In this document: positions 1 through 22,665 of the stretch, one piece after another | Layout: every line of letters begins with the position of its first letter | Position numbering within the stretch: position 1 is the first letter of the stretch | Source of the DNA: a virus | Lineage: Duplodnaviria > Heunggongvirae > Uroviricota > Caudoviricetes | IMG/VR virus record: IMGVR_UViG_2744054628_000009 | Location: 1-22,665 of that record | Length of the DNA stretch: 22,665 bases | Direction: 5' to 3' (one strand) | Made by a program: the position numbers and the translations under genes | The notes under the pieces: generated by a model | The model's database searches: none | What the model saw: the letters and a program-made list of their open reading frames with translations, nothing else | What the model was told of the DNA's origin: nothing

Positions 1-258
1 ATGCAAACCGTTATTTTTGGTCGTTCGGGTTGCCCTTACTGTGTGCGTGCAAAAGATCTGGCTGAGAAATTGAGCAATGAACGCGATGATTTTCAGTATC
101 AGTATGTAGATATTCGTGCGGAAGGGATCACTAAAGAAGATCTACAACAAAGGCAGGTAAACCCGTAGAAACCGTGCCGCAGATTTTTGTCGATCAGCAA
201 CATATCGGCGGCTATACCGATTTTGCTGCATGGGTGAAAGAAAATCTGGACGCCTGAT
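1..258 (+). pseudogene. grxA: Glutaredoxin 1 with a single-base frameshift (possibly an assembly error)
   Basis: ATG at nt 1; translation MQTVIFGRSGCPYCVRAKDLAEKLSNERDDFQYQYVDIRAEGITKEDLQQ with the CPYC active site, then a stop at 166-168. The +1 frame continues GKPVETVPQIFVDQQHIGGYTDFAAWVKENLDA to TGA 256-258. The break sits at the A-run at 149-151 (AAA where AAAA would restore the frame). Confidence 0.8.
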
Positions 259-286
259 CGTCTGACAAGCCCTCGCGTTGAGGGCT

Positions 287-664
287 TTACTGATTTTTTC
301 TGTGCTGTGGTTTAAACAAACTACTGATAAATAAGAAACACAGTGCCCCCAGCGCACACCAGAACACCGCGCTTAGTAACCATGCCAGCTCTTGCCAGAA
401 TGAGCGCGTCGGTGAAAAAAACAGCCGCATAATGAGCATCGAACAGGGTGCCGCCAGCATTGCGCCAAACAGAGGTTTCAGGACTTCTCTACGCTGTGAA
501 AAGAAGCTGGCGACTGCTCCAGGAAGAATGAAAAATAGCAAGCCGATTTCAGGATGCCCGGCAGCCCGAAAAGCGCCTTTCATGTGCGTCGCCAGAAAAA
601 GGCACACCACAATGAAGAGGACAAAACAGCAGATTGCCCCCGCCCAACGTTGTTTATGTTTCAC
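287..664 (-). CDS. ybjM: Inner membrane protein YbjM
   Basis: 125-aa hydrophobic ORF (MKHKQRWAGAICCFVLFIVV...) in the position and orientation expected between grxA and ybjL in E. coli. Confidence 0.8.
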   Translation of the reverse strand: MKHKQRWAGAICCFVLFIVVCLFLATHMKGAFRAAGHPEIGLLFFILPGAVASFFSQRREVLKPLFGAMLAAPCSMLIMRLFFSPTRSFWQELAWLLSAVFWCALGALCFLFISSLFKPQHRKNQ

Positions 665-933
665 TCGTTCCTCCTGACACTGCGTCTATCGAACACATTT
701 TTCGCCAGTGTGGCGTTCAGTAAGATAAAGCCGCTTCGCATTCCATGCTAATATAGGCCAACGCAATTCATATAGCCGTTGATACCTAATGTGATTACAC
801 TAGTAAAATATATTGTTACTTTACTATCGTTTAGGTGCGCTGAATGAATCTGCGCCCTGAATTCTGGTAAAAAACATTATCGTAAATTACCATTTCTTTC
901 AACAGCTTACTAGTAAACAAGAAGTTAGCCTCC

Positions 934-2619
934 GTGAATATAAACGTCGCCGAATTGTTAAATGGGAATTACATTCTGTTATTATTTGTGGTCCTCGCGC
1001 TTGGGCTATGTCTCGGAAAGTTACGACTTGGTTCGATCCAACTGGGTAATTCCATTGGCGTTTTAGTCGTATCGCTGTTATTAGGCCAACAACATTTCAG
1101 CATTAACACCGATGCGCTTAATCTTGGCTTTATGCTGTTTATTTTCTGCGTCGGGGTCGAAGCCGGACCGAACTTTTTTTCCATTTTTTTTCGCGATGGG
1201 AAAAATTACCTAATGTTAGCACTGGTGATGGTTGGCAGTGCGCTGGTGATCGCCTTAGGGTTAGGTAAGCTGTTTGGCTGGGATATTGGCCTGACGGCCG
1301 GTATGTTAGCAGGCTCTATGACGTCGACACCGGTTCTGGTCGGTGCTGGCGATACACTGCGTCATTCCGGCATGGAAAGCAGGCAGCTCTCACTGGCACT
1401 GGATAATCTGAGCCTCGGGTATGCCTTAACCTATTTAATCGGTCTGGTGAGTTTGATTGTTGGTGCGCGTTACTTGCCGAAATTGCAGCATCAGGACTTA
1501 CAGACCAGCGCCCAGCAAATCGCCCGCGAACGTGGCCTGGACACTGATGCCAACCGTAAGGTTTATTTACCGGTGATCCGCGCCTATCGCGTCGGCCCGG
1601 AACTGGTGGCCTGGACCGACGGCAAAAATCTGCGTGAACTGGGTATTTATCGACAAACCGGCTGCTACATTGAACGTATTCGACGTAACGGGATTCTGGC
1701 AAATCCAGACGGTGATGCCGTGCTACAAATGGGCGATGAAATAGCGTTGGTAGGCTATCCCGACGCCCATGCCCGACTCGATCCCAGCTTCCGTAACGGT
1801 AAAGAAGTTTTCGATCGTGACCTTCTCGACATGCGTATCGTCACTGAAGAAGTGGTCGTTAAAAACCATAACGCTGTAGGTAAACGTCTCGCACAACTGA
1901 AGTTGACCGATCACGGTTGCTTCCTTAACCGCGTCATTCGTAGCCAGATTGAGATGCCGATAGATGACAACGTCGTGCTTAACAAAGGTGACGTTTTACA
2001 AGTCAGCGGCGATGCCCGCCGCGTAAAAACCATCGCCGATCGCATCGGCTTTATCTCGATTCACAGCCAGGTCACTGACCTGCTGGCATTCTGCGCCTTC
2101 TTTGTTATTGGGCTGATGATCGGGATGATCACCTTCCAGTTCAGCACATTCAGTTTCGGCATGGGGAACGCTGCCGGGTTGTTATTCGCCGGAATTATGC
2201 TGGGCTTTATGCGTGCTAACCACCCGACCTTCGGTTACATTCCGCAGGGTGCATTAAGCATGGTGAAAGAGTTCGGCTTGATGGTGTTTATGGCAGGCGT
2301 TGGTCTGAGCGCCGGTAGCGGTATTAATAACGGCCTGGGCGCGATTGGCGGTCAGATGTTGATTGCCGGATTGATTGTCAGTCTGGTGCCCGTGGTTATC
2401 TGTTTCTTGTTCGGTGCTTATGTATTGCGAATGAACCGCGCGCTGTTGTTCGGCGCAATGATGGGCGCACGTACCTGCGCGCCGGCAATGGAGATCATCA
2501 GTGATACAGCTCGCAGTAACATCCCGGCGCTGGGCTATGCGGGCACCTATGCAATCGCCAACGTCCTGCTGACGCTGGCAGGGACAATCATCGTCATGGT
2601 ATGGCCAGGATTAGGATAA
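934..2619 (+). CDS. ybjL: Putative transporter YbjL (AAE-family permease with central TrkA-C-like domains)
   Basis: 561-aa ORF with GTG start; membrane domains at both ends flank a soluble central region; matches remembered E. coli YbjL in length and sequence. Confidence 0.85.
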
Positions 2620-2731
2620 AACTGAAGTTGCCCTGAAAATGAAATTTTTTTGCACAACCGCAGAACTTTTCCGCAGGGCATCAGTCTTAATTAGTGCCAC
2701 TGCTTTTCTTTGATGTCCCCATTTTGTGGAG

Positions 2732-2775
2732 CCCATCAACCCCGCCATTTCGGTTCAAGGTTGATGGGTTTTTTG
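2732..2775 (+). terminator. Rho-independent terminator downstream of ybjL
   Basis: 10-bp perfect inverted repeat cccatcaacc (2732-2741) / ggttgatggg (2759-2768) followed by tttttt (2769-2774). Confidence 0.6.
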
Positions 2776-2854
2776 TTGCCTGAAATTTATGCCGTTTAAA
2801 ATCATGACGTTAGGAGCACTGTTTTTTAACGATGGCGACAAAATGGCGGCAGCG

Positions 2855-3073
2855 TCAAAGAGAGAGCGCCACCTGTCCTGATTTCATTGGATGCGGCTGA
2901 ACCGGATTTGACTCTTTTGGCGTTGCAATCGAACGAACAAAAGTTTCATGGGTAACAAAAGTATGGCTGCAGTTAATGTTCTGGCACTGGTTGTAACGCT
3001 CTTTGGTCAATGAAGATACCTGAAAACTGCTGCGAGTATGGGCGGCACTTCCACACAGTGGGCAAATCATCAT
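2855..3073 (-). CDS. ogr: Late-gene transcription activator, Ogr/B family zinc finger
   Basis: MMICPLCGSAAHTRSSF...KERYNQCQNINCSHTF... carries the C-x2-C...C-x4-C Ogr zinc-finger pattern, about 72 aa from the internal ATG. The ORF-track start at 3106 is probably an upstream extension. Confidence 0.8.
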   Translation of the reverse strand: MMICPLCGSAAHTRSSFQVSSLTKERYNQCQNINCSHTFVTHETFVRSIATPKESNPVQPHPMKSGQVALSL

Positions 3074-3163
3074 TTTTCGAGTTCTCCCCATTTTTGCTAA
3101 ATTCACAATAATGATACCGCATTATTCCATTTTGAAAACTTAAAAGTTCTCCATTGCGAAGAA

Positions 3164-4264
3164 TCACTCCATTTCGAAATCATCAATCTTCACTTCAAGC
3201 TCCAAACTGGTCGTAAAACCGTTATCCGGGCTGACAGTATGCGTCAGGGTGGTAATAGTCCATTCCGCATCATCTATCGGCTGTTTAAAGCCACTGACTT
3301 TCACTGGCATTTCCGTGTAGAGATCTGCCCGACCTTCTGCCAGTTGTAGCGAGAATGACGCAACACCGCGTTGCAGGCGTTCCCACTGCATTTTCGCTGC
3401 CCGCTCGGCGTTGCCCCGGTTGGCATAGGTGCGATTAAGTACCAGCACGTTTTCATCCGTACCCACCAGGTAATCGCCCTGCTTCGCTTCCGGCTCTTTC
3501 TTCTGCTTCTTAGTCCTGCGCTTACGCTTCACGGCAGTGCTTTCTTTCTTCGCGGGTTCACGGGTATGTAACCAACTGGCAATTACGCCCGTATAGGCTC
3601 CGCGATCTGCCAGGGTAAAGCGGTGACTGTCGCCGTCCTTACGTGTGATAGTGATCACCGGCAGTGGTTTACCAGTGGCGCTTTTGCCCTGTCCCTGCCG
3701 GATGAATAACAGATTGCCATTTTTCACCGACGCGATGGCACCGTACTGGCGCGCCAGCCGCATCAGAAAACTGCCGTCACTCTCATTAGTCTGGTCTATA
3801 TGCTCCACGGGCTTATCCGACAGGTCTTTACCCAGTGCCATCTTCAGCTTGTGACGCGCGGCTATTTCCTTCACCACTTCCCCGACAGTGGTCTTGTGCC
3901 ACGACTTTTCACGGCGGGTATTCAGCGTTTCACGAAAATCAGCACTTCGCGCCCGGATAGTCAGGCGGTCCGGTGCGCCAGTGTGTTCAATCTCGTCCAC
4001 CGTGAATGCCCCTTTCGGGAAAAGCGGCTGCCCCTTCCAGCCCAGCGCCAGCGTAATGACCGCACCACGGCGCGGCAGCACGATTTTTCCGTCGGCGTCG
4101 TCCAGCTCCAGATCAAGCTGGTCCGCTTCAAAGCCCCGATTGTCCGTCAGCGTCAGACTCATCAGGCGATTATCCAGGACAGTAGTGATATCCCTGCCCT
4201 CAATACTGATGCTGAATGCGGGAGTTTTGTTGCCCTTGTTAAGCAGTTCAGAGCTGAAATTCAC
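3164..4264 (-). CDS. D: P2 gpD-like tail protein
   Basis: 366-aa ORF immediately upstream of ogr with an ATGA overlap to gpU, as in P2; sequence recalls gpD. Confidence 0.75.
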   Translation of the reverse strand: MNFSSELLNKGNKTPAFSISIEGRDITTVLDNRLMSLTLTDNRGFEADQLDLELDDADGKIVLPRRGAVITLALGWKGQPLFPKGAFTVDEIEHTGAPDRLTIRARSADFRETLNTRREKSWHKTTVGEVVKEIAARHKLKMALGKDLSDKPVEHIDQTNESDGSFLMRLARQYGAIASVKNGNLLFIRQGQGKSATGKPLPVITITRKDGDSHRFTLADRGAYTGVIASWLHTREPAKKESTAVKRKRRTKKQKKEPEAKQGDYLVGTDENVLVLNRTYANRGNAERAAKMQWERLQRGVASFSLQLAEGRADLYTEMPVKVSGFKQPIDDAEWTITTLTHTVSPDNGFTTSLELEVKIDDFEME

Positions 4265-4746
4265 GACAGCAGCCCTCCCACCGTTTTACTGATATCGCTT
4301 AAAGCAGATGTTGCCGTTTCCTGCAGATTATTCAGTTGCGCACTGAGATCACCGAACATATCGGACAGGGATTCATCCACCCGTTTGAGCGACAGGGTGA
4401 ACTCAATCCGGCGCGGCATACCATCGCGGAAAAACTCCGTTTTAGTCTGATTCAGTCCCTCAATCACATACATGCCGTAAATCGTGCCGCTGCCTTCAAT
4501 CAGGGGCCATGCTTTTCCCTGTTCTGCCATCTGCTCCAGAGCCAGCAACGACAGCCTGCCGCCCGTTATCTCCGGCATAAGAACACCAGAAAGCGTCAGC
4601 ATGTCGTTGTCCGGTCCCAGAAACTGCGTGGACGGACGTCGGTTGACCCGGCTGTTTGCCGCATGTCGCCAGCTGCGTTGATACTGCAGTTCCTGATACG
4701 GCACAGTGCGCAGCATAAACACGTACAATCCCAGCACCATCATCAT
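4261..4746 (-). CDS. U: P2 gpU-like tail protein
   Basis: 161 aa (P2 gpU is about 159 aa); position between T and D; start/stop overlaps with neighbours. Confidence 0.75.
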   Translation of the reverse strand: MMMVLGLYVFMLRTVPYQELQYQRSWRHAANSRVNRRPSTQFLGPDNDMLTLSGVLMPEITGGRLSLLALEQMAEQGKAWPLIEGSGTIYGMYVIEGLNQTKTEFFRDGMPRRIEFTLSLKRVDESLSDMFGDLSAQLNNLQETATSALSDISKTVGGLLS

Positions 4747-5634
4747 GCGTCGTATCCCCCCTGATCGCTGTAGTTACTCCTGGCTTTTGCCTTCAGTCTG
4801 CGCTCACGTTCATCAAGCTGGCGGGCCACCTCCCGCGCAATATCCTGCGCACTTTGTCCTGGCTGCGTCTGAATGATGATCTGCGTCGGTGCCTCAATCC
4901 GGTAAATGGGCGGCACAGTAGCTGCACGACTCACCATCGCTTCACCGCCTTTCGCGGGAAGCGCCAAAGGATGCAACGGTGGAAACTCTGCTGGCGCGGC
5001 AGCAACGCCCATCATTCCGGCAACAACGGCAGCCAGTGCAGCTGTATTTTTCCGGCTGGTCACATTTGCCGGGCCGTTAACAATTTCCGGCCCGTTTTCA
5101 CCGACGATGCCAAACTGCCCGCGCGGGATATACCCGCCGCTGTCATACATCCCCGCAAAGCCATATCCCCATGATGGAAAACCACCCGATGGCATCATCA
5201 CTTTACCGTCTGCATTCACCGTCGCAGGTTGCTGACGCGTCACGCTTTCCGGCAGTTTTGCCTTTGCGGCCTCTTTACTGACAATGCCGAGCTTCTCCAG
5301 CAACCAGGAAACGCCAGATTTCAGGGAGTCCAGCGGATGCGTGACCATATTCAGCCCTTCCGCCAGTGCCTCCCCGAATCGCCGCCCCATTGCCGCTGCG
5401 CTCTGCAGTTCGGCAGAGGTCGACTTAACGGGCGTCAGCAGATCAGTAAACCAGCCCCACAGCGCCTGCACTTTGTCGCCAATCCACTGGAACACGGGCT
5501 TAAGCGGTTCGAACGCTGCACTGATGGGACCTGCCGCCGCTTTGAATCCTTCCACCACGCCACCGAGAAATGCGGTGATGGGTTGCCAGTATTTCCAGAC
5601 AACCAGCGCCACGCCCGCCAGTGCAGTAACCACA
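4743..5634 (-). pseudogene. T: Tape measure protein gpT, C-terminal fragment only
   Basis: About 300 codons of Gly/Ala-rich tape-measure-like sequence ending in frame at the U start. The roughly 500 N-terminal codons expected for P2 gpT are absent. The upstream boundary is a deletion junction near 5635-5645. Confidence 0.65.
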
Positions 5635-5991
5635 AGACCTACCTTCAGCCAGTTGCGGCTTATAGCTTTCCGGGCAGTTGCCCACGGCAATCAATGCCCC
5701 GGACTCATCAAACAAGCCCACTTCACGTATCCACCAACCGCCCTCGTTTTCAGGGATCACCTGTTCGGCAATAATCTGGCTGCTGTTCTGCGGGTCGATA
5801 TAAAGCATATTCAGCGCAGCCCGGCGTTTCTCATTTACCAGTGCCGTCTGCTTTGCGTCCGGCGTTGGCAATACTCCACTGCCATCGCCCACCGCCATAT
5901 GGGTAATTTTTAGCGGCACACCGAGCGCGGCGGCGCTGGCAAGTTTCGCCGCGCCAATATCCGTCAGCAGGGTATAAAATTTTGTGCTCAT
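5635..5991 (-). pseudogene. H: Tail fiber protein gpH, N-terminal fragment (about 116 aa) fused out of frame to the gpT fragment
   Basis: MSTKFYTLLTDIGAAKLASAAALGVPLKITHMAVGDGSG...ESYKPQLAEG matches the remembered gpH N-terminus; after ...LAEG the frame reads Cys/Gly/Arg-rich nonsense to a stop at 5500. Confidence 0.7.
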
Positions 5992-6593
5992 GGATTCACT
6001 CTCATTGTGTCAATAACATGGACCGCCCCGCCTTCATGCGCGGTGCCACCGGAAATAATCGTTTCGTTGATATACGGATAGATCGTGATTTCTTCGCCAA
6101 GATAGCTGGCGGCTCCCACCCAATGCGGGCCGCTGGTCTGCAGATTGATGGACATGCCGATCATGTGGCGGCTACATGGTTTGGCATCGCTTATCAGTCG
6201 CTCAAGTTCCAGATAGGTATCTTCAGTGATGCCCTGGTCCTGCACGCCGATATCCAGGCGAAACGTGCCCGGTGTTTCTCCGGTCTGCCACCACTCAATA
6301 ATGCGGATCAGGAATCCGAACGGCTCCACCACCCGCCGCACGGCACTGGTGGTCCCTTTATGCTGATGAATATAAAAAGCATCCTTCACCACCTGGCGCT
6401 TGACGCTTTCTGTCCAGCCCTCGTCCCAGCGATCCACAGAGAACGCCCAAGCGAGATAAGGCAGGAAACTGACCGGACAGGTTGCCGGATTCCACAAGTC
6501 ACGAAGCGGCACCTGCAGATCAGAAATCCCGCTGCAAGTTTGCGCCAGTCGGCGCTCCAGTGGTGTTGAACCCGGTGGCAGCAGACTATTCAT
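5988..6593 (-). CDS. I: Baseplate protein gpI-like
   Basis: MNSLLPPGSTPLERRL...RDLWNPATCP...LPYLAWAFSVDRWDE... matches the conserved gpI N-terminal motifs; 4-nt overlap with the H start. Confidence 0.75.
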   Translation of the reverse strand: MNSLLPPGSTPLERRLAQTCSGISDLQVPLRDLWNPATCPVSFLPYLAWAFSVDRWDEGWTESVKRQVVKDAFYIHQHKGTTSAVRRVVEPFGFLIRIIEWWQTGETPGTFRLDIGVQDQGITEDTYLELERLISDAKPCSRHMIGMSINLQTSGPHWVGAASYLGEEITIYPYINETIISGGTAHEGGAVHVIDTMRVNP

Positions 6594-6846
6594 CCGTTCC
6601 TCCGTTGGTTACGCTCCACTGCGTACATGATGCCGCCTGTGTTTTGTTCAGGACCACATCCGCCACCGTGCCGTCAGTGCGCATGACACTGCGAAACTCC
6701 GACAGGTCCACATCAGGCCAGAACGGCGTATTTCTGATGATTTCCGCCTGTTCCGGTGCCTGTTCTGGCGCAACAAACTTCATGCTGCTTTCTCCTGAAA
6801 TAGAGGGCGGTGGACGGGGTTTTGATGTGGCAGTGCCTTTCGCCAC
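6586..6846 (-). pseudogene. Remnant: about 40 N-terminal codons of head completion protein gpL joined to a short 3-prime tail (probably the end of gpJ)
   Basis: The IIRNTPFWPDVDLSEFRSVMRTDGTV motif resembles the gpL N-terminus. The ORF is only 86 aa and its stop overlaps the gpI start as the J stop does in P2. All of X, lysis genes, R, S, V, W and most of J are missing between M and I. Confidence 0.4.
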
Positions 6847-6878
6847 CCCGTGCCGCCCGTGCGCGGGGGCACGTTCTG

Positions 6879-7529
6879 TCAGCGGCTGTCATTGCGCAGT
6901 CTGCGCTCCAGCTGCTGTTTGTCTTTTTTCACGCCACAGCGGGGATCAAGCTGTAACGCATGGTTGAGATGATTAAGGGCGGAAGCCGGATTGCTTTCAC
7001 TCAGGACAGCGCCAATCGCTTTATGCAGACGCGCCCGTGACTGGTCCGGCATATCCAGACCGTCTGTCAGCTCCAGCGTCTGCAACAACAGATCGGCATC
7101 AAAGCCGGTGGCGGCAAGCATTGCGCTCTGCGCGGCGTCTGCCATTTCCTCTGCCAGCACGGTCTGCACGTTGCGGTTACCCAGCGGCATCACCCAGCCA
7201 TGACGCAGGGCATGACGCCCGATCTCCAGCGCCCCGGCATAATCTCCGGCATCAATGCGCCACAGCATCACGTACATCAGCACATCATCCTGTTGAGCGC
7301 CTCCGGCAGCCAGGACACCCTCTGCCCAGGCGGCGTACTTCGGCAGCAGCTCCACCTTGATTTCCGCTTTTTTGACCGTGGACTGAACACCCTTGAGACG
7401 GCGGCGGTCTTCCGCCAGTTGCAGCAGCATCAGGTCATAGCCCGATGCGTGGCGAACACTGCCGCCCTCGCGGGCGGCCTGTTCAGCCTGAACGCGCAGG
7501 CGATGCTGCCGTGCGGGACTCAGGCTCAT
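6879..7529 (-). CDS. M: Terminase small (endonuclease) subunit gpM-like
   Basis: MSLSPARQHRLRVQAEQAAREGG...AQQDDVLMYVMLWRIDAGDYAGALEIGRHAL... matches remembered P2 gpM from residue 1; GGAG ribosome-binding site about 7 nt upstream on the minus strand. Confidence 0.75.
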   Translation of the reverse strand: MSLSPARQHRLRVQAEQAAREGGSVRHASGYDLMLLQLAEDRRRLKGVQSTVKKAEIKVELLPKYAAWAEGVLAAGGAQQDDVLMYVMLWRIDAGDYAGALEIGRHALRHGWVMPLGNRNVQTVLAEEMADAAQSAMLAATGFDADLLLQTLELTDGLDMPDQSRARLHKAIGAVLSESNPASALNHLNHALQLDPRCGVKKDKQQLERRLRNDSR

Positions 7530-9015
7530 GGATTACGCTCCGGTTTCGGCTGCGGCGGCGCTGAAATCACCAATCTGGATGTTTTCCAACCGCAATAAAG
7601 GCCCACGCCGTCAGCCGGAAAAGAATGTTTTCACCGATGAGCAGATTGAGAAGCTGGAAGAAATCTTCCATTCCTCCATGTTCAACTACCAGCGCCACTG
7701 GTGGGAAGCCGGAAAAACCAACCGCATCCGCAACCTGCTGAAGTCACGCCAGATCGGCGCGACCTTCTATTTTGCCCGTGAAGCCCTGATTGACGCCCTG
7801 CTTACCGGACGTAACCAGATTTTCCTTTCTGCCAGTAAGGCTCAGGCCCACGTCTTTAAACAATACATCATCGACTTTGCCAAAGAAGTCGAGGTGGAGC
7901 TAAAAGGCGATCCGATGGTGCTTCCTAACGGAGCCACGCTTTACTTCCTCGGCACCAATGCCCGCACGGCCCAGAGTTATCACGGCAACCTGTATCTGGA
8001 TGAATATTTCTGGATACCGAAATTCCAGGAGCTGCGCAAAGTGGCTTCCGGGATGGCTATTCACAAAAAATGGCGACAAACCTATTTTTCCACGCCATCC
8101 AGCCTGACCCACAGTGCTTATCCGTTCTGGTCCGGTGCGCTGTTCAACCGTGGACGCAACAAAGCTGACAAGGTGGACATCGACCTGTCCCACAGCAATC
8201 TGGCCCCCGGCCTGCTGTGCGCAGACGGGCAATACCGCCAGATAGTCACCGTGGAAGATGCGGTGCGCGGCGGCTGTAACCTGTTCGACCTCGACCAGCT
8301 ACGCATGGAGTACAGCCCGGACGAATACCAGAACCTGCTGATGTGCGAGTTCGTGGACGATCTCGCGTCCGTGTTCCCGCTCAGCGAACTGCAGGCGTGC
8401 ATGGTGGACAGCTGGGAAGTCTGGACCGACTTTCATGCACTGGCCCTGCGCCCGTTTGGCTGGCGCGAAGTGTGGATCGGTTATGACCCGGCAAAAGGTA
8501 CGCAGAACGGCGACAGTGCCGGATGCGTGGTGGTGGCTCCGCCAGCCGTGCCGGGTGGTAAGTTCCGCATTCTTGAGCGTCACCAGTGGCGCGGGATGGA
8601 CTTCCGCGCCCAGGCTGACGCCATCAAAAAACTCACCGAACAGTACAACGTGACCTATATCGGTATCGACTCAACCGGCGTTGGTCACGGGGTTTATGAG
8701 AACGTGAAAGCGTTCTTTCCTGCCGTCCGGGAGTTTGTCTACAACCCCAATGTTAAAAACGCCCTGGTACTCAAGGCCTACGACATTATCAGCCACCGCC
8801 GTCTGGAGTTTGACGCCGGGCACACCGACATTGCGCAGTCATTCATGGCAATCCGTCGCGCCACCACCGCCAGCGGCAACCGCCCGACCTATGAAGCCAG
8901 CCGCAGCGAAGAAGCCAGCCACGCCGATCTGGCCTGGGCAACGATGCACGCACTGTTTAACGAACCGCTGCAGGGCGAATCCGCCAATACCAGCAATATT
9001 GTGGAGATTTTTTGA
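7528..9015 (+). CDS. P: Terminase large (ATPase) subunit gpP-like, probably truncated at the 5-prime end
   Basis: Walker-A-like LKSRQIGAT; 4-nt overlap with the Q start. The M start codon abuts this ORF with no room for the divergent promoters or for O and N. The first 20-30 codons of the ORF are probably not native. True start not determined. Confidence 0.65.
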   Translation: MDYAPVSAAAALKSPIWMFSNRNKGPRRQPEKNVFTDEQIEKLEEIFHSSMFNYQRHWWEAGKTNRIRNLLKSRQIGATFYFAREALIDALLTGRNQIFLSASKAQAHVFKQYIIDFAKEVEVELKGDPMVLPNGATLYFLGTNARTAQSYHGNLYLDEYFWIPKFQELRKVASGMAIHKKWRQTYFSTPSSLTHSAYPFWSGALFNRGRNKADKVDIDLSHSNLAPGLLCADGQYRQIVTVEDAVRGGCNLFDLDQLRMEYSPDEYQNLLMCEFVDDLASVFPLSELQACMVDSWEVWTDFHALALRPFGWREVWIGYDPAKGTQNGDSAGCVVVAPPAVPGGKFRILERHQWRGMDFRAQADAIKKLTEQYNVTYIGIDSTGVGHGVYENVKAFFPAVREFVYNPNVKNALVLKAYDIISHRRLEFDAGHTDIAQSFMAIRRATTASGNRPTYEASRSEEASHADLAWATMHALFNEPLQGESANTSNIVEIF

Positions 9016-10040
9016 TGGGAAAGAGTAAGAAAAACCGCGCTGCGGCGACGAATCAGCTCAAGCATAAAAGCCAGACTTCAGCCGAAGCATTCAGCTTTGG
9101 CGATCCCGTTCCTGTTCTGGACCGCCGTGAACTGCTGGACTATGTGGAATGCGTACAGATGGACCGCTGGTATGAGCCGCCCGTCAGCTTTGACGGACTG
9201 GCACGAACCTTCCGCGCTGCCGTGCATCACAGCTCACCGATTGCAGTAAAATGCAACATTCTGACCAGTACCTACATCCCTCACCCGCTGCTCAGCCAGC
9301 AGGCTTTTTCACGTTTTGTGCAGGACTATCTGGTATTTGGTAACGCCTACCTGGAGAAACGCACGAACCGCTTCGGTGAAGTTATCGCCCTTGAGCCTGC
9401 TCTGGCAAAATACACCCGACGCGGGTTAGACCTGGATACCTACTGGTTTGTGCAATACGGTATGACAACCCAGCCGTATCAGTTCACGAAAGGCAGCATT
9501 TTTCATCTGATGGAACCGGACATTAACCAGGAGATCTACGGCCTGCCCGGCTATCTTTCTGCCATTCCGTCCGCCCTGCTCAATGAGTCCGCCACGCTGT
9601 TCCGCCGCAAGTATTACATTAACGGTAGTCATGCAGGCTTCATCATGTACATGACCGATGCTGCGCAGAACCAGGAGGACGTGAACAACCTCCGCAATGC
9701 AATGAAAAGTGCCAAAGGTCCGGGTAACTTCCGCAACCTGTTTATGTACTCGCCTAACGGCAAAAAGGACGGCCTTCAGATCATCCCTTTGTCAGAAGTT
9801 GCGGCGAAGGATGAGTTTCTAAATATCAAGAACGTGAGCCGGGATGACATGATGGCAGCACATCGCGTTCCGCCACAGATGATGGGGATAATGCCTAATA
9901 ATGTTGGGGGATTTGGGGATGTAGAAAAAGCTAGTAAGGTATTTGTGAAAAATGAATTATTACCATTACAAAAAAGAATGAAAGAATTTAATCATTGGAG
10001 CGGTGAAGAAATTATAAAATTCGAGAGATATCAAATTTAG
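9012..10040 (+). CDS. Q: Portal protein gpQ-like
   Basis: 342 aa (P2 gpQ is about 344 aa), immediately downstream of P with an ATGA overlap. Confidence 0.8.
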   Translation: MMGKSKKNRAAATNQLKHKSQTSAEAFSFGDPVPVLDRRELLDYVECVQMDRWYEPPVSFDGLARTFRAAVHHSSPIAVKCNILTSTYIPHPLLSQQAFSRFVQDYLVFGNAYLEKRTNRFGEVIALEPALAKYTRRGLDLDTYWFVQYGMTTQPYQFTKGSIFHLMEPDINQEIYGLPGYLSAIPSALLNESATLFRRKYYINGSHAGFIMYMTDAAQNQEDVNNLRNAMKSAKGPGNFRNLFMYSPNGKKDGLQIIPLSEVAAKDEFLNIKNVSRDDMMAAHRVPPQMMGIMPNNVGGFGDVEKASKVFVKNELLPLQKRMKEFNHWSGEEIIKFERYQI

Positions 10041-10041
10041 C

Positions 10042-10066
10042 AAAGTGCCTCTAAAAGAGGCGCTTT
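10042..10066. terminator. Hairpin between the convergent Q and DprA-like genes (possible bidirectional terminator)
   Basis: aaagtgcctct-aaa-agaggcgcttt: an 11-bp stem with one G-T pair, A-rich on the 5-prime side and T-rich on the 3-prime side. Confidence 0.45.
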
Positions 10067-11039
10067 AAATCAAGTCTAATGTACTCTGTTTCCCTGGCCA
10101 TTTTAGCTCTAACAAATACTCCCGAGACTCATTTATGATCATAATCACATCATCATAATCCCGTTTTGTTTTTAACGCTCTAGCCATGTTGCTCTTAACT
10201 AAATCAACTGTTCCCTCACAATTAAGATTAAGCGGATTATTAGGTAGGTGAGGTACAACCGCAAACACTGGTCTTTTCGCCTTATTTGCAAACTCAGCTT
10301 GAGTTATCGTTCCGCTATTTAACGCAGCCTCGATTAAAATTGAACCTGCAGATAATCCAACTTGTATCCGATTTCTTTGTACAAATGATTGTTTCTGGGC
10401 CGGTCGACCCATAGGATACTCAGAAATCCATGCACCACCTTTATCCAGAATCTCTTGAGCAAGTCGACTGTTTTGCTTCGGCTTAGCCTCCTCAAGACCA
10501 TGCGCCAAGACAGCAATGGTTTTTCCTTTTGCTTGTAACGTTGCCTTATGAGCATTCGCATCAGTGCCTATTGCTAACCCACTTACAACAATATACCCAG
10601 CAGACACTATTTGATTAGTGATTCGCCTCGTTATTTCTTCCCCTGCAGGGGAAGTATCACGGGATCCTACAATTGCGACACCCGGCAATTCTTTTAGTAT
10701 ACTTTTATCCCCTTTTATGTAGAGAATTGATGGTGGATTAGGAGTAAACGCTAAACTAAGAGGATAGAATTCAGACCCATATGGTATTAGCTCCACACCA
10801 TTAACATGGTGGTTCTCCAATTCAGCATTCGCTATTAGAAAATCAGTCTCAGATATTTTATCTTTTAGAAACCCGTGGCTATTAACCATCTCAGTTAAGT
10901 CGCGTATATCACGAATAACATCAAAATCAATAAGCTCAAAGAATTTCAATACACTTTGATCAGATGCTAGCTTCCCGATTTGAATAGCTAATCCAAGTGT
11001 ATTTTTTAATTCTTCTGAGTGCACTTTGCTACTCCTCAT
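10065..11039 (-). CDS. shosA: DprA/Smf-like (SLOG-fold) protein; ShosA-like
   Basis: C-terminal region VAIVGSRDTSPAGEEI...SGLAIGTDANAHKATLQAKGKTIAVLAHGLE...QRNRIQVGLSAGSILIEAALNSGTI fits the DprA Rossmann-domain pattern. Start overlaps the upstream PRTase gene by 11 nt; an AGGAG precedes an alternative GTG at 11027. Confidence 0.65.
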   Translation of the reverse strand: MRSSKVHSEELKNTLGLAIQIGKLASDQSVLKFFELIDFDVIRDIRDLTEMVNSHGFLKDKISETDFLIANAELENHHVNGVELIPYGSEFYPLSLAFTPNPPSILYIKGDKSILKELPGVAIVGSRDTSPAGEEITRRITNQIVSAGYIVVSGLAIGTDANAHKATLQAKGKTIAVLAHGLEEAKPKQNSRLAQEILDKGGAWISEYPMGRPAQKQSFVQRNRIQVGLSAGSILIEAALNSGTITQAEFANKAKRPVFAVVPHLPNNPLNLNCEGTVDLVKSNMARALKTKRDYDDVIMIINESREYLLELKWPGKQSTLDLI

Positions 11040-11604
11040 AGTTTGCAGTTTCTAGCAGAGCTAATGGCATTATAACTCCAGCTCCTGCAGACTCCAGTAA
11101 ATAAAAACACGCAGACAAACTACCGCCTGTTGTTTTAACATCATCTAGTAGTAACACATTTCGCCCCATGAGGTTACCACCCCTAACTCTGATACTAGAC
11201 ATGTGACCAGTAATTGAGCGATCTCCTCCTTCACGATGTGCGCTAGGAACAGTGCGTGTTCTTTCCAAACAGCAATCAACAATGCCCCGACGGTGAACAT
11301 TTACGATTCGCTCGGCGACCTCAATCAAAGCCGGTGAAATTCTGCCTTCAGTGTGAGATGGGACGACTGCTATCGAAAAAGGAGACTCAACAAAACGCCC
11401 ACCGCCACCTCTGATTACTAACCGCCCAACCTTATCTATAGCTAATCGAGAAAAACGGTTAATAGCCCTTTGATGATTACGATTATTTTCATCCTTAAAA
11501 TCCATCATCTGCCTTGATAGTTCATCGCTATGAGGGTTGCGCTCTCCCAAATGCCAGTAGGGGTGATACAAGCCACACGATGTAACACTTACGGGTAAAA
11601 GCAT
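11029..11604 (-). CDS. shosT: Phosphoribosyltransferase-domain protein; ShosT-like
   Basis: Type I PRTase PRPP-binding motif VLLLDDVKTTGGSL near residue 150; 191 aa; translationally coupled to the DprA-like gene. Confidence 0.65.
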   Translation of the reverse strand: MLLPVSVTSCGLYHPYWHLGERNPHSDELSRQMMDFKDENNRNHQRAINRFSRLAIDKVGRLVIRGGGGRFVESPFSIAVVPSHTEGRISPALIEVAERIVNVHRRGIVDCCLERTRTVPSAHREGGDRSITGHMSSIRVRGGNLMGRNVLLLDDVKTTGGSLSACFYLLESAGAGVIMPLALLETANYEE

Positions 11605-11761
11605 TCTTTATTCTCATGTAGTCCTAACTCAAACAATGTTAAGCGAAATGATATTTCATAGACAAACATAAAATTAAGAATAATCTCAATGATCACATTT
11701 TTGATTATGAAACAAAGCCAAGAGTTAGCGCGCGCTCGTATCCCCGCCACGCCTGCCCGCT

Positions 11762-11880
11762 TTATGCAGTGGTTTTCATGCACATGCATGACATGAGCAA
11801 AAGCCCGCCAGTTCTGGCGGATCTGAGCAAAGACGATCCTCAATCGATCATGCGATTTCATGCAGCATAGTCATGCACTG
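11762..11880. repeat. Cluster of (T/A)CATGCA heptamer repeats flanking a GC-rich inverted repeat
   Basis: TCATGCA at 11776, 11857 and 11869; variants TTATGCA at 11762 and ACATGCA at 11782; inverted repeat ccgccag-tt-ctggcgg at 11805-11820. Lies in a 528-bp intergenic region between divergent genes. Confidence 0.4.
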
Positions 11881-12132
11881 TCAAGGAAGTGAAAATCCGT
11901 ATCTGAATGGCCACTTGAAAAACGGATCATACGGGTTTACAAAGATGAATGTTCGCTGTGAACGGGAAGCGGAAGTTAACTTTCAGATAACATAATCCAT
12001 ATGCACGAGAACCTCTAAAATAGAATGGGACACCTAAGCGGGGTACTTACAACGATTCTTTCCATATTCACAGTTAACACTCTGTTTGGCGTATTTTTAT
12101 TCAAATAGCAAACACCAATAAAAGGAGTTTCC

Positions 12133-12468
12133 ATGAACAATATTCCCCCTATACCACAGTTAGGAATTTATGTCTCAAAAATCGATCCCACCCTACGTAT
12201 CACTGTAACCGATGTTGATATTGTTGATGGTGAGGATGATTCTCCTGATGATGAATTGTTTTATTTAGTCCACTGGATCGAGGGGGAAGATGAAAGTGAT
12301 ATGACAGCAATGGGATTTGAGCTAGACCCATTAGAGTGGCAGGCTTTCGTTGAATCTGAGCAATTAGTGTTTGAGCGTGATCCGTACATGGATTCAATCC
12401 CCGAAAATTCAAACTTGGCAAAGATTCGGGATTTTCTCATGAAGACTAAACAGAATGATCATTCGTAA
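12133..12468 (+). CDS. Highly acidic small hypothetical protein (111 aa)
   Basis: Strong ribosome-binding site AAAGGAG 7 nt before the ATG; protein very rich in D/E (DVDIVDGEDDSPDDELF...EGEDESD...); no family recognised. Confidence 0.6.
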   Translation: MNNIPPIPQLGIYVSKIDPTLRITVTDVDIVDGEDDSPDDELFYLVHWIEGEDESDMTAMGFELDPLEWQAFVESEQLVFERDPYMDSIPENSNLAKIRDFLMKTKQNDHS

Positions 12469-12660
12469 GTGTAAGCATCCATCAGGAAAATGGTTTTGTA
12501 AGTGAATCATCAACTTTTAGAGAGTCTCAGACACTCCCACTTCTGCTTCTGACACAAAGCGGACGATCACTTATCAAAATAACCGCCCACCTTACGCCTT
12601 ATTTCACTCATTGCCCAAACTAGCCCCCATCAGAATGAATCCTCCTGGGGGCAACATTTC

Positions 12661-12894
12661 TTAATGCAGCCAGCTGTCGTCCTCCCACACCTTCTGCATA
12701 ATTTTCATCACTTGTTTTCTTTCTTCATCCAGTTGCAGTCCGGTTAGTTCCACACCGTTAGAGCTACCTTTGCGAATGCGAATTACCGTTTTGGGATACA
12801 GGGGGCGCAGATTGCGGTAAAGCTCGGATTCAAGTGCGTCCAGGGTAGACTGGCTAATCTTCTGCTCTTTATCGATCATTATTTCAATGCGCAT
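12661..12894 (-). CDS. DinI-like protein
   Basis: MRIEIMIDKEQKISQSTLDALESELYRNL...KIMQKVWEDDSWL resembles DinI (MRIEVTIAK...). Own GAGGTG ribosome-binding site; the ORF-track start at 12966 is likely an artefactual extension. Confidence 0.7.
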   Translation of the reverse strand: MRIEIMIDKEQKISQSTLDALESELYRNLRPLYPKTVIRIRKGSSNGVELTGLQLDEERKQVMKIMQKVWEDDSWLH

Positions 12895-12904
12895 AAAAGT
12901 CACC

Positions 12905-13093
12905 TCAGCTGATGACATCCATTGAGCGGTTGTATTCGTGGCTTCTGATTTTTGCCATGAGTTCATCAGTCAATTCAGAAACCCACTGCAGAGCCAGCCC
13001 CTTCTCTTCATCACTACACTCACTAGCCGCTACAAGCTTAAGAAAAAAATCAATGCGCTGGAGCTTCAAAGACTCCAAAAAATAGTCCTGCAT
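12905..13093 (-). CDS. Small SOS-regulated protein, first gene of a LexA-controlled operon (Tum-like antirepressor candidate)
   Basis: 62-aa ORF preceded by an AGGAGG ribosome-binding site and a LexA box; its stop overlaps the ribosome-binding site of the DinI-like gene. Function inferred from position only. Confidence 0.5.
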   Translation of the reverse strand: MQDYFLESLKLQRIDFFLKLVAASECSDEEKGLALQWVSELTDELMAKIRSHEYNRSMDVIS

Positions 13094-13133
13094 CTTTCCT
13101 CCTATGACACCAAAACAATACTGTATACATAAC

Positions 13134-13153
13134 CACTGTTTATATTTACAGTA
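13134..13153 (-). promoter_or_regulatory. LexA operator (SOS box) in the promoter of the tum/dinI-like operon
   Basis: caCTGTttatatttACAGta is a perfect CTGT-N8-ACAG with an AT-rich spacer, 41-60 nt upstream of the ATG at 13093; a CTGT half-site sits at 13121-13124. Confidence 0.7.
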
Positions 13154-13245
13154 TATAATAATCTTACTGATGTAAAACGTTTTTTTACGTTCATCGGCCT
13201 GATATGCCTGGTATTATTAAGAGCACGAATTGTTAACCCGCGTAA

Positions 13246-15660
13246 TTAATACAGGTTCCGCCACTTATCATCTTCCTTCAGACGCTGGTTCCGATAGAAG
13301 ATACGCAGGCCTGCTCCTGACGGAATACTGCCGCCGCGAAGGAGCAAATCGACTTCTTTCTCGCTGCCATCAAATCCCCTGGACTTCAGTTCATAGACGA
13401 GCTGCTGTCGCTGATGGTCTGTAATTCGCTGTTTGTAGTCTTTACGCCGTTTCGGTTTCACCTGGCGTAACCTTGCAGCCAGTTCCCGGCGCTCTTTTTT
13501 GCTCATACTGTGCAGGTAATCGTGCAACTCCTTGTCATTCATACGGGTAATATCCGTTCTGGAGTCCCCATCAGCTGATTTGTCTTTCCCTTGTTGGTTC
13601 AAATTTTCAGCAAGGGGACAGTTATTGCCACGAGTCCAAGGGGCGCAAGCGCCCTGGTCGGCTGCCGCCTCCTGAACGTCAACGACCTTACGAACCATTT
13701 TCCATTTCATTGCATGAGTGCAGATCTTGCCCTGTACAATGGGTGACCAGATGCCATAAATACGAATACCGTGATCGCCATAAGCGGTCGGCTCTTCGTT
13801 AATTTCATAAGCTGTTCTGATAAGGTGATATTTGCGGGGAACCAGTACGCCGCCCTGCTTCATGATGTAGGTGGCAAAACAGCCAGCATCAGCGGCAGCC
13901 AGGATGGCATCAAGGCGCGGGTCATCCAGTACCGGCGCACCTGCTTTTTTATCACCCTGTTGCCTTGCCGCCTGACCAGCCAGCAAGCGAAGTTCACGGT
14001 ACGCCTGACGCCCCGGAATACCAAAGAAGCGGAACTGCTGAACACGATGCAGAGACGCCCAGGCATTAACGTATTCGGCGTTATCACGCAGGGATTTACC
14101 CGTTTCCTTGCTGATCTCGCCAGCCAGACCACGTCCGTCAATGTTCTTACTGATGTATTTCGCGATGTAGCTTGTCGGCGTTCCTTTGCGCGGGTTTATC
14201 AGCTCAGACTTAAAGCGTGGACCCGTGTTATTGCCCAGTTCCTCGCGGTCTTCACGGATGGCAAACTTACGCAACAATGCAGTAATGGCGCGGCGGTCTT
14301 TTTTGCGCATGAAACACATGAGATGCCAGTGCACAGTACCGTCATGGTGCGGCTCAGCCACCCGCACGCCATACCAGCGCAACCCGGCTTTGTGCATAGC
14401 CTTACGAAATGCAGCAAACATGCCGACCAGATAATCGCTGCTTTGTCTTACCGTCGCATTTGTCCAGGTTGGGTTTGGTCTGCCGTTATTGAGCGTAGAA
14501 TGGAAACGTGACGGACAGGTAATGGTGTAGAAAACGGCGCAGTCACCACGCATTTCCGCGATAAGCTCCAGACCTTTAACACAGGCCATCATCTCATTGC
14601 GGCGGTGCGCCGGGTTGCTGCTGCTGGCGTTTACCACGTCTTCCATATCCAGCGTGTCGCCGTCTTCGTTCACCAGTTCATGAGAACGGAAAAACTCCAG
14701 CGACTTGCGGCGCTGCTCACGTTTATGCGTCACTGCTTCATAGCTGACATAGGGAGATGCTTTTTTGCTGACCAGGCAGACAGCACGCAACTGCTCTTCC
14801 CGCCATTCGCAACGTATCTTCCACAATTTTCGATACCACCAGTCGGCGCAAAGCATACGTGCCAGCGAACCCGGTATGAGTTCATAGGGCACGGGTTTGC
14901 GGCGGTTTCTTTTCCGACGGAGTTTCTCAAACGCAGGCGGGATAACATCCAGACGCAGGGTTTCCGCTGCCACCTTTTCCCATGTCTTGCGGATTTCTTC
15001 TGGCTTAACGTCATCGGAGGCATACAAATCACCACAAGCGGCCTCAAGACACATGCTCATATGCGCTGCTACCAAGGTGGACAGGCGTTTTACCTGATCC
15101 TGACTCATTTCAGGTAGGATCAGCAGGCCCTCAAGCCCTTGATGGCTTGCCATAAAACGGAAAGAAGCGGATAGCTGACTGTCGCGTACATACTCCAGTC
15201 GCTCCAGACATGACTTAATCGTCTCACGCAAATAGCGGGAATAAGCCTTTGGCCTGCCCAGGCTGCTGAAGTATTCGATACGTTGCATCAGCGGCTTGCT
15301 GATGTGGGTGGGCTGGGCGCTGACGTCCGCCAGAATGACCATGTCCGGGTTAAAACGCTGCTGCTCATGCGCCAGCTTTGCCCGACTAATGAGATTATCC
15401 TGCTCCATTTCGCGCTGGACAGGATCACGGGATTCATTAAAGAAATAACGCTCCCAGACCTGCTCACTCAGTGCATCGCGGCGCAGCTGTTCCTGCTCGT
15501 TATCGGCAGCGTACAAAGTGATCATGTTTGAAAGTGCAGACTCCGGCGCAACTTCCGCCGGGTCCAGATAAGGGTTAATGGCCTTTTTCGGGCCGTTCCA
15601 TGAAAATGCTGCAGCGGCCTCGTTAAAGCCGCTAGAGTTGCTCATATCATCATGACTCAT
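13246..15660 (-). CDS. A: Replication initiation protein gpA-like (rolling-circle nickase)
   Basis: 804-aa ORF at the end of the early operon with an ATGA overlap to the upstream dam gene; sequence recalls P2/186 gpA. Confidence 0.8.
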
Positions 15661-16513
15661 ACACGCACCTCGTACACAGCAGAACTATCCACGCCACGCG
15701 AAGGATCAAATCCCACCCAGCAGCGCGCCCCGGAAACAGCAATGATTTCTGTTGCAGATTTACTCTCGCCAGCCGACACGCCGATGCTGCGTTTTGCCTT
15801 GATGTAGTGGTGAGTGAAATTGCGATACAGCGAACGAATCAGGGATGTGTCACTGTTAGAAACAATGACCGGATGACCTTCAGATGATCGATGTTCAAGA
15901 ACGGATGCCAGGTGATACTGGTCATCCTCAGTGAAGCCATCAGTGTGATAGCCGGAAAACGTACCGTCATAAGGCGGATCGCAATACACCACATCCCCCG
16001 CCTTCAACATCGCCAGCGTTTCATCAAAGCTGGCGCAGATAAACGTTGCTCGCTGGGCTTTTTCTGCAAATTTGCGAATTTCTTTTTCAGGGAAATACGG
16101 ATTTTTATAATTCCCGTAGGGAATGTTGAATGCCCGCTCTTGTTATAGCGACATAACCCACGGTAACCATGACGATTGAGATACAGGAAATATACCGCTT
16201 TCATGAAATCAGTAATTTCAGTGGAGTAATTAAACTCCTGCCTTATGTTGTAATAAGCCACCTCCCTGTTTGCTTCCTCAAATAAAGCTCTGGCACGAGA
16301 TATAAACGCCTCGCAATCAGCAGCAACCTTTTTATAGAGGTTGATTAAATCAGGATTAATATCCGCAACAAGATAGCTGGGGTAATCCGTCTCTATCATC
16401 ACAGCACAAGAACCCGCGAAAGGTTCAACCAGTCGCGGGCCAGCAGGAAGGTATTTTTTCAGTTCTGGCATAATGGCGGTTTTATTACCCGCCCATTTCA
16501 GGATGGTGCTCAT
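15657..16513 (-). pseudogene. dam: DNA adenine methyltransferase (Dam-like) with a frameshift near 16129-16131
   Basis: N-terminal ORF has motif I ([11 protein letters not shown]) and ...[17 protein letters not shown]; the -1 frame continues [38 protein letters not shown]...VVYCDPPY (motif IV). One base missing in a short homopolymer. Confidence 0.8.
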
Positions 16514-16737
16514 ACAGCACCTCCGTTGTAATGTTTGCCTTTCAGCTCTGCGATTTCCTGACAGGTAATGCAAAGCTGCACACCCGGAATGGCGCGACGT
16601 CGTGCTGGCGGAATTGGTGCTTCACACTCAATGCAAAGCACGCGGGATACGCCCGGCGTTTTGGCGCGGGCAGCACGGATATGACGCTGGCGTTCTTCTT
16701 CAACGCGCTGCTGTACGAGATCCATTGCATCAGCCAT
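16510..16737 (-). CDS. TraR/DksA-family C4 zinc-finger protein
   Basis: C-x2-C ... C-x2-C pattern ([26 protein letters not shown]); AGGAG ribosome-binding site; ATGA overlaps with both neighbours. Confidence 0.7.
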
Positions 16738-16970
16738 CAGTGGATCTCCTGCGCTTCGTTCTGGATTGCTTCAGCAGTCACACGCAGCAGTTCTGCCGCT
16801 TCGACGTGGTTTAGCTGGCGGGATGTGATATGACACGCTAGGCTATCAAGGCGAGCTGCCATTGCTTCAGCCCTTGCCCGGCGTTCTTCCAGACGAGCCT
16901 CTGTCAGTAAAATATTAAGCCCTGCATCATCCGGTCCGGTTTTAGTCGTGAGGGTTTCAATATTACGCAT
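16737..16970 (-). CDS. Hypothetical early-operon protein
   Basis: AGGAGA ribosome-binding site 7 nt before ATG 16970; stop overlaps the start of the TraR-like gene. Confidence 0.5.
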   Translation of the reverse strand: MRNIETLTTKTGPDDAGLNILLTEARLEERRARAEAMAARLDSLACHITSRQLNHVEAAELLRVTAEAIQNEAQEIH

Positions 16971-17037
16971 AATCAATTCTCCTGAATTTAGATAAAGGGA
17001 TGCCTGGCGGGTTTACGCCATGAATTTCATTAGTTGG

Positions 17038-17379
17038 TTAATTCGGCATGGTTAGCCGTCTGGGAAATAAGCTCACCACTGCACGAAAATGATTCATTGC
17101 TTTAATCAGCTCCCGCTTTTCGTCAGTGGTCAGCTCATTAATGCTGATGCTATGACGTTCAGCTGGAATTTTTGCCATAAAGAATATGGCAGCCAGTGCC
17201 CGTTTATTTTGTTCATTATTGATATCCCGTGGATCACGCATATCTTTAATAAACCGCTCAAGCTCTGACTCAATATTCAGGCCAAAAACTTTCGCTCTTA
17301 ATTCCGCAATATGATTAAGTCCATTCAGGCGTTCACCGGGGCTTAATGGAACAGTCGCCGCAGCGCCTTCAATAGCCAT
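17038..17379 (-). CDS. Hypothetical early-operon protein (113 aa)
   Basis: GGGGGAA ribosome-binding site 5 nt upstream of ATG 17379; lies in the cII-to-A early operon. Confidence 0.5.
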   Translation of the reverse strand: MAIEGAAATVPLSPGERLNGLNHIAELRAKVFGLNIESELERFIKDMRDPRDINNEQNKRALAAIFFMAKIPAERHSISINELTTDEKRELIKAMNHFRAVVSLFPRRLTMPN

Positions 17380-17543
17380 TGGTTCCCCCGTTTTTTCGTT
17401 GATAGTTCTGCCAGCAATTCATCTTGTGAACGGCACGGATGCCAGCGTTTACCATCCTCACCCATGATCCAGCCGTGACCGTAGTGCATTGCCGGACTTT
17501 GTTTTACCAGCAGCGATGCAAATGATGGTTCTTTCGTCAGCAT
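17343..17543 (-). CDS. Hypothetical early-operon protein (66 aa)
   Basis: GAGGTG ribosome-binding site overlapping the cII stop; ATG at 17543; the longer ORF-track version (start 17573) overlaps cII. Confidence 0.5.
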   Translation of the reverse strand: MLTKEPSFASLLVKQSPAMHYGHGWIMGEDGKRWHPCRSQDELLAELSTKKRGNQWLLKALRRLFH

Positions 17544-17550
17544 AAGCACC

Positions 17551-18066
17551 TCACAGCAAACCGAATGAAGCACCGAGGCCAGTCACGGTATCAACTGCAC
17601 TCGCCATCGCAGGATTAGCCTGTAAACGGGCCTGCAATGAAACAGCAGCCAGCGCCATCAGTCGTGTAACAGAGTTAATGCTGCTGATCGCATCACGACG
17701 GCCTGCACTGGTTTTTACATCGCCAGAAACCGCACCTGCCGCGACACGCCCTATCTCTGCAGTTGCACTCATGACGTAATGCGGCAGTTTCTCTTTTGCC
17801 ACCTCATTAATCGGTACACATGGCAGGCAGTGAATCTGTGCCAGAAAGCCATCTACCAGCGTTGAATCTTCAGTCAGATCGGTAAGCAGCCAGATTTCTG
17901 GCGCATTGAGCTGATGCGGTTGATCTGGGTTGAGTTTGTTTCGCAGAGTCTGGACATTCATTCCTGCACGTTCTGCCAGCTTCGCCATATTGTGACGAAG
18001 TGCAAAAGCTCTACAGGCTTCATCAAAATGCGGGTGTTTGGAAACTTGGTAATCAAACATGGTCAA
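17551..18066 (-). CDS. cII: Phage 186 CII-like lysogeny-establishment activator
   Basis: [47 protein letters not shown]... closely matches remembered 186 CII; 171 aa versus about 169 aa. Confidence 0.8.
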
Positions 18067-18092
18067 TGCCTCTGATGTATTTCAGAATCGAA

Positions 18093-18314
18093 CTAATTAA
18101 GGTTTAGATTGCATTCTGAAAGCGCATCAACGGTCATGGCTGCTATGTTGATCATCACTTTTTCGCGTTTTTTATCTTTCCGCAGACGGTGACGGATAAG
18201 ACGTCCATCAGCCAACATGTCATTGATAGTATCGATGGATAGCCCTGTCAGCTCGCTATAACGTTCAATAGTCACATGAGGCGTGGTAAGAGTGATTGAA
18301 ATGTTAGGTTTCAT
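18093..18314 (-). CDS. apl: Apl-like excisionase / transcriptional regulator
   Basis: 73-aa basic protein that is the first gene of the lytic operon, divergent from cI, as in phage 186. Confidence 0.65.
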
Positions 18315-18386
18315 GATGCAACATTCCTCGTTTAATGTTGATTAATCAGGACGAATACGGATCGTTTGTATTTTGTGAACATCATA

Positions 18387-18415
18387 AACATACGATCGCA
18401 TAGTGAAATCGTCAA
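18387..18415 (-). promoter_or_regulatory. Candidate lytic promoter pR driving apl-cII
   Basis: On the minus strand: TTGACG (18410-18415), 17-nt spacer, TATGTT (18387-18392). Flanked by inverted gtgaac (18379-18384) / gttcac (18424-18429), a possible operator. Confidence 0.5.
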
Positions 18416-18439
18416 GACAAAAGTTCACTTGGAGTGACC

Positions 18440-19009
18440 ATGAATTTGGAGAAAGGCGGACGAGGCGCTATAGAGCGCATGGTAGAAGCATATGGCTTCA
18501 AGACTCGACAGGCGTTGTGCGATCACTTAGGAATCTCTAAAAGTACTCTCGCCACACGCTATATGCGTGACTCATTCCCTGCTGAATGGGTAATCCAGTG
18601 CGCACTTGAAACGGGCGCCTCGCTTAACTGGCTCACGACCGGACATGGTTCAAAGCAAACTTCAGGTAATACAAATACTATGGAAGTCGTTAAATATGTA
18701 TTATCTGATGGAACCTTGCAGGAAGATGGTTTTTATATTTTCGATAAAGAATTTCTACCATCTACGCTCAAAAATCCGTTTGTAATCACCGATAACAATT
18801 CCGTTTTTATTTGCGATAAAGAGTTTAACGATATTCGTGACGGCAAATGGGTAATAAGTATTGATGCCGAAGTAACAATCCGCGATATCACTCGTTTACC
18901 TGGTGGAAGAATCTTAGTTGAAGGTGGAAATAGGGCTTTCGAATGTAAAAAAGAAGAAATTGAAATTATTGGAAAAATTATAAGCATAACAGTTAAGTAC
19001 TTTGAGTAA
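18440..19009 (+). CDS. cI: 186-type CI immunity repressor
   Basis: N-terminal HTH motif AIERMVEAYGFKTRQALCDHLGISKSTLATRYMRDSFPAEWVIQCALETG plus a CI C-terminal-type domain. GGAG at 18431-18434 precedes the ATG at 18440; an alternative in-frame GTG is at 18434. Confidence 0.75.
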   Translation: MNLEKGGRGAIERMVEAYGFKTRQALCDHLGISKSTLATRYMRDSFPAEWVIQCALETGASLNWLTTGHGSKQTSGNTNTMEVVKYVLSDGTLQEDGFYIFDKEFLPSTLKNPFVITDNNSVFICDKEFNDIRDGKWVISIDAEVTIRDITRLPGGRILVEGGNRAFECKKEEIEIIGKIISITVKYFE

Positions 19010-19059
19010 TATAGGAATGTTTTTATGCTTGGTAAAGCATTTGTTGTGGTGTAAAAAAT

Positions 19060-19983
19060 ATGTCAACTCAAAAATTAAAATTTAGCCATATCAAAAACGA
19101 TCTGAAAGCAATAGTTATGCAGAATCGTGGAGGGCAAAAAGTTATTGAGCGTATACTCCTAGCCTATGGCTTCAAGTCACGACAGGCATTATGTAATCAT
19201 CTAGGTATTTCCCAAAGTACTATGGCCAACAGATATGCACGTAATACCTTTCCTGCAGATTGGGTTGTTATATGTTCCATAGAAACAGGAGCATCAATTG
19301 AATGGTTAGTTCTTGGTTCAGATACTGCTCCTTCATCAAAGCAATATTCTGAAAAACATGCCGTTAATGGCCTTTGCAATGAAGTATACATTCCCACTAT
19401 AAAGTTCGATAATGAAAAACTCATGAATTTTAACCGAGGGGGTAAGGCAACAATAGAACGAATTGTCGAGGCTTACGGTTACAAAACGCGCCAAGCATTA
19501 GCTGATCACCTAGGTATTTCAAAAAGCACATTAGCCACACGATACATGCGTGACATTTTTCCTGCAGACTGGGTTTTGCAGTGTGCAATAGAAACGGGCC
19601 ATTCTATTGAATGGATTTCATTTGGTACAGGAGAAATGAAAAACGCAAAAAATAAAGATACTTTAACATTAGTGAAAAAAGTATTAATCAATGGCAAGTT
19701 AATAAATGATGGCTCATATTTATTTGACCCATGCTTTCTACCTTCCAATTTAAAAAATGCATTCGTAGTATCTACCGAAGACTCTGAATTAATATGTGAA
19801 ATAGGTTTTAAAGATGTACATGATGGTAAGTGGCTAGTAAATATTGATGGAGAGAATTCATTTAGAATGATAACTCGACTACCTAAAGGACGAGTTTATA
19901 TTTCATCCCAAAATCACTCTTTTGAATGTTCGCTTACAGACATTGAGTTTATTGCAAAAGTTATTATAAGTTGTTTACATTAA
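19060..19983 (+). CDS. CI-repressor paralog with two tandem N-terminal HTH domains and a CI-like C-terminal domain
   Basis: Two HTH copies (about aa 22-85 and 127-190) each resemble the cI N-terminus; the second is roughly 85% identical by eye. The C-terminal part aligns with the cI C-terminus (LPSNLKN..., DGKWL.NID..., ITRLP.GR). AT-rich. Confidence 0.65.
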   Translation: MSTQKLKFSHIKNDLKAIVMQNRGGQKVIERILLAYGFKSRQALCNHLGISQSTMANRYARNTFPADWVVICSIETGASIEWLVLGSDTAPSSKQYSEKHAVNGLCNEVYIPTIKFDNEKLMNFNRGGKATIERIVEAYGYKTRQALADHLGISKSTLATRYMRDIFPADWVLQCAIETGHSIEWISFGTGEMKNAKNKDTLTLVKKVLINGKLINDGSYLFDPCFLPSNLKNAFVVSTEDSELICEIGFKDVHDGKWLVNIDGENSFRMITRLPKGRVYISSQNHSFECSLTDIEFIAKVIISCLH

Positions 19984-20008
19984 GTAAATTTTTCATGGAG
20001 ACTTCATA

Positions 20009-21526
20009 GTGAAATGTGGTGATTGTAATTGGAACTGGGATGAAGAAACTACCTTTATATTAGACGACGAAGAGGAAATTCTTTCCAAAGACAAACTTAA
20101 TCGGAGACACTATGCAGAATATCTATATTTTTATCTTAAGGAAAAGGGGAAAAAGAACAACACGGTAATCAACCTTAATGCAGAATGGGGAGCTGGTAAA
20201 AGTTTTTTCATAAAGAGATTTTATAACTCAATAAAAGATGCACACCCATGCGTTTACATTGATGCCTGGAAGCAAGACTTTTCTGATGATGCATTTTTAA
20301 CCCTTTTTTCTTCTTTGTCACAACAATTGCAAACATATGCAGGAAAACTTGATGCTCGATTGATACAAAGCGGCCATGCTATCGGACGCTTTACAAAAGG
20401 TGTTCTACCTGAAATCATATCTGGCCTAATCAAGACTTATGCAGGAGTAGATAACGTAGGTGATATAGCCAAAGAAGCCTCATTAATAATGCTGAAGGAA
20501 CACCAGGAAAAACTGAAGAGCATTAAGGTATTAAAAAAAGAACTAACGTTATGGTCTAGGTTGGCATATGAAAATAGTTTTTCATATCCTATATTTATCT
20601 TTATAGATGAATTAGACAGATGCAGGCCAGATTATGCAATTTCTCTTTTAGAGATTGTTAAACATATATTCGATATTAAAAATTTTGTCTTTATTATTGC
20701 TACTGACACAGATCAATTACAACATTCAATCAAGAATGTTTACGGTAATGATTTTTCCGCAAATGACTATTTAGGCCGTTTTTTTCATAGAAGATTTACT
20801 TTAAAACAACCTGAACTTAAAGATTTAATTAATGGTGTTGTTGGTGATTATATTGGTACCGATTTTGAAAATATCACATCAAAAACATACCCACTAACAG
20901 CAACATTAGAAGACTTTTCAATAAATATTTCCAACGTATTTGAAGCATTTGGGTTAAATCTAAGAGACTCAATCCGAAATACTGAAAGGTTAATAGACAT
21001 TCTTAAATCTGATTTAGTCAAAAAGAAAGTAGATTATATTTTTATAATTTCGCTAATGATTATATATGATAAGGATCGTCAAATTATAGATGGACTAATT
21101 GGTCGAAGAAATGCAGCACAACGTTTCACTGATTCGATAAAGCAAAGCTCCAATTTAAAAGGTGTTTCTCAAGCCATCCTTGAATTAAATCTTGATACAA
21201 ATCAGCAAAGAATAGGTGTCAATTATATCTATAGAACGGCGAGCAGTAGATTATTCATCTCACAGATCGAGCCCAAAATAAATTTAACATTAATAAATTA
21301 CTTAGATGTTGCATTGTATTTTATTAATAATATAAACATGCTTAAATCAAGTATAAAAAACAATGGGCAAAATTCACTAATGATTATATCTCAACAAGGC
21401 CCTATTGATGGTGATACAGCTATAAAGTATTTGCAAGGAGCCCTTATAGAGAATGGTCTGAATACATCTTTTTATGCCTTACATAATTACATTGAATTAA
21501 TTGAACTGGCCACATCATTTGATTAA
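20009..21526 (+). CDS. KAP-family P-loop NTPase (PifA-like)
   Basis: Walker A GAGKSFF (about aa 60) and Walker B IFIFIDELDRCRP (about aa 196), in the form typical of KAP NTPases; GTG start with GGAG 8 nt upstream; strongly AT-rich, 505 aa. Confidence 0.65.
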   Translation: MKCGDCNWNWDEETTFILDDEEEILSKDKLNRRHYAEYLYFYLKEKGKKNNTVINLNAEWGAGKSFFIKRFYNSIKDAHPCVYIDAWKQDFSDDAFLTLFSSLSQQLQTYAGKLDARLIQSGHAIGRFTKGVLPEIISGLIKTYAGVDNVGDIAKEASLIMLKEHQEKLKSIKVLKKELTLWSRLAYENSFSYPIFIFIDELDRCRPDYAISLLEIVKHIFDIKNFVFIIATDTDQLQHSIKNVYGNDFSANDYLGRFFHRRFTLKQPELKDLINGVVGDYIGTDFENITSKTYPLTATLEDFSINISNVFEAFGLNLRDSIRNTERLIDILKSDLVKKKVDYIFIISLMIIYDKDRQIIDGLIGRRNAAQRFTDSIKQSSNLKGVSQAILELNLDTNQQRIGVNYIYRTASSRLFISQIEPKINLTLINYLDVALYFINNINMLKSSIKNNGQNSLMIISQQGPIDGDTAIKYLQGALIENGLNTSFYALHNYIELIELATSFD

Positions 21527-21588
21527 AAGCATTGTTTGAATAAACTAAACCATACATTGACCACTGGTCAAACATACAGTTAAATTTA

Positions 21589-21612
21589 GCCCTCTGATAT
21601 GAGGGCTTTATT
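21589..21612 (+). terminator. Rho-independent terminator ending at the int start codon
   Basis: gccctc-tgatat-gagggc followed by tttatt, then ATG at 21613. Confidence 0.6.
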
Positions 21613-22665
21613 ATGGCAGTACGAAAACTCACCACAGGAAAATGGCTTTGCGAATGTTACCCCGCCGGACGTAGTGGGCGTCGTGTGCGTAAACAATTCG
21701 CCACCAAAGGCGAAGCACTGGCTTTTGAGCGTCACACGATGGAAGAAACCGAAGCAAAGCCCTGGCTGGGTGAATCAGTGGATCGTCGAACACTGAAAGA
21801 CGTGGTTGAGCTATGGTTCAAACTACATGGTAAATCTCTGACTGCTGGGCAGCATGTCTATGACAAATTGCTGCTGATGGTTGACGCTCTGGGCAATCCC
21901 CTTGCAACTGATCTAACCTCTAAAATGTTTGCCCACTATCGAGATAAACGCCTGACAGGTGAGATCTACTTCAGTGAGAAATGGAAGAAAGGAGCAAGCC
22001 CGGTCACCATTAACCTGGAGCAAAGCTATCTAAGTAGTGTTTTTAGCGAACTATCCCGCCTGGGCGAATGGTCGTATCCGAACCCACTGGAGAACATGCG
22101 AAAATTCACCATCGCAGAAAAAGAGATGGCATGGCTTACCCATGAGCAGATTGTTGAATTACTAGCTGATTGCAAACGTCAGGACCCAATTCTGGCACTG
22201 GTAGTTAAGATATGCTTAAGCACAGGCGCACGCTGGCGAGAAGCCGTAAATCTTACCCGCTCACAGGTGACCAAATACCGAATTACCTTTGTAAGAACGA
22301 AGGGGAAGAAAAACAGAAGCATCCCTATCAGTAAAGAGCTTTACGAAGAGATCATGGCGCTTGATGGGTTCAATTTCTTCACAGACTGCTATTTTCAATT
22401 TTTATCCGTGATGGAAAAAACGTCTATCGTGCTCCCTCGCGGTCAACTCACACACGTTCTGCGCCATACGTTTGCGGCGCACTTCATGATGTCGGGTGGA
22501 AACATTCTGGCCTTACAAAAAATTCTCGGACACCACGATATAAAAATGACTATGCGTTACGCACATCTGGCACCGGATCATCTGGAAACGGCGCTCCGTT
22601 TCAATCCTCTGGCAACGCTGCCAAGTGGCGACAAAGTGGCGGCAGCGGTTGGCATTACCCCGTAA
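21613..22665 (+). CDS. int: Tyrosine integrase (P2/186 Int family)
   Basis: 350 aa; C-terminal catalytic region ...HVLRHTFAAHFMMSGGNILALQKILGHHDIKMTMRYAHL with the conserved R/H/R/Y arrangement; sits at the end of the prophage opposite ogr. Confidence 0.85.
   Translation: MAVRKLTTGKWLCECYPAGRSGRRVRKQFATKGEALAFERHTMEETEAKPWLGESVDRRTLKDVVELWFKLHGKSLTAGQHVYDKLLLMVDALGNPLATDLTSKMFAHYRDKRLTGEIYFSEKWKKGASPVTINLEQSYLSSVFSELSRLGEWSYPNPLENMRKFTIAEKEMAWLTHEQIVELLADCKRQDPILALVVKICLSTGARWREAVNLTRSQVTKYRITFVRTKGKKNRSIPISKELYEEIMALDGFNFFTDCYFQFLSVMEKTSIVLPRGQLTHVLRHTFAAHFMMSGGNILALQKILGHHDIKMTMRYAHLAPDHLETALRFNPLATLPSGDKVAAAVGITP

Follow-up and report, generated by a model that had tools for sequence, protein, structure and literature searches.

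Prophage at the ybjL-rcdA locus

The DNA analyzed here, a stretch of 22,665 nucleotides referred to as the window, is identical to contig LSBS01000223.1 of GCA_001641955.1. Besides grxA, ybjM, and ybjL, it contains a P2-family prophage whose switch is of the 186 type. The prophage is inserted between ybjL and rcdA, adjoins ybjL, and occupies positions 2764–22665. Its left boundary is marked by one copy of the att core.

2764–2777: att core, left prophage boundary; ATGGGTTTTTTGTT, a 14-nucleotide direct repeat flanking the prophage in L001 (E. coli PCP06171) and L003

This core falls at the site annotated as attR in phage 4LV2017. The right end of the window is exactly the stop codon of int, and the second att copy lies ~75 nucleotides beyond, outside the window. 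A preliminary description of this DNA had identified a prophage starting at 2776; the prophage is borne out, but that position is the end of the att core. The same description called the element grounded, a term that the literature reserves for prophages with a mutated recombinase or mutated att sites (PMC6379469). With int and the left att core both intact, the element lies outside this definition and is defective rather than grounded.

The element is an ordinary P2/186-type E. coli prophage. Its gene order and switch logic are those of Escherichia phage 186 (Eganvirus, Peduoviridae; NC_001317): int and cI are oriented toward apl, cII, and fil, with A coming after these; a DinI-like Tum homologue is encoded in a LexA-box operon beside cos; and an ogr/B-type late activator adjoins att. 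Unlike 186, which has its att in a tRNA-Ile gene and a single 146-amino acid tum ORF, the window element lies at ybjL-rcdA and has two ORFs (62 and 77 amino acids) in place of tum. It also has ShosTA between Q and cos and CI-307 and KAP between cI and int, and ~15 kb of late genes is deleted. Klebsiella phage 4LV2017 (Elveevirus) is 94% identical over 65% of the window. However, it is full length (~35 kb) with all capsid, tail, and lysis genes, its two-HTH CI is its only repressor, and a retron-type cassette occupies its Q-proximal hotspot. Intact relatives at the ybjL-rcdA locus (e.g., E. coli PCP06171 and SOI121) are likewise ~35 kb and have all capsid, tail, and lysis genes. PCP06171 carries the same cargo cassettes and has 98–99% nucleotide identity to the window over all retained parts. 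Matches over at least 80% of the window occur in 36 genomes; the 30 listed ones all span 35–39.5 kb, as expected for a full-length prophage.

Three deletions in the late region

The intact relative PCP06171 (L001) served as the reference for mapping deletions. Relative to it, the window has three internal deletions (8643–16385, 17413–22257, and 23186–25517 in L001 coordinates) that total 14,920 bp, with overlaps of 3–5 nucleotides at the junctions.

2855–3073, minus strand: ogr/B-type late activator, 72 amino acids, full length (Pfam Ogr_Delta in gene tables)
3164–4264, minus strand: gpD tail protein, full length, without indels relative to L001 (dN/dS 0.028)
4261–4746, minus strand: gpU tail protein, full length by comparison with L001
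4743–5641, minus strand: T' remnant, C-terminal 299 codons of the 1025-amino acid tape-measure gene
5639–5641: junction J1 (T'/H'), microhomology CTA; deletion of L001 8643–16385, 7,743 bp
5639–5991, minus strand: H' remnant, N-terminal 117 codons of tail fibre H
5988–6593, minus strand: gpI baseplate protein, full length by comparison with L001
6586–6665, minus strand: J' remnant, last 80 nucleotides of baseplate J
6661–6665: junction J2 (J'/L'), 5-nucleotide overlap; deletion of L001 17413–22257, 4,845 bp
6661–6783, minus strand: L' remnant, first 41 codons of head-completion gene L
6879–7529, minus strand: gpM small terminase subunit, full length by comparison with L001
7533–7588, minus strand: N' remnant, last 18 codons of the major capsid gene
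7586–7588: junction J3 (N'/P'), 3-nucleotide overlap; deletion of L001 23186–25517, 2,332 bp
7586–9015, plus strand: P' remnant, large terminase without its first 112 codons, the Terminase_5 domain included in the loss
9015–10040, plus strand: gpQ portal, full length by comparison with L001

The first deletion runs from most of T to most of H, removing the N-terminal two thirds of T and the distal two thirds of H. The second removes most of J, W, V, S, R, the lysis genes (LysC/B/A, lysozyme, and holin), X, and most of L. The third removes the capsid genes N and O and the first 337 nucleotides of terminase P. Intact P has Terminase_5, 6N, and 6C domains, and P' has 6N and 6C only. Also lost relative to L001 are E, E', FII, FI, an invertase, and fibre genes. 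The preliminary description held that capsid, lysis, and most tail genes are gone. The losses of N, O, and the lysis genes agree with this, but morphogenesis genes were not cleanly lost: ogr, D, U, I, M, and Q are full length and free of indels relative to intact relatives, and pieces of T, H, J, L, N, and P were left behind. The exact gpQ protein is indexed in 1,083 blocks, mostly in intact-looking prophages. The T' remnant is annotated as a pseudogene in AHB21.

H' reads across J1 to form a 163-amino acid chimeric ORF (5500–5991). AHB21 has exactly the same J1, and the J1 fusion ORF is indexed in 54 blocks of a large collection. J2 and J3 gave no matches in other complete E. coli genomes (5,426 complete genomes), and a chimeric 495-amino acid ORF at J3 was found in GCA_001641955.1 only. 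Among the contigs read, J2 and J3 were otherwise seen only in ERR1541496 (L012), which has the same architecture as the window.

Regulatory, early, and integration genes

The right-hand part of the prophage contains the following genes and sites, apart from the cargo.

12133–12468, plus strand: DUF8087 ORF, 111 amino acids, a backbone gene (gene tables)
12661–12894, minus strand: DinI-like ORF, 77 amino acids, counterpart of the C-terminal half of 186 Tum (Pfam DinI, 6.6e-23)
12905–13093, minus strand: 62-amino acid ORF, first gene of the SOS operon, in the position of the Tum N-terminal half
13136–13151: LexA box, TACTGTAAATATAAACAGT, the sole perfect CTGT-N8-ACAG in the window
13246–15660, minus strand: gpA rolling-circle replication initiator, 804 amino acids, full length (35% identity to 186 A)
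15657–16513, minus strand: dam-type adenine methylase, frameshifted into two ORFs by loss of 1 bp (AAA to AA) near 16129
16510–16737, minus strand: TraR/DksA zinc-finger ORF (comparison with L001)
16737–16970, minus strand: DUF2732 ORF (comparison with L001)
17038–17379, minus strand: DUF5347 ORF (comparison with L001)
17343–17543, minus strand: fil, filamentation protein family (Pfam Phage_186_Fil)
17551–18060, minus strand: cII (72% identity to 186 CII)
18093–18314, minus strand: apl/cox-like ORF, 73 amino acids, assigned mainly by position
18440–19009, plus strand: cI immunity repressor, 189 amino acids (Pfam Phage_CI_repr and Phage_CI_C; 31% identity to 186 CI)
21613–22665, plus strand: int tyrosine integrase, 350 amino acids, full length (56% identity to 186 Int)

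The DinI-like ORF has 41% identity to Tum residues 71–145. The likeness of the 62-amino acid ORF to the Tum N-terminus is by eye only, as tblastn found no similarity. The LexA box is kept in intact relatives, in a position equivalent to p95/LexA of phage 186, and an ori-like sequence lies within A at about 13620–13690. The apl-like ORF has no Pfam match and only weak N-terminal similarity to 186 Apl.

We found, in agreement with the preliminary description, that cI, the apl-like ORF, cII, int, A, the LexA-box operon, and both cargo loci are intact, with lengths equal to those in L001 and no indels; this is also the case for fil. The methylase, which had been listed as retained, is instead split. 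As dam is intact (285 amino acids) in AHB21, L008, L013, L014, and the L012 contig, the frameshift in the window could be either a private mutation or an error of the assembly.

Cargo cassettes

Two cassettes, ShosTA and CI-307 with KAP, constitute the cargo, the former near cos.

10065–11039, minus strand: ShosA, DprA-like antitoxin/sensor, 324 amino acids (Pfam DNA_processg_A, 1.4e-60; PADLOC ShosA, 2.8e-70)
11029–11604, minus strand: ShosT, PRTase-like toxin, 191 amino acids (PADLOC ShosT, 3.6e-14; weak Pribosyltran match)
11735–11753, minus strand: cos cohesive-end site, GGCGTGGCGGGGATACGAG, first 13 nucleotides identical to annotated 186 cos
19060–19983, plus strand: second CI-type repressor (CI-307), 307 amino acids, two HTH domains
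20009–21526, plus strand: KAP P-loop NTPase, 505 amino acids (Pfam KAP_NTPase, 1.3e-45; PADLOC PDC-S20, 7.7e-78)

The PADLOC matches of ShosA, ShosT, and KAP mark the retained cargo as defence-type genes. Both cassettes occupy known P2 hotspots, one at gpA-gpQ next to cos and the other at the integrase-primase position (PMC9122126); cos itself sits in a conserved noncoding block at the hotspot boundary. ShosA has no mismatches to L001 and corresponds to WP_001324531, which appears with its neighbors in the hotspot table of Rousset et al. 2022 (PMC9122126). In the tested APEC O1 system, by contrast, DprA is only 36% identical to the window ShosA, and the PRTase partner in the window is much shorter. 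An identical 191-amino acid ShosT ORF is called in many genomes. CI-307 has 57% identity to the 189-amino acid cI product and 61% to the sole CI of phage 4LV2017. The KAP gene has a local GC content of ~0.29–0.35.

Sister architectures of the clone

At least seven deletion architectures occur in the clone that shares J1. The window and its sister variants differ by only 0–3 substitutions per 11–19 kb, and the decay is therefore very recent. Four of the seven architectures (AHB21, L008/L013, L011, and L015) lack ShosTA, cos, and the SOS operon, and their A gene is either truncated or gone; L011 and L015 have lost dam as well. These losses within the same clone weigh against the proposal that the loss pattern reflects a benefit of the cargo to the host. 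All sister architectures in which the segment from apl through cI, CI-307, and KAP to int can be seen have kept it, even the 7-kb remnant L015; the sampling of variants was partly biased in that they were found through the J1 ORF or through the KAP protein itself. This constancy could be explained by repressor dependence or by chance.

Of the 12 defective architectures seen at this locus or in this family, 11 lack the lysis cassette, as do five of six lineages; the defective relative L018 retains lysis genes. The clone's secondary deletions nest around L001 19315–22050 and could all derive from one first lysis deletion, in which case the loss of lysis genes would not necessarily be convergent. 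In three lineages, the left breakpoints fall within 22 nucleotides of one another, and the clone has accumulated ~11 deletion events versus at most three substitutions.

Retention of cargo during decay

There is little to suggest that the cargo was selectively kept. Values of dN/dS are as low in remnants (0.014 for P') as in intact genes, and so reflect the history before decay. Too little time has passed since the decay for it to reveal selection. The exact cargo proteins, ShosA among them, are mostly found in intact-looking prophages, which points to conservation from circulating phage and not domestication. What stands of the preliminary interpretation is the defence-type cargo and the constant right-hand block; selection for cargo, SOS operon, methylase, and A is not supported.

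The region is probably a P2-family prophage with 186-type regulation that integrated at the ybjL-rcdA att site and very recently became defective through stepwise deletions by illegitimate recombination. It is doubtful that it is a domesticated prophage, in which host-level selection preserves the defence cargo and the methylase along with immunity and the SOS module and leaves useless morphogenesis genes to decay. Such domestication has been raised as a possibility for defective P2 elements (PMC13586616) and is consistent with the full-length defence-type cargo, with the right-hand block common to all sister architectures with a visible end, and with the location of all three window deletions in the late block (p~0.045 under a random-placement null, a post hoc and borderline value). 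However, the dam frameshift and the losses in four of the seven architectures argue against it, and 0–3 substitutions leave no time for purifying selection to act or be detected. Intact circulating prophages carry identical cargo, and six late genes without plausible host benefit are intact as well. An independent decayed prophage at the same site, 730V1, has both dam and the cI-int slot disrupted.

Neutral deletional decay, with the pattern due to chance and the 63% share of the genome held by late genes, is distinctly unlikely. The same borderline value is compatible with it, as are the sparing of the right 5 kb by ~10 endpoints (p~0.21, by arithmetic on deletion coordinates), the free striking of early and cargo genes by sister-variant deletions, and the lysis genes of L018. 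The near-universal absence of the lysis cassette speaks against it, and the excess of deletions over substitutions suggests enrichment by selection or a locally raised deletion rate; the clustered left breakpoints indicate that placement was not uniform. It is very improbable that J2, J3, and the frameshifts are assembly artefacts and that decay has gone less far in the real prophage. The sequence does come from a draft contig, and comparison with AHB21 shows two single-base deletions in short A runs but no substitutions, as is typical of homopolymer error. However, an independent complete genome and many read sets confirm J1, and the complete J1, J2, and J3 architecture is reproduced with no mismatches in the independent assembly of ERR1541496.

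Judging from gene content, the recently defective prophage should be incapable of capsid and tail assembly, DNA packaging, and cell lysis. It keeps its lysogenic operon (cI, then CI-307, KAP NTPase, and int), its early operon (the apl-like ORF, cII, fil, and subsequent genes to A), the LexA-controlled Tum-like operon, cos, and ShosTA, so immunity and cargo expression should persist. SOS induction might still lead to derepression, excision, and replication, with no productive outcome. Once tail genes were gone through J1, leftover lytic functions would have been only a liability, and their deletion tolerated or favored, and the repressor end would have been needed for as long as fil, A, and other harmful early genes persisted. 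The cargo would then have been kept passively, because it adjoins these regions and too little time has elapsed. We infer the counterselection of lytic genes, the repressor dependence, and the residual inducibility; repressor dependence and the purging of lytic functions would explain the same pattern without a benefit from the cargo.

This is an ordinary case of a known phenomenon, as defective P2 elements with unchanged defence genes have been reported (PMC13586616); unlike in those elements, the decay of the window prophage is traceable within a single clone. The cryptic prophages of E. coli K-12 (DLP12, e14, Rac, Qin, and CPZ-55) are similarly nonproductive remnants that still have accessory genes. 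However, they are old, widely shared, and immobilized by the definition of PMC6379469, whereas the window remnant is young, clone restricted, and keeps int and the left att core. A constant right-hand block of cI, CI-307, KAP, and int is also predicted by selection for that cargo.

Identity and insertion site of the prophage

The host genes grxA, ybjM, and ybjL occupy positions 1–2619 of the window, and the prophage begins after these. The window matches contig LSBS01000223.1 of the draft assembly GCA_001641955.1 over 19,015 nt with 0 mismatches and 0 gaps. The insertion site lies between ybjL and rcdA. In related genomes the element is bordered by a 14-nt direct repeat, ATGGGTTTTTTGTT, one copy of which is located at 2764–2777 of the window; the second copy lies ~75 nt past the int stop codon, so just beyond the window end. 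No tRNA was found at the att site.

The prophage belongs to the P2-like Peduoviridae, which are recognized by a collinear gene set in the order ogr-D-U-T followed further on by Q/P divergent from O-N-M-L, along with A, a tyrosine integrase, and cos beside Q. This assignment was made by alignment to annotated intact relatives and phage 186, by Pfam domains, and by a cos match, and the P2 gene set in the window is incomplete because of three deletions. The nearest classified phage is Klebsiella phage 4LV2017 (Peduoviridae; 94% identity, 65% of the window). The regulatory layout resembles that of phage 186, to whose proteins those of the window are 72% (CII), 56% (Int), 35% (A), and 31% (CI) identical.

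Three deletions and what remains

Alignment to the intact prophage of E. coli PCP06171 (~34.9 kb; hereafter L001, which supplies the coordinates for deletions) divides the window prophage into four collinear blocks with three deletions between them.

Deletions in the window prophage relative to L001
Deletion 1, L001 8643–16385 (7,743 bp; leaves the T'-H' fusion, junction 1): N-terminal two thirds of T, E, E', FII, FI, invertase, fiber-assembly genes, distal two thirds of H
Deletion 2, L001 17413–22257 (4,845 bp; leaves the J'-L' fusion, junction 2): most of J, W, V, S, R, LysC, LysB, LysA, lysozyme, holin, X, most of L
Deletion 3, L001 23186–25517 (2,332 bp; leaves the N'-P' fusion, junction 3): N, O, first 337 nt of P

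The sequences overlap by 3–5 nt at the junctions, as would be expected of illegitimate recombination. The result is a defective (cryptic) prophage that lacks N, O, FI, FII, E, V, W, S, R, holin, and lysozyme and has truncated P, T, H, J, and L. Gene-by-gene comparison with L001 revealed unchanged lengths and no indels in the late genes ogr, D, U, I, M, and Q, and likewise in ShosA, the DUF8087 ORF, the DinI-like ORF, a 62-aa ORF, A, TraR, DUF2732, DUF5347, fil, cII, the apl-like ORF, cI, CI-307, KAP, and int.

Two genes carry frameshifts. The methylase gene dam is divided into two ORFs by a 1-bp deletion (AAA to AA, ~16129), and the host gene grxA (glutaredoxin 1; 1–257) has a 1-bp deletion (A4 to A3, ~149) that cuts its product to 55 aa. 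All sister sequences have an intact grxA (85 aa) and a 285-aa dam, both lesions being private to the window's assembly. Because the window otherwise has no substitutions over 14 kb in comparison to the complete genome AHB21, sequencing error may account for both homopolymer changes; for grxA, the lesion would be either such an error or a private pseudogene.

The pattern of loss and retention set out in the preliminary description largely stands, except for two points. The methylase, described as retained, is frameshifted in the window itself. The term "grounded," which denotes a prophage whose excision is blocked by mutation of an att site or the recombinase (Ramisetty and Sudhakari 2019, PMC6379469), does not fit either, since neither int nor the left att core is damaged: int is full length and differs from that of an intact relative by 1 nt. 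The right att copy, which falls beyond the window, is intact in the sister genome AHB21.

Regulatory switch, SOS operon, and cos

In a 186-type switch, cI diverges from apl-cII-fil, and an operon repressed by LexA encodes the antirepressor Tum. Homologs of phage 186 cI, cII, fil, and int were found. A 73-aa ORF opposite cI is called apl-like chiefly from its location; its match to 186 Apl is weak and limited to the N-terminus, and it has no match in Pfam. The sole perfect LexA box in the window (13136–13151) is upstream of the operon that encodes the 62-aa and DinI-like ORFs, corresponds in location to p95 of phage 186, and is kept in intact relatives. Whereas tum of phage 186 is a single 146-aa ORF, the window prophage and its intact relatives have two ORFs in different frames (12661–13093). 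The DinI-like ORF (77 aa) is 41% identical to the DinI-like half of 186 Tum. The 62-aa ORF, located where the N-terminal half of Tum would be, has no significant similarity to that half. No sigma-70 promoter was detected by a strict scan. An apparent 1-bp insertion at 13112, in the stretch that links the LexA box to the SOS operon, was considered as a lesion and dismissed as a PCP06171 polymorphism, since CFSAN061772 agrees with the window in length.

The cos site is kept (11735–11753). It was located by comparison with the annotated cos of phage 186, after a search with a P2 cos motif, GGCGAGGCGGGGAAAGCAC, had produced no match with up to 3 mismatches.

Two cargo loci in known hotspots

Defense hotspots of P2-like phages have already been described (PMC9122126, PMC13586616). 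The first cargo locus is located between the portal gene and cos, in the gpA-gpQ hotspot (PMC9122126), and consists of an adjacent pair of genes of the ShosTA type, DprA-like (SLOG) ShosA and phosphoribosyltransferase (PRTase)-like ShosT, which overlap by 11 nt. ShosA is matched by PADLOC (2.8e-70) and Pfam DNA_processg_A (1.4e-60), and ShosT by PADLOC (3.6e-14), with a PRTase Pfam match below the curated cut-off. The accession of the window's DprA appears with the same neighbors in the hotspot table of PMC9122126, and a DprA-PRTase system tested in that study protects against T7 and lambda. The tested system is a distant homolog with a much longer PRTase, and its equation with ShosTA of the window was dropped, as the DprA proteins are just 36% identical.

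At least 80% of the region 10041–12660 is present in 9 of 5,426 complete genomes. This count understates the frequency of ShosTA, as the query took in variable backbone, and a reading of ShosTA as rare was set aside; in a larger collection, 1,345 indexed blocks contain exactly this ShosA protein. Among the matches listed, ShosA is located beside complete capsid and lysis modules in 10 of 10 places, one of which (L018) has lost fiber and baseplate genes. The 191-aa ShosT ORF (window 11029–11861 region; L001 28961–29793) is unannotated in the PCP06171 RefSeq record and uncalled in LSBS01000223.1. A 90-aa ORF (11589–11861) is called in its place and is probably spurious, since it spans the hotspot boundary and cos.

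The second cargo locus is between cI and int, a minor P2 hotspot (PMC13586616), and encodes CI-307 (307 aa) and a KAP-family P-loop NTPase (505 aa). CI-307 (19060–19983) has two HTH domains, and its gene directly follows that of the resident repressor within the lysogenic operon. Its identity is 57% with the resident CI and 61% with the only CI of Klebsiella phage 4LV2017, and it could provide cross-immunity to 4LV2017-type phages or regulate the KAP NTPase. The latter is matched by PADLOC PDC-S20 (7.7e-78), which PADLOC lists as a candidate defense system, and by Pfam KAP_NTPase (1.3e-45); no papers naming PDC-S20 were found. The KAP NTPase region (20009–21526) has a GC content of ~0.29–0.35 as compared to ~0.50–0.58 in the phage backbone, which suggests that the cassette was acquired recently from a foreign source. 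At least 80% of the CI-307/KAP region is present in 17 of the 5,426 complete genomes, and both cargo cassettes are variable in the population.

Deletion variants within a single clone

Thirty-six complete genomes cover at least 80% of the window, and the 30 listed among these all span 35–39.5 kb, as expected for a full-length prophage. Neither junction 2 nor junction 3 occurs in another of the 5,426 complete genomes, and junction 1 occurs in AHB21 only. In the larger collection, 54 indexed blocks contain the chimeric ORF formed at junction 1, and its carriers fall into several architectures.

Secondary deletions in variants of the junction-1 clone (L001 coordinates)
V1, window and assembly ERR1541496 (L012): 17413–22257 and 23186–25517
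V2a, AHB21 (L003): 17997–33170
V2b, L008 and L013: 17066–32311
V3, L009: 18687–25713
V4, L010: 19315–22050 and 22582–22982
V5, L011: the V3 deletion, 27654–32379, and 33088–35653
V6, L015, found through the exact KAP protein: 6499–34316

V6 lacks junction 1 and was placed in the clone by sequence identity (1 mismatch in 16.7 kb compared to AHB21) and shared locus. Pairwise differences among the loci amount to 0–3 substitutions per 11–19 kb, from which we infer, at commonly cited E. coli substitution rates, a divergence time between decades and, at most, a few centuries. ShosTA, cos, and the SOS operon have been lost and A has been deleted or truncated in V2a, V2b, V5, and V6, and dam has been lost in V5 and V6. 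In this set of variants, whose sampling was partly conditioned on the junction-1 ORF or KAP, the apl-cI-CI307-KAP-int block is kept wherever that end is visible.

The variants (L003 and L008–L016) have accumulated ~11 deletion events versus at most 3 substitutions per 11–19 kb, an excess that reflects either an unusually high deletion rate or strong enrichment. In V4, the portal gene is split (240 and 108 aa; L010 1913–2936) and M has a 401-bp internal deletion (L010 6757–7005), which shows continuing small-scale decay.

Selective retention versus passive carriage

Retention of immunity, SOS, methylase, and defense functions had been ascribed to selection. The population comparison speaks against this for ShosTA, the SOS operon, A, and dam: these are dispensable within the same clone, and dam is broken in the window as well. 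The persistence of the cI-KAP-int end is what selection for that cargo would also predict. For most of the genes named there is little to support selective retention, which is conjectural for the rest, and the sequence conservation of the cargo is that of a circulating intact phage.

Domestication in Bobay's sense is said to involve a defective state that has long been vertically inherited and retained genes that are under purifying selection after inactivation. The window prophage does not qualify as domesticated in this sense: junctions 2 and 3 are in no other complete genome, and retained genes have been lost in sisters. Post-inactivation dN/dS is not computable because there are so few substitutions among clone members. 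Relative to PCP06171, dN/dS is 0.01–0.18 in remnants and 0.00–0.05 in intact late genes, with early and cargo genes having too few substitutions (0–5) to score. These values are uninformative regarding decay; they record pre-decay history only, because the divergence is older than the decay, and the remnants look as constrained as the intact genes. Random placement of the three observed deletions put all of them inside the late block with p = 0.045, a borderline and post hoc value, and by our own arithmetic ~10 right-hand endpoints would all spare the final 5 kb with a probability of ~0.21.

Two features recur across the variants: the lysis block goes missing, and the repressor end stays in place. 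We favor, as simpler, an account in which lytic genes are purged and the repressor is needed. Junction 1, by removing tail genes, would have made the prophage unable to spread and its lytic genes merely harmful, and deletions of lytic genes would then have been tolerated or favored. Loss of the repressor would have been barred for as long as fil, A, and other early genes were present, and the cargo would have come along passively. A reservation is that the clone's secondary deletions are nested around L001 19315–22050, and could therefore have arisen from one first event. A more elaborate reading, which we consider improbable, takes the clone as a time series of domestication, in which an SOS-inducible, tail-less prophage, starting with a break at a deletion-prone tape-measure site, loses its lysis block over and over in independent events, and decay stops before the lysogenic operon, with CI-307, a second repressor whose immunity type differs, and KAP as the selected payload (cross-immunity to 4LV2017-type phages and abortive defense).

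Defective P2 elements with unchanged defense genes have been described, with domestication posed as an open question (PMC13586616). The window is a further example of a defective P2-like prophage that keeps defense hotspots rather than a new kind of element, and as a young, clone-restricted case of a documented phenomenon it matters little by itself. Of modest value is the availability, in public assemblies, of one prophage in at least seven deletion states within a single near-identical clone. Combined with a whole-genome phylogeny, this deletion series could reveal in what order and how fast a prophage decays. It could likewise tell whether lysis genes are lost repeatedly and distinguish selection from constraint at the repressor and cargo end, a question left open by PMC13586616.

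Independently decayed relatives and a breakpoint cluster

Five further members of the same prophage family have decayed independently.

Independently decayed relatives
730V1: two deletions plus insertions of IS1 (dam) and IS5 (cI-int slot)
CFSAN061772: one deletion, T to holin
LP50-1 (L031): deletion of J through O, tail genes still present
LR134296 (L035): deletion of T through O
L018: fiber and baseplate genes deleted, lysis and capsid genes kept

The lysis block has been lost in 11 of 12 defective architectures and in 5 of 6 lineages; a stronger statement, that all defective relatives lack lysis genes, was dropped because of L018. Left breakpoints in the tape-measure gene T fall within 22 nt of one another, at L001 8642 in the junction-1 clone, 8663 in LR134296, and 8664 in 730V1. 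Each is located right after an ACCTA motif, with 2–3 nt of microhomology and a different right-hand partner. The lineages are distinct, since the T remnants differ by 3–4.5% in sequence. The break in CFSAN061772 is 317 nt further on (L001 8980).

A pseudo-origin for the A protein at the T cluster was considered and rejected: the match to the 186 ori core (9 of 11) lies on the other strand and is no better than chance, and deletion endpoints within A do not coincide with ori-like sequence. There was no significant hairpin at the T hotspot (z = -1.2). One end of the deletion in L018 (L018 19662–19670; L001 13780–19309) adjoins the invertase gene close to the presumed inversion crossover site, the other is at the V-S accessory-gene slot, and these endpoint positions suggest an invertase- or hotspot-mediated deletion.

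Follow-up and report, generated by a model that had tools for sequence, protein, structure and literature searches.

A probable deletion scar joining gpH and gpT out of frame in a decayed P2/186-like prophage of Escherichia coli

The DNA analyzed here, referred to as the window, is a stretch of 22 665 nt (positions 1 to 22 665 of IMG/VR record IMGVR_UViG_2744054628_000009) that holds a P2/186-like prophage integrated between ybjL and rcdA in E. coli. The flanking gene at 934–2619 encodes a protein 100% identical to E. coli YbjL, which, like the ybjL–rcdA site, identifies E. coli and not Klebsiella as the host. Phage homology begins at 2764, where the ogr-side end of the prophage is marked by a 14-bp repeat (2764..2777), the reverse complement of AACAAAAAACCCAT; the same repeat is present at the int end in those carriers of the element that include both ends. 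Intact prophages with an identical D protein occupy the ybjL site in other strains, and these have a T protein of 1025 aa and an invertase. The closest deposited phage genomes are those of Klebsiella phages, at 96–97% identity, even though the host in this case is E. coli. The att-side flank of 4LV2017 aligns to the ybjL-side flank of the window (2664–2763), which suggests that 4LV2017 integrates at an equivalent site. Judged by such sequence comparisons, the phage group to which the prophage belongs appears to cross the E. coli and Klebsiella genera. We found no literature that joins a P2-like prophage with ybjL.

The late genes of the window follow the P2/186-like order (Q P, then O N M L ... 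V W J I H G ... FI FII E T U D ogr). In dot-plot style alignments, the element is collinear with three complete P2/186-like relatives, except for three internal deletions, here designated J1, J2 and J3. Two of the relatives are the Klebsiella phages KP12 and 4LV2017 (Elveevirus), and the third is the intact prophage of E. coli strain QML220614 (locus L089), which is likewise integrated at ybjL. The retained segments keep their order and orientation relative to all three, at 94–99.7% nucleotide identity. These comparisons with complete P2-like genomes bear out the three deletions proposed in a preliminary description made from the letters of the window. Several hallmark families of P2 score above the curated Pfam cut-offs (the replication initiator GPA, GpU, GPD, Tail_P2_I and the P2-type small terminase), and an Ogr/Delta protein is recognized by annotation. 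Starting from the ybjL side, the complement strand carries an intact gene for the late-gene activator Ogr (2855..3073; annotated Ogr/Delta zinc finger), followed by intact gpD (3164..4264; PF05954), whose protein is the one shared with the intact same-site prophages, and intact gpU (4261..4746; PF06995, E = 1.9e-44). Beyond the fused remnants of T and H lie intact gpI (5988..6593, complement strand; PF09684, E = 7e-55) and intact gpM, the small terminase (6879..7529, complement strand; PF05944), and then, on the given strand, an N-terminally truncated large terminase gene, P', together with the portal gene Q (7579..10040; PF03237, PF17289 and PF04860). In total, Q, M, I, U and D survive at full length among the virion genes, and ogr is also kept; the earlier statement that almost none of the virion genes remain is therefore slightly overstated, although most of them are indeed gone. 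The late genes J, L, P, H and T are truncated, and N, O, X, R, S, V, W, FI, FII, E/E', G and the lysis cassette are absent. From its gene content, the element is a defective remnant, predicted to be unable to make heads or tails, and not a functional member of the Peduoviridae. A search with a P2 cos sequence gave no match in the window or in any locus examined.

In comparison with the morphogenesis genes, the remainder of the prophage is well preserved, in keeping with the earlier claim that regulation, replication, integration and cargo genes are retained. The early region is intact and of 186 type, like that of the intact relatives, with CI, CII/CP76, Fil, a Dam-like methylase, an 804-aa gpA and a DinI-like Tum, and int is intact as well. 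Two cargo modules were identified. The first is a ShosTA-type toxin–antitoxin pair (10065–11604, complement strand) assigned by PADLOC (ShosA, DprA-like, E = 2.8e-70; ShosT, E = 3.6e-14), located between the portal gene and the tum/A region, and kept in some deletion variants of the element and lost in others. The last ~100 nt of Q (9932–10040) are AT-rich and no longer match KP12, which places the boundary of the cargo module inside the 3' end of Q; the gene after Q begins 25 nt past the Q stop codon, beyond a small hairpin. The second module, on the given strand between the repressor and int (19060–21526; domain matches and PADLOC), pairs a CI-like protein of 307 aa with a 505-aa KAP-family NTPase (20009–21526), a candidate defence gene that matches PADLOC PDC-S20 with E = 7.7e-78. 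The CI-like protein is unusual in combining two Phage_CI_repr HTH domains with a CI C-terminal domain, and its gene adjoins that of an ordinary 191-aa CI. This pair is present in every carrier whose contig extends that far. P2-like phages reportedly carry defence hotspots (Rousset et al. 2022). Like the phages with such hotspots, the remnant keeps cargo in two places, with ShosTA between Q and tum/A and the KAP-NTPase candidate between the repressor and int. Unlike in those phages, the interval from the fibre-assembly genes to FI, equivalent to the Z/fun hotspot of P2, lies within the deletion between H and T.

Junction J1 of this deletion is located at 5641..5642. In three-way nucleotide alignments with the complete relatives named above, T-derived DNA extends up to 5641 and H-derived DNA begins at 5642. 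The parental sequences read GACCTA/TCGG in T and GCTG/CCTTCAG in H (slashes mark the breakpoints), and the window reads GACCTA/CCTTCAG, a blunt join. On the H side, gpH' (5642..5991, complement strand) consists of gpH codons 1–116 plus 2 nt, 350 nt in all as delimited by the nucleotide alignment, so that the length of about 116 codons given in the preliminary description is exact. Its ATG at 5991 overlaps the gpI stop codon. Residues 1–117 of the stub are 99.1% identical to gpH of QML220614, a protein of 513 residues (E = 3e-79), and the match to Pfam PF12571, which models the tail-collar fibre N-terminus over 150 positions, spans positions 1–118 only. On the T side, gpT' (4743..5641, complement strand) is 899 nt long and comprises 2 nt, the last 298 codons and the stop codon of the 1025-codon tape-measure gene. 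The open reading frame that contains it (4743..5690, complement strand) is 97.3% identical to gpT residues 727–1025 of 1025 and ends in an ATGA overlap with gpU, which agrees with the earlier reading of a tape-measure C-terminus that continues down to U.

The two frames do not meet. Past the hybrid codon 117, codons in the H frame are read from 5640 and those in the T frame from 5639, one base out of register, just as an out-of-frame join had been described. The fused open reading frame of 163 aa (5500..5991, complement strand), a pseudogene product according to PGAP on NZ_OZ547226.1, therefore continues past the H sequence into an out-of-frame tail (5500..5641, complement strand), where three-frame translation gives the last base of codon 117, 46 nonsense codons and a stop. 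Neither Pfam nor protein comparison returned a family match for these 46 residues. The T remnant is without its native start, and gene callers use an internal GTG at 5555 to predict a protein of 270 aa. Relative to QML220614, the deletion removed 7716 bp (~7.7 kb), an interval that contains H codons 118–513, two fibre-assembly genes in opposite orientations, the alternative tip of the fibre, the gene for a serine DNA invertase, FI, FII, E, E' and T codons 1–726 (71% of T). Alignment thus substantiates the reported absence of G, FI, FII, E and the 5' two-thirds of T. All genes named in that list are gone, but it omits E' and the serine invertase with its alternative fibre-tip and chaperone segment, whose loss we judged from every close intact relative at the ybjL site. 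The missing parts of H (residues 1–117 of 513 are present) and of T (727–1025 of 1025) are not encoded elsewhere at the locus, and the reading frame is broken at J1. Because the join is out of frame and the T remnant is without a native start, we regard both gpH' and gpT' as pseudogene fragments made by deletion. On its own, the J1 deletion is predicted to abolish tail assembly. Immediately beside J1, the intact same-site prophages are 99.1–99.7% identical to the window, so the deletion is recent relative to the diversity of the phage family.

The other two deletions were also placed by alignment to complete relatives. J2 (6661..6665) connects the 3' end of J to the 5' part of L within 2 bp of perfect microhomology, and its loss of ~5.6 kb takes in most of J, W, V, S, R, the lysis cassette, X and most of L. 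J3 (7586..7588) connects the 3' end of N to P at about codon 113 within a 3-bp microhomology, CCA; N, O, the divergent P/O promoter (control) region and the first ~112 codons of P are lost (~2.3 kb). Relative to the intact E. coli prophages, the remnant shares the integration site but is without ~7.7 kb, ~5.6 kb and ~2.3 kb, and the lysis genes are gone too. Loss of the promoter regions may have silenced what is left. In an intact relative, a TGT-N12-ACA dyad, presumably the Ogr-type late-promoter element of P2, occurs in each of three late intergenic regions (24737, 30837 and 37546 of locus L089), and all three regions fall within the deletions of the window. No such dyad is present in window 2764–10100; as only about two would be expected there by chance, this absence is weak evidence. 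Since the dyad-bearing regions are deleted, the late genes that are left (Q, P', M, L', I, H', T', U and D) are probably promoterless and silent, although the remnant may still be transcribed by read-through, and the intact ogr appears to have no remaining target.

A possible source of such a junction is misassembly, with H and T intact in the real genome, and the preliminary description had pointed to this danger. We found the identical 60-nt junction in seven loci (L002–L006, L090 and L093) that were independently assembled from separate short-read runs and NCBI assemblies, and also in a complete chromosome. The complete genome is that of AHB21, a blood isolate from the UK (NZ_OZ547226.1; assembly GCF_988243415.1) and the only one with the junction among 5426 complete E. 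coli genomes; PGAP annotates its H and T pieces both as pseudogenes ('incomplete; partial in the middle of a contig'). Because independent assemblies carry the identical junction, misassembly is excluded for practical purposes, and the chance that an artefact lies behind it is close to nil. The remnant with all three deletions has a further carrier in a metagenome scaffold, which also speaks against an artefact of a single assembly. An index of public assemblies lists the exact 163-aa open reading frame in 54 blocks, and 24 contigs were read. In a scan of contigs with one genome per species, the exact junction 40-mer gave no match. Loci L002–L006 are all at the ybjL site and, wherever they share DNA with the window, match it at 99.95% identity or more.

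In this near-identical background, the carriers differ in what else they have lost, with seven different combinations of further deletions (described on 4LV2017 coordinates). The least decayed carrier, L090, has only an L-to-S deletion besides the H–T junction, and L004 has the L-to-S deletion plus a 401-bp deletion in M. A P-to-V deletion is found in the form represented by L003 (13 of the 24 contigs) and, together with two more deletions, in L005. The window and L006, which are equal over 13 228 nt, share the P-to-N and L-to-J deletions. Finally, L002 has an A-to-I deletion, and AHB21 and L093 an A-to-J' deletion. A 478-aa P' protein that spans J3 is found on nine contigs, one of them the metagenome scaffold; the two shown contigs that reach far enough (L100 and L101) also have J1 and J2. 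The segment from T' through U and D to ogr is present in all carriers. Since the carriers otherwise bear seven different sets of deletions, the H–T junction is the sole lesion visible in every one of them, which points to it as the first. The L-to-S deletion could match it in age, because each of the larger deletions would have erased L-to-S.

Very probably, then, the junction is what remains of one illegitimate (non-homologous) deletion that took place once, within a P2/186-like prophage at the ybjL–rcdA site in an ancestor of a clonal lineage. The DNA would have broken in gpH codon 117 and in gpT codon 727, and the ends would have been joined without microhomology, at the cost of ~7.7 kb with the receptor-binding part of the fibre, the chaperones, the invertase switch, the sheath, the tube, E/E' and 71% of T. 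After this one event in the ancestor of the clonal E. coli lineage, sublineages would have shed other pieces, with two more deletions in that of the window, and the end state would be one in which the late genes are silent and the early, replication, integration and defence-cargo genes remain. A one-step origin is what we infer, but it looks the same as a series of successive overlapping deletions, and the two cannot be told apart. We consider the junction to be a case of ordinary prophage decay and the element an object of a known kind.

Deletion by microhomology or replication slippage was tried as an explanation of J1 and rejected, as perfect microhomology is 0 bp against two intact references (2 bp at J2 and 3 bp at J3). 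Another candidate is the serine DNA invertase, which might have recombined a crossover site in H with a quasi-site in T, since all close intact relatives have the invertase gene and its invertible segment within the deleted interval. However, of the inverted crossover repeats, one falls at about H codon 345 and the other downstream of the fibre genes (3436–3462 and 5312–5338 in KP12, the latter at H codon ~345), and the H breakpoint is in codon 117, so the invertase is not implicated. By eye, there is no convincing likeness between the junction sequences and the crossover sites, and the product is without the single shared central dinucleotide that such recombination should leave. We therefore consider it highly improbable that the invertase made the deletion, and retain illegitimate joining at J1.

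Two other junctions between H and T were found in related remnants. Across its junction, the window reads GAAGG/TAGGTCTT. A gut metagenome contig (L110) reads GAAGG/TAGGTGCT, with the same H base as the window and 21 nt more of T, and a third variant (L109), whose cargo and secondary deletions differ from those of the window, reads GGGCG/TATCTGG. The 350 nt of H' beside the junction are only ~94.6–94.9% identical among the three, and these flank identities do not support common descent. The T sites are also used by fusions of other kinds. A cII::T fusion (L096) uses the T site of L110. E. coli strain 13C1079T (NZ_CP019267.1; 10681–12495 of locus L108) encodes a 604-aa triple chimera, annotated 'tail fiber protein', in which ~400 aa of gpH with internal repeats, gpT codons 566–727 and the 36 C-terminal residues of gpD are fused in frame. 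The junction between its T and D parts falls in a 7-nt microhomology, CCGATAG, that is the T site of the window, with the opposite side retained.

A protein collection was searched with the T remnant and the H stub; the matches returned were no longer than ~1.75 times the query (at most 521, 409 and 205 aa), and such searches see mostly in-frame fusions. In E. coli, chimeric open reading frames in which some other N-terminus is fused to the T C-terminus have cII, L, V, W, J, FI, the invertase gene, a fibre-assembly gene, A and H as partners. Using the T gene of locus L089 (19402–22479) as reference, 14 distinct junctions start at T codons 600–709, about 17 at 710–720, one (plus the window) at 727, four at 728–819, eight at 820–864 and seven at 882–888. 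When the length filter is roughly corrected for, the peaks at 710–720 and 882–888 are ~5–10 times denser than their surroundings. Partner positions recur as well (cII 85/86, 97/97 and 104; FI 112/116; J 109/110; V 74–79; A 157/162). Among the short H' reading frames, six of the eight that end in the range 117–190 do so at 117–122, and four events lie at H 75–76. One of the fusions is a 426-aa in-frame product of FI(1–116) and T(716–1025), called 'tolA' in some sources and encoded at 10001–11281 in L104–L107 (e.g. GCA_004283795.1); it is indexed in 44 blocks and belongs to another decayed remnant at the ybjL site, one with deletions that truncate the scaffold and invertase genes and with a reverse-transcriptase cargo gene.

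That nearly the same junction is seen in two diverged backgrounds, and that endpoints cluster, suggests that the breakpoints are not random, and 'simple random illegitimate recombination' may be an incomplete account of the H–T junction. Breakpoints might be directed by sequence or structure (fragile sites, or a nuclease or topoisomerase followed by rejoining), which would make the junction of the window one of several recurrences. The three H–T variants in diverged backgrounds, the reuse of their T sites by the cII::T and T::D events, and the peaks in T and H all favour this, and we rate it a serious possibility that nevertheless falls somewhat short of an even chance. The T hot-spot region contains degenerate repeats with 33- and 66-nt spacing and two TAGGT breakpoint motifs 21 nt apart, and microhomology across the fusion junctions ranges from 0 to 6 nt. 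No feature that would direct breakage emerged from these sites, however. None of the 3- to 5-mers shared at 53 breakpoints survives correction for multiple testing; the T hot spot has no hairpin, and its single-stranded DNA folding is not notable (z = +0.9); no promoter-like or terminator-like sites were found there; and a gyrase cleavage consensus has no top match at this place. The event lists moreover come from length-limited protein searches and consist mostly of in-frame fusions, some neighbouring junctions may have arisen from each other by secondary slippage, and the three H–T variants could go back to a single old junction, with gene conversion from other P2-like phages having since replaced its flanks. 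The wider proposition, that decay in this family is non-random, with hot spots at T 710–727 and 882–888, at H 75–76 and 117–122 and at positions in cII, FI, J, V, A and L, and that the H–T junction of the window is one of at least three independent recurrences, is more tentative still, and we would rather doubt than assert it.

The same fusions raise the question of selection for a product. A functional chimera or domesticated module, either an H-collar stub or a membrane-anchored C-terminal fragment of T that acts perhaps in superinfection exclusion, could explain why T', U, D and ogr are kept in all carriers and in several independently decayed remnants, why many remnants have in-frame fusions of some N-terminus to the T C-terminus that begin just before a hydrophobic helix, and why the three H–T variants share a reading phase. 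In the window, however, the join is out of frame and its 46-residue tail is without matches, T' has no native start and the Ogr-type dyads are gone. The abundance of in-frame fusions is partly a matter of ascertainment, as protein searches see no others. In 13C1079T, the same T site was used in a deletion that removed the T C-terminus, U and most of D; that this strain keeps the opposite side of the site speaks against the clustering being due to selection for the T C-terminus. We therefore consider a selected module very unlikely, if a little less so than an origin by the invertase, and continue to regard the H–T junction as a scar of decay.

Previous work has described cryptic or 'grounded' prophages in E. 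coli that are immobilized and progressively lose structural and lysis genes, keeping immunity and accessory genes (PMC6379469). In contrast to these, the prophage of the window has int and at least one att repeat intact; it was disabled via loss of morphogenesis genes and not through loss of excision, and its variants capture a stepwise series in one near-clonal lineage. The P2-like tailocin element specific to ST131, with a pyocin R2-like tail structure, an endolysin and a holin (PMC9205054), is likewise an E. coli P2-like element discussed as possibly kept for the benefit of the host, yet the remnant represents the opposite outcome, with sheath, tube, fibre tip and lysis genes lost.

Taken alone, the H–T junction carries little weight; it shows how one P2/186-like prophage of E. 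coli was disabled. The remnant is real and inherited, and it has kept its immunity, replication, integration and defence-cargo genes. Of broader use is the natural series to which it belongs, where seven deletion states in an almost SNP-free background resolve, for one case, in what order and how fast a prophage decays, with the tail genes lost first, or jointly first with the lysis cassette. The sole surprising element is the recurrence of breakpoints in diverged remnants, which, if confirmed at the DNA level, would indicate preferred breakage sites. Should decay at such hot spots hold true, it would point to specific breakage and rejoining on P2-like prophage DNA, for example at nuclease- or topoisomerase-sensitive sites, possibly during abortive induction.

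Follow-up and report, generated by a model that had tools for sequence, protein, structure and literature searches.

A very probable 2,335-bp deletion scar between the capsid and terminase genes of a P2-like prophage in Escherichia coli

How did the gene for a terminase small subunit come to lie directly against an oppositely oriented terminase large subunit gene, at a place where phage P2 carries its capsid genes? In the stretch of DNA analysed here (22,665 nucleotides, hereafter the window), the start codon of gpM directly abuts a P-like ORF on the plus strand, as the ORF listing confirms, and the divergent start codons of the two share a CATG palindrome at 7527-7530. The P2 record (NC_001895) places O, N and the divergent promoters pO and pP, with their shared activator site, between P and M, just as the original prediction for this locus stated. 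That prediction held that a deletion joined at the M start codon had removed O, N and the beginning of P, leaving an element unable to make capsids.

The window is 100% identical to part of the E. coli draft assembly GCA_001641955.1 (contig LSBS01000223.1, 108 kb). A distant BLAST search of window 5500-11500 against phage records returned Elveevirus-type P2-like phages such as Cartapus (Elveevirus, NC_070909) at ∼95% identity, aligned in two pieces that together span 3.4 kb of the window but 5.7 kb of the phage. Our intact reference came from a search of the whole window against 5,426 complete E. coli genomes: the PCP06171 prophage (NZ_CM129872.1), integrated at the same ybjL-rcdA site, matches the window over its full length (100%), in four blocks distributed along 37.6 kb (Table 1). 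Both this prophage and Cartapus have the same gene order as the window and 94-99.8% nucleotide identity to it over the four retained blocks, and the M, Q and P(113-588) proteins of the PCP06171 prophage are 98-99.5% identical to those of the window; unlike either relative, the window has no N, O or late promoter, its P is cut short at the 5' end, and the tail, baseplate and lysis genes are missing. P2 itself is more distant. It is complete and has the canonical Q-P / O-N-M-L order, and its gpP, gpQ and gpM are 65%, 61% and 49% identical to the window proteins. Membership of the P2 family is evident both from BLAST (Cartapus, P2 and the PCP06171 prophage) and from Pfam matches to gpM, gpP, gpQ, gpI, gpU, gpD, Ogr and gpA. 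The element runs from ogr, beside ybjL, to int (21613-22665), which adjoins rcdA in relatives, and so lies entirely within the window; with an integrase at one end and host genes flanking it, it is integrated in the chromosome.

Table 1. Retained blocks, deletion junctions and genes around the gpM/P-like locus, with the matching positions in the intact PCP06171 prophage.
Feature	Window position	Strand	PCP06171 prophage position	Description
Block 1	1-5641		501-6142	
Block 2	5639-6665		13886-14912	
Block 3	6661-7588		19758-20685	
Block 4	7586-22665		23018-38097	
D1 junction	5639-5641			CTA microhomology; 7,746 bp missing, from tape-measure gene T to fibre gene H (T' to H')
D2 junction	6664-6665			CA microhomology; 4,850 bp missing, from within J to within L
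D3 junction	7586-7588			CCA, 3-bp microhomology; N 3' tail (left) to terminase P codon 113/114 (right)
gpM, terminase small subunit	6879-7529	-		216 aa, intact ORF; PF05944, E = 2e-40
N remnant (major capsid gene)	7533-7588	-		stop codon 7533-7535 and last ∼18 codons
P-like ORF, terminase domains	7528-9015	+		495 aa
Probable spurious 5' extension of P-like ORF	7528-7585	+		19 codons, antisense to N tail and M-N spacer
P', large terminase without first ∼113 codons	7589-9015	+		ATPase and nuclease domains intact; N-terminal Terminase_5 lost
gpQ, portal	9015-10040	+		341 aa, intact ORF; PF04860; own promoter absent

Alignment to the intact relatives places a junction, which we call D3, inside the interval 7500-7650 of the original prediction, although not at the M start codon: it lies 57-60 bp to the right of that codon, at a CCA trinucleotide, and the BLAST and tblastn alignments to intact phages rule out the start codon itself as the breakpoint. 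In Cartapus, window 6661-7588 corresponds to 3001-3928 and window 7586-10021 to 6261-8696; in the PCP06171 prophage the two blocks around D3 are likewise colinear (blocks 3 and 4 of Table 1). The blocks overlap by exactly 3 bases in both comparisons, the breakpoint can slide by 3 bp on the PCP06171 prophage, and 2,335 bp are absent relative to both relatives. An internal block is thus missing between flanks that are colinear with an intact relative, as expected of a deletion. Chance does not account for D3, because each flank has 97-99% identity to phage DNA that is intact and contiguous. On the P2 map, the P breakpoint would fall at ∼nt 2651 (codon 114).

The content lost in D3 comprises N codons 1-334, the whole of the scaffold gene O, the 142-bp O/P intergenic region and P codons 1-112. 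The removal of O and N was therefore correctly foreseen for all of O and for most of N, with the last ∼18 codons of N surviving left of the junction. With N of the PCP06171 prophage as the tblastn query, N aa 335-352 align to window 7589-7536 at 89% identity; the coordinates of this remnant derive from the annotation of that prophage, in which N occupies 20630-21688. Between the N stop codon and M, the M-N spacer (7530-7532) is also kept. We searched for a full-length P and for O and N elsewhere in the element, any of which would have contradicted the original prediction. By tblastn with queries from the PCP06171 prophage and P2, the window holds no N or O homolog other than the 18-codon N tail, and no P N-terminus was found with either P of the PCP06171 prophage or P2 gpP.

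The loss of the native 5' end of P, predicted from the outset, is borne out by tblastn and Pfam: aa 1-112, including PF06056, are missing, and native sequence begins at codon 113/114 of 588. From there on P' is 99.4% identical to aa 113-588 of P in the PCP06171 prophage (476 aa) and 65% identical to aa 114-590 of P2 gpP (both tblastn). Pfam finds Terminase_6N and Terminase_6C in P', with PF06056 Terminase_5 (aa 11-68 of the intact protein) alone lost. The stretch 7528-7585 aligns to the M/N side of intact phages and not to P. Its ATG comes from the CATG in which the M start codon also lies, a chance opening, and the antisense N sequence happens to stay open in the P frame over 19 codons. The 495-aa P-like ORF would then be a gene-caller artefact carrying 19 non-native codons, and we suggest annotating the 495-aa terminase call on this contig as a pseudogene truncated at its 5' end. 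Its two neighbours are closely conserved, gpM being 99.5% identical to M of the PCP06171 prophage over 216 aa and gpQ 98.2% identical to Q over 341 aa (tblastn).

Can the surviving packaging genes be expressed? In the P2 annotation, P and Q form a single operon transcribed from pP, and pO lies upstream of O. Both pP and pO, the operon promoter of M, fall inside the block deleted in D3. The 142-bp O/P spacer of the PCP06171 prophage contains one TGT-N12-ACA dyad, which we take to be the Ogr/Delta-type site of P2/P4 late promoters, and one more lies in each of the spacers that precede the sheath gene and V, the V-side site (16709 in the PCP06171 prophage) lying within the D2 block. D1, D2 and D3 between them take in all three dyads of the intact prophage. 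None is present in the prophage remnant, the only two in the window sitting in host genes, and no sigma-70-like promoter, including any substitute for P', is predicted in 6800-7800. Because the late dyads have all been deleted and that region holds no sigma-70-like promoter, M, P' and Q appear to be relics whose reading frames are open but which have no promoter. The gene for the late activator, ogr (window 2855-3073), is intact; with all three dyads in deleted blocks, it is left without any target in the element.

The wider alignment reveals that D3 is one of three junctions, at which 14.9 kb in total is missing in three blocks. D1 removed E, E+E', the tube and sheath genes, the invertase, the fibre assembly genes and the pF promoter; D2 removed W, V, S, R, the lysis genes, X and the pV promoter. 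T, H and J are mostly deleted and most of the baseplate is absent. The prediction that no capsids can be made agrees with the absence of N and O beyond the N stub, and the defect is wider than was supposed, extending to sheath, tube, baseplate, fibres and lysis genes: of the genes essential for a virion, N and O are absent, P is truncated, and the sheath, tube, V, W, S, R and lysis genes are gone. The three deletions together would remove every Ogr-dependent late promoter as well as the head, tail and lysis functions. Left behind would be a cryptic prophage, unable to move, in which ogr survives along with cos, the region for immunity, integration and replication, and two loci of defence cargo (ShosTA and a KAP NTPase), and we would score the element as a cryptic prophage in which M and Q are promoterless relics.

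Two other kinds of element were considered and rejected. A P4-like satellite or PICI has genes of its own (primase-helicase alpha, Sid/Psu, delta) and no P2 structural remnants, while the window has a P2-type gpA, truncated P2 structural genes, the N stub and flanks colinear with a full phage. An R-type tailocin has no head genes but retains its contractile tail, baseplate and lysis module in complete form; here the sheath, tube, V, W, most of J and H and the lysis cassette lie in D1 or D2.

None of the 5,426 complete E. coli genomes contains the D3 junction (401-bp junction-spanning query). An exact 24-mer search of metagenome contigs and of the representative genomes in GTDB did not find it either, and the chimeric 495-aa ORF, looked up as an exact protein, matches the source contig only. 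D2 is likewise seen only in the source draft assembly. The D1 junction, on the other hand, is 100% identical in the finished genome of E. coli AHB21 (NZ_OZ547226.1), a UK blood isolate; an exact look-up of the truncated T' protein, made for intermediates carrying D1, returned the source contig only. Over the 14.1 kb that AHB21 shares with the window (1-6665 and 15240-22665) there are 0 substitutions, and with further host flank from the source contig there is 1 SNP in ∼19 kb. AHB21 retains 582 bp of J that are missing from the window and then jumps directly into gpA, having lost J through A, including W to L, M, N, O, P, Q, ShosTA and cos. It appears, then, that the common ancestor of the window and AHB21 carried D1 and that the two lineages then lost different blocks, in a span too brief for substitutions to build up. 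Since D1 is common to both, with near-identical flanks, yet a different later block was lost in each, decay of this prophage appears to be stepwise, recent and lineage-specific.

A third remnant occupies the same site in strain 730V1 (O19:H7, NZ_CP061764.1), with different T'/H' and J/A junctions and with IS1 and IS5 insertions. The same ybjL-rcdA prophage has decayed at least three times independently with different breakpoints (the window; AHB21 17344-20266; 730V1 11344-17390). The AHB21 and 730V1 remnants resemble the window in having ogr-D-U-T' on the left and the early, immunity and int region on the right, and the sheath-to-fibre block is lost from all three. They differ from it in that J/W through most of gpA has gone in a single larger deletion with other endpoints, leaving no M, P', Q, ShosTA or cos.

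At D3 the 3' part of N was joined to codon 113 of P at the CCA microhomology. CCA is the sole sequence shared by the two breakpoints in the intact reference, where no longer direct or inverted repeat links them, and a check for short direct repeats flanking the junction thus yields these 3 bp alone. Nor is there an IS element, an att site or a long repeat at the junction, and breakpoint identity of a few bases free of such features is what illegitimate recombination leaves. Because short microhomologies occur at all three junctions and D3 has no IS element, att site or longer repeat, we infer illegitimate recombination at microhomologies, probably independent of RecA and proceeding by replication slippage or template switching, or by microhomology-mediated end joining. 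We simulated 200,000 deletions placed at random in the intact prophage and scored their junction ambiguity, which reached at least 3 bp with P = 0.055 and at least 2 bp with P = 0.16. The CCA alone is thus only marginally above chance (P ∼0.055), while the joint probability of the observed 3, 2 and 3 bp is ∼5e-4. Our conclusion is that D3 is very probably the scar of a spontaneous 2,335-bp deletion in a P2-like (Peduoviridae, Elveevirus-like) E. coli prophage at the ybjL/rcdA site.

The event itself might have been more complex than a single excision. D2 and D3 could be the product of one template switch (MMBIR/FoSTeS-like), in which synthesis passed from J to L, copied ∼925 bp (L'-M-N') and then moved on to P. 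The two junctions lie just 925 bp apart, each with 2-3 bp of microhomology, and both are missing from AHB21, with its 0-1 substitutions in ∼19 kb, which argues that both arose in a very short interval; no intermediate with only D2 or only D3 was found among the 5,426 finished genomes or by exact-protein look-ups. That lack of intermediates is weak evidence, however, given that the search covered these genomes and look-ups only, and independent deletions are frequent in this prophage, as AHB21 and 730V1 show. We consider a single switch unlikely, and the end result would be the same for the D3 finding. It is also conceivable that there was no deletion at all, the strain carrying an intact N-O-P region or an AHB21-type structure that was mis-joined in the draft. 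The D3 junction is unique to one draft assembly, and that assembly has homopolymer indels, including a frameshift in grxA. Against this, assemblers mis-join at long shared k-mers rather than at 3-bp microhomologies, and no repeat links the breakpoints; D1, its neighbour on the contig, is confirmed independently by a finished genome; and the 108-kb contig is continuous through its host flanks. Decay here being both recurrent and recent, a real deletion is far likelier than an assembly artefact, which we regard as very improbable.

The base-level quality of the draft is nevertheless imperfect, since it carries two single-A deletions in A-runs relative to AHB21, at window 149 and 16129, of which the former frameshifts the housekeeping gene grxA (window 1-258). 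Because of the latter, the dam methylase of the prophage is read as two ORFs, 15657-16010 and 16004-16573. As these are the only differences from AHB21 in 14 kb, both are probably homopolymer sequencing errors in the draft.

A different question is whether the remnant has been put to use. Under functional domestication, the retained cos, M, P', Q, A and int would amount to an element that a helper can mobilise, or P', Q and M would have been kept for a role that benefits the host, for example by interfering with incoming P2-like phages. Packaging by the cos mechanism suits a P2 head poorly at a size of ∼20 kb, which is that of the element. The M, P' and Q ORFs are indeed uninterrupted, a cos-like sequence is kept at 11727-11781 and the element contains defence cargo. 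However, the sequence shared with AHB21 is essentially identical (0 substitutions in the window, 1 in ∼19 kb), and with deletions so recent, open reading frames are no sign of selection. Moreover, the promoters and activator sites of all late genes are gone, P' is without its N-terminal domain, and AHB21 has discarded the whole M-P-Q-cos-A block. Domestication therefore seems to us extremely improbable. The looser speculation, in which either D2 and D3 stem from one template-switch event or a full P2-like phage has degenerated into a helper-dependent 'hitcher' in the making (cos, M, P', Q, A, int, ShosTA), we hold to be distinctly unlikely.

Read as the deletion scar that we favour, D3 is routine, textbook prophage decay by deletion, of a kind already known. 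Bobay et al. (PNAS, 2014) reportedly described 'grounded' defective prophages that degrade by deletion. Set beside defective or 'grounded' prophages, the window is a well-resolved and very recent example with breakpoints known to the base pair, and otherwise there is nothing notable about it. Defective prophages are known to shed structural and lysis genes progressively through deletions while immunity and cargo genes are kept (PMC6379469). D3 has little importance beyond annotation, although together the window, AHB21 and 730V1 offer base-pair-resolved independent deletions of one prophage at one site in near-identical strains, and a clean illustration of structural and lysis modules being purged fast while immunity and defence cargo are kept.

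The cargo itself deserves brief description. At window 10065-11604, on the minus strand, lies a ShosTA (DprA-PRTase) anti-phage system, assigned by homology, in which a DprA-like protein (PF02481; PADLOC ShosA, E = 3e-70) overlaps a PRTase-like protein (PADLOC ShosT, E = 4e-14). Its location is the known P2 defence hotspot between the portal gene Q and cos, in which the DprA-PRTase system has been described (Rousset et al.). The 55 bp at window 11727-11781 match, at 98%, what is annotated in Cartapus as a putative cos site, and this cos-like site survives though the packaging and head genes are crippled. The usual picture of cargo and immunity outlasting morphogenesis genes fits here, and the ShosTA block too is dispensable, as AHB21 shows. 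Just upstream of int, window 18434-21526 (plus strand) encodes a tandem pair of CI-type repressor paralogs, of 191 aa and 307 aa (the latter with an apparently duplicated N-terminal module), followed by a KAP-family P-loop NTPase that PADLOC reports as candidate PDC-S20 (E = 8e-78). This region may be a second cargo or defence locus, and it is kept in AHB21 too.

Follow-up and report, generated by a model that had tools for sequence, protein, structure and literature searches.

ShosTA, as characterised in Escherichia coli APEC O1 and KTE181 (Rousset 2022, pFR105; Millman 2022; Pu 2025; Yang 2026), is a cassette of two genes, one for a DprA-like protein and one for a protein with a PRTase domain, in which ShosT is toxic and ShosA neutralises it without binding (a type IV toxin-antitoxin (TA) system), and which protects against T7 and lambda by abortive infection. 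The 424-aa ShosT joins a HAD-like pyrophosphatase (PPase; residues 1-164) to a PRTase (165-424); D331 and D332 in the PRPP loop are essential for toxicity (PMC11961720, PMC12961424), the PPase mutant R56A is only marginally less toxic, and the C-terminus of ShosA confers instability (PMC11961720). In APEC O1, shosA (6414-7397) precedes shosT (7399-8673), and the cassette lies on the gpA side of cos within the gpA-gpQ hotspot, a known defence hotspot (PMC9122126), where P2-like prophages carry it as cargo. In the related PsyrTA/RqlHI systems, the toxin consists of a RecQ-like helicase with a C-terminal PRTase, and RqlH and RqlI interact physically. RqlH needs its PRPP pocket to be toxic, and its isolated PRTase domain is not toxic alone (PMC4670107). 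ComF/PurF-like type I PRT domains are also found as defence effectors in type III retrons and, as OpnC, in Ophion, with different partners (reverse transcriptase and msDNA in the former, radical SAM and PHP proteins in the latter); the retron PRTases and OpnC are reported to fall in one clade with ShosT and PsyrT (bioRxiv 10.1101/2025.09.30.679545).

We analyzed a 22,665-nt stretch of a P2-like prophage (the window) in which a previously noticed gene pair resembles these systems. The ORF listing shows exactly two minus-strand ORFs at the locus: 11029..11604, which encodes from an ATG the putative toxin ('minimal ShosT'), a short stand-alone PRTase of 191 aa, and 10065..11039, which encodes a DprA-like protein, the putative antitoxin ('ShosA-like'), of 324 aa from the ATG and probably 319 aa from the GTG at 11024. 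The earlier note had described two coupled minus-strand genes at 10065-11604, the upstream one with a PRPP-binding motif and the downstream one with a DprA/Smf-like Rossmann domain, and on all these points it was borne out, the motif being NVLLLDDVKTTGGSL at PRTase residues 148-162 and the domain matching Pfam DNA_processg_A (1.4e-60, 204.5 bits). The pair lies between the genes for portal gpQ (9012..10040, plus strand) and replication gpA (13246..15660, minus strand), and its GC fraction is 0.418 compared to 0.49-0.57 in the adjoining phage core genes. The prophage in the window is heavily deleted; the cassette is nonetheless intact.

At the junction of the two genes (ATGAGGAGTAGCAAAGTG, 11022..11039, minus strand; read from sequence), the PRTase stop codon TAG (11031-11029), a GAGGAG Shine-Dalgarno sequence and both candidate starts of the DprA-like gene, ATG 11039 and GTG 11024, lie together. 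With the ATG, the ORFs overlap by 11 nt; the GTG is located 4 nt past the PRTase stop, preceded by the GAGGAG inside the PRTase 3' end. In the RM10410 allele, PGAP places the start at the equivalent of the GTG, and homologous modules show either a slight overlap or a start of the DprA-like gene 0-5 nt past the PRTase stop. Because the stop, the Shine-Dalgarno sequence and the alternative starts are all contained in this short junction, translational coupling of the two genes is real whichever start is used.

The portal and DprA-like genes converge, and the 24 nt between them contain a short inverted repeat, also read from sequence (GCCTCT-TTT-AGAGGC, 10047..10061), at the place where P2 has the terminator tQ after Q. 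This hairpin is probably a shared terminator of the two genes, a role that is weakly supported because a consensus terminator scan did not report the repeat. On the other side of the pair, an AT-rich leader of 130 nt (11605..11734, minus strand), in which no gene and no Rfam family was found, separates the PRTase start from cos; judging by position, the operon promoter presumably lies within this leader, and a sigma-70 consensus scan reported no strong minus-strand site upstream of the PRTase. The cos cohesive-end site, GGCGTGGCGGGGATACGAG on the minus strand at about 11735..11753, was located by aligning the window with the P2 cos junction in circularised form (E 1e-7, 46 of 60 positions identical); the P2 cos 19-mer has no exact or 3-mismatch occurrence in the window. 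The same cos motif is present in the APEC O1 locus, and the approximately 155 bp around cos are the only part of the hotspot that is conserved across 45 P2-like phage records. This position of cos marks the pair as portal-side, unlike APEC O1 ShosTA. The pair had been said to sit exactly where P2 carries tin/old: it does belong to the A-Q hotspot, but tin/old are on the gpA side of cos, opposite to the pair. No Rfam RNA family was detected in the hotspot, and a repeat search revealed nothing meaningful. A 90-aa ORF overlapping cos (11589-11861) has no family matches in Pfam or PADLOC and was rejected as spurious.

The DprA-like protein consists of an N-terminal helical region, a DprA Rossmann domain (residues ~80-284) and a C-terminal helix with a tail ending in STLDLI; it shows the SAM-like N-terminus, the Rossmann domain and the ssDNA-binding arginines of the ShosTA antitoxins. 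Among the PADLOC models, the matches to which were read by E-value and bit score rather than by PADLOC's own thresholds, the broad ShosA model PDLC03961 gives 2.8e-70 (235 bits, compared to 285 bits for canonical ShosA), the canonical ShosA model PDLC02997 gives 2.8e-33, and, in keeping with the PsyrTA/RqlHI systems, PsyrA gives 1e-30. The protein is 36% identical to APEC O1 ShosA over 198 aa and retains the arginines of the GSR and FVxRNR motifs (R127 and R222, corresponding to ShosA R139 and R234), the counterpart of ShosA K200 (K188), and a similar C-terminal tail with the shared motif [ST]x[SD]L[ILF]; unlike in ShosA, the equivalents of R261, R206 and L181/F182 are E249, A194 and Q169/A170, respectively. 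In a PDB search, the solved ShosA structures (8zva, 1.6e-29; 9vzo, 1.7e-29) are no closer than housekeeping DprA (3maj, 2.2e-31). The housekeeping DprA models remain below their cutoffs, PRK10736 at 168.6 bits (cutoff 495) and TIGR00732 just below at 186.4 (cutoff 191.15), and the gene sits within the prophage hotspot rather than at smf on the chromosome.

For the PRTase, 191 aa is the longest ORF possible. Its AF2 model (mean pLDDT 89.5) predicts a single compact domain, a complete type I PRT fold in which the PRPP-loop aspartates D154 and D155, the counterparts of ShosT D331/D332, are kept; the loop, LLLDDVKTTGGS (residues 150-161), aligns to ShosT VIDDFCTEGN. K37, P82, R115, R129, D154 and D155 show no variation among 80 representatives of the family. 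Unlike ShosT, the protein lacks a HAD/PPase domain: neither Pfam nor PADLOC gave a HAD match, and the hotspot contains no HAD gene. Unlike RqlH, the putative toxin consists of the PRTase alone: no helicase domain is apparent in Pfam matches or in the AF2 model, and the PsyrT model (689 positions) is matched over its C-terminal 110 positions only, although the PRTase profile search also reached a 708-aa relative. Because the isolated RqlH PRTase domain is not toxic, toxicity of a PRTase-only protein is not guaranteed. To our knowledge, every ShosTA studied so far has the 424-aa HAD/PPase-PRTase toxin, and a literature search yielded no toxicity, antitoxicity or anti-phage experiment on the short form. 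The two protein sequences had no match in the searchable part of the supplements of Rousset et al., which does not imply that they are absent from these supplements as a whole.

The PADLOC broad ShosT model PDLC03962 matches the PRTase over profile positions 62-211 of 237 (3.6e-14, 51 bits), only 11-18 bits above ComF-family controls (33-40 bits; OPRT-like controls, 15-24 bits). Given the scores of the ComF-family controls, this match discriminates weakly, so the ShosTA-like assignment rests mainly on the DprA-like partner and the conserved synteny. The canonical ShosT model PDLC03012 (427 positions), on which APEC O1 ShosT scores 913.7 bits, gives no match at E<=0.1, nor do the PADLOC retron-PRTase models; Pfam Pribosyltran scores 18.6 bits (cutoff 26.3). 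A phmmer search of the PDB did not retrieve ShosT at E<=1, and the top Foldseek matches of the predicted structure are ShosT structures. In BLASTP and hhalign comparisons with ShosT, the PRPP loop alone aligns (44 aa with APEC O1 ShosT); the hhalign match of the family alignment covers only 49 columns around this loop, so that ShosT H204, H240, K280 and R285, from the PPi and flexible loops, are unmappable.

Relative to a 76%-identical E. coli allele, dN/dS is 0.073 for the PRTase and 0.060 for the DprA-like gene. The PRTase homologues are 189-193 aa long down to 40% identity, and hundreds of clusters in the family stay within 173-197 aa (at E<=1e-10 there are 1053 representatives, most of which have 175-200 aa); the start MLLPVSV is kept in alleles of 76-89% identity. 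Since homologue length is kept, dN/dS is low and the AF2 pLDDT is high, both genes are genuine and under purifying selection rather than chance ORFs. A short PRTase gene (173-193 aa) with a DprA-like gene (312-325 aa) immediately downstream is present in Pectobacterium P2-like prophages, in two Mu-like prophages, in an E. coli island, at a chromosomal site and in the sequenced P2-like Salmonella phage SopEPhi (orf14/orf15), where cos, the PRTase gene (product 49.5% identical to the one described here), the DprA-like gene and the portal gene occur in the same order as in the window. The two proteins fall in PHROGs 7188 and 4299 (the DprA-like protein in the latter, at 4e-126); these families and the SopEPhi genes are annotated only as 'unknown' or 'unknown function'. 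A further search for related loci, made with an 18-sequence alignment and a single PRPP-loop pattern, returned 42 loci, most of them, because of that pattern, with unrelated PRTases; a DprA-like gene follows the PRTase gene in 12/12 loci with near-full-length PRTase matches, mostly from Firmicutes MAGs. The order toxin then antitoxin holds in all short-type loci examined, and 34 of 5426 E. coli genomes carry the module. The short PRTase-DprA-like module is a real, conserved unit of fixed gene order that recurs in unrelated mobile elements. In distant relatives, a HAD hydrolase is encoded by a separate gene beside the PRTase and DprA-like genes, which makes HAD/PPase an optional module.

Both proteins match the broad ShosA and ShosT profiles, as the earlier note had proposed to check, and as adjacent genes they fall within the broad computational ShosTA family (PDLC03961 plus PDLC03962). 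The cassette is a variant of the known ShosTA kind, not a new kind. The ShosTA-like architecture that had been suggested thus stands as far as the components go, but the gene order is reversed with respect to the characterised system; the suspicion that the short PRTase is a distinct variant proved correct (191 compared to 424 aa, with no HAD/PPase domain), and of the alignments to the characterised proteins that had been called for, that to ShosA extends over 198 aa and that to ShosT is confined to the PRPP loop. Taken together, the comparisons make it probable that the pair belongs, with a minimal architecture, to the DprA-like/PRTase TA superfamily, which includes ShosTA and PsyrTA/RqlHI, being carried as low-GC prophage cargo and most likely serving as an abortive-infection anti-phage module.

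By analogy with ShosTA and RqlHI, the PRTase would use PRPP to phosphoribosylate an acceptor, leading to DNA damage or replication stress, and, with no fused pyrophosphatase, PPi removal would be left to the host Ppa. The DprA-like protein would neutralise this activity indirectly, in the manner of a type IV TA system, by binding ssDNA and recruiting RecA-dependent repair. The toxin-first order and the Shine-Dalgarno sequence in the toxin 3' end would tie antitoxin synthesis to toxin translation. Infection might tip the balance through shut-off of host transcription and rapid loss of a labile antitoxin, for which the conserved C-terminal tail of the DprA-like protein could be the instability element, or alternatively through titration of the antitoxin by phage ssDNA/SSB.

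A different reading, which we regard as unlikely, is that the short pair represents the ancestral core of the ShosTA/PsyrTA superfamily, derived from a ComFC-DprA partnership, with a PRTase that acts at or on ssDNA. The PRTase would then phosphoribosylate, for example, DNA or DNA-bound bases instead of free purine pools, and the DprA-like protein would counteract it directly on ssDNA/RecA filaments, sensing ssDNA replication intermediates of the phage, with the HAD/PPase and helicase domains being later accessories. There is little to recommend the proposal that the pair is a competence-like ssDNA-handling module, in which a PRT-fold protein of ComFC type would work together with a RecA loader of DprA type on ssDNA, for example to aid recombination or repair for the prophage or the host, and neither would have a role in toxicity or immunity. 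The comF and dprA genes are core competence genes and, as far as we know, are not usually adjacent. Unlike ComFC-DprA of natural transformation, the two genes described here form a coupled operon that mobile elements carry. The ComF model TIGR00201 scores 25.5 bits against the PRTase, far below its cutoff of 233.55, and the protein, with no cysteines other than C10, C110, C111 and C166, lacks the N-terminal 4-Cys zinc finger by which ComFC is defined; a true ComF identity was rejected on these grounds. Furthermore, the module occurs sporadically, as low-GC cargo in hypervariable hotspots that belong to unrelated phages, a pattern characteristic of defence morons and not of genes for core DNA metabolism, and all characterised DprA-like/PRTase pairs are TA or defence systems (PMC9122126, PMC4670107, PMC11961720).

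It seems similarly improbable that the pair functions only as a TA addiction module which stabilises the prophage or its hotspot cargo and has no anti-phage activity. ShosTA was indeed first described as a TA pair, and retention of an intact cassette in so heavily deleted a prophage would be expected of an addictive element. However, the related long form found in this hotspot gives protection against both T7 and lambda (PMC9122126), P2-like hotspot cargo is strongly enriched in defence genes (PMC9122126, PMC13586616), and addiction and defence can coexist. Decay of a longer toxin to a truncated ShosT pseudogene beside an orphan ShosA, which the size of the PRTase (under half that of characterised ShosT) and its lack of annotation by PGAP in near-identical RefSeq copies from E. 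coli could suggest, is effectively refuted by the complete, high-confidence predicted fold, the conserved family length and start and the low dN/dS, and no HAD-like ORF fragment lies upstream of the PRTase. Finally, a housekeeping purine/pyrimidine salvage PRTase or a PyrR/PurR-like regulator placed by chance beside a dprA gene is highly implausible and was rejected on model scores: although the PRPP loop resembles those of Apt, Hpt and PyrE, all housekeeping type I PRTase models, those for Gpt, Upp, PurF and Prs included, give <=26 bits compared to cutoffs of 100-300, and in the PRPP loop only (the best match, adenine PRTase NF005592, reaches 25.8 bits, cutoff 143), the adjacency to the DprA-like gene is conserved in mobile elements, and no housekeeping PRTase or ComF model, either of which the earlier note had held would count against ShosTA, came near its cutoff.

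The minimal ShosTA-like interpretation, which we prefer, has several implications. The cassette is a natural minimal version of ShosTA, with the PRTase domain only in the putative toxin, through which possible toxicity of the PRTase on its own, the need for the pyrophosphatase and the target that the enzyme modifies could be tested directly. The P2 hotspot has a cargo site on either side of cos. As the PRTase gene goes without annotation in the near-identical E. coli copies processed by RefSeq/PGAP, a protein-based search for defence systems in those annotations would encounter just an orphan 'DprA' and is expected to miss the system. The superfamily as a whole is modular, with a core of PRTase and DprA-like proteins to which HAD or helicase modules are fused, added as separate genes or not added at all. 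Should the pair represent the ancestral core after all, the purine-metabolism model of ShosT would need revision, and the 191-aa PRTase would be the simplest handle on the true acceptor.

The phosphoribosyltransferase (PRTase) and DprA-like genes of this P2-like prophage form a distinct variant resembling ShosTA, the anti-phage toxin-antitoxin (TA) system in which a PRTase (ShosT) is paired with a DprA-like protein (ShosA). The variant is characterized by a PRTase-only putative toxin, a reversed gene order and a different insertion sub-site. As a type of system it is not new: pairs of a DprA-like protein and a PRTase are already labelled 'ShosTA' by automated tools (e.g. PMC11878078), and ShosTA is known cargo of the P2 hotspot. 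The ORF listing of the window places both coupled minus-strand genes exactly where the earlier note had read them, with the PRTase ORF (191 aa) at 11029-11604 and the DprA-like ORF (324 aa) at 10065-11039. The PRPP-binding motif ascribed to the upstream gene is present as NVLLLDDVKTTGGSL at residues 148-162 of the PRTase, and the DprA/Smf-like domain of the downstream product is matched by Pfam DNA_processg_A at 1.4e-60. With an ATG start for the DprA-like gene, the ORFs overlap by 11 nt; given the junction sequence, ATGAGGAGTAGCAAAGTG, the start is therefore either this overlapping ATG or GTG 11024, which is located 4 nt past the PRTase stop, with a GAGGAG Shine-Dalgarno sequence within the PRTase 3' end. 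The GTG is more probably the actual start, and the equivalent GTG was chosen by PGAP in the RM10410 allele, an E. coli copy of the pair that is 76% identical; the tight coupling of the two genes holds with either start. Both ORFs are real genes, as indicated by the 189-193 aa length that is kept in PRTase homologues down to 40% identity, by the dN/dS values against the RM10410 allele (PRTase, 0.073; DprA-like gene, 0.060), and by AF2 modelling, in which the PRTase folds compactly and with good confidence (pLDDT 89.5, pTM 0.87).

Neither a housekeeping salvage PRTase nor ComF, the identities that the earlier note had set against its reading, was recovered for the PRTase: none of the housekeeping models came near its own cutoff, the best, adenine PRTase, scoring 25.8 bits against 143, and ComF TIGR00201 scored 25.5 bits against 233.55. 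Three ShosT structures were on top in a Foldseek search (E ~1e-5, TM ~0.5); judging by these neighbours, the protein is a ComF/PurF-like type I PRT domain, a member of the clade in which ShosT, PsyrT and further PRTases used in defence are placed (bioRxiv 10.1101/2025.09.30.679545). When 1.84 billion representatives were searched by profile, 1053 clusters were obtained at E<=1e-10, most of them 175-200 aa long and a few representing C-terminal domains in larger proteins; residues K37, P82, R115, R129, D154 and D155 are invariant in the family (80 representatives).

Structures of ShosTA have been solved (Pu et al. 2025; Yang et al. 2026). ShosT (424 aa) consists of an N-terminal HAD-like pyrophosphatase (PPase; 1-164) and a PRTase (165-424), and its toxicity is abolished by D331A/D332A, the effect of the PPase mutation R56A being just marginal; ShosA is a dimeric DprA-like protein that binds ssDNA and RecA and neutralises ShosT without binding it (Pu 2025, Yang 2026). 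In contrast to ShosT with its fused HAD/PPase, the toxin candidate in the window comprises the PRTase domain only, in line with the suggestion that so short a protein may be a distinct variant. The DprA-like protein aligns with ShosA of the E. coli APEC O1 reference system at 36% identity over 198 aa (E 1e-34), whereas the ShosT alignment is limited to 44 aa around the PRPP loop, the whole of the detectable sequence relationship with characterised ShosT.

On the canonical PADLOC models, APEC O1 ShosA and the DprA-like protein score 765 and 113 bits, respectively (ShosA PDLC02997), and APEC O1 ShosT scores 914 bits on ShosT PDLC03012, to which the window PRTase has no match. On the broad models, the respective scores are 285 and 235 bits (ShosA PDLC03961) and 180 and 51 bits (ShosT PDLC03962). 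Both proteins are matched by the broad ShosTA profiles, but six ordinary ComF-family control proteins reach 33-40 bits on PDLC03962 (E 1e-8 to 1e-11) and OPRT-like enzymes 15-24 bits; therefore the profile match of the PRTase by itself discriminates weakly, and a ShosT match alone, which ordinary ComF competence proteins also attain, is not diagnostic.

The DprA-like protein retains the family-invariant GSR (R127), SGLAxGxDxxAH, FVxRNRIQ (R222) and R256. When the ShosA residues tested by Yang et al. are mapped through the 8zva alignment, R139 (R127), R234 (R222) and the RecA contact K200 (K188) are kept, whereas R261 and R206 are changed to E249 and A194, and the dimer residues L181/F182, corresponding to Q169/A170, are not kept. 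A C-terminal tail, [ST]x[SD]L[ILF] (window 10065-10100), is common to canonical ShosA (…QQLSLLGDE) and the ShosA-like proteins of the short type, and may, by analogy, correspond to the degron or instability element that ShosA is reported to have. In pairwise comparison, the DprA-like protein scores 106 bits with solved ShosA and 112 bits with Rhodopseudomonas DprA, and is thus no nearer to the former; it scores under the NCBI DprA equivalog cutoffs.

The pair is located between the genes for the portal gpQ (9012-10040, plus strand) and the replication protein gpA (13246-15660, minus strand), and its GC content is 0.418 versus 0.49-0.57 in the flanking phage genes. Alignment of the P2 cos junction to the window places cos at ~11735-11753, and apart from the ~155 bp around it, nothing in the hotspot is conserved in other P2-like phages. 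The minus-strand order is gpA, a 62-aa ORF and a DinI-like gene, a 111-aa ORF (on the other strand), cos, the PRTase gene, the DprA-like gene and a short hairpin, on which the portal gene converges from the opposite side. The pair had been placed exactly where P2 carries tin and old; it indeed lies within the gpA-gpQ hotspot of Rousset et al. (PMC9122126), but in P2 tin and old are between gpA and cos, with a cos-to-Q gap of just 187 nt, and the pair therefore sits in a second sub-site, between cos and the portal gene. In APEC O1, where the P2-like prophage DprA and PRTase system (pFR105) protects against T7 and lambda (PMC9122126), the order is portal, cos (~6191-6209), shosA (6414-7397), shosT (7399-8673), gpA; that is, ShosTA is on the gpA side with the antitoxin first, whereas in the window the PRTase comes first. 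The 111-aa protein (12133-12468, plus strand), encoded on the tin/old side of cos and transcribed opposite to gpA, is very acidic (pI 4.05; 26 D+E versus 7 K+R) and matches PHROG 17127 (unknown function), labelled DUF8087 in one RefSeq record; purely as speculation, its composition recalls DNA-mimic anti-defence proteins.

The prophage is inserted between rybB and rcdA, the host flank being marked by the RybB sRNA (2699-2777, plus strand; 105 bits, full length) and a ybjL-like transporter gene (934-2619, plus strand). E. coli PCP06171 carries an intact prophage that is otherwise 99% identical to it and of which it is a deleted derivative: two internal deletions (window 5750-7588 compared) removed baseplate, tail and lysis genes, together with those for capsid N and scaffold O, and also the 5' end of the terminase gpP gene (495 aa versus 589), and the hotspot cargo is undamaged despite both. 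A Dam-like DNA adenine methylase gene (~15656-16513, minus strand) is split into two ORFs by a 1-nt deletion relative to PCP06171 (CATTTC to CATTC), either through a true frameshift that makes it a pseudogene or through an error in sequencing. The island adjoining the integrase (18434-21526, plus strand), with a very low GC content of 0.34, is a probable second defence cargo site; it encodes two paralogous CI-like repressors, of 191 and 307 aa, and a KAP-family P-loop NTPase of 505 aa, for which PADLOC gives a match to the candidate defence system PDC-S20 (7.7e-78) and weaker ones to PifA and QatA.

The module, in which a gene for a short PRTase (173-193 aa) immediately precedes one for a DprA-like protein (312-325 aa), always in this order, is conserved; it is found in P2-like prophages of Pectobacterium (same site), in Salmonella phage SopEPhi (orf14/orf15, between cos and the portal gene), in two different Mu-like prophages (between mor and lysis genes), at a non-phage chromosomal site and in an E. 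coli island. All 12 of the 12 species-representative genome loci with a near-full-length PRTase match, mostly from Lachnospiraceae and other Clostridia MAGs, contain it. Distant relatives have separate adjacent genes for PRTase(s), a DprA-like protein and a stand-alone HAD hydrolase, with two PRTase genes (173 and 407 aa) in one locus, which suggests modular assembly of ShosTA-type systems. Canonical ShosT has the HAD as a fused domain, some relatives have it as a separate protein, and the present pair lacks it; the HAD/PPase is thus an optional module. The pair is present in 34 of 5426 complete E. coli genomes (23 at >=95% identity, 11 at ~76%), and at least 1000 contigs encode the exact PRTase protein. 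Both families carry the label 'unknown function' in PHROGs, and in every E. coli copy that is >=98.8% identical, RefSeq/PGAP annotates the DprA-like gene and leaves the PRTase ORF uncalled, as in some 76% alleles (affected records include NC_011601.1 and NZ_CM129872.1); protein-based defence finders run on such annotations would see an orphan DprA.

The main alternative is a ComFC-DprA-like ssDNA-handling function, given that DprA is an interaction partner of ComFC, itself an ssDNA-binding protein (PMC9005727). We rate it lower because the module occurs sporadically, as low-GC cargo of the hypervariable hotspots in unrelated phages, the PRTase lacks the ComFC zinc finger (none was found in it), and all characterised pairs of DprA-like proteins and PRTases act as TA or defence systems. 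Gene integrity, coupling, fold, catalytic motif, partner conservation and mobility are established for the pair. As a ShosTA-like system, it would, by analogy, combine a PRPP-dependent toxin causing DNA damage or replication stress with a type IV antitoxin acting via ssDNA and RecA. Characterised ShosTA is triggered by T7 Gp0.7-induced transcription shut-off and the unstable ShosA C-terminus; likewise, infection might free the toxin through transcription shut-off and antitoxin decay, or through phage ssDNA/SSB interference. The main caveat for a PRTase-only toxin comes from RqlH, the helicase-PRTase toxin of PsyrTA/RqlHI, whose PRTase domain was not toxic in isolation (PMC4670107), and our literature search found no paper on tests of the short form or on HAD-less ShosT. 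The pair is a minimal natural system for settling questions on ShosT chemistry.

Follow-up and report, generated by a model that had tools for sequence, protein, structure and literature searches.

Introduction

The cos site of P2-family phages has a 55-bp core and 19-nt 5′ cohesive ends, a hallmark of the family for which three later papers (PMC5694545, PMC3931495, and PMC9594776) cite Ziermann and Calendar (1990). It is the only homology between P2 and P4-like satellites (PMC9122126), and in cosmids built on the P4 cos, longer flanks coincided with much higher transduction (PMC9594776). The reviews consulted on small terminases and on P2-like genomics do not mention subsites within the P2 cos.

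The DNA beside this site is a hotspot for cargo genes. The retrons Ec67 and Ec86 replace the cos-to-terminator DNA of a 186-related prophage (Dodd and Egan, 1996), and a DprA-plus-PRTase system of the same hotspot protects against T7 and lambda (Rousset et al., 2022; PMC9122126).

Here, we analyze a 528-bp gap between genes in a stretch of viral DNA of 22,665 nucleotides (the window). A preliminary description of this gap had pointed out clustered heptamers and inverted repeats and had read them as a multi-site regulatory region or a structured RNA. We argue, with considerable confidence, that positions ~11722 to 11880 are instead a cos site of the P2/186/Fels-2 type, that its TGCAT motifs are most likely terminase subsites, that the hairpin between them is an optional part, and that the DNA on either side is foreign to cos.

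Results

Gene order around the gap

Gene identification with Pfam and PHROGs showed that the window is a P2/186-type prophage (Table 1), with 186-type CII and CI genes and an integrase past gpA. The portal gene (Q) ends on one side of the gap, and the right-end accessory genes and gpA lie on the other; P2 and 186 have the same layout around cos.

Table 1. Features of the window. Coordinates are window positions, and offsets (negative or positive numbers) are counted from the top-strand nick in the orientation of the P2 map.
Feature	Coordinates	Strand	Basis or remarks
gpM-like small terminase gene	6879-7529	-	phrog_74, E = 1e-88
Terminase large subunit (gpP)	7528-9015	+	Pfam/PHROGs
Portal protein (Q)	9012-10040	+	Pfam/PHROGs
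DprA-like protein	10065-11039	-	Pfam/PHROGs
PRTase	11029-11604	-	Pfam/PHROGs, PADLOC
528-bp gap	11605-12132		Between PRTase and 111-aa ORF
AT-rich leader, presumed promoter region of ShosT-ShosA cargo	11605-11721	-	27-36% GC; outside cos
Left-arm cos flank CGCGCGC	11728-11734	-	+19 to +25; end of conserved core
cosN, putative 19-nt cohesive-end sequence	11735-11753	-	GGCGTGGCGGGGATACGAG; identity to SEN8 putative cos
Right-arm core	11754-11789	-	AAAGCGGGCA, then TGCATGAAAACC, then palindromic CATGCATG
Extra, lineage-specific TGCAT	11764-11768	-	-15; in 11/117 sites
TGCAT	11778-11782	-	-29; in TGCATGAAAACC
Palindromic CATGCATG	11784-11789	-	-36/-35
Perfect 7-bp inverted repeat	11805-11820	-	CCGCCAG-TT-CTGGCGG, then GCTTTTGC; terminator-like
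Three GATC (Dam) sites in spacer	11820-11823, 11835-11838, 11846-11849		Last two at -85 and -96
Distal array, three phased motifs	11850-11877	-	
ATGCG (CGCAT variant)	11850-11854	-	-101
ATGCA	11860-11864	-	-111
ATGCA	11873-11877	-	-124
Lineage-specific DNA upstream of 111-aa ORF	11880-12132	+	Holds second inverted repeat
Second inverted repeat	11890-11902 / 11929-11941		11/13 complementary bases
111-aa acidic ORF	12133-12468	+	phrog_17127
DinI/Tum-like gene	12661-12966	-	Pfam/PHROGs
Replication protein A (gpA)	13246-15660	-	Pfam/PHROGs

The two genes to the left of the gap are cargo. PADLOC identified them as ShosA (E = 2.8e-70) and ShosT (E = 3.6e-14), a DprA/PRTase pair; in Pfam, DNA_processg_A was matched with E = 1e-60, and the match to Pribosyltran was weak and below cutoff. 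The window thus has what marks a ShosTA system, a PRTase-type toxin (ShosT) adjacent to a DprA-like antitoxin (ShosA), and the start of ShosT at 11604 is backed by N-terminal conservation with SopEPhi orf14. We also considered a retron, with the PRTase, a 324-aa reverse transcriptase, and an upstream msr-msd, and rejected it; the 324-aa protein is DprA/ShosA.

Similar pairs are present elsewhere. SopEPhi orf15 and orf14 (1-1375) form a second ShosA/ShosT-like pair in the same portal-cos slot, behind an unrelated leader. In E. coli E2348/69 (NC_011601), where locus positions 3425-4000 correspond to window 11029-11604, RefSeq/PGAP annotates DprA (ShosA) and omits the PRTase (ShosT). Hence, the toxin half of the pair is invisible in the annotation.

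Comparison of the gap with P2-family cos sites

For P2, 186, PSP3, and P4, whose linear records have annotated cohesive ends, we rejoined the two termini and aligned the result with the window and five other phages. A 19-mer, a core, and a set of TGCAT positions were shared in this alignment (P2, 186, P4, Fels-2, SopEPhi, and Yersinia and Klebsiella phages). The 19-mer of the window is a GC-rich sequence of the P2-family form GGCG(A/T)GGCGGGG.... It is identical in Fels-2, SopEPhi, and Salmonella phage SEN8 (19/19), and in the last of these it makes up bases 1 to 19, annotated as “putative cos site.” It matches 14 of 19 positions in 186 and PSP3 (counterpart GGCGTGGCGGGGAAAGCAT) and 13 of 19 in P2 and P4 (counterpart GGCGAGGCGGGGAAAGCAC). 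The homologous 19-mer is where the linear records of P2, 186, and PSP3 start. The SEN8 record, although deposited as circular, starts there too, and its last base is the exact equivalent of window position 11754.

Conservation extends beyond the 19-mer on both sides. To the right of it, the window and the P2 family share TGCAT(G/T)AAAACC...AAAGCGGGC(A/G), and to the left they share GCGCGC; the window contains the ~55-bp core (right, TGCATKAAAACC...AAAGCGGGCR; left, GCGCGC). From -24 to +25, the window is identical to P2, 186, P4, and PSP3 at 37 to 40 of 50 positions and to SEN8 at 48 of 50. Among 76 non-redundant cos sites, the right-arm core has the highest information content, and the CGCGCGC flank on the left is invariant or nearly so in these representative sites as well as in P2, 186, P4, Fels-2, and SopEPhi.

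On account of the shared 19-mer, core, and flanks, the ends of the SEN8 record, and the literature on the 55-bp core of the P2 family, we identify the conserved block at ~11722 to 11880 as a cos site, a long-known kind of element. Staggered nicks are predicted at 11754/11753 on the minus strand and at 11734/11735 on the plus strand.

A 90-aa ORF (11589-11861) is the only reading frame in this region, and the preliminary description had taken it to be noncoding. We agree: it matches no family and spans both the cargo junction and the cos cut site. Small CDSs labeled “hypothetical protein” or “unknown” lie across or abut cos in other records too (L010, 1153-1296; L011, 1425-1634; SopEPhi [L009], 1652-2029), and those called over the cos core are probably spurious.

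Composition of the 528-bp region

The preliminary description had treated the 528 bp as one element. Compared across genomes, the region is three joined pieces: a cargo leader, the cos site, and lineage-specific upstream DNA. Some part of it was matched in 1,267 of 5,426 complete E. coli genomes, the whole in only 10. What is conserved across phages is only window ~11722-11880 (query 118-275), which is shared at 86 to 91% identity by Fels-2, SopEPhi, RE2010, and many P2-like phages of Klebsiella, Yersinia, and Escherichia. In many other E. coli genomes, identity of 99% sets in at query positions 116 to 120 (window 11720-11724). Two of these prophages carry other cargo between the portal gene and this junction: one encodes a DUF4062 protein, the other a pair of hypothetical proteins.

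Since sister prophages are 99% identical from ~11722 on and have other genes to the left, we assign 11605-11721 to the ShosTA cargo. The leader has 27 to 36% GC, and ~11722-11880 has ~51%. The promoter of ShosTA is presumed to lie in the leader, where it would be read from the minus strand; a sigma-70 consensus scan gave no minus-strand match for ShosTA and one plus-strand match, which lies in the cargo leader, and fewer matches than shuffled sequences. Alignment of the SopEPhi ShosTA leader with that of the window revealed no conserved element beyond cos.

The right-hand piece belongs with its neighbor. The 111-aa ORF is a full-length member of phrog_17127 (E = 7e-70), a family of unknown function. 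It is kept at 99% identity in sister prophages with different left-side cargo, and Fels-2 and 186 have an unrelated 732-nt gene (orf97-like) at its position.

These comparisons set the limits of cos. Natural cargo swaps, and with them conservation on the left, end at about +26 to +31, and conservation across genera ends at about 11879 (~-127); together, the two limits delimit a cos site of roughly 155 bp. More DNA is reportedly needed to the right of cos than to the left, a requirement that the unequal limits found here (+26 versus -127) would match.

We also considered whether the region might encode a structured noncoding RNA, a kind of element that the preliminary description had proposed; it could be a small RNA or the RNA part of the neighboring defense system. 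Inverted repeats could form hairpins, and some PRTase-containing defense systems (retrons) have an upstream noncoding RNA. Here, however, the partner of the PRTase is DprA/ShosA rather than a reverse transcriptase. A search of Rfam with the region gave no match even at an E value of ≤10 (noise only), and the fold energies of the two strands, a check that the preliminary description had proposed, were ordinary (z = +0.22 and -0.71). Conservation takes the form of short sequence islands at fixed DNA positions, not of covarying helices, and the conserved block is present in phages without ShosTA. We regard an RNA gene at this locus as extremely improbable.

An array of TGCAT motifs

At least five (T/A)CATGCA heptamers, in two clusters around an inverted repeat, had been noted in the preliminary description. 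They are real: WCATGCA occurs at 11776, 11782, 11785 (minus strand), 11858, and 11871, five copies in 110 bp (11776-11877), and none of 1,000 dinucleotide shuffles had more than three. The resulting p-value is generous, since the motif was picked after looking. Searched across the whole window, as had been suggested, the heptamer is not enriched overall (8 copies in 22.7 kb; 10.7 expected); five of the eight are those clustered here. The 5-mer TGCAT/ATGCA is not significantly clustered in the window, as 59 of 500 shuffles reached the observed value. Hence, only the heptamer form and the positions across genomes carry weight.

Those positions are fixed relative to the nick. TGCAT starts at -124, -111, -101, and -29 in 186, P4, SopEPhi, and a Klebsiella phage; at -123, -111, -101, and -29 in P2; and at -120, -111, -101, and -29 in PSP3. 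In the window, it starts at -124, -111, -35, -29, and -15, with CGCAT at -101. We then searched viral contigs for further unique cos sites with a pattern in which only the -29 motif and the first bases of the 19-mer were fixed; it yielded 117, for which only the other positions are independent evidence. Seventy of the 117 sites have TGCAT at -124, and a further 21 have it at -120 to -123. It is found at -111/-110 in 74 sites and at -101/-100 in 50, and ATGCA is found at -36 in 88. When representatives of less than 85% identity were compared (n = 76), information content formed islands at the motifs and was near zero between them. The expectation that the repeats would be conserved in related elements is thus borne out by fixed offsets in P2, 186, P4, and most of the 117 sites.

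Satellites provide the strongest argument that the motifs are part of the packaging signal. Five P4-like satellites were recognized as loci that encode a Psu homologue but no portal protein. The distal motifs are present in 5, 5, and 4 of their 5 sites, with those at -124 and -111 in all five. In an ungapped comparison of the right arms of the window and P4, 23 of 26 motif positions (88%) are identical, versus 28 of 78 other positions (36%). A satellite that shares only the packaging signal with its helper thus keeps the motifs in place.

Measured from the -29 motif, the distal motifs are 72, 82, and 95 bp away, roughly 7, 8, and 9 helical turns, and therefore face one side of the helix. Such phasing would suit a small terminase subunit that binds cooperatively as an oligomer. 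The TGCAT motifs are most likely terminase recognition subsites. Not every subsite can be essential, given that the inverted repeat is missing from P2 and that one of the three distal motifs is missing from many sites.

A different role for the heptamers would be as operators that control the divergent ShosTA operon, the 111-aa gene, or both; they do lie between divergent genes, in an intergenic region that is long (528 bp). However, the motifs keep their distances from the nick despite different neighbors: old in P2, orf97 in 186, psu/gop in P4, and DUF4062 or other cargo in E. coli. Moreover, none of the heptamers falls in the ShosTA leader (11605-11721), and exchange of the leader between prophages leaves them in place. 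Operators are therefore a very improbable reading. Of what the preliminary description had proposed, a multi-site recognition element in place of random spacer stands; a transcriptional regulatory region does not, since the motifs track the nick and not the genes.

Inverted repeats and GATC sites in the spacer

The inverted repeat between the two clusters is perfect, as had been described. A terminator consensus scan flagged it as a minus-strand hairpin of 7 pairs followed by CTTTTGCTCA, with a short T-run. Perfect stems of at least 6 bp occur in the spacer (-85 to -38) of 54 of the 117 cos sites, versus 14 of 117 for a control stretch. Their sequences vary between sites (GCCCGCCAG, GCGCC, TGGCAGGGT). 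In the Fels-2 class, the stem (9 bp in relatives) is usually followed, toward cosN, by TTTTG(C/T). There is no such inverted repeat in the P2 spacer, and hence the hairpin cannot be essential for packaging. The hairpin is an optional spacer element and, from its sequence, most likely an intrinsic terminator.

The same hairpin could instead be a dyad site for protein binding or DNA bending that unites the two TGCAT clusters, as IHF site I1 does in lambda cosB. It sits exactly between the clusters, and about half of the sites have a repeat at this position in differing sequences (CCGCCAG, GCGCC, TGGCAGGG). On the other hand, it is absent from P2 and ~40% of sites, the Fels-2-class hairpin is followed by TTTTG(C/T) as in an intrinsic terminator, and inspection of the spacer by eye revealed no IHF consensus. 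We consider a bending site unlikely and retain the terminator as the preferred reading.

The second, imperfect inverted repeat of the preliminary description is present, with 11 of 13 bases complementary, but 38 of 200 shuffles of the region equaled or beat it. As it is no better than chance, we give it no weight.

The spacer also contains GATC sites at fixed positions, between and overlapping the TGCAT motifs. Among 36 sites that have the 19-mer of the window (...ATACGAG), GATC is found at -96 in 34 and at -85 in 35. The pair is also present in most ...CTACGAG sites and never in the P2/P4 class. Of the GATC-class loci, 27 continue beyond gpA, and 18 of these encode a Dam homologue, a count that is confounded by phylogeny and has a comparison class not scored for coverage.

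Decay of the prophage

The packaging and structural genes of the window are degraded. The gpM-like gene is near full length and abuts a 5′-truncated gpP gene, in which the N terminus of gpP is lost; genes N (capsid) and O (scaffold) are absent; and the tail genes (3164-6593) are fragments that match parts of PHROG profiles only. Matches to intact prophages stop at ~7588, the gpM/gpP junction, and this deletion junction was found in none of the 5,426 complete E. coli genomes.

Other genes of the window deserve mention. A Dam-type (D12 class) adenine methyltransferase gene (15657-16573, minus strand) is split into two ORFs that cover profile positions 1-150 and 175-253 and is probably a frameshifted pseudogene; in the E2348/69 relative, the gene is intact, single, and 858 nt long. 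A 505-aa KAP-family P-loop NTPase (20009-21526, plus strand) is encoded between two consecutive CI-repressor-like genes (18434-19983, plus strand) and the integrase, a position that may be a second cargo or defense slot. The second CI-like ORF has two matches to the CI helix-turn-helix.

Given this degradation, the cos site of the prophage can work only with a helper phage or is a relic. As a relic, it would sit in a prophage that has lost too much to package anything, and its repeats would have no present function in this genome. That would fit the truncated gpP joined to the start of gpM, the missing capsid and scaffold, the tail fragments, the split Dam gene, and a deletion junction not found in the complete E. 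coli genomes. Against it, the cos block is intact, with the 19-mer and core identical to those of intact phages, and a co-resident or superinfecting P2-type helper could act on it, as for P4. Loss of function is a possibility that we take seriously, though we doubt it; it concerns activity in this host, not the identity of the element as a cos site.

Discussion

How would such a site work? During lytic growth, terminase, composed of gpM (small subunit) and gpP (large subunit), would recognize the cos DNA through the proximal TGCAT pair, 29 and 35 to 36 bp from the nick, and the distal trio, 101, 111, and 124 bp from it. It would then make two nicks 19 bp apart at 11735-11753, leaving the 5′ cohesive ends GGCGTGGCGGGGATACGAG, and thread the genome into the capsid. 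Satellite P4, by copying the TGCAT subsites, would be packaged by its helper. The hairpin between the clusters would stop rightward transcription from the early/SOS side before it reached cosN. The left 117 bp belong to the ShosTA cassette, which is inserted next to cos on its portal side, and the right 250 bp go with the 111-aa gene.

The GATC pair invites comparison with P1. Cleavage at P1 pac, which has clusters of GATC sites, depends on Dam methylation. In both cases, GATC is fixed inside a packaging signal, and the lineage often encodes its own Dam methylase; the difference is that the sites here number only two or three and lie away from the cut site. By analogy, the motifs at -124, -111, -101, -36, and -29 might form a small-terminase binding array of the P2 family, common to helpers and P4-type satellites, with the GATC pair of the Fels-2/SEN8 class making recognition of cos dependent on phage Dam, as at P1 pac. 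We put this forward as a long shot. If true, Dam dependence would mark replicated, methylated phage DNA or time packaging.

The principle behind these findings is already known, and their main value is for annotation. They explain a long “empty” intergenic region and keep cos from being taken for regulatory DNA or an RNA gene; the assignment also removes the spurious small ORFs called across cos in some phage records. It further gives the exact boundary between backbone and cargo in a known hotspot: cargo starts 7 to 12 bp beyond the 19-nt cohesive end, a limit useful for delimiting cargo automatically. The map of TGCAT positions in 117 sites is a ready plan for probing terminase recognition by mutation and for engineering P2/P4 cosmids.

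The locus resembles several described systems to different degrees. With respect to the known cargo hotspot, the insertion lies between the portal gene and cos, its junction falls a few bases past the cos core, and sister prophages fill the same slot with alternative cargos. There is no substantive difference, and the window is one more instance.

The similarity to lambda cos (cosQ-cosN-cosB, with R sites for gpNu1 and an IHF site) is one of plan. Both have a nicking site flanked on one side by short phased repeats, and in both the whole signal takes up ~150 to 200 bp. In contrast, the two have no similarity in sequence, the overhang has 19 nt here and 12 nt in lambda, and an IHF consensus is not evident by eye in the window. 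P2 terminase, moreover, uses monomeric circles. Lambda cos is thus a functional analogy only, not a sign of family membership. The TGCAT array would be the functional equivalent of cosB, although it may instead have a cosQ-like role in termination.

With the cos sites of P2, 186, PSP3, and P4, on the other hand, the similarity is in the letters themselves. They share with the window the position next to the portal gene, a cohesive end GGCG(A/T)GGCGGGGA, and TGCAT at -124, -111, and -29, as well as the motif at -101, where the window has CGCAT. The spacer of the window differs from that of P2, which lacks both features, in its two conserved GATC sites and its terminator-like hairpin. The last six bases of the 19-mer are TACGAG in the window, AAGCAT in 186, and AAGCAC in P2; by this comparison, the 19-mer of the window is the Fels-2/SEN8 variant of the P2-family cohesive end.

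Follow-up and report, generated by a model that had tools for sequence, protein, structure and literature searches.

A DUF8087 gene as uncharacterised cos-proximal accessory cargo of P2-like prophages

The cos-proximal hotspot of P2 and P4 is among the richest known sources of anti-phage systems. In this part of the genome, P2 carries tin and old, located between orf91 and cos, antiparallel to A and starting near cos, and phage 186 carries orf97 between tum and cos. These genes represent optional, swappable cargo; Old is an ATPase-nuclease, and Tin and Orf97 are proteins of 253 and 243 aa, respectively. The region from the portal gene to gpA is the hotspot of Rousset et al. (PMC9122126), who dropped from consideration the arrangements made solely of proteins shorter than 120 aa.

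Other described systems relevant here are small acidic proteins that mimic DNA. Ocr (T7 gp0.3) and ArdA, small, very acidic, non-enzymatic, and encoded by mobile elements, are elongated helical mimics of B-DNA, and their genes reside in early or leading regions. Genes of the Ocr/ArdA/KlcA type are common in plasmids and phages. A protein of another shape, CarS of Myxococcus xanthus, has been described as an antirepressor with SH3 topology mimicking operator DNA (PMC2926617); according to that description, it is an acidic small beta-barrel operating by the sequestration of a DNA-binding protein.

The gene considered here is harbored by a stretch of viral DNA of 22,665 nucleotides (positions 1 to 22,665 of IMG/VR record IMGVR_UViG_2744054628_000009), referred to below as the window. 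It encodes a protein of the DUF8087 family and represents uncharacterised cos-proximal accessory cargo of P2-like prophages, ordinary in its position. In Table S5A of Rousset et al. (PMC9122126), it is entered as “hypothetical”; since hotspot screens set aside proteins of less than 120 aa, DUF8087 has been listed only under this label.

Two cargo slots divided by cos

The window represents a 186-like member of Peduoviridae (a P2/186-like prophage), with a Dam-like methylase located beyond gpA. The gene and its surroundings comprise the following features:

7528-9015, terminase
9012-10040, portal
10065-11604, minus strand, DprA/PRTase pair of the ShosTA type (DprA 10065-11039, PRTase 11029-11604), slot 1; a neighbour outside the unit
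11724-11880, no strand assigned, cos region; cohesive-end sequence GGCGTGGCGGGGATACGAG on the minus strand, from 11753 to 11735
12122-12127, plus strand, Shine-Dalgarno sequence AAGGAG, 5 nt 5' of the ATG, as read from the sequence
12133-12468, plus strand, DUF8087 coding sequence; ATG at 12133, TAA at 12466-12468; 111 aa, net charge -19
12661-13151, minus strand, LexA box, 62-aa ORF, and DinI-like gene; phage backbone convergent with the DUF8087 gene, a neighbour outside the unit
12661-12894, minus strand, DinI-like gene (77-aa form; DinI Pfam match 1.2e-22)
12905-13093, minus strand, 62-aa ORF of the SOS-type operon
13136-13151, perfect LexA box CTGTTTATATTTACAG preceding the operon of the 62-aa ORF and DinI
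13246-15660, gpA

The position of cos was established by alignment: the segment 11728-11792 of the window matches the joined ends of phage 186 (blastn, E 2e-11) as well as the P2 right end, and the cohesive-end sequence given above stands against GGCGTGGCGGGGAAAGCAT in phage 186. Among the DUF8087-bearing prophages, the onset of shared homology coincides exactly with cos (query position ~1684-1688), and the gene closest to cos, at a distance of 380 bp, is that of DUF8087. The portal-to-gpA hotspot consists of two slots divided by cos and exchanging their cargo independently. Slot 1, from the portal to cos, holds ShosTA in the window (PADLOC scores of the DprA/PRTase pair: ShosA 2.8e-70, ShosT 3.6e-14); slot 2, from cos to DinI, holds the DUF8087 gene. 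In other phages, slot 2 is empty (vB_EcoM-813R9) or occupied by other, unrelated genes (Klebsiella phages); further alternatives include a DUF2971 gene matching the PADLOC candidate PDC-S31 and a GNAT acetyltransferase. This view of the hotspot, i.e., two cos-separated slots with independent cargo exchange, is useful beyond DUF8087.

The DUF8087 gene shares both the slot and the orientation (antiparallel to A, reading inward from cos) with old/tin of P2, as well as the slot with orf97 of phage 186, and all of them are optional cargo exchanged next to cos. The gene shows the whole set of features typical of the old/tin-type placement: location between cos and gpA, a putative transcription unit of its own running antiparallel to A, and optional presence in the lineage. 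At the same time, old, tin, and orf97 share no sequence or domain similarity with DUF8087, whose 111-aa acidic product, lacking an effector domain, differs from the larger proteins Tin and Orf97 and from the ATPase-nuclease Old.

The initial annotation had placed the gene between the ShosTA-like pair and the SOS operon, on the strand opposite to both, and had attributed a strong ribosome-binding site to it; both observations were confirmed, AAGGAG being found 5 nt ahead of the ATG. Its further suggestion, that the product could be a regulator or partner of the adjacent module, did not withstand comparison. The argument for DUF8087 as a third component, regulator, or antidote of ShosTA (PRTase/DprA) is the proximity of the two, 528 bp apart and on opposite strands, but they are separated by cos. 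Moreover, the 38 loci possessing the portal, cos, and DUF8087 display 24 sequence clusters of slot-1 cargo ranging from 180 bp (an essentially empty slot) to 2.5 kb. Even in the ten places encoding the identical protein, slot 1 contains, in turn, ShosTA, a retron, GmrSD, SIR2 with an ATPase, a three-gene unknown, and two single unknowns.

The same picture was obtained from complete E. coli genomes: this cos element is present in ~1314 of 5426, the cos-DUF8087-DinI arrangement in ~132 (~2.4%), and ShosTA accompanies DUF8087 in 9 of the ~132 genomes carrying the gene in slot 2. Conversely, strain CFSAN061761 possesses ShosTA at 98.8% identity with a DUF2971 gene replacing DUF8087 in slot 2, so otherwise identical cargo devoid of this ORF, named by the initial annotation as an argument against its own proposal, does exist as far as the partnership is concerned. 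As reported in PMC9122126, protection from T7 and lambda is conferred by a system of two genes, DprA and PRTase, which also speaks against a third component, and PADLOC yielded no match for the DUF8087 protein. Since slots 1 and 2 assort independently, the role of a ShosTA partner was rejected as exceedingly improbable.

A DUF8087 family member in a mobile cassette

The ORF at 12133-12468 is a real gene and not a chance ORF because it has 61 clusters of homologues, is under purifying selection (pairwise dN/dS of 0.07-0.25 between nine copies from different genera), and occurs as the exact sequence, intact, on at least 587 contigs. It had been regarded as an orphan; in fact, it belongs to the family DUF8087 (PF26332), or phrog_17127, the latter being matched end to end (residues 1-111 of 111, E 6.6e-70). 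All 61 clusters, retrieved by a search of 5.8 billion proteins, are pre-annotated as PF26332, and RefSeq copies bear the product name “DUF8087 domain-containing protein”. The genera represented in these clusters are Escherichia, Klebsiella, Raoultella, Enterobacter, Citrobacter, Serratia, Morganella, Providencia, Edwardsiella, Pectobacterium, and Xenorhabdus. When 1.84 billion representatives were searched exhaustively with a profile, 35 clusters at 50% identity emerged, including relatives of 70-130 aa with ~30-45% identity and a common core (residues 8-80); a metagenome scan added just two further loci.

Across 30 family sequences, with identity down to 26%, P8, G11, and W69 are invariant, and Y13, V25, V28, V46, D56, E63, and L78 are nearly so. 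Compared with DUF8087/phrog_17127 as a whole, the protein of the window is a typical member with no differing feature. Overall, the family has already been catalogued, with neither an assigned function nor a solved structure. Local Pfam, NCBIfam, and PADLOC scans of the acidic protein gave no match (the Pfam copy used was perhaps devoid of the PF26332 model), 30 family members scanned against Pfam (E up to 10) returned scattered single matches only, and no enzyme, defence, or structural family could be assigned by the Pfam, NCBIfam, PADLOC, and PDB profile scans.

The gene moves within a 548-bp cassette that opens with a conserved leader of 175 nt, continues with the ORF, and ends in a relic of an integrase 5' end:

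11958-12132, plus strand, conserved leader of 175 nt with an abrupt left end, accompanying the ORF in all standalone copies
12067-12097, plus strand, putative promoter-like site TTCACA - 19 nt - TATTTT, with a suboptimal spacer
12456-12505, plus strand, relic of a P2-type integrase gene (5' end), MIIRKCKHPSGKWFCK*; it overlaps the ORF end and forms the right edge of the cassette

The similarity between copies starts abruptly 175 nt 5' of the ATG (position 11958 of the window) in seven copies from six genera with unrelated surroundings. The leader diverges more slowly than the synonymous sites of the ORF, i.e., 0.17-0.21 versus dS of 0.27-0.41 between the window and the other copies, or about half of the synonymous rate. 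The promoter-like site, missed by a stricter scan, is retained in all seven leader copies compared with at most one substitution in the -35 element, and an inverted repeat, ACAG-N8-CTGT, lies within its spacer. A riboregulatory function of the leader was considered as well; the leader had no Rfam match and displayed no covariation (the covariation term of RNAalifold was unfavourable). The pairing of its 5' end with the ribosome-binding site is composed mostly of A-U and G-U pairs and lacks compensatory changes, so the idea was dropped. Nor does the leader derive from Flk_N, the gene located upstream in the operonic form.

Downstream of the ORF, the similarity runs ~45 nt into the 5' end of the P2-type integrase gene. 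In relatives, the integrase remnant is longer (56 aa) or the overlapping integrase is intact. A canonical terminator was not detected; the only hairpin, at 12623-12652, is common to the convergent DinI operon. Considered as a possible moron, an autonomous phage unit of promoter, gene, and terminator, the cassette shows presence/absence polymorphism between related phages, a GC content of 40% in the ORF against 48% in the window, and the weak but conserved promoter-like site.

The intact gene order has been preserved in Klebsiella aerogenes, Buttiauxella, and several P2-like prophages from IMG/VR, where a CI-type repressor is followed by a Flk_N-like gene, DUF8087, and the integrase. The DUF8087 stop overlaps the integrase start in the Klebsiella and Buttiauxella P2-like prophages, and the overlap is encountered in two geometries, a 4-nt one (GTGA) and a 14-nt one. 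The Flk_N-like partner in this operon is a tail-anchored protein of 215 aa, with which DUF8087 is always paired in P2-like prophages; its central part matches the Ant antirepressor families (phrog_245, E 7e-7). In some 186-like phages (loci L064-L066), a longer version of the cassette harbors an extra gene for a 127-aa membrane protein. Because the cassette contains a scrap of integrase and relatives possess the intact repressor-integrase operon, the copy in the window is read as a cassette that was detached from a lysogeny operon and then inserted in slot 2.

Such an origin raises the question of whether the gene is a mere leftover, i.e., a hitch-hiking fragment of an old repressor-integrase operon devoid of function. 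The dead integrase fragment within the cassette, along with several truncated copies in the databases, is in line with this explanation, but it conflicts with the purifying selection across genera, with the ORF being intact and identical on hundreds of contigs, with the conservation of the leader and the ribosome-binding site, and with the retention of both the charge and the P8, G11, and W69 motifs down to ~30% identity. Consequently, a non-functional relic is regarded as very improbable.

Association with integrated elements

Outside the P2-like prophages, a subfamily of DUF8087 found in Nitrosospira and in three contigs assembled from metagenomes or reads represents a fixed gene of small integrative elements and features a basic N-terminal extension (consensus MGQAKLRGSKEERIAQ..). 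The order of genes in these elements is the integrase, zero to one variable gene, DUF8087, and then, divergently, alpA (HTH_17) and a GPA-type replication protein; in all four elements, DUF8087 is divergent from alpA-GPA and located on the integrase side. Beyond GPA, readable in two of the four, the elements differ in their defence cargo, with a TIR-NLR in one and a BglII restriction-modification system with OLD/UvrD in the other. A CP4-57-like island of Morganella harbors the cassette, flanked by a helicase-PLD gene on one side and by the island backbone on the other; the backbone includes a KlcA/ArdB-type antirestriction gene ~4 kb from DUF8087. Pantoea possesses a solitary copy 330 bp from tRNA-Leu(taa); since this tRNA gene also flanks the integrated Klebsiella prophage, the Pantoea copy seems to be all that is left of an element that has decayed. 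Further copies were found in an inovirus-like prophage (with Zot and secretin) and in another, myovirus-like contig.

An association with GPA/HUH rolling-circle replicons is evident for the P2-like phages, the minimal elements, and the inovirus-like prophage. As a property of the gene, it was rejected: GPA/HUH is absent within 8-10 kb in L034 and in the loci of E. coli 3150, Serratia, Symbiopectobacterium, Lonsdalea, Proteus, and Pantoea, hence it is treated as a property of the host elements and not of DUF8087. What does recur is the location of DUF8087 on the maintenance (lysogenic) side of the integrated element, seen wherever the gene order is readable. The ties of DUF8087 to integrases and to the integrated state are seen even in distantly related bacteria, and this reduces the range of targets to be considered.

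These ties could also mean that DUF8087 regulates the life cycle of its own element by binding and restraining one of its DNA-binding proteins, e.g., the arm-binding domain of the integrase, AlpA/excisionase, the repressor, or the GPA nickase. Such a regulator would, like CarS, be an antirepressor or an anti-activator. Several lines of evidence agree with it: the integrase is the most consistent neighbour of DUF8087 across deep divergence; the overlap with the integrase start is found in two geometries; a piece of the integrase travels within the cassette; in four of four minimal elements, the gene adjoins the integrase and, being divergent from alpA-GPA, occupies the place of an immunity gene; and, in P2-like prophages, it is paired with the tail-anchored protein possessing the Ant-like centre. 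However, DUF8087 is optional in the 186-like prophages of E. coli (~132 of the ~1314 genomes with the cos element) and is found as a loose cassette in islands sharing no common backbone. Both facts are hard to square with a dedicated partner protein, and this explanation is considered improbable, albeit by no means negligible.

Acidity, predicted structure, and possible role

The pronounced acidity of the product, expected from the initial annotation, was borne out by the computed composition and charge distribution: 15 Asp and 11 Glu (23.4% D+E) against 7 Lys/Arg, with a pI of ~4.05 and the main concentration of negative charge at residues 26-60. Among 19 genes of the phage region, DUF8087 stands far apart with -17.1 charges per 100 aa, followed by a gene with -8.1, and the remaining 17 genes range from -5 to +12. 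All 64 members of the family examined are acidic as well (net charge from -7 to -22), hence the charge is a selected property of DUF8087.

The AlphaFold2 model built with 64 sequences (mean pLDDT 83.3, pTM 0.68) predicts a small beta-barrel with helices: strands at residues 11-15, 22-31, 43-50, and 61-64, a helix at 66-76, a strand at 78-82, and a C-terminal helix at 94-109. The poly-acidic loop (residues 32-41) was modelled with low confidence and varies from zero to ~12 residues in length across the family. Foldseek searches of the whole PDB (best E 1.1, TM at most 0.32) and of BFVD gave no significant match, nor did a sequence-profile search of the PDB at E up to 10. The comparison with DNA mimics of the Ocr/ArdA kind, recommended in the initial annotation, was therefore negative for the fold. 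As for the DNA mimic or anti-defence factor it had suggested, the acidity turned out to be a family-wide trait; the predicted fold showed no likeness to Ocr, ArdA, or any solved structure.

DUF8087 and Ocr/ArdA are alike in being small, very acidic, non-enzymatic products of mobile elements with dense negative charge. They differ in shape, the elongated helical mimic of B-DNA contrasting with the small beta-barrel plus helices predicted for DUF8087, and in genomic placement: early or leading regions in the former, the repressor-integrase operon or a position antiparallel to the replication genes in the latter. For a protein of the predicted shape and charge, CarS, as it has been described, is the nearest mechanistic model, by analogy and with no assignment to a family implied.

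One of the roles compatible with such a protein is counter-defence, in which an acidic, DNA-mimic-like inhibitor would shield the DNA of the element from a host nuclease or defence system. Its scope would embrace restriction, RecBCD, or another DNA-sensing system, at the entry, replication, or induction of the element. A single small gene for an acidic protein lacking known domains is the typical form of such factors; the spread over two P2-like lineages, the inovirus-like prophage, the myovirus-like contig, and the integrative islands is consistent with it, as are the status of a backbone gene in the minimal int/alpA/GPA elements, the closeness to cos, and the neighbouring antirestriction gene in the Morganella island. 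The absence of fold or sequence likeness to Ocr, ArdA, or any solved DNA mimic argues against this role, along with the location of the gene, which is found either on the lysogenic strand or within the lysogenic operon.

The distribution of the gene also disagrees with counter-defence. A tblastn search found DUF8087 in none of 50,697 records of isolated phages, and it was detected in one of 72,556 plasmids, namely, in a 45-kb record with the same stretch of the cos side, DUF8087, and DinI as in the prophages (97.8% identity). This near-absence from plasmids and phage isolates, together with the maintenance-side position, makes DUF8087 unlike a general anti-restriction gene of the Ocr/ArdA kind. 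In addition, the anti-defence types reported for P2 prophages in a 2026 preprint are Anti_RM and Anti_CRISPR only, in 28 of 1511 (bioRxiv 10.64898/2026.02.27.708500), so DUF8087 is not a recognized anti-defence type. Altogether, counter-defence is deemed rather unlikely.

The explanation preferred here, at somewhat less than even confidence, is that the DUF8087 gene forms a self-contained cassette whose product serves as an acidic binding decoy and is synthesised in the integrated state of the element. The product is a soluble, very acidic small protein with a predicted beta-barrel and no catalytic, membrane, or DNA-binding signature; the lack of these signatures suggests that it most likely operates stoichiometrically, by attaching to a positively charged protein, probably one that binds nucleic acids, and thereby blocking it. 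Hence, DUF8087 may be a decoy or a DNA-mimic-like inhibitor. Its location on the maintenance side, wherever readable, suggests expression at the time when the element sits in the chromosome.

As to the purpose of such a decoy, lysogenic conversion or the exclusion of competing elements would be the preferred role, possible but held with clear reserve. It is suggested by the slot and orientation shared with old/tin, by the base rates of the hotspot, by the restriction to integrated elements, and by the solitary chromosomal copy. With regard to the base rates, six of eight unknown loci from the P4 hotspot proved defensive (bioRxiv 10.64898/2026.02.27.708500). Counter-defence and the control of the integrase, repressor, or replication proteins of the element itself are close rivals of exclusion.

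In a broader, and still doubtful, generalization, DUF8087 would be a new family of beta-barrel, DNA-mimic-like decoys specific to chromosomally integrated elements, each neutralising one DNA-binding protein. The hosts of these decoys would then comprise P2/186-like and inovirus-like prophages as well as the minimal int/alpA/GPA elements, and the decoys would, with the same reserve, be made in the integrated state. Their targets could include the repressor or replication initiator of a competitor or helper, the integrase of the element itself, or a host nuclease. If true, the few known DNA-mimic-like proteins would be joined by one with a new fold, and DUF8087 would represent a novel type of exclusion or counter-defence factor that has so far escaped notice in E. 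coli BL21(DE3) and REL606.

Literature searches for DUF8087 and for WP_001059831 found no paper on the family or the accession, and a search for P2-like prophages with a DNA mimic returned nothing on the DUF8087 protein. Since DUF8087 is encoded in both BL21(DE3) and REL606, which are among the ~2.4% of complete E. coli genomes carrying the gene, its function is testable at once. The copy encoded in these two strains, gene B21_RS04420 with the product WP_001059831.1, is 99% identical to that of the window; in BL21(DE3), it resides inside a P2-like remnant, where it adjoins a retron of the St85 family instead of ShosTA.

Cos and the two slots of the hotspot

In P2-like phages, the published gpQ-gpA hotspot, i.e., the cargo region between portal and gpA (Rousset et al., PMC9122126), is a pair of slots split by cos, each exchanging its cargo independently of the other. 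The following features of the window are relevant here:

10041-11723: slot 1 (portal to cos), harboring ShosTA
11589-11861, - strand: 90-aa ORF spanning cos together with its conserved flank
11724-11880: cos
11881-12660: slot 2 (cos to DinI), harboring the DUF8087 gene
12623-12652: GC-rich hairpin (GCCCCCA...TGGGGGC) separating DUF8087 from the convergent DinI gene
13136-13151: perfect LexA box (CTGTTTATATTTACAG) upstream of a 62-aa ORF and the DinI-like gene

Since the homology shared by the DUF8087-bearing prophages begins exactly at cos, the sequence comparison suggests that cos serves as a recombination boundary. The 90-aa ORF is probably not a genuine gene; a short pseudogene is annotated at the equivalent position in one related record (L041 2940-3134). 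Alternative slot-2 cargo was found in E. coli 186-like prophages: a DUF2971 protein (L040 4849-5967), which matches PDC-S31, a PADLOC candidate system, and a GNAT acetyltransferase (L041 3354-3773). The GNAT gene is oriented like DUF8087.

On the other side of slot 2, the SOS-regulated operon that the initial annotation had placed next to the acidic gene was confirmed by the perfect LexA box, a site whose equivalent in phage 186 is p95. By analogy with t95a of the same phage, the hairpin may act as a weak bidirectional terminator; it displays a clear U-tract on neither strand and was not reported by the terminator scan.

Composition of the DUF8087 cassette

The cassette opens with a 175-nt leader (window 11958-12132), which is kept across six genera, has a sharp left edge, and changes at approximately half the synonymous rate. 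The only features detected in it were a weak promoter-like site (with a 19-nt spacer) and an inverted repeat, ACAG-N8-CTGT; covariation support for a possible pairing of the leader 5' end with the RBS was sought, and none was found. At its other end, the cassette carries a remnant of the 5' end of a P2-type integrase gene (window 12456-12505; also L002 8444-8611). In intact P2-like prophages, the integrase start is overlapped by the DUF8087 stop (e.g., L029 7324-8331), the overlap being a 4-nt GTGA in Klebsiella and 14 nt long in the lineage from which the cassette derives.

In multiple genera, and likewise within slot 2 of certain 186-like phages, DUF8087 and the integrase remnant precede the gene of a 127-aa protein (phrog_26730; L002 8659-9042; L064-L066 8538-8918), whose hydrophobic N-terminal stretch is probably a transmembrane helix. 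The cassette of the window comes without this gene.

DUF8087 in other elements

In P2-like prophages of Klebsiella and Buttiauxella, the constant partner of DUF8087 between CI and integrase is a 215-aa tail-anchored Flk_N-like protein (L028 6343-7327; L007 9341-10333; L072-L075), the center of which is matched by Ant antirepressor PHROGs (phrog_245, E 7e-7). The two genes may constitute a module.

A lone intact DUF8087 gene resides in Pantoea (L025 8001-8811), 330 bp from tRNA-Leu(taa)/tRNA-Cys. A K. aerogenes P2-like prophage is integrated beside the same tRNA-Leu gene; hence, the Pantoea copy looks like the sole surviving gene of a decayed element.

Finally, DUF8087 occurs in a family of minimal integrative elements from Nitrosospira and metagenome or read-assembly contigs, comprising integrase, DUF8087, alpA, and a GPA-type replication protein (L024 5470-10439; L033 5276-10573; L076; L077). 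These elements, which might represent satellites or mobilizable islands, swap the defense cargo located past GPA: one encodes a TIR-NLR-like 1262-aa protein, and a second, BglII R-M together with OLD/UvrD. Their DUF8087 bears a basic N-terminal extension.

Follow-up and report, generated by a model that had tools for sequence, protein, structure and literature searches.

The closest described systems are the tum loci of phages 186, PSP3 and Fels-2. Phage 186 Tum is a LexA-controlled antirepressor that binds the CI repressor, according to Shearwin et al. 1998 as cited in PMC3121763, and the p95-tum module suffices for UV derepression of the 186 switch (PMC7708051). Lemire et al. 2011 (PMC3121763) describe Tum as resembling a fusion of an antirepressor with DinI. 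In the 186 record the p95 promoter, a LexA site overlapping its -10 element, tum, and an internally initiated DinI-like product are all annotated. In Fels-2 and PSP3 tum is split by a stop codon, as stated by Lemire et al. 2011 with reference to Bunny et al. 2002 (PMC3121763), and the upstream PSP3 gene carries antirepressor activity according to a personal communication cited second-hand in the same source. The PSP3 record describes tumA as "similar to 5' end 186 tum; UV induction of prophage" and tumB as "similar to dinI and 3' end of 186 tum", while in the Fels-2 record the downstream gene is annotated as similar to PSP3 TumB. The split tum arrangement is thus already described, in the PSP3 annotation and in the literature on Fels-2 and PSP3. 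For Fels-2, all survivors of a lexA-null Salmonella LT2 were without the prophage, as Bunny et al. 2002 is summarised in PMC12626290. A survey of the Salmonella SOS regulon used strain 14028, which evidently lacks Fels-2 (PMC8072944).

The DNA analyzed here is a 22,665-nt viral stretch, hereafter referred to as the window. It contains a prophage inserted between ybjL and rcdA, a location shared with many E. coli genomes. A first-pass annotation of the window proposed a LexA-boxed operon of two genes, a small protein and a DinI-like protein, at the position that tum occupies in 186. All features of this operon lie on the minus strand, where they had been placed. On this strand gene A is followed by the LexA box, a 62-aa ORF (hereafter tumA) and a DinI-family gene (hereafter tumB), with 152 nt of intergenic DNA between gene A and tumA. 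The features are as follows.

13246-15660, minus strand: gene A, P2/186-type replication nickase, 804 aa (Pfam Phage_GPA, E 5.8e-128; synteny with 186, Fels-2 and PSP3)
12661-13176, minus strand: whole operon, including its putative promoter
13098-13103, minus strand: tumA ribosome-binding site AGGAGG, 4 nt 5' of the ATG (read from the sequence; GGAGG kept in relatives)
12905-13093, minus strand: tumA-like gene, 62 aa, putative LexA-controlled antirepressor (phrog_698; cross-matches within the Tum/TumA family)
12900-12906, minus strand: tumB ribosome-binding site GAGGTGA (read from the sequence)
12661-12894, minus strand: tumB-like gene, 77 aa, DinI family (Pfam DinI; 186 Tum residues 71-145; phrog_189)
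12623-12652, minus strand: candidate weak terminator hairpin 3' of tumB, GCCCCCA...TGGGGGC then UAGUUUG (7-bp G+C stem in the fold)

The operon is located directly downstream of gene A and on the same strand, as p95-tum is in 186, and the tum position is identical in 186, Fels-2 and PSP3. That the two parts are separate genes, each with its own ribosome-binding site, can be read directly in the sequence. The intercistronic gap is 10 nt, and the tumB ribosome-binding site overlaps the TGA stop codon of tumA (12905-12907). Around the operon, 900 bp align at 96-97% identity with Salmonella phage Fels-2, and dozens of P2-like phages from Klebsiella, Salmonella and E. coli are equally close. Of 5,426 complete E. 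coli genomes, 1,125 (about a fifth) contain the 520-bp operon, in most cases at 95-100% identity, and RefSeq names the pair "DinI-like family protein" and "hypothetical protein". We consider it likely that a P2-like (Peduoviridae) prophage of the Fels-2 type carries its SOS operon here, as a split version of 186 tum. The first-pass reading of an SOS-responsive split tum operon is supported by the operator, by homology to Tum and by synteny, while derepression itself would follow by analogy with the described phages.

Folding of the hairpin that follows tumB was no better than that of shuffled sequences (z-score -1.6), and a terminator scanner made no call there. Homology to Fels-2 stops at the tumB stop codon, so this hairpin lies within a variable cargo region. 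The only "terminator" called by the scanner in 12300-13500 was a hairpin over the tumA stop codon and the tumB ribosome-binding site, which was regarded as incidental.

The SOS box had been described as near-consensus and as overlapping a promoter. We scored it with an approximate LexA weight matrix, for which 29 SOS boxes of E. coli served as the training set. Two overlapping operator sites and a putative promoter were delineated.

13171-13176, minus strand: putative -35 hexamer TTTACA (by analogy with 186 p95; conserved in Fels-2-type phages)
13148-13153, minus strand: putative -10 hexamer TACTGT, inside box 1 (identical to the annotated 186 p95 -10)
13134-13153, minus strand: LexA box 1, TACTGTAAATATAAACAGTG (23.3 bits; CTGT-N8-ACAG core at 13136-13151)
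13119-13138, minus strand: LexA box 2, CAGTGGTTATGTATACAGTA, with GTG replacing CTG, overlapping box 1 (15.1 bits)

The core of box 1, CTGTTTATATTTACAG, is a perfect CTGT-N8-ACAG site and the sole exact match to this pattern in the window. Box 1 is also the best LexA match, ranking first among all 20-mers of the window and scoring above 25 of the 29 training sites. In 50 shuffles the best score averaged 10.3 bits (sd 2.4), with a maximum of 18.8 bits. An alignment with 12 related phages revealed both boxes in every Fels-2-type phage, whereas in 186, PSP3 and ESSI-type phages there is just one consensus LexA box, which aligns with box 2. In 9 Fels-2-type phages the CTG and CAG triplets of both boxes are kept around variable spacers, as one would expect of a protein-binding site.

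The alternative that a palindrome resembling a LexA site arose by chance in the A+T-rich intergenic DNA, with the operon being constitutive or read through from gene A, was weighed against these data. The window shows no enrichment of sites that deviate from CTGT-N8-ACAG by one mismatch (9 observed, 6.8 expected), a generic sigma-70 consensus scan of 12300-13500 called no promoter, and there is no strong terminator between gene A and the operon, all of which would fit chance and read-through. A chance origin, however, would have to account for a sole exact match that scores far above the shuffles, for triplets that are preserved around changing spacers, for the presence of a box at the corresponding position of 186, PSP3 and ESSI-type phages, and for a sequence near-identical to experimentally studied colicin-type operators. 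We give this alternative almost no credence.

As regards the promoter, the annotated 186 p95 has the form TTCACA-18-TACTGT, and the window offers TTTACA and TACTGT with a 17-nt spacing. The -10 hexamer TACTGT matches the consensus at only three of six positions. By analogy with p95, a promoter TTTACA-17-TACTGT would overlap LexA box 1, with its putative -10 element inside the box, in agreement with the overlap that the first-pass annotation had proposed.

The double operator goes beyond what had been claimed for this locus. A 49-nt segment spanning the boxes is 85-88% identical, over about 47 nt, to small Col-type plasmids and the Yersinia pestis plasmid pPCP1, and the matching segments are situated directly upstream of the colicin R gene (pColR cra) and the pesticin gene (pPCP1 pst). 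Alignment with the pColR cra and pPCP1 pst promoters revealed a shared operator architecture, TATACTGT-N8-ACAGTGGTTAT..TACAGTATT. Two units of the CTG-N10-CAG type share one base, and the second unit starts with GTGG, as in colicin-type operators. The one-base overlap and the GTGG left half of box 2 are found in the colicin R and pesticin operators as in the window; the likeness is limited to the operator, since the upstream promoter sequence and the downstream genes are unrelated to those of the window. Double SOS boxes of colicin genes bind two LexA dimers, resulting in very tight repression and in expression in a small fraction of cells (PMC2994835). By analogy, two LexA dimers probably occupy the phage double operator, and the window promoter would be expected to have a higher induction threshold than the single-box p95 of 186. 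As a side observation, the double operator provides a minor lead on induction thresholds.

The relation of the 62-aa ORF to Tum is detectable at the profile level. BLASTP of the ORF against 186 Tum and against PSP3 TumA gave no alignment, and tblastn of three TumA types against the phage collection gave no cross-matches. Searches of PHROG profiles linked the ORF to its own family phrog_698 (E 5.9e-38), to a bridging family phrog_8554 (E 1.1e-8) and to phrog_1993, the family of PSP3 TumA (E 2e-3). The N-terminal half of 186 Tum matched the same three families, with E values of 6.4e-6 for phrog_698, 3.2e-12 for phrog_8554 and 1.9e-23 for phrog_1993. When a six-sequence alignment of each family was used as hhalign input, the ORF family and the Tum/TumA family were matched with a probability of 97.1% (E 5.9e-11), residues 3-44 on 3-44. 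The common Tum/TumA core reads ...E..(L/I)(Q/E)R(I/V)..(F/I)..L.A...C...(E/D)(K/R).(L/I)AL.(W/L)(V/I).E(L/I)..., with an invariant cysteine. Identity between the TumA-equivalent region of 186 and window TumA is only about 18-21%. As judged by these profile comparisons, the 62-aa ORF is homologous to the N-terminal (antirepressor) half of Tum, and the link to Tum that had been suggested for it holds at this level, BLASTP being negative.

The 62-aa ORF is a real gene, since its dN/dS in frame is 0.04-0.11 compared to about 1-7 in the other two frames (dS about 1), indicating purifying selection. A single-sequence AF2 model, with a pLDDT of 91.5, predicts a helical hairpin whose loop holds the conserved cysteine; a Foldseek search of the PDB with this model returned nothing below E = 1 and generic helical hairpins only. 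Phages ESSI-2, ESSI2_ev015 and YenM_324 have a TumA-like gene behind a LexA box and no DinI module, and ENT90 appears to be TumA-only too, as judged from about 400 nt of downstream sequence. These TumA-only P2-like phages point to TumA as the core component of the system.

The coupled downstream gene had been called DinI-like, and its product matches Pfam DinI (PF06183) with E 6.6e-23 and residues 71-145 of 186 Tum with 41% identity (E 3e-24). Both ORFs of the operon therefore align to Tum, the second one to its C-terminal half. The protein falls in phrog_189 and by eye is closely similar to PSP3 TumB. Its score against the NCBIfam DinI equivalog NF007893 is 42.7 bits, below the cut-off of 111 bits, which makes it a member of a DinI-like family and not an orthologue of host DinI. 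A mechanically called 101-aa ORF (12661-12966) was rejected as the real gene, because homologues and annotations start at the MRI... ATG at 12894; this 77-aa start agrees with PSP3 TumB, Fels-2 STM2726.1 and RefSeq. When dinI homologues of Gifsy prophages were removed by non-polar deletion, induction did not change measurably; what TumB does is uncertain.

The presumed target of TumA is encoded elsewhere in the window.

18434-19009, plus strand: 186-type CI repressor, 191 aa, presumed TumA target (Pfam Phage_CI_repr, 3e-33; Phage_CI_C, 7e-27)

A Pfam search of this CI detected no Peptidase_S24 domain. An antirepressor would therefore be needed for SOS induction, as the repressor lacks a self-cleavage domain. 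This bears on a second alternative, in which the 62-aa ORF is not an antirepressor and the unit is an SOS-induced DinI-like "moron" that modulates RecA for the host, with a small protein of unrelated or unknown role encoded ahead of it. Such a reading would suit the databases, where the ORF is labelled just "hypothetical protein" and belongs to no Pfam, NCBIfam or PADLOC family, and it has a precedent in the LexA-controlled prophage dinI homologues of Gifsy phages. It does not explain the profile-level homology of the ORF to the antirepressor half of Tum and to PSP3 TumA, or the retention of a TumA-like gene alone behind a LexA box in the three phages named above, and it leaves a CI without self-cleavage domain to do without the antirepressor that it needs. 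We regard it as very unlikely and retain the view that the 62-aa ORF is a putative TumA-type antirepressor gene.

The pairing of TumA with CI varies among the relatives. Window CI is 31% identical to 186 CI. Phages that share 97-100% of TumA residues have CIs with 39-56% identity to window CI; for those with 97-98% identity to window TumA, the CI range is 39-53%. TumA is 100% identical in 813R9, Kp4860-7 and Cartapus, and their CIs are 39-47% identical to one another; overall, TumA is 84-100% conserved in phages with CIs that are 33-62% identical to each other. Synonymous divergence of tumA is saturated, which attributes its conservation to selection and not to recent ancestry. Compared to window CI within the group of TumA carriers, the N-terminal domains of CI are 59-72% identical and the C-terminal domains 22-42% identical. 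The CI positions that are invariant in TumA carriers and different in 186 and ESSI2_ev015 all fall in residues 8-55, in the N-terminal domain. We assume that window TumA acts on window CI. More tentatively, TumA may be a broad-range antirepressor that docks on a conserved N-terminal face of CI and switches on several heteroimmune P2-like prophages per cell, including defective ones, behind a double LexA operator that sets a high damage threshold; on the sequence comparisons this is possible but less than likely.

The same comparisons allow a third alternative, that TumA became mismatched to window CI after an exchange of the immunity region. The operon would then be LexA-controlled and would leave its own prophage repressed, acting at most in trans on other P2-like prophages or modulating RecA via TumB. 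The low identity of CIs among phages with near-identical TumA, most pronounced in the C-terminal domains, would be expected under such an exchange, and P2-like genomes are mosaic around the immunity region. Yet an apparently intact 37.6-kb prophage at the same site carries the same tumA-cI pairing, strong purifying selection acts on tumA in phages that differ in their CIs, and the clustering of the carrier-specific CI positions in the N-terminal domain fits a conserved docking surface. A mismatch is thus unlikely, although we would not dismiss it as readily as the two alternatives discussed above, and we proceed on the assumption that TumA and CI of the window are a functional pair.

The prophage had been taken to be defective, and comparison of the window with the apparently intact 37.6-kb relative bore this out. 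Three internal deletions, totalling 14.9 kb, were mapped.

Deletion 1: window position ~5640; bases flanking the gap in the relative 5642 and 13386; ~7.7 kb
Deletion 2: window position ~6663; bases flanking the gap in the relative 14412 and 19258; ~4.8 kb
Deletion 3: window position ~7587; bases flanking the gap in the relative 20185 and 22518; ~2.3 kb

The deletions took away the greater part of the tape-measure gene, the genes for sheath, tube, baseplate and tail fibres, every lysis gene, the genes for capsid and scaffold, and the 5' end of the gene for the terminase ATPase. With these tail, lysis and head genes lost, no virions can be made. The cI, apl-like, cII, fil, DUF5347, DUF2732, TraR/DksA-like, A and int genes are intact. 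Regulatory and early genes are thus preserved except for the Dam methylase gene, in which a 1-nt deletion at ~16129 caused a frameshift that leaves two ORFs. As far as can be read from the gene content, the regulatory circuit of the defective prophage is complete.

The mechanism that we propose for this circuit, with LexA control, binding of TumA to CI and the role of TumB, draws on work on 186, PSP3 and Fels-2. In an undamaged cell LexA would sit on the double overlapping operator (13119-13153), cover the -10 element and block transcription. Upon DNA damage RecA would be activated, LexA would cleave itself and the promoter would fire, so that one transcript would yield two proteins, TumA and TumB. 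TumA, the putative antirepressor with a predicted helical hairpin fold, would bind CI and keep it off its operators, derepressing the early lytic promoter pR. TumB may associate with RecA filaments and thereby adjust how strong the SOS signal is or how long it lasts. The expected consequence in this prophage is that apl, cII, fil and the A replicase would be switched on, possibly along with replication from the A origin and excision, virions being impossible. LexA-dependent induction by damage is known for 186 and implied genetically for Fels-2, and we infer it for the operon of the window by analogy.

Prophages of the 186/Fels-2 type have this operon as their standard induction switch, so that as a discovery it adds little. 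Naming the tumA-like gene, which is still a "hypothetical protein" in RefSeq and in most phage records, is nevertheless justified by its profile-level link to Tum. A prophage incapable of making virions may retain an entire DNA-damage sensor that is connected to its early genes (Fil, the A nickase, Apl/Int), which bears on whether "cryptic" prophages stay inert under SOS-triggering antibiotics. The double operator and the decoupling of TumA from CI are small testable leads, concerning induction thresholds and prophage cross-talk, respectively.

Among the known systems, Gifsy-1/2/3 share the general logic of the window operon. Their dinI-antirepressor operons (gfoA/gftA) are LexA-boxed and, as proposed for the window, combine a DinI homologue with a small antirepressor that acts on a non-cleavable repressor. 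They differ in their reversed gene order, with dinI first, and, as described by Lemire et al. (PMC3121763), in having antirepressors and repressors of other families and in belonging to lambdoid phages.

Phage 186 is closer. An N-terminal antirepressor module and a C-terminal DinI-like module make up its 146-aa Tum, as they do the window pair, except that in 186 they are encoded by one fused gene and in the window by two. The DinI-like part of 186 Tum is also made alone, from an internal GTG with its own ribosome-binding site, which suggests that the fused and split versions are functionally close. The LexA operator overlaps the -10 element of p95 and the putative one of the window, being a single consensus box in 186 and a double one in the window, and a 186-type CI is the target in 186 and the presumed target in the window. 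The 186 operon continues downstream with orf97, unlike that of the window.

In PSP3 the split pair and its position are the same as in the window, while its TumA belongs to another subfamily (phrog_1993, compared to phrog_698 in the window) and its operator has a single LexA box instead of two. Fels-2 has the same site after gene A, the same two-gene layout, DNA that is 96.9% identical over 738 bp, a TumA (STM2728) that is 97% identical to that of the window, and the same double LexA operator. It is distinguished by a CI only 39-41% identical to window CI and by different cargo downstream of tumB; the window prophage is, in addition, deleted for late genes.

Among the phages compared (the window together with phages L002, L005 and L007-L013), TumA, the first product of the SOS operon that follows gene A, is 84-100% conserved, while the CI repressors encoded by the same phages, the presumed TumA targets, are only 33-62% identical to one another. 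The CI residues that are specific to the group of TumA carriers all lie within the N-terminal HTH domain. In the window, tumA occupies 12905-13093 and cI 18434-19009.

A TumA-like gene without a DinI-like gene is found after gene A in ESSI2_ev015, ESSI-2 and YenM_324, where a convergent gene for a transcriptional regulator comes next, adjoining the portal gene Q. The DinI-like gene is apparently missing from ENT90 too, for which about 400 nt downstream are covered. The corresponding spans in this set of four are 7501-7713 in L014, 7501-7725 in L015, 359-598 in L019 and approximately 392-601 in L020.

Analysis of the region between cI and int revealed two further genes and, ahead of int, a LexA-like site:

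19060-21526, plus strand, CI-like protein (307 amino acids) followed by a KAP-family P-loop NTPase
21562-21581, plus strand, LexA-like box CACTGGTCAAACATACAGTT (18.7 bits)

The 307-amino acid protein, a second CI-like protein of the window, combines two N-terminal CI HTH domains with a CI C-terminal domain, and it shares 60% identity with a 313-amino acid CI-like ORF of Klebsiella phage Kp4860-7, an unannotated record in which that ORF occupies the cI position. For the NTPase, PADLOC gives a match to the candidate system PDC-S20 (7.7e-78). In Fels-2, cI adjoins int.

With 18.7 bits on an approximate weight matrix, CACTGGTCAAACATACAGTT ranks second in the window and is roughly level with the top score of shuffled sequences. 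It lies between the two hexamers of a promoter-like sequence, TTGACC-18-TAAATT, and is followed by a G+C hairpin (21588-21607) shortly upstream of the int start codon at 21613. The whole arrangement (21557-21607, plus strand) may be an SOS-responsive int promoter.

The stop codon of tumB, the DinI-like gene, is the exact end of Fels-2 homology. Between tumB and the portal gene Q the following features were identified:

10065-11604, minus strand, Shosta anti-phage defence pair (PADLOC, Pfam)
10065-11039, minus strand, ShosA, DprA-like (PADLOC 2.8e-70 and Pfam DNA_processg_A)
11029-11604, minus strand, ShosT, phosphoribosyltransferase-like (PADLOC 3.6e-14)
12133-12468, plus strand, acidic ORF of 111 amino acids, convergent with tumB (phrog_17127, 6.6e-70)

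The interval from tumB to Q is a variable hotspot, which here holds the Shosta pair. Searches of Pfam and PADLOC with the 111-amino acid ORF returned no matches, and its counterpart in a relative is labelled "hypothetical protein" in RefSeq.

Comparison with L016, an apparently intact 37.6-kb relative, revealed three deletion junctions in the window, at approximately 5640, 6663 and 7587, at each of which the alignment blocks on the two sides share 3-5 nt. In total 14.9 kb are gone, comprising genes for tail, baseplate, lysis, capsid and scaffold, together with the terminase gene's 5′ end. Loss of 1 nt, relative to L016, from an A run at approximately 16129 divides the phage Dam methylase gene (D12-class; 15657-16573, minus strand) into two ORFs; the gene is either a pseudogene or the product of a homopolymer sequencing error.

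The tum leader also differs from that of L016, by a 1-nt insertion at 13112, between LexA box 2 and the ribosome-binding site. Since five complete E. coli genomes carry exactly the version seen in the window, this insertion is a natural variant. The tum double SOS operator itself shares 85-88% identity with the operators that small Col-type plasmids carry for colicin R and pesticin (aligned spans: window, 13112-13160; plasmid loci L017, 482-529, and L018, 1501-1546), and the likeness is confined to the operator.

What the first reader, a model, noticed from the sequence alone, without database searches (positions are those of the whole stretch)
19060..21526. AT-rich two-gene cargo between cI and int: tandem-HTH CI paralog plus KAP-family NTPase
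In phage 186 the cI gene is followed by int. Here two extra genes are inserted in the same orientation, with base composition visibly lower in G+C than the flanking prophage or host DNA. One is a second CI-like protein with a duplicated DNA-binding domain; the other is a 505-aa P-loop NTPase whose Walker A/B motifs fit the KAP family, which includes the F-plasmid T7-exclusion protein PifA. A repressor-like regulator or sensor paired with a KAP NTPase in a prophage cargo slot is a plausible abortive-infection or superinfection-exclusion module, and I do not recognise it as a named system.
Basis: partly seen in the sequence, partly recalled or inferred. Interest (0 to 1): 0.8.

Follow-up and report, generated by a model that had tools for sequence, protein, structure and literature searches.

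The report
Prophage cargo: KAP NTPase plus spare repressor
A 2.5-kb AT-rich insert between the repressor and integrase genes of a defective 186-like E. coli prophage carries two unlinked genes: a stand-alone KAP-family ATPase already listed as a candidate anti-phage gene, and a recombinant second repressor that came along with it.

Summary
Window 19051-21550 (33% GC; flanks 48-51%) lies between the prophage's own cI and int. It encodes a 307-aa CI protein with two HTH domains and a 505-aa KAP P-loop NTPase.

The reading as a paired module is not supported:
- The NTPase matches PADLOC's single-gene candidate family PDC-S20 (E 8e-78).
- Relatives at 34-80% identity sit in the same cI-int slot in Klebsiella, Enterobacter, Yersinia and E. 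coli prophages, behind an ordinary single-HTH cI. Others lie outside prophages.
- Tandem-HTH CI proteins are the sole, normally placed repressor of a sister immunity class. This covers Klebsiella phage 4LV2017, E. coli prophages at the same rcdA site and 51 IMG/VR loci. None of them carries the NTPase.
- The window's copy is a chimera. Its front half comes from the tandem class. Its HTH2-CTD-KAP-int stretch is colinear with a Klebsiella cI-KAP-int block.

The slot is a real cargo hotspot. One sibling prophage carries P2 Old there.

Most likely the NTPase is a lysogen-expressed, single-gene anti-phage ATPase. Its fold is closest to RADAR RdrA, and its C-terminal domain matches no solved structure. 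The extra cI is a by-product of cassette capture and may add immunity to tandem-class phages. Neither function has been tested. This is a new member of known kinds, of moderate interest.

The parts
18315..18433 (.). pR/pL switch region of the resident (single-HTH) immunity type. It contains a 186-type inverted-repeat CI site, TTCACTTGGAGTGAC, at 18424-18438.
   Evidence: The region is 91% identical to the common L003-type prophage. The site matches the 186 FL/FR/pB pattern ATTCAC-N5-GTGAAT. The same inverted repeat occurs in 12 of 19 dereplicated single-class switch regions and in 0 of 26 tandem-class ones.
18434..19009 (+). Resident cI immunity repressor (191 aa; RefSeq starts it at 18440).
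   Evidence: PF07022 3e-33 and PF16452 7e-27. It is divergent from apl/cII as in phage 186.
19025..19054 (+). Truncated remnant (9 codons) of the 63-aa ORF that normally fills the slot. The left junction of the insert is at 19050/19051.
   Evidence: Homology to L003 ends at 19050, 26 nt into its 63-aa ORF. Homology to tandem-class cI starts at 19052, 8 nt before the ATG.
19051..21550 (+). Low-GC (0.329) cargo cassette in the cI-int slot of the lysogenic operon.
   Evidence: Boundaries come from blastn against sibling prophages.
19060..19983 (+). Chimeric second cI (307 aa): HTH1 (about 19126-19314), linker, HTH2 (19447-19641), CTD (19678-19965).
   Evidence: Two PF07022 stretches plus PF16452; 186 CI structure 2FJR at E 1e-22. 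Bases 19052-19627 are 79% identical to the tandem-class cI of L014 and 4LV2017. Bases 19465-22624 run colinear at 77% with the Klebsiella single cI-KAP-int block of L005.
20009..21526 (+). KAP-family P-loop NTPase (505 aa) of the PADLOC PDC-S20 family. Walker A is at 20189-20203 and Walker B at 20591-20623. The C-terminal domain, with no match among solved structures, spans 20894-21526.
21551..21612 (+). Conserved element upstream of int, forming the right-hand anchor of the slot. It holds a promoter-like TTGACC-N18-TAAATT (21557-21586) and a hairpin AGCCCTC-TGATAT-GAGGGCT followed by a T-rich run (21588-21607 onwards).
   Evidence: Homology to every sibling resumes here at 95-98% whatever the cargo. 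The aligned sequences are and the motif scan. Its function is inferred only.
21613..22665 (+). Tyrosine integrase, last gene of the lysogenic operon, next to the rcdA attachment site.
   Evidence: PF24624 3e-32 and PF00589 7e-22; RefSeq context.

Best explanation
Window 19051-21550 is a horizontally acquired, AT-rich cassette in the accessory slot between cI and int. That slot lies in the lysogenic (pL/pE) operon of a 186-type prophage, which is itself degraded in this window. The cassette holds two functionally independent genes.

(1) The 505-aa KAP P-loop NTPase is a stand-alone defence candidate of the PADLOC PDC-S20 family.
- Inferred expression: it is transcribed with cI in the lysogen.
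- Inferred mechanism: its AAA+/STAND-like NTPase core acts as an NTP-dependent switch, and its closest fold is the RADAR sensor ATPase RdrA. The conserved C-terminal domain, which matches no solved structure, senses a phage product or delivers the block to heterologous phages. This parallels other single-gene KAP defences, which need an intact Walker B.

(2) The 307-aa tandem-HTH cI is a by-product of how the cassette arrived.
- Recombination within the conserved HTH-coding sequence fused the HTH1-linker-HTH2 front of a tandem-class immunity repressor to the HTH2-CTD of the single-HTH cI natively linked to KAP.
- The block was then joined by an illegitimate junction 41 bp downstream of the resident cI.
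- The gene is intact. It keeps the recognition helices of the tandem class, and its cognate direct-repeat operator is absent from the window.
- If expressed, it would therefore act in trans as a spare repressor and extend superinfection immunity to tandem-class 186-like phages.

Shown: domain content, mosaic structure, independence of the two genes and variability of the slot. Inferred: co-transcription from pL, anti-phage activity of KAP and heteroimmunity from the spare cI.
For: Independence of the two genes:
- KAP relatives lie directly behind a single-HTH cI and before int in Klebsiella (80% identity), Enterobacter (63%) and E. coli (34%, also PDC-S20 at 4.6e-82). In Yersinia (51%) an extra phrog_2628 gene sits between cI and KAP. 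A 48%-identity Pectobacterium relative and a Pseudoalteromonas relative (41% over three quarters of the protein) are chromosomal and stand alone.
- Among the 80 best IMG/VR KAP loci, 4 (98-99% identity, the window lineage) have a tandem HTH upstream, about 24 have a single-HTH cI plus int, and 47 lie in other viral contexts.
- Of 78 IMG/VR cI loci, 51 have a tandem cI as the sole repressor next to apl/cII. These show at least 12 different cI-int gap sizes, and none has KAP.

Tandem cI as a true immunity class:
- It is the sole cI in phage 4LV2017 and in E. coli prophages at the same rcdA site. Those prophages share a different apl and a different switch region.
- About 45 clusters of 290-330-aa CI proteins occur across Enterobacterales.
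- The operator geometry is class-specific.

Chimera: blastn mosaic map and junction sequences. The best single-HTH matches to the CTD half lie on the same contigs as KAP orthologues.

Hotspot:
- At least six different contents were seen between the same flanks, including P2 Old (PADLOC 1.2e-233).
- Rousset 2022 describes a cI-int defence hotspot in K139-like phages (PMC9122126).
- The int-primase interval holds 8% of P2 defence systems (10.64898/2026.02.27.708500).

Operon logic: the 186 record annotates pL/pE as driving cI-int-orf69. No convincing terminator lies between cI, cI-2 and KAP, and the spacers are 50 and 25 bp.

KAP as defence:
- PDC-S20 7.7e-78, PifA 2e-16, QatA 6e-14.
- Single-gene KAP proteins have been validated as antiphage, with Walker B required (PMC12632615). 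Reve is a validated single-gene KAP in P4 hotspots.
- Within-lineage polymorphism in KAP is 12 synonymous to 12 nonsynonymous changes, pN/pS about 0.26.
- The same prophage also carries ShosTA in the classical P2 hotspot.
Against: - No experiment shows that this KAP or any PDC-S20 member protects against phage. PDC-S20 is only a catalogue candidate.
- Co-transcription from pL is inferred by analogy with 186. The promoter scan was at background level (15 found, 15.3 expected).
- For the spare cI, polymorphism (2 synonymous, 5 nonsynonymous; pN/pS about 0.7) is compatible with no selection.
- An analogous duplicated cI in IMG/VR locus L158 has decayed to a pseudogene.
- The gene has no obvious Shine-Dalgarno sequence.
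- HTH2 has the same recognition helix as the resident CI. Action on the prophage's own switch cannot be excluded.
- The direct-repeat operator assignment is a sequence inference from related, non-independent loci.
Confidence: 0.62

Rival explanations
1. First reader's model. The tandem-HTH CI-like protein and the KAP NTPase form one two-gene abortive-infection or exclusion system, with the CI-like protein as regulator or sensor (for example of an incoming antirepressor) and KAP as effector.
For: The genes are adjacent on the same strand with a 25-bp spacer, share the low GC, and always co-occur in the 17 E. coli genomes and 4 IMG/VR contigs of this lineage. Many defence systems have an HTH regulator upstream (general knowledge).
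Against: The co-occurrence is a single lineage at 97.5% identity or more. Every other KAP relative examined in a 186-type prophage follows an ordinary phage cI or another cargo gene. Further relatives stand alone in chromosomes. None of 51 tandem-cI loci has KAP. The cI is a recombination chimera whose 3' half is the cI natively linked to KAP. PADLOC models PDC-S20 as a single-gene candidate.
Confidence: 0.07
2. The second cI is an inert recombination scar. It is either not expressed or non-functional, and only KAP matters. The cassette gives no added immunity.
For: The left junction is illegitimate and cuts a small ORF. Homologous crossover within HTH2 would keep the reading frame without any selection. 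pN/pS is about 0.7 on 7 changes. L158 shows a comparable duplicated cI decayed into a pseudogene. No Shine-Dalgarno sequence precedes the ATG.
Against: The ORF is intact in all 21 copies seen. The native tandem-class cI genes have the same SD-less leader from -8. The gene lies inside an operon whose upstream and downstream genes must both be expressed. Its recognition helices are identical to those of functional tandem-class repressors.
Confidence: 0.3
3. The second cI acts on the prophage's own switch. It would bind the resident TTCAC operators through HTH2, or form mixed oligomers through its CTD. This would lock the degraded prophage in lysogeny or make it insensitive to a Tum-type antirepressor.
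For: The HTH2 recognition helix GISKSTLATRYMRD is identical to that of the resident CI, and the CTDs are about 50% identical. Both operator classes share the TTCAC core. The prophage encodes a DinI-domain (Tum-like) protein.
Against: Tandem-class switches lack the inverted-repeat geometry (0 of 26) and single-class switches lack the direct repeat (0 of 19), which argues for distinct binding modes. No evidence exists for hetero-oligomers. The window prophage has already lost its head and tail genes, so the benefit of stabilisation is unclear.
Confidence: 0.1
4. The KAP NTPase is not a defence gene. It would serve the prophage or host in another way, such as lysogeny maintenance, a membrane or signalling function, or a selfish addiction module.
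For: No phenotype is known. The authors quoted suggest that phage restriction is not PifA's primary function. There is no recognisable effector domain.
Against: The gene is dispensable for 186-type phages: it is absent from 186 and from most siblings. It occupies a slot that carries P2 Old in a sibling. It matches defence-candidate HMMs. Its closest folds are defence ATPases. It moves between prophage and island contexts.
Confidence: 0.15

Closest known systems
PADLOC candidate system PDC-S20 (single-gene KAP NTPase)
   Same: The best HMM match is PDLC04959 at E 7.7e-78 over residues 20-389. Three further PDC-S20 models also hit. The protein occurs as a single gene in mobile contexts.
   Different: PDC-S20 is only a bioinformatic candidate. 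No paper in the searched library names it and no phenotype is known. The profile does not cover the last 115 or so residues of the window protein.
Validated single-gene KAP defences: Reve (P4 hotspot; 10.64898/2026.02.27.708500) and EF_KAP and relatives (PMC12632615)
   Same: These are single proteins with a KAP P-loop domain plus an uncharacterised C-terminal region, carried in mobile-element hotspots. EF_KAP requires Walker B. Reve (plasmid pFD425) protects against Drexlerviridae.
   Different: Similarity to Reve is limited to the Walker A region (BLASTP E 1e-4 over 51 aa). EF_KAP has N-terminal transmembrane helices, whereas the window protein has none. The C-terminal domains are unrelated.
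RADAR RdrA (PDB 8FNT, 8FNU)
   Different: Sequence identity is 11-13%. RdrA is about 790 aa and works with the RdrB adenosine deaminase, and no such partner is present here.
F-plasmid PifA (T7 exclusion)
   Same: Both have a KAP-family NTPase domain (PADLOC PifA E 1.9e-16, residues 26-273).
   Different: The match covers only positions 15-261 of the 720-position PifA profile. The window protein is not an orthologue, and nothing else aligns.
Prophage cI-int defence hotspot (K139-like Vibrio phages, Rousset 2022) and P2 Old
   Same: Variable cargo lies between the repressor and integrase of P2-related prophages. A sibling prophage at the same rcdA site carries Old in exactly this slot.
   Different: Rousset described the slot in Vibrionaceae. 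In Enterobacterales 186-type prophages it appears only inside the broader 'integrase-primase' interval of the 2026 survey.
Phage 186 CI repressor (PDB 2FJR, 2FKD)
   Same: The HTH domain and the wheel-forming CTD are both present (E 1e-22). The TTCAC half-site core is shared.
   Different: The window protein has two HTH domains per chain. The tandem class pairs with direct repeats (T/A)TCACA-N14-(T/A)TCACA rather than inverted repeats. Here the gene sits downstream of another cI, without its own operator region.

Membership tests
KAP family P-loop NTPase (Pfam PF07693) | Match to the family HMM above the curated threshold | tested here: met
   156.3 bits against a cutoff of 20, E 1.3e-45, residues 32-303.
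KAP family P-loop NTPase (Pfam PF07693) | Intact Walker A (GxxGxGK[ST]) and Walker B (hhhhDELDRC) motifs | tested here: met
   GAGKS at aa 61-65 and IFIFIDELDRC at aa 195-205. G61, G63, K64 and D200-C205 are invariant in 41 homologues.
KAP family P-loop NTPase (Pfam PF07693) | Transmembrane helices inserted in or flanking the NTPase domain. This is typical of many members (Aravind et al. 2004, from memory; EF_KAP in PMC12632615). | tested here: not met
   The highest Kyte-Doolittle 19-residue mean is 1.43, and it falls in a core strand. The insert region at aa 116-148 is a low-confidence amphipathic helix. The feature is not universal in the family.
PADLOC PDC-S20 candidate | Match to the PDC-S20 HMMs | tested here: met
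   PDLC04959 7.7e-78, PDLC04956 1.9e-46, PDLC04957 8.8e-33, PDLC04958 9.8e-26. This library has no curated cutoff.
PADLOC PDC-S20 candidate | Functions as a single gene, with no conserved partner | tested here: met
   The neighbours differ among the Klebsiella, Enterobacter, Yersinia, E. coli, Pectobacterium and Pseudoalteromonas contexts.
PADLOC PDC-S20 candidate | Demonstrated anti-phage phenotype | not testable with these tools
   No paper in the library names PDC-S20.
PifA | Full-length orthology to the 720-position PifA profile | tested here: not met
   Only profile positions 15-261 align, at E 1.9e-16.
RADAR (RdrA + RdrB) | RdrA-like ATPase together with an adjacent RdrB adenosine deaminase | tested here: not met
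Qat (QatABCD) | QatA equivalog score and QatBCD neighbours | tested here: not met
   NCBIfam QatA scores 43.5 bits against a cutoff of 600. No Qat partners are present.
186-type CI immunity repressor | N-terminal CI HTH (PF07022) plus C-terminal oligomerisation domain (PF16452) | tested here: met
   Two PF07022 stretches plus PF16452; 2FJR at E 1e-22.
186-type CI immunity repressor | [quoted passage not shown] | tested here: not met
   The feature is met by the resident cI (18434-19009). The tandem cI lies 50 bp downstream of it, and its homology to tandem-class genes starts only 8 nt before the ATG. No tandem-class direct-repeat operator occurs anywhere in the window.
   The pairing is seen only in one lineage at 97.5% identity or more. 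It is absent from about 24 other KAP-in-slot loci and from 51 tandem-cI loci.
Prophage defence hotspot | Conserved flanks with variable, often defence-related content | tested here: met
   The flanks are 91-98% identical. The contents seen were a 63-aa ORF, KAP 505, KAP 483, 349+201-aa hypotheticals, Old and a phrog_2628 protein. At least 12 gap sizes occur in IMG/VR.

The most novel reading that the evidence does not exclude
The spare tandem-HTH cI is not a scar but a selected 'borrowed repressor' defence. The prophage would express the DNA-binding head of a competing immunity class, which reads direct-repeat operators, so its host becomes immune to a second, common class of 186-like phages. 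Cassette exchange in this slot would routinely move repressor C-terminal domains together with defence genes. A still bolder variant is that the extra CI acts as the phage sensor that licenses the KAP NTPase.
Probability: 0.2. Interest if true: 0.65.

Novelty: new member of a known kind. Interest (0 to 1): 0.4.

Why it matters
If the NTPase protects against phage, it would give a first phenotype to a widespread catalogue candidate (PDC-S20; 891 database hits at E 1e-10 or better, and 339 IMG/VR contigs with relatives). It would also add a soluble, transmembrane-free subtype to the newly validated single-gene KAP defences. Its confidently modelled C-terminal domain matches no solved structure and could be tested for a sensor or effector role.

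The locus also documents the cI-int interval of enterobacterial 186-type prophages as a defence slot, holding Old, KAP and several unknowns. The recombination that swaps its cargo runs through the repressor gene itself.

The tandem-HTH CI class is common and looks uncharacterised. It appears to pair with direct-repeat instead of inverted-repeat operators. That is a testable variation on the well-studied 186 CI wheel.

None of this overturns current ideas.

Tried and rejected
- The promoter/terminator scan of 18000-22000 found promoter-like sites at background level (15 found, 15.3 expected). No convincing terminator lies between cI, cI-2 and KAP, so it gives no evidence for a separate cargo promoter.
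- The Rfam scan of 17500-22665 found nothing.
- The PDB sequence search with KAP found nothing. The afdb50 fold library was unavailable.
- The validated KAP system Reve was recovered from a preprint supplement and compared. It shares only Walker-A-level similarity, so it is not the same family.
- The 349-aa cargo of 4LV2017 is unrelated to KAP.
- NCBIfam has no specific model for either protein.
- The dN/dS test within the lineage is underpowered, with 7 changes in the tandem cI and 24 in KAP.
- My first guess at a 21-bp direct-repeat period was wrong. The correct spacing is N14, a 20-bp period.
- The 186-type inverted repeat is not enriched window-wide (2 found, 0.65 expected; 11 of 100 shuffles reach 2). 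Its meaning rests on its position and on the class comparison.
- I considered that the tandem architecture arose by local duplication in this prophage and rejected it. The front half is 79% identical in DNA to tandem-class genes elsewhere.
Full report
**1. What is there**

The window carries a 186-type prophage integrated next to rcdA/ybjJ. The same cI-to-int block occurs at 97.5-100% identity in 17 of 5,426 complete E. coli genomes, including EPEC E2348/69 at 99.6%.

On the + strand the order is as follows:
- cI, 18434-19009: PF07022 plus PF16452.
- A 307-aa ORF, 19060-19983: two PF07022 HTH domains plus PF16452.
- A 505-aa ORF, 20009-21526: PF07693 KAP_NTPase, E 1.3e-45.
- int, 21613-22665.

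apl-like and cII genes are divergent on the other side of the switch. G+C falls to 0.33 across 19051-21550. The rest of the prophage is 0.51 and int is 0.485. In phage 186 itself, cI directly abuts int. The record annotates pL and pE as driving a cI-int-orf69 lysogenic operon.

**2. The two genes are not a pair**

The KAP protein matches PADLOC's single-gene candidate family PDC-S20 (PDLC04959, E 7.7e-78). It matches PifA and QatA only at the level of the NTPase domain.

Homologues sit in exactly this slot without any tandem cI:
- Klebsiella, 80% identity: cI (186 aa) - KAP - int.
- Enterobacter, 63%: the same arrangement.
- Yersinia, 51%: cI - phrog_2628 protein - KAP - int.
- E. coli, 34%, also PDC-S20 at 4.6e-82: cI - KAP - int at the same rcdA site.

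A 48%-identity relative in Pectobacterium, and a Pseudoalteromonas relative (41% over three quarters of the protein), are chromosomal and stand alone.

A scan of IMG/VR found 339 viral contigs with relatives. Among the best 80:
- Only the 4 belonging to the window's own lineage (98-99% identity) have a tandem HTH upstream.
- About 24 have an ordinary single-HTH cI upstream and int downstream.
- 47 lie in unrelated viral contexts.

**3. The tandem-HTH CI is a normal repressor class, and this copy is a chimera**

- In Klebsiella phage 4LV2017 the only cI, in the canonical position, is a 313-aa tandem-HTH protein 61% identical to the window's. The HTH regions are much more conserved than the CTD, judged from the alignment.
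- E. coli prophages at the same rcdA site (L014, L015, L016) have a 292-313-aa tandem cI as sole repressor. They share a different apl and a different, shorter switch region. This makes them a separate immunity class.
- The protein database holds about 45 clusters of 290-330-aa CI proteins across Enterobacterales.
- In IMG/VR, 51 of 78 cI loci have a tandem cI as the sole repressor. None of them has KAP.

A blastn mosaic map shows the origin of each segment:
- Window 18001-19050 is the common L003-type prophage at 91% identity. This covers cI plus the first 26 nt of the 63-aa ORF that usually fills the slot. A 9-codon remnant survives at 19025-19054.
- 19052-19627 is 79% identical to the front (HTH1-linker-HTH2) of tandem-class cI genes, starting only 8 nt before the ATG.
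- 19465-22624 is colinear at 77% with the Klebsiella block 'single-HTH cI - KAP - int'.

The overlap, 19465-19627, is the HTH2-coding sequence and is the obvious crossover point. The closest single-HTH relatives of the CTD half lie on the same contigs as KAP orthologues, judged by matching contig lengths.

The 'paralogue' is therefore a fusion. It joins a tandem-class DNA-binding head to the cI natively linked to KAP, and it sits behind the resident cI through an illegitimate junction. A comparable accident is visible in IMG/VR locus L158, which reads cI - KAP - decayed cI pseudogene - ORF - int.

**4. The slot is a cargo hotspot**

Between the same flanks I found:
- a 63-aa ORF, the commonest content among the listed siblings;
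- this cassette;
- a 483-aa KAP;
- 349-aa plus 201-aa hypothetical proteins;
- a 314-aa phrog_2628 protein;
- P2 Old (PADLOC E 1.2e-233).

IMG/VR tandem-class loci show at least 12 distinct cI-to-int distances. Homology between siblings always resumes at about 21551. There a conserved 60-bp leader of int begins, with a promoter-like TTGACC-N18-TAAATT and a hairpin followed by a T-rich run.

Within the window lineage the cargo is 99% or more conserved, while int varies up to pS 0.30. Exchange therefore happens at this anchor.

The literature already describes a cI-int defence hotspot in K139-like Vibrio phages (PMC9122126). It also counts the integrase-primase interval as holding 8% of P2 defence systems (10.64898/2026.02.27.708500).

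**5. The KAP protein**

- Walker A and B are intact and invariant.
- There is no transmembrane segment, unlike many KAP proteins.
- The AlphaFold model (pLDDT 80.7) shows an N-terminal beta-hairpin, the NTPase core with a poorly ordered helical insert (aa 116-148), a helical lid and a C-terminal alpha/beta domain.
- PHROGs lists the family as function unknown.

Single-gene KAP proteins have recently been shown to block phages:
- EF_KAP and three metagenomic relatives protect, and EF_KAP needs Walker B (PMC12632615).
- Reve, from a P4 hotspot, is active against Drexlerviridae.
- I recovered Reve's sequence from the supplement. It shares only the Walker A region with the window protein.

Within-lineage polymorphism in KAP (12 synonymous, 12 nonsynonymous; pN/pS about 0.26) hints at constraint.

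**6. What the spare cI might do**

Its two recognition helices are essentially identical to those of sole-repressor tandem proteins. HTH1 reads GISQSTMANRYAR and HTH2 reads GISKSTLATRYMRD. HTH2 also equals the resident CI helix.

Phage 186's annotated FL, FR and pB sites are ATTCAC-N5-GTGAAT inverted repeats. In dereplicated IMG/VR switch regions:

| Switch class | Inverted repeat TTCAC-N5-GTGA(C/A) at the cI start | Direct repeat (T/A)TCACA-N14-(T/A)TCACA |
|---|---|---|
| Single-HTH | 12 of 19 | 0 of 19 |
| Tandem-HTH | 0 of 26 | 13 of 26 |

These loci are related, so the counts are not independent. The window has the inverted repeat at 18424-18438 and no direct repeat anywhere in its 22.6 kb.

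The spare repressor thus lacks a cognate operator in cis. If made, it would most simply act in trans on incoming tandem-class phages. By a rough reading of the evenly spaced rows, such phages are present in a sizeable minority of E. coli genomes that carry this prophage family.

Selection on the gene cannot be shown (2 synonymous, 5 nonsynonymous changes). The L158 pseudogene shows that such duplicates can simply decay.

**7. Verdict**

The finding is real, but it is two things rather than one system.
- The NTPase is a new, untested member of a catalogued candidate family. It sits in a prophage slot of a kind already known to hold defence genes.
- The second repressor is a recombination chimera of a common but apparently unstudied tandem-HTH CI class.

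The mechanism beyond 'NTP-dependent switch plus unknown C-terminal domain' is inferred. Interest is moderate.

**8. Context noticed**

- The window's prophage is a deleted and rearranged derivative of the E2348/69 copy.
- Its dam gene is frameshifted.
- It also carries a ShosTA-type pair in the classical gpA-portal hotspot.

Noticed in passing
window 10065-11604 (- strand): A second defence locus sits in the classical P2 gpA-portal hotspot. It pairs a DprA-like ShosA (PADLOC 2.8e-70; PF02481) with a 191-aa ShosT-like protein (3.6e-14), a ShosTA / DprA-PRTase-type pair.
   Followed up: partly
window 15657-16573 (- strand): The prophage dam methylase is split by a frameshift into two ORFs. They match PF02086 positions 1-150 and 175-253. 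The gene is intact (285 aa) in E2348/69.
   Followed up: partly
window 5639-7588: Relative to the E2348/69 prophage, the window copy is deleted and rearranged, with junctions near 5640, 6665 and 7587. Most head, lysis and tail genes are missing. It is a cryptic prophage that still keeps both cargo slots.
   Followed up: partly
window 21551-21612: A conserved 60-bp leader of int holds a promoter-like TTGACC-N18-TAAATT and the hairpin AGCCCTC-TGATAT-GAGGGCT plus a T-rich run overlapping the int ribosome-binding region. It is present, with stem variation, in every sibling regardless of cargo. It may be an int-specific promoter or attenuator and a recombination anchor.
   Followed up: partly
L158 5013-9654 (IMG/VR UViG_3300027766_000138): The arrangement is cI - KAP (71% identity) - degraded cI pseudogene with stops and frameshifts (7400-7990) - 194-aa ORF - int. 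This is an independent case of cI duplication left by cassette exchange, and here the copy has decayed.
   Followed up: yes
L109-L161 (tandem class) and L155-L182 (single class), switch regions upstream of cI: Operator geometry tracks repressor architecture. Single-HTH cI loci have a TTCAC-N5-GTGAC inverted repeat (12 of 19), and tandem-HTH loci have a TCACA-N14-TCACA direct repeat (13 of 26). There is no overlap between the classes.
   Followed up: partly
L016 4448-5392; L011 4986-5969: An unknown protein of 314-327 aa (phrog_2628) recurs in the cI-int slot. It is alone in an E. coli prophage and sits upstream of KAP in Yersinia. It is another candidate cargo or defence gene.
   Followed up: no
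L183 (NZ_JBRERE010000002.1, labelled plasmid pE100181_149): The same cI - tandem cI - KAP - int block lies on a 149.8-kb record annotated as a plasmid. Its int is far more divergent (pS 0.30) than the cargo (pS 0.016 or lower). This shows recombination between KAP and int.
   Followed up: partly
window 12661-12966 (- strand): A 101-aa protein with a C-terminal DinI domain (PF06183, 1.2e-22) lies next to gpA, at the position of the 186 Tum antirepressor. It bears on whether either CI can be inactivated by SOS.
   Followed up: no

Follow-up and report, generated by a model that had tools for sequence, protein, structure and literature searches.

The window, by which we mean the whole 22,665-nucleotide stretch of DNA analysed, is a defective E. 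coli P2/186-like prophage that is also present in the EPEC strain E2348/69. Its gene at 19060-19983 encodes an immunity repressor of the phage 186 CI type in a complete, tandem-HTH form. Here this gene is an orphan: it comes second, behind the resident cI and a 50-nt gap, and its own switch is missing. Both the list of open reading frames and the sequence give a single uninterrupted plus-strand ORF that begins with ATG and encodes 307 aa (Table 1). The original prediction, made from the letters alone, had described two CI-type HTH domains in tandem followed by a CI-like C-terminal domain (CTD); Pfam, HMM searches, AlphaFold2 and superposition on 2FKD bear this out, and the predicted coordinates, domain boundaries (approximately residues 22-85 and 127-190) and linker length (~35 aa) proved essentially right.

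Table 1. Features in and around the tandem-HTH cI gene, in positions of the window.
Feature	Coordinates	Strand	Basis
cII	17551-18066	-	Pfam PF06892; lytic side of switch
apl	18093-18314	-	Position and homology across loci; lytic side of switch
Resident apl-cI switch, 119 nt	18315-18433		Same switch and same single-HTH cI in L157-type loci
Inverted repeat in resident switch	18360-18369 / 18388-18397		Repeat search
pR-like promoter in resident switch	-35 18415-18410, -10 18392-18387	-	Promoter scan
Resident single-HTH cI, 191 aa (ATG at 18440 = 189 aa)	18434-19009	+	PF07022 plus PF16452
9-codon stump of 63-aa Cys-rich signal-peptide ORF	19026-19055	+	Intact ORF follows cI in L157-type phages
Left recombination junction = left edge of cI-int cargo slot	19050-19052		Homology breakpoints
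Whole tandem-HTH CI gene	19060-19983	+	307 aa plus stop; 2x PF07022 plus PF16452; cluster P0001, 100% or near-100% identical
N-terminal extension, residues 1-21, MSTQKLKFSHIKNDLKAIVMQ	19060-19122	+	Conserved in main clade of 40 homologues
HTH1, residues 22-90, recognition helix GISQSTMANRYAR	19123-19329	+	HMM E = 7.8e-35
Inter-domain linker, residues 91-126, predicted disordered	19330-19437	+	pLDDT < 50 for 93-120
HTH2, residues 127-192, helices 2-3 QALADHLGISKSTLATRYMR	19438-19635	+	HMM E = 5.3e-47
186-type CI C-terminal (oligomerisation) domain, residues 200-307	19657-19983	+	PF16452; Foldseek vs 2FKD
KAP-family P-loop NTPase, co-inherited cargo	20009-21526	+	PF07693 E = 1.3e-45
Right edge of cargo slot	21551	+	Homology with nearly all loci resumes
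Integrase	21613-22665	+	Pfam Int_N plus Phage_integrase

Within the 307-aa protein, Pfam places Phage_CI_repr (PF07022) in two separate stretches (whole-protein E = 3.8e-56) and Phage_CI_C (PF16452) at residues 207-302 (E = 2.1e-25). Residues 19-103 (E = 7.8e-35) and 122-206 (E = 5.3e-47) are matched by an HMM made from single-HTH CIs; as sequence matches, both are far beyond chance, and the first copy is, as had been claimed, an HTH of the same family. The AlphaFold2 monomer model (pLDDT 81.5) has folded domains at residues 13-90, 128-190 and 200-306, a disordered linker at 93-120, and a helix at 13-20 within the N-terminal extension, which measures 18-21 aa. The modelled CTD superposes on that of 186 CI (2FKD; TM 0.91, rmsd 1.3 Å, Foldseek), and phmmer matches 186 CI 2FJR (E = 1e-22), while LexA and lambda CI are distant fold neighbours only (E 1e-5 to 1e-3, TM ~0.3-0.6) and Pfam gives no match above threshold to Peptidase_S24 (PF00717). 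HTH1 and HTH2 share 56% amino-acid identity (~69-71% at the nucleotide level, from self-matches), and pairwise alignment with the resident cI agrees with the predicted kinship: HTH1 is 58% identical to it, and HTH2 plus the CTD 56% over 181 aa.

The protein has the full pattern of a tandem subclass, namely an MSTxK..F.H extension, an HTH1 helix (G)ISQSTMANRYAR, a linker ending K.P.E..IN.NQGG, HTH2 and the CTD. In an alignment of 40 homologues, the HTH1 recognition helix is nearly invariant across the tandem-HTH family, and the linker differs in both length and sequence. Neither NCBIfam nor PADLOC holds a specific model for the tandem cI, and PADLOC matches it to no known or candidate defence model. 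Two candidate features inside the linker were recorded but set aside: the Met of a possible internal start, Met121, at the linker end and aligned with the start of the resident cI, is not conserved in the family, and a promoter-like match at 19385-19413 came from a promoter scan at background level.

Tandem-HTH architecture is a family trait. Among the 120 best database relatives, ~45 are 290-330 aa long with two HTH domains, and all 45 long homologues give two HTH matches. The original prediction had called the gene a paralog of the resident cI; it belongs instead to a widespread class that serves as sole primary repressor elsewhere, since no other cI accompanies the tandem-type gene in 34 of the 35 independent loci outside the window's element, where it lies ~88 nt from a divergent apl-cII. 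These loci form a group of Enterobacteriaceae P2/186-like (Peduoviridae) prophages. The literature searched yielded no description of a double-HTH 186-type CI, and within that literature the class appears to be undescribed.

All main-clade loci share a near-identical 88-nt apl-cI switch, in which a pR-like -35 element (TTGACA) coincides on the minus strand with cI codons 1-3 and is paired with a -10 of TATTCT, together a 10/12 match to sigma-70. A GTGAC-N7-TCAC palindrome at -45 is also conserved. Three switch types were searched for inverted and direct repeats: the resident switch has a single inverted repeat of 10 nt, the 88-nt switch yielded no clear repeat of either kind, and half-sites TTCAC, GTGAA, GTGAC and GTCAC gave no consistent distal FL/FR-like sites; the palindrome is therefore treated as a conserved candidate operator only. 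Three tandem subtypes each have an HTH1 that looks like the HTH of the single-HTH repressors paired with the same type of switch. HTH1 does not come out as one clean clade in a neighbour-joining tree of HTH domains (the largest pure clade holds 34 of 45), and comparison of switches and HTH domains gives at least three HTH1 types, so we do not claim a single ancestral duplication. The original suggestion that two DNA-binding domains per subunit could alter operator spacing or specificity fits the tandem-HTH family in this native context.

In the window, the prophage's own switch belongs to the 191-aa cI, and this gene and switch are colinear with more than 30 single-HTH loci at ~92% identity. 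The tandem cI and the KAP NTPase gene occupy the variable cI-int cargo slot that follows. Across loci, the cI-int interval spans 1 nt at its shortest and 3.3 kb at its longest, and its contents include KAP NTPases, OLD-like ATPases and T5orf172-like proteins, among others. In PADLOC, the window's KAP protein matches candidate PDC-S20 (E = 7.7e-78), which is listed as a single-gene candidate; KAP homologues (46-71% identity) follow an ordinary single-HTH primary cI in loci L166, L168-L174, L112 and L115, and other tandem-HTH cI genes precede cargo unrelated to KAP. The 50-nt gap upstream of the tandem cI has a poor Shine-Dalgarno sequence (GGTG at -13). Terminator-like sites before 21588 amount to a single weak one, inside the tandem cI ORF, and no promoter or operator was found in the 26-nt gap between the tandem cI and KAP.

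Breakpoints were mapped over 160 loci and 5,426 E. coli genomes. Single-HTH loci (L157 and others, ~92% identity) align to 17000-19050, and homology to tandem-type loci takes over only at 19052, which is 8 nt short of the tandem cI ATG; all non-identical E. coli genome matches begin at query position 53, which is 19052. These breakpoints, together with that at 21551, mark the extra repressor beside the resident cI as foreign in origin; illegitimate recombination fused the tandem cI to sequence flanking the 3' end of an ordinary single-HTH cI. The stump of the small Cys-rich ORF shows that the tandem cI-KAP block is an insertion into an ancestral, L157-like arrangement. Of the 88-nt switch, the window keeps only the TTGACA within codons 1-3 (ATG TCA A), the -10 having been lost at the junction; the pR -10, the GTGAC-N7-TCAC palindrome and a 23-mer of that switch are absent from the whole window.

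The gene itself is a mosaic. HTH1 is identical at 60 of 67 positions to L085/4LV2017-type primary repressors, and HTH2 at 55 of 65 to the HTH2 of L085, with helices 2-3 identical to the L085/4LV2017 type. The CTD is 67% identical to that of the single-HTH cI of L112/L115, which likewise precedes KAP. The N-terminal extension, HTH1, linker and HTH2 are 4LV2017/L085-like, joined to a CTD like that of KAP-preceding single-HTH cI genes. A parent phage carrying this exact gene as primary repressor with KAP downstream was found neither in the 5,426 E. coli genomes nor among 176 viral-contig and representative-genome loci.

At 99.4% identity or more, the block is present in 17 of the 5,426 complete E. 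coli genomes, which come from varied sources, and the ORF is intact in all 17 and in six contigs. It has been kept in a near-full prophage (E2348/69), in a deleted derivative of roughly 20 kb (the window) and in a remnant of roughly 7 kb. The window's deleted prophage has lost the majority of its phage genes and has a frameshift in dam, and the tandem cI stands at 100% identity there as in the 7-kb remnant. Among near-identical copies, substitutions in the tandem cI are mostly nonsynonymous (3/4 and 4/7; integrase 0/19), though too few for a meaningful dN/dS, and purifying selection since capture is therefore not demonstrated. None of the substitutions falls within HTH1 or HTH2.

The reading we favour, tentatively and at a little short of an even chance, is that the tandem cI acts as a second repressor, transcribed together with the first, and confers heterotypic immunity to superinfection. 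Because neither a promoter of its own nor a terminator lies upstream, it would be expected to be co-transcribed with cI from the lysogenic promoter. Its DNA-binding domains are those that go with the 88-nt switch, which the prophage lacks, so its target would be superinfecting phages of the 88-nt type, whose lytic promoter it would repress; such phages evidently exist in E. coli, because the 88-nt switch plus HTH1 is present in many complete genomes. The prophage may thereby carry a second, heterotypic immunity specificity as defence cargo. We infer both the oligomerisation and the operator choice of the tandem cI. Immunity groups are not readable from helix sequence alone, given how alike the recognition helices are throughout the CI family. 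Between helices 2-3 of HTH2 (QALADHLGISKSTLATRYMR) and their counterparts in the resident cI (QALCDHLGISKSTLATRYMR), a single residue is different, and binding to the resident switch is thus possible as well. KAP also occurs elsewhere without a tandem cI, and the repressor may therefore simply have travelled with it.

That last possibility leads to an alternative that we consider unlikely but still a serious contender, in which the tandem cI is an inert hitch-hiker, an intact leftover of the recombination that brought in KAP or exchanged immunity regions; whether expressed or silent, it would serve no selected function and be heading for decay. Its mostly nonsynonymous substitutions, beside a strongly constrained int, are consistent with such a fate. 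KAP lies directly after a single-HTH cI in many loci, and the tandem cI has a CTD closest to those, so that the block looks like a cI-KAP unit moved wholesale; furthermore, the 17 genomes differ by 0.6% or less, which indicates a recent event in which intactness says little. Nevertheless, the reading frame is uninterrupted in every complete genome and contig that carries it, identity is complete even in the 7-kb remnant and in the window's deleted prophage, and both HTH domains are free of substitutions. Alternatively, the protein may modulate the resident switch, binding the operators in the apl-cI intergenic region through HTH2 or forming mixed CTD oligomers, and so strengthen, buffer or alter repression or induction. 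The two genes share an operon, HTH2 is identical to the resident HTH at 48 of 65 positions, the CTDs agree at 50 of 103, and helices 2-3 are those compared above. The original idea that the protein might titrate or mimic the resident repressor is possible on the strength of this helix match, although it is not the best-supported reading. We judge modulation improbable, however: L157-type phages operate the same switch with a single cI alone, a CTD identity of 49% makes mixed wheels uncertain, and 88-nt-switch repressors, with a different switch sequence, have these HTH2 helices too, so that helix identity is an unreliable guide to operator choice.

Still less probable, and in our view very unlikely, is a two-gene defence module in which the tandem cI, as a dedicated regulator or sensor, would control or trigger the KAP NTPase next to it. 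The genes lie 26 nt apart and are co-inherited in all copies, and the KAP protein matches a defence candidate. That candidate, however, is a single-gene one, the tandem cI has no PADLOC match, and the short gap between the two genes offers neither promoter nor operator; moreover, tandem cI genes elsewhere precede unrelated cargo, and coupling of the two was rejected because KAP homologues follow ordinary cI genes. An artefact, whether two cI genes fused by a sequencing error or a duplication introduced in assembly, has a negligible probability and is refuted by three observations: 40 full-length homologues from many genera align colinearly, and neither a stop nor a frameshift interrupts them at the linker; the HTH copies are only ~70% identical in nucleotides; and the same ORF recurs in 17 complete genomes and several metagenomic contigs. 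The original prediction thus held in treating the ORF as one gene rather than two and its repeat as an old duplication rather than an assembly repeat.

A broader proposal, which we regard as doubtful though worth stating, is that tandem-HTH CIs are a distinct version of the 186 switch, with two DNA readers, flexibly tethered, per wheel subunit. HTH1 would co-vary with the local switch and set immunity, while HTH2 plus the CTD would serve as an exchangeable scaffold. If the DNA-binding part is modular in this way, whole repressor genes would be separable from their switch and could be traded as anti-phage cargo between cI and int, with the copy in the window and E2348/69 as a working defence gene surviving prophage decay. 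An orphan repressor in a lysogenic operon, found in a reference EPEC strain as well as in decayed remnants, would offer a simple, testable case of such cargo and would extend the gene list of P2-like defence hotspots. A natural two-HTH-per-subunit class with a shorter, 88-nt switch would also test 186 models of wrapping, looping and cooperativity, and tandem-HTH CIs offer ready-made modular parts for synthetic switches. Should the window copy be inert, the locus still documents reshuffling of 186-like immunity regions at domain resolution.

Phage 186 CI dimerises through its C-terminal domain and assembles into a 14-mer wheel, which wraps or loops operator DNA and binds operators at pR as well as at distal sites. 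This wheel is the textbook counterpart of the lambda switch, and to our knowledge every structural and quantitative model of 186 CI assumes one HTH per subunit. The CI of coliphage 186 (2FJR, 2FKD; PF07022 plus PF16452) shares its HTH family and C-terminal fold with the tandem cI, and the 186 genomic neighbourhood of apl, cII, fil and int is found likewise in the window. Whereas 186 CI has 192 aa and one HTH, each chain of the tandem cI carries a second HTH and is extended at its N terminus. Tandem-class genes natively sit behind a switch of 88 nt with the pR -35 inside the cI start codons, as against 119-125 nt in the single-HTH relatives compared (window-type and L111-type), and the window's tandem cI, unlike 186 CI, is a second operon gene that has lost its switch.

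The same tandem-HTH architecture is found in the 'repressor protein CI' of Klebsiella phage 4LV2017 (KY271398, ARB15674.1, 313 aa) and in E. coli and Klebsiella prophage relatives (P0002-P0045). HTH1 of this type is ~90% and HTH2 ~85% identical to the window protein, with 79% nucleotide identity over 19052-19627. However, 4LV2017-type proteins are the sole repressor beside apl-cII, whereas the window copy is without the 88-nt switch and its CTD is 40% identical to theirs. We found no published analysis of their double HTH in the literature searched.

The slot that holds the tandem cI also has published counterparts: a cI-int defence hotspot has been reported for K139-like Vibrio phages (Rousset et al. 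2022, PMC9122126), and an integrase-primase hotspot has been described for P2 (PMC9122126; NAR 2026, PMC13586616). P2-like defence hotspots resemble the window slot in being variable and low in GC, with fixed boundaries between core genes and KAP/OLD-like candidates among their contents. The passages of PMC9122126 and PMC13586616 on repressors, integrase, KAP, 186 and immunity mention neither a repressor gene as hotspot cargo nor a cI-int slot in E. coli 186-like prophages.

A functional parallel for an extra repressor comes from mycobacteriophage Mcgavigan, in which a horizontally acquired second (Bxb1-like) repressor is reported to give heterotypic immunity (PMC12700041). Mcgavigan and the window prophage each carry their own repressor plus a recombination-acquired one of another immunity type. 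They differ in protein family, host and phage group, which are unrelated, and for the window the immunity phenotype is one that we only infer. Unlike that of Mcgavigan, the extra repressor of the window is a tandem-HTH protein located in a defence-cargo hotspot.

Pfam matched two separate stretches of the tandem-HTH cI product to PF07022 (Phage_CI_repr; whole-protein E = 3.8e-56) and residues 207-302 to PF16452 (Phage_CI_C; E = 2.1e-25), while an HMM built from 73 single-HTH CI N-termini matched residues 19-103 (E = 7.8e-35) and 122-206 (E = 5.3e-47), bearing out the original prediction of two CI-type HTH domains and a CI-like C-terminal domain (CTD) in one protein. The copies are also diverged from each other and from cI, as had been proposed: HTH1 is 56% identical to HTH2 and 58% identical to the resident cI HTH, and HTH2 plus CTD is 56% identical to resident CI over 181 residues. 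Since the copies are only 69-71% identical at the nucleotide level (blastn self-hits), an assembly repeat is excluded. A check for two genes hidden behind a frameshift failed to refute a single protein, because 40 homologues are colinear through the linker in alignment; there is next to no chance that the ORF is an artefact.

An AlphaFold2 model built from a 40-sequence alignment (pLDDT 81.5, pTM 0.41) contains three well-folded domains (13-90, 128-190, and 200-306) and a disordered linker (93-120). Its CTD superimposes on that of the coliphage 186 repressor (186 CI; 2FKD) with TM 0.91 and rmsd 1.3 A, and the top PDB sequence match is also 186 CI (2FJR, E = 1e-22). The linker contains a promoter-like match (TATACA-17-GATAAT, 19385-19413); L085, a related tandem-HTH locus, has a 10/12 match in the equivalent position. 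An in-frame Met121 (19420-19422; MNFNRGG) lines up with the MNLEKGG start of resident cI. Together these could allow a short single-HTH isoform; Met121 is not conserved across the family, and the promoter scan gave matches at background frequency.

The tandem-HTH architecture is a family trait, normally of the primary repressor. Among the best 120 database relatives, 45 are 290-330 aa long, all 45 with two HTH matches, from hosts including E. coli, Salmonella, Klebsiella, Enterobacter, Citrobacter, Kosakonia, and Edwardsiella. Across 160 loci drawn from both viral contigs and representative genomes, we identified cI, apl, cII, KAP, and int by HMMs. Tandem-HTH cI genes occurred in 38, three of which (the window, L002, and L083) represent the same element. 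Of the other 35, 34 have the tandem-HTH gene as their sole cI, starting ~88 nt from divergent apl-cII; the last locus (L108) had no apl or cII match within 1.4 kb of upstream sequence. The sequenced Klebsiella phage 4LV2017 encodes a 313-aa "repressor protein CI" of this type. The 88-nt switch is nearly identical in all main-clade loci, although their CI proteins are only ~45-62% identical overall. Its apl strand carries a 10/12 sigma-70 match (-10 TATTCT) whose -35 TTGACA is formed by cI codons 1-3 (ATG TCA A), explaining the conserved MST start, and most main-clade switches have a candidate palindrome, GTGAC-N7-TCAC, at -45.

The window copy instead lies 50 nt 3' of a resident cI, and scans of the gap between the two genes found no convincing promoter or terminator. 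Searches tolerating up to 3 and 1 mismatches found none of the elements of the 88-nt switch (pR -10, palindrome, and 23-nt core) anywhere in the window. To map breakpoints, 17000-22665 was searched against all loci by blastn. In tandem-type phages, similarity covers 17000-18328 (cII, apl), stops, and picks up again at 19052, 8 nt 5' of the ATG; position 19052 is also exactly where every non-identical E. coli genome match to 19000-20100 begins. For over 30 single-HTH phages (L157-type, ~92% identity), the alignment is unbroken across 17000-19050 and takes in apl, the 119-nt switch, all of the 191-aa cI, and 41 nt past its stop. Next after cI in these phages is a Cys-rich 63-aa ORF whose N-terminus resembles a signal peptide (L157 6607-6798); the window retains nine codons of it (19026-19055, +), cut by the junction. 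The L157-like layout is therefore ancestral. Nearly all loci regain homology at 21551, 62 nt before int. These breakpoints indicate that the tandem cI-KAP block (19051-21550) was inserted through illegitimate recombination.

The cI-int interval varies from 1 nt to 3.3 kb across loci and encodes KAP NTPases of two kinds, ATPases that are OLD-like or of other types, a T5orf172-like protein, ASCH-like proteins, and numerous unknowns; the window KAP matches PADLOC candidate PDC-S20 (E = 7.7e-78). Published work describes a cI-int defense hotspot in K139-like Vibrio phages and an integrase-primase hotspot in P2-like prophages (PMC9122126, PMC13586616). Just 5' of int, in backbone conserved in all loci, lies a terminator-like hairpin (AGCCCTC-TGATAT-GAGGGCT, then a T-rich stretch; 21588-21607, +), which may attenuate or terminate transcription passing from the cargo slot toward int. 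GC content drops from ~50% to 30-37% over cI, tandem-HTH cI, and KAP.

Features of the window and its P2/186-like (Peduoviridae) prophage
Feature	Position	Strand	Remarks
ybjM, ybjL	287-2619		E. coli host flank
ogr, tail-gene remnants, terminase, portal			
ShosA/ShosT-like pair	10065-11604	-	DprA-like, 324 aa; 191-aa neighbor
DinI/Tum-like ORF	12661-12966	-	101 aa; DinI-like, in the position of phage 186 Tum
gpA	13246-15660		
dam	15657-16573	-	between gpA and cII; two ORFs, 117 + 189 aa
DUF5347, fil			between gpA and cII
cII	17551-18066	-	
apl	18093-18314	-	
apl-cI switch			119 nt, between apl and resident cI
Resident cI	18434-19009	+	
Tandem-HTH cI	19060-19983	+	single uninterrupted ORF, ATG start, 307 aa
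KAP-family NTPase	20009-21526		after tandem-HTH cI
int	21613-22665		

The 324-aa protein and its neighbor matched PADLOC ShosA (E = 2.8e-70) and ShosT (E = 3.6e-14); this Shosta-like defense pair occupies a known gpA-portal hotspot, where the otherwise near-identical L002 prophage carries GAPS4-type genes. Tum of phage 186 is an SOS-controlled antirepressor.

Among 5,426 complete E. coli genomes, 17 carry the cI-tandem cI-KAP-int block at ≥99.4% identity; their sources are humans, pigs, a dog, plants, and water, and the reference EPEC strain E2348/69 is one of them. RefSeq names both cI genes "phage repressor protein CI". E2348/69 carries the block, at 99.6-100% identity, in a near-complete prophage of roughly 34 kb, of which the ~20-kb window prophage is a derivative with three deletions, one inversion, and a frameshifted dam. 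A 1-nt deletion within an A run near 16128 splits this gene, which E2348/69 and L002 carry intact at 285 aa. Comparing the rearranged region (2850-10040) with E2348/69 850000-890000 gave colinear blocks at 1-5641, 5639-6668 (inverted), 6661-7588, and 7586-22665. Having lost ~14 kb of head, lysis, and tail genes, the window prophage is almost certainly defective. E. coli AF44 (NZ_OZ547155.1, 17451-24366) retains a ~7-kb remnant at the same ybjL-rcdA site (ogr, partial gpD, partial dam, traR, DUF2732, DUF5347, fil, cII, apl, cI, tandem cI, KAP, and int), in which cI-tandem cI-KAP is 100% identical to the window. Retention in near-complete, deleted, and remnant prophages weakly favors host-beneficial cargo.

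The 3' two-thirds of cI evidently passes between tandem and single genes: HTH2, CTD, and 3' flank of a tandem gene (L084 6378-6989) are 81% identical in nucleotides to window 18439-19050. The window gene is itself a mosaic. Its N-extension, HTH1, linker, and HTH2 resemble L085/4LV2017 (79% nucleotide identity over 19052-19627; 60/67 residues identical in HTH1 and 55/65 in HTH2), whereas its CTD is 40% identical to L085 and 67% identical to the single-HTH cI of L112/L115, which precedes a KAP NTPase 70% identical to the window's. Across the class, the HTH1 helix is almost invariant, (G)ISQSTMANRYAR, and a helix resembling it occurs in single-HTH CIs of 204-209 aa (L072, L073, L076, and L081); mean identity to ordinary single-HTH CIs is 72% for HTH2 versus 61% for HTH1. 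Other single-HTH CIs of 197-198 aa, including L009 (6007-6603) and L127 (6001-6594), start with MSTSK, followed by the tandem-class linker end (YPNEIKINPNQGG), an HTH2-like domain, and the CTD, and the switch at their loci has the left half of the 88-nt type; such proteins resemble tandem CIs minus HTH1 or an acceptor for HTH1 insertion. In two further tandem subtypes (L111- and L114-type), HTH1 matches the HTH and switch of particular single-HTH phages. The adjacent switch thus goes with the N-terminal HTH in three subtypes, while the unit of linker end, HTH2, and CTD is shared or exchanged. This pattern would fit HTH1 as the operator-specific reader, although physical linkage alone could also produce it.

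The orphan gene is probably co-transcribed with resident cI from the lysogenic promoter, and its product, predicted to oligomerize via its 186-type CTD, may give the lysogen a second immunity specificity, the reading we favor, at somewhat below even confidence. Both HTH domains share 85-90% identity with their counterparts in 88-nt-switch repressors, and helices 2-3 are the same, so the protein would be expected to bind the pR region of an incoming 88-nt-switch phage, potentially blocking lytic development. Such phages circulate in E. coli, and a horizontally acquired second repressor of mycobacteriophage Mcgavigan is reported to have such an immunity effect (PMC12700041). It is unlikely, if still a serious possibility, that the gene is an inert hitch-hiker: insertion was recent, the CTD-KAP pair looks to have moved wholesale as a unit, and substitutions in tandem cI and KAP (19060-21526 versus L002, L083, and L163-L165) are mostly nonsynonymous (3/4 and 4/7 in tandem cI among copies; 3/4 there and 6/11 in KAP for L083) versus 0/19 in the integrase, all 19 being synonymous. 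None of the tandem cI changes among near-identical copies fell in an HTH domain.

Modulation of the resident switch is less probable still; HTH2 helices 2-3 are one residue off resident cI and the two CTDs are 49% identical, but one cI suffices for the same switch in L157-type phages and identical HTH2 helices occur alongside a different switch. Regulation of KAP seems improbable, since KAP homologues also follow ordinary cI genes and unrelated cargo follows other tandem cI genes.

By both domains the second-immunity candidate belongs to the 186 CI family, but in the window it departs from that family in position and switch; it fits our working definition of a tandem-HTH subclass save that the 88-nt switch is missing. 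Within the searchable literature we saw no account of a 186-type CI with two HTH domains; a survey of P2-like phage CI proteins lists spacers of 88-125 nt but does not record this architecture. Databases annotate these proteins as plain CI, and the class appears uncharacterized. Its functions here are all ones that we infer, and the carriage of an orphan tandem-HTH cI as hotspot cargo is a new twist.
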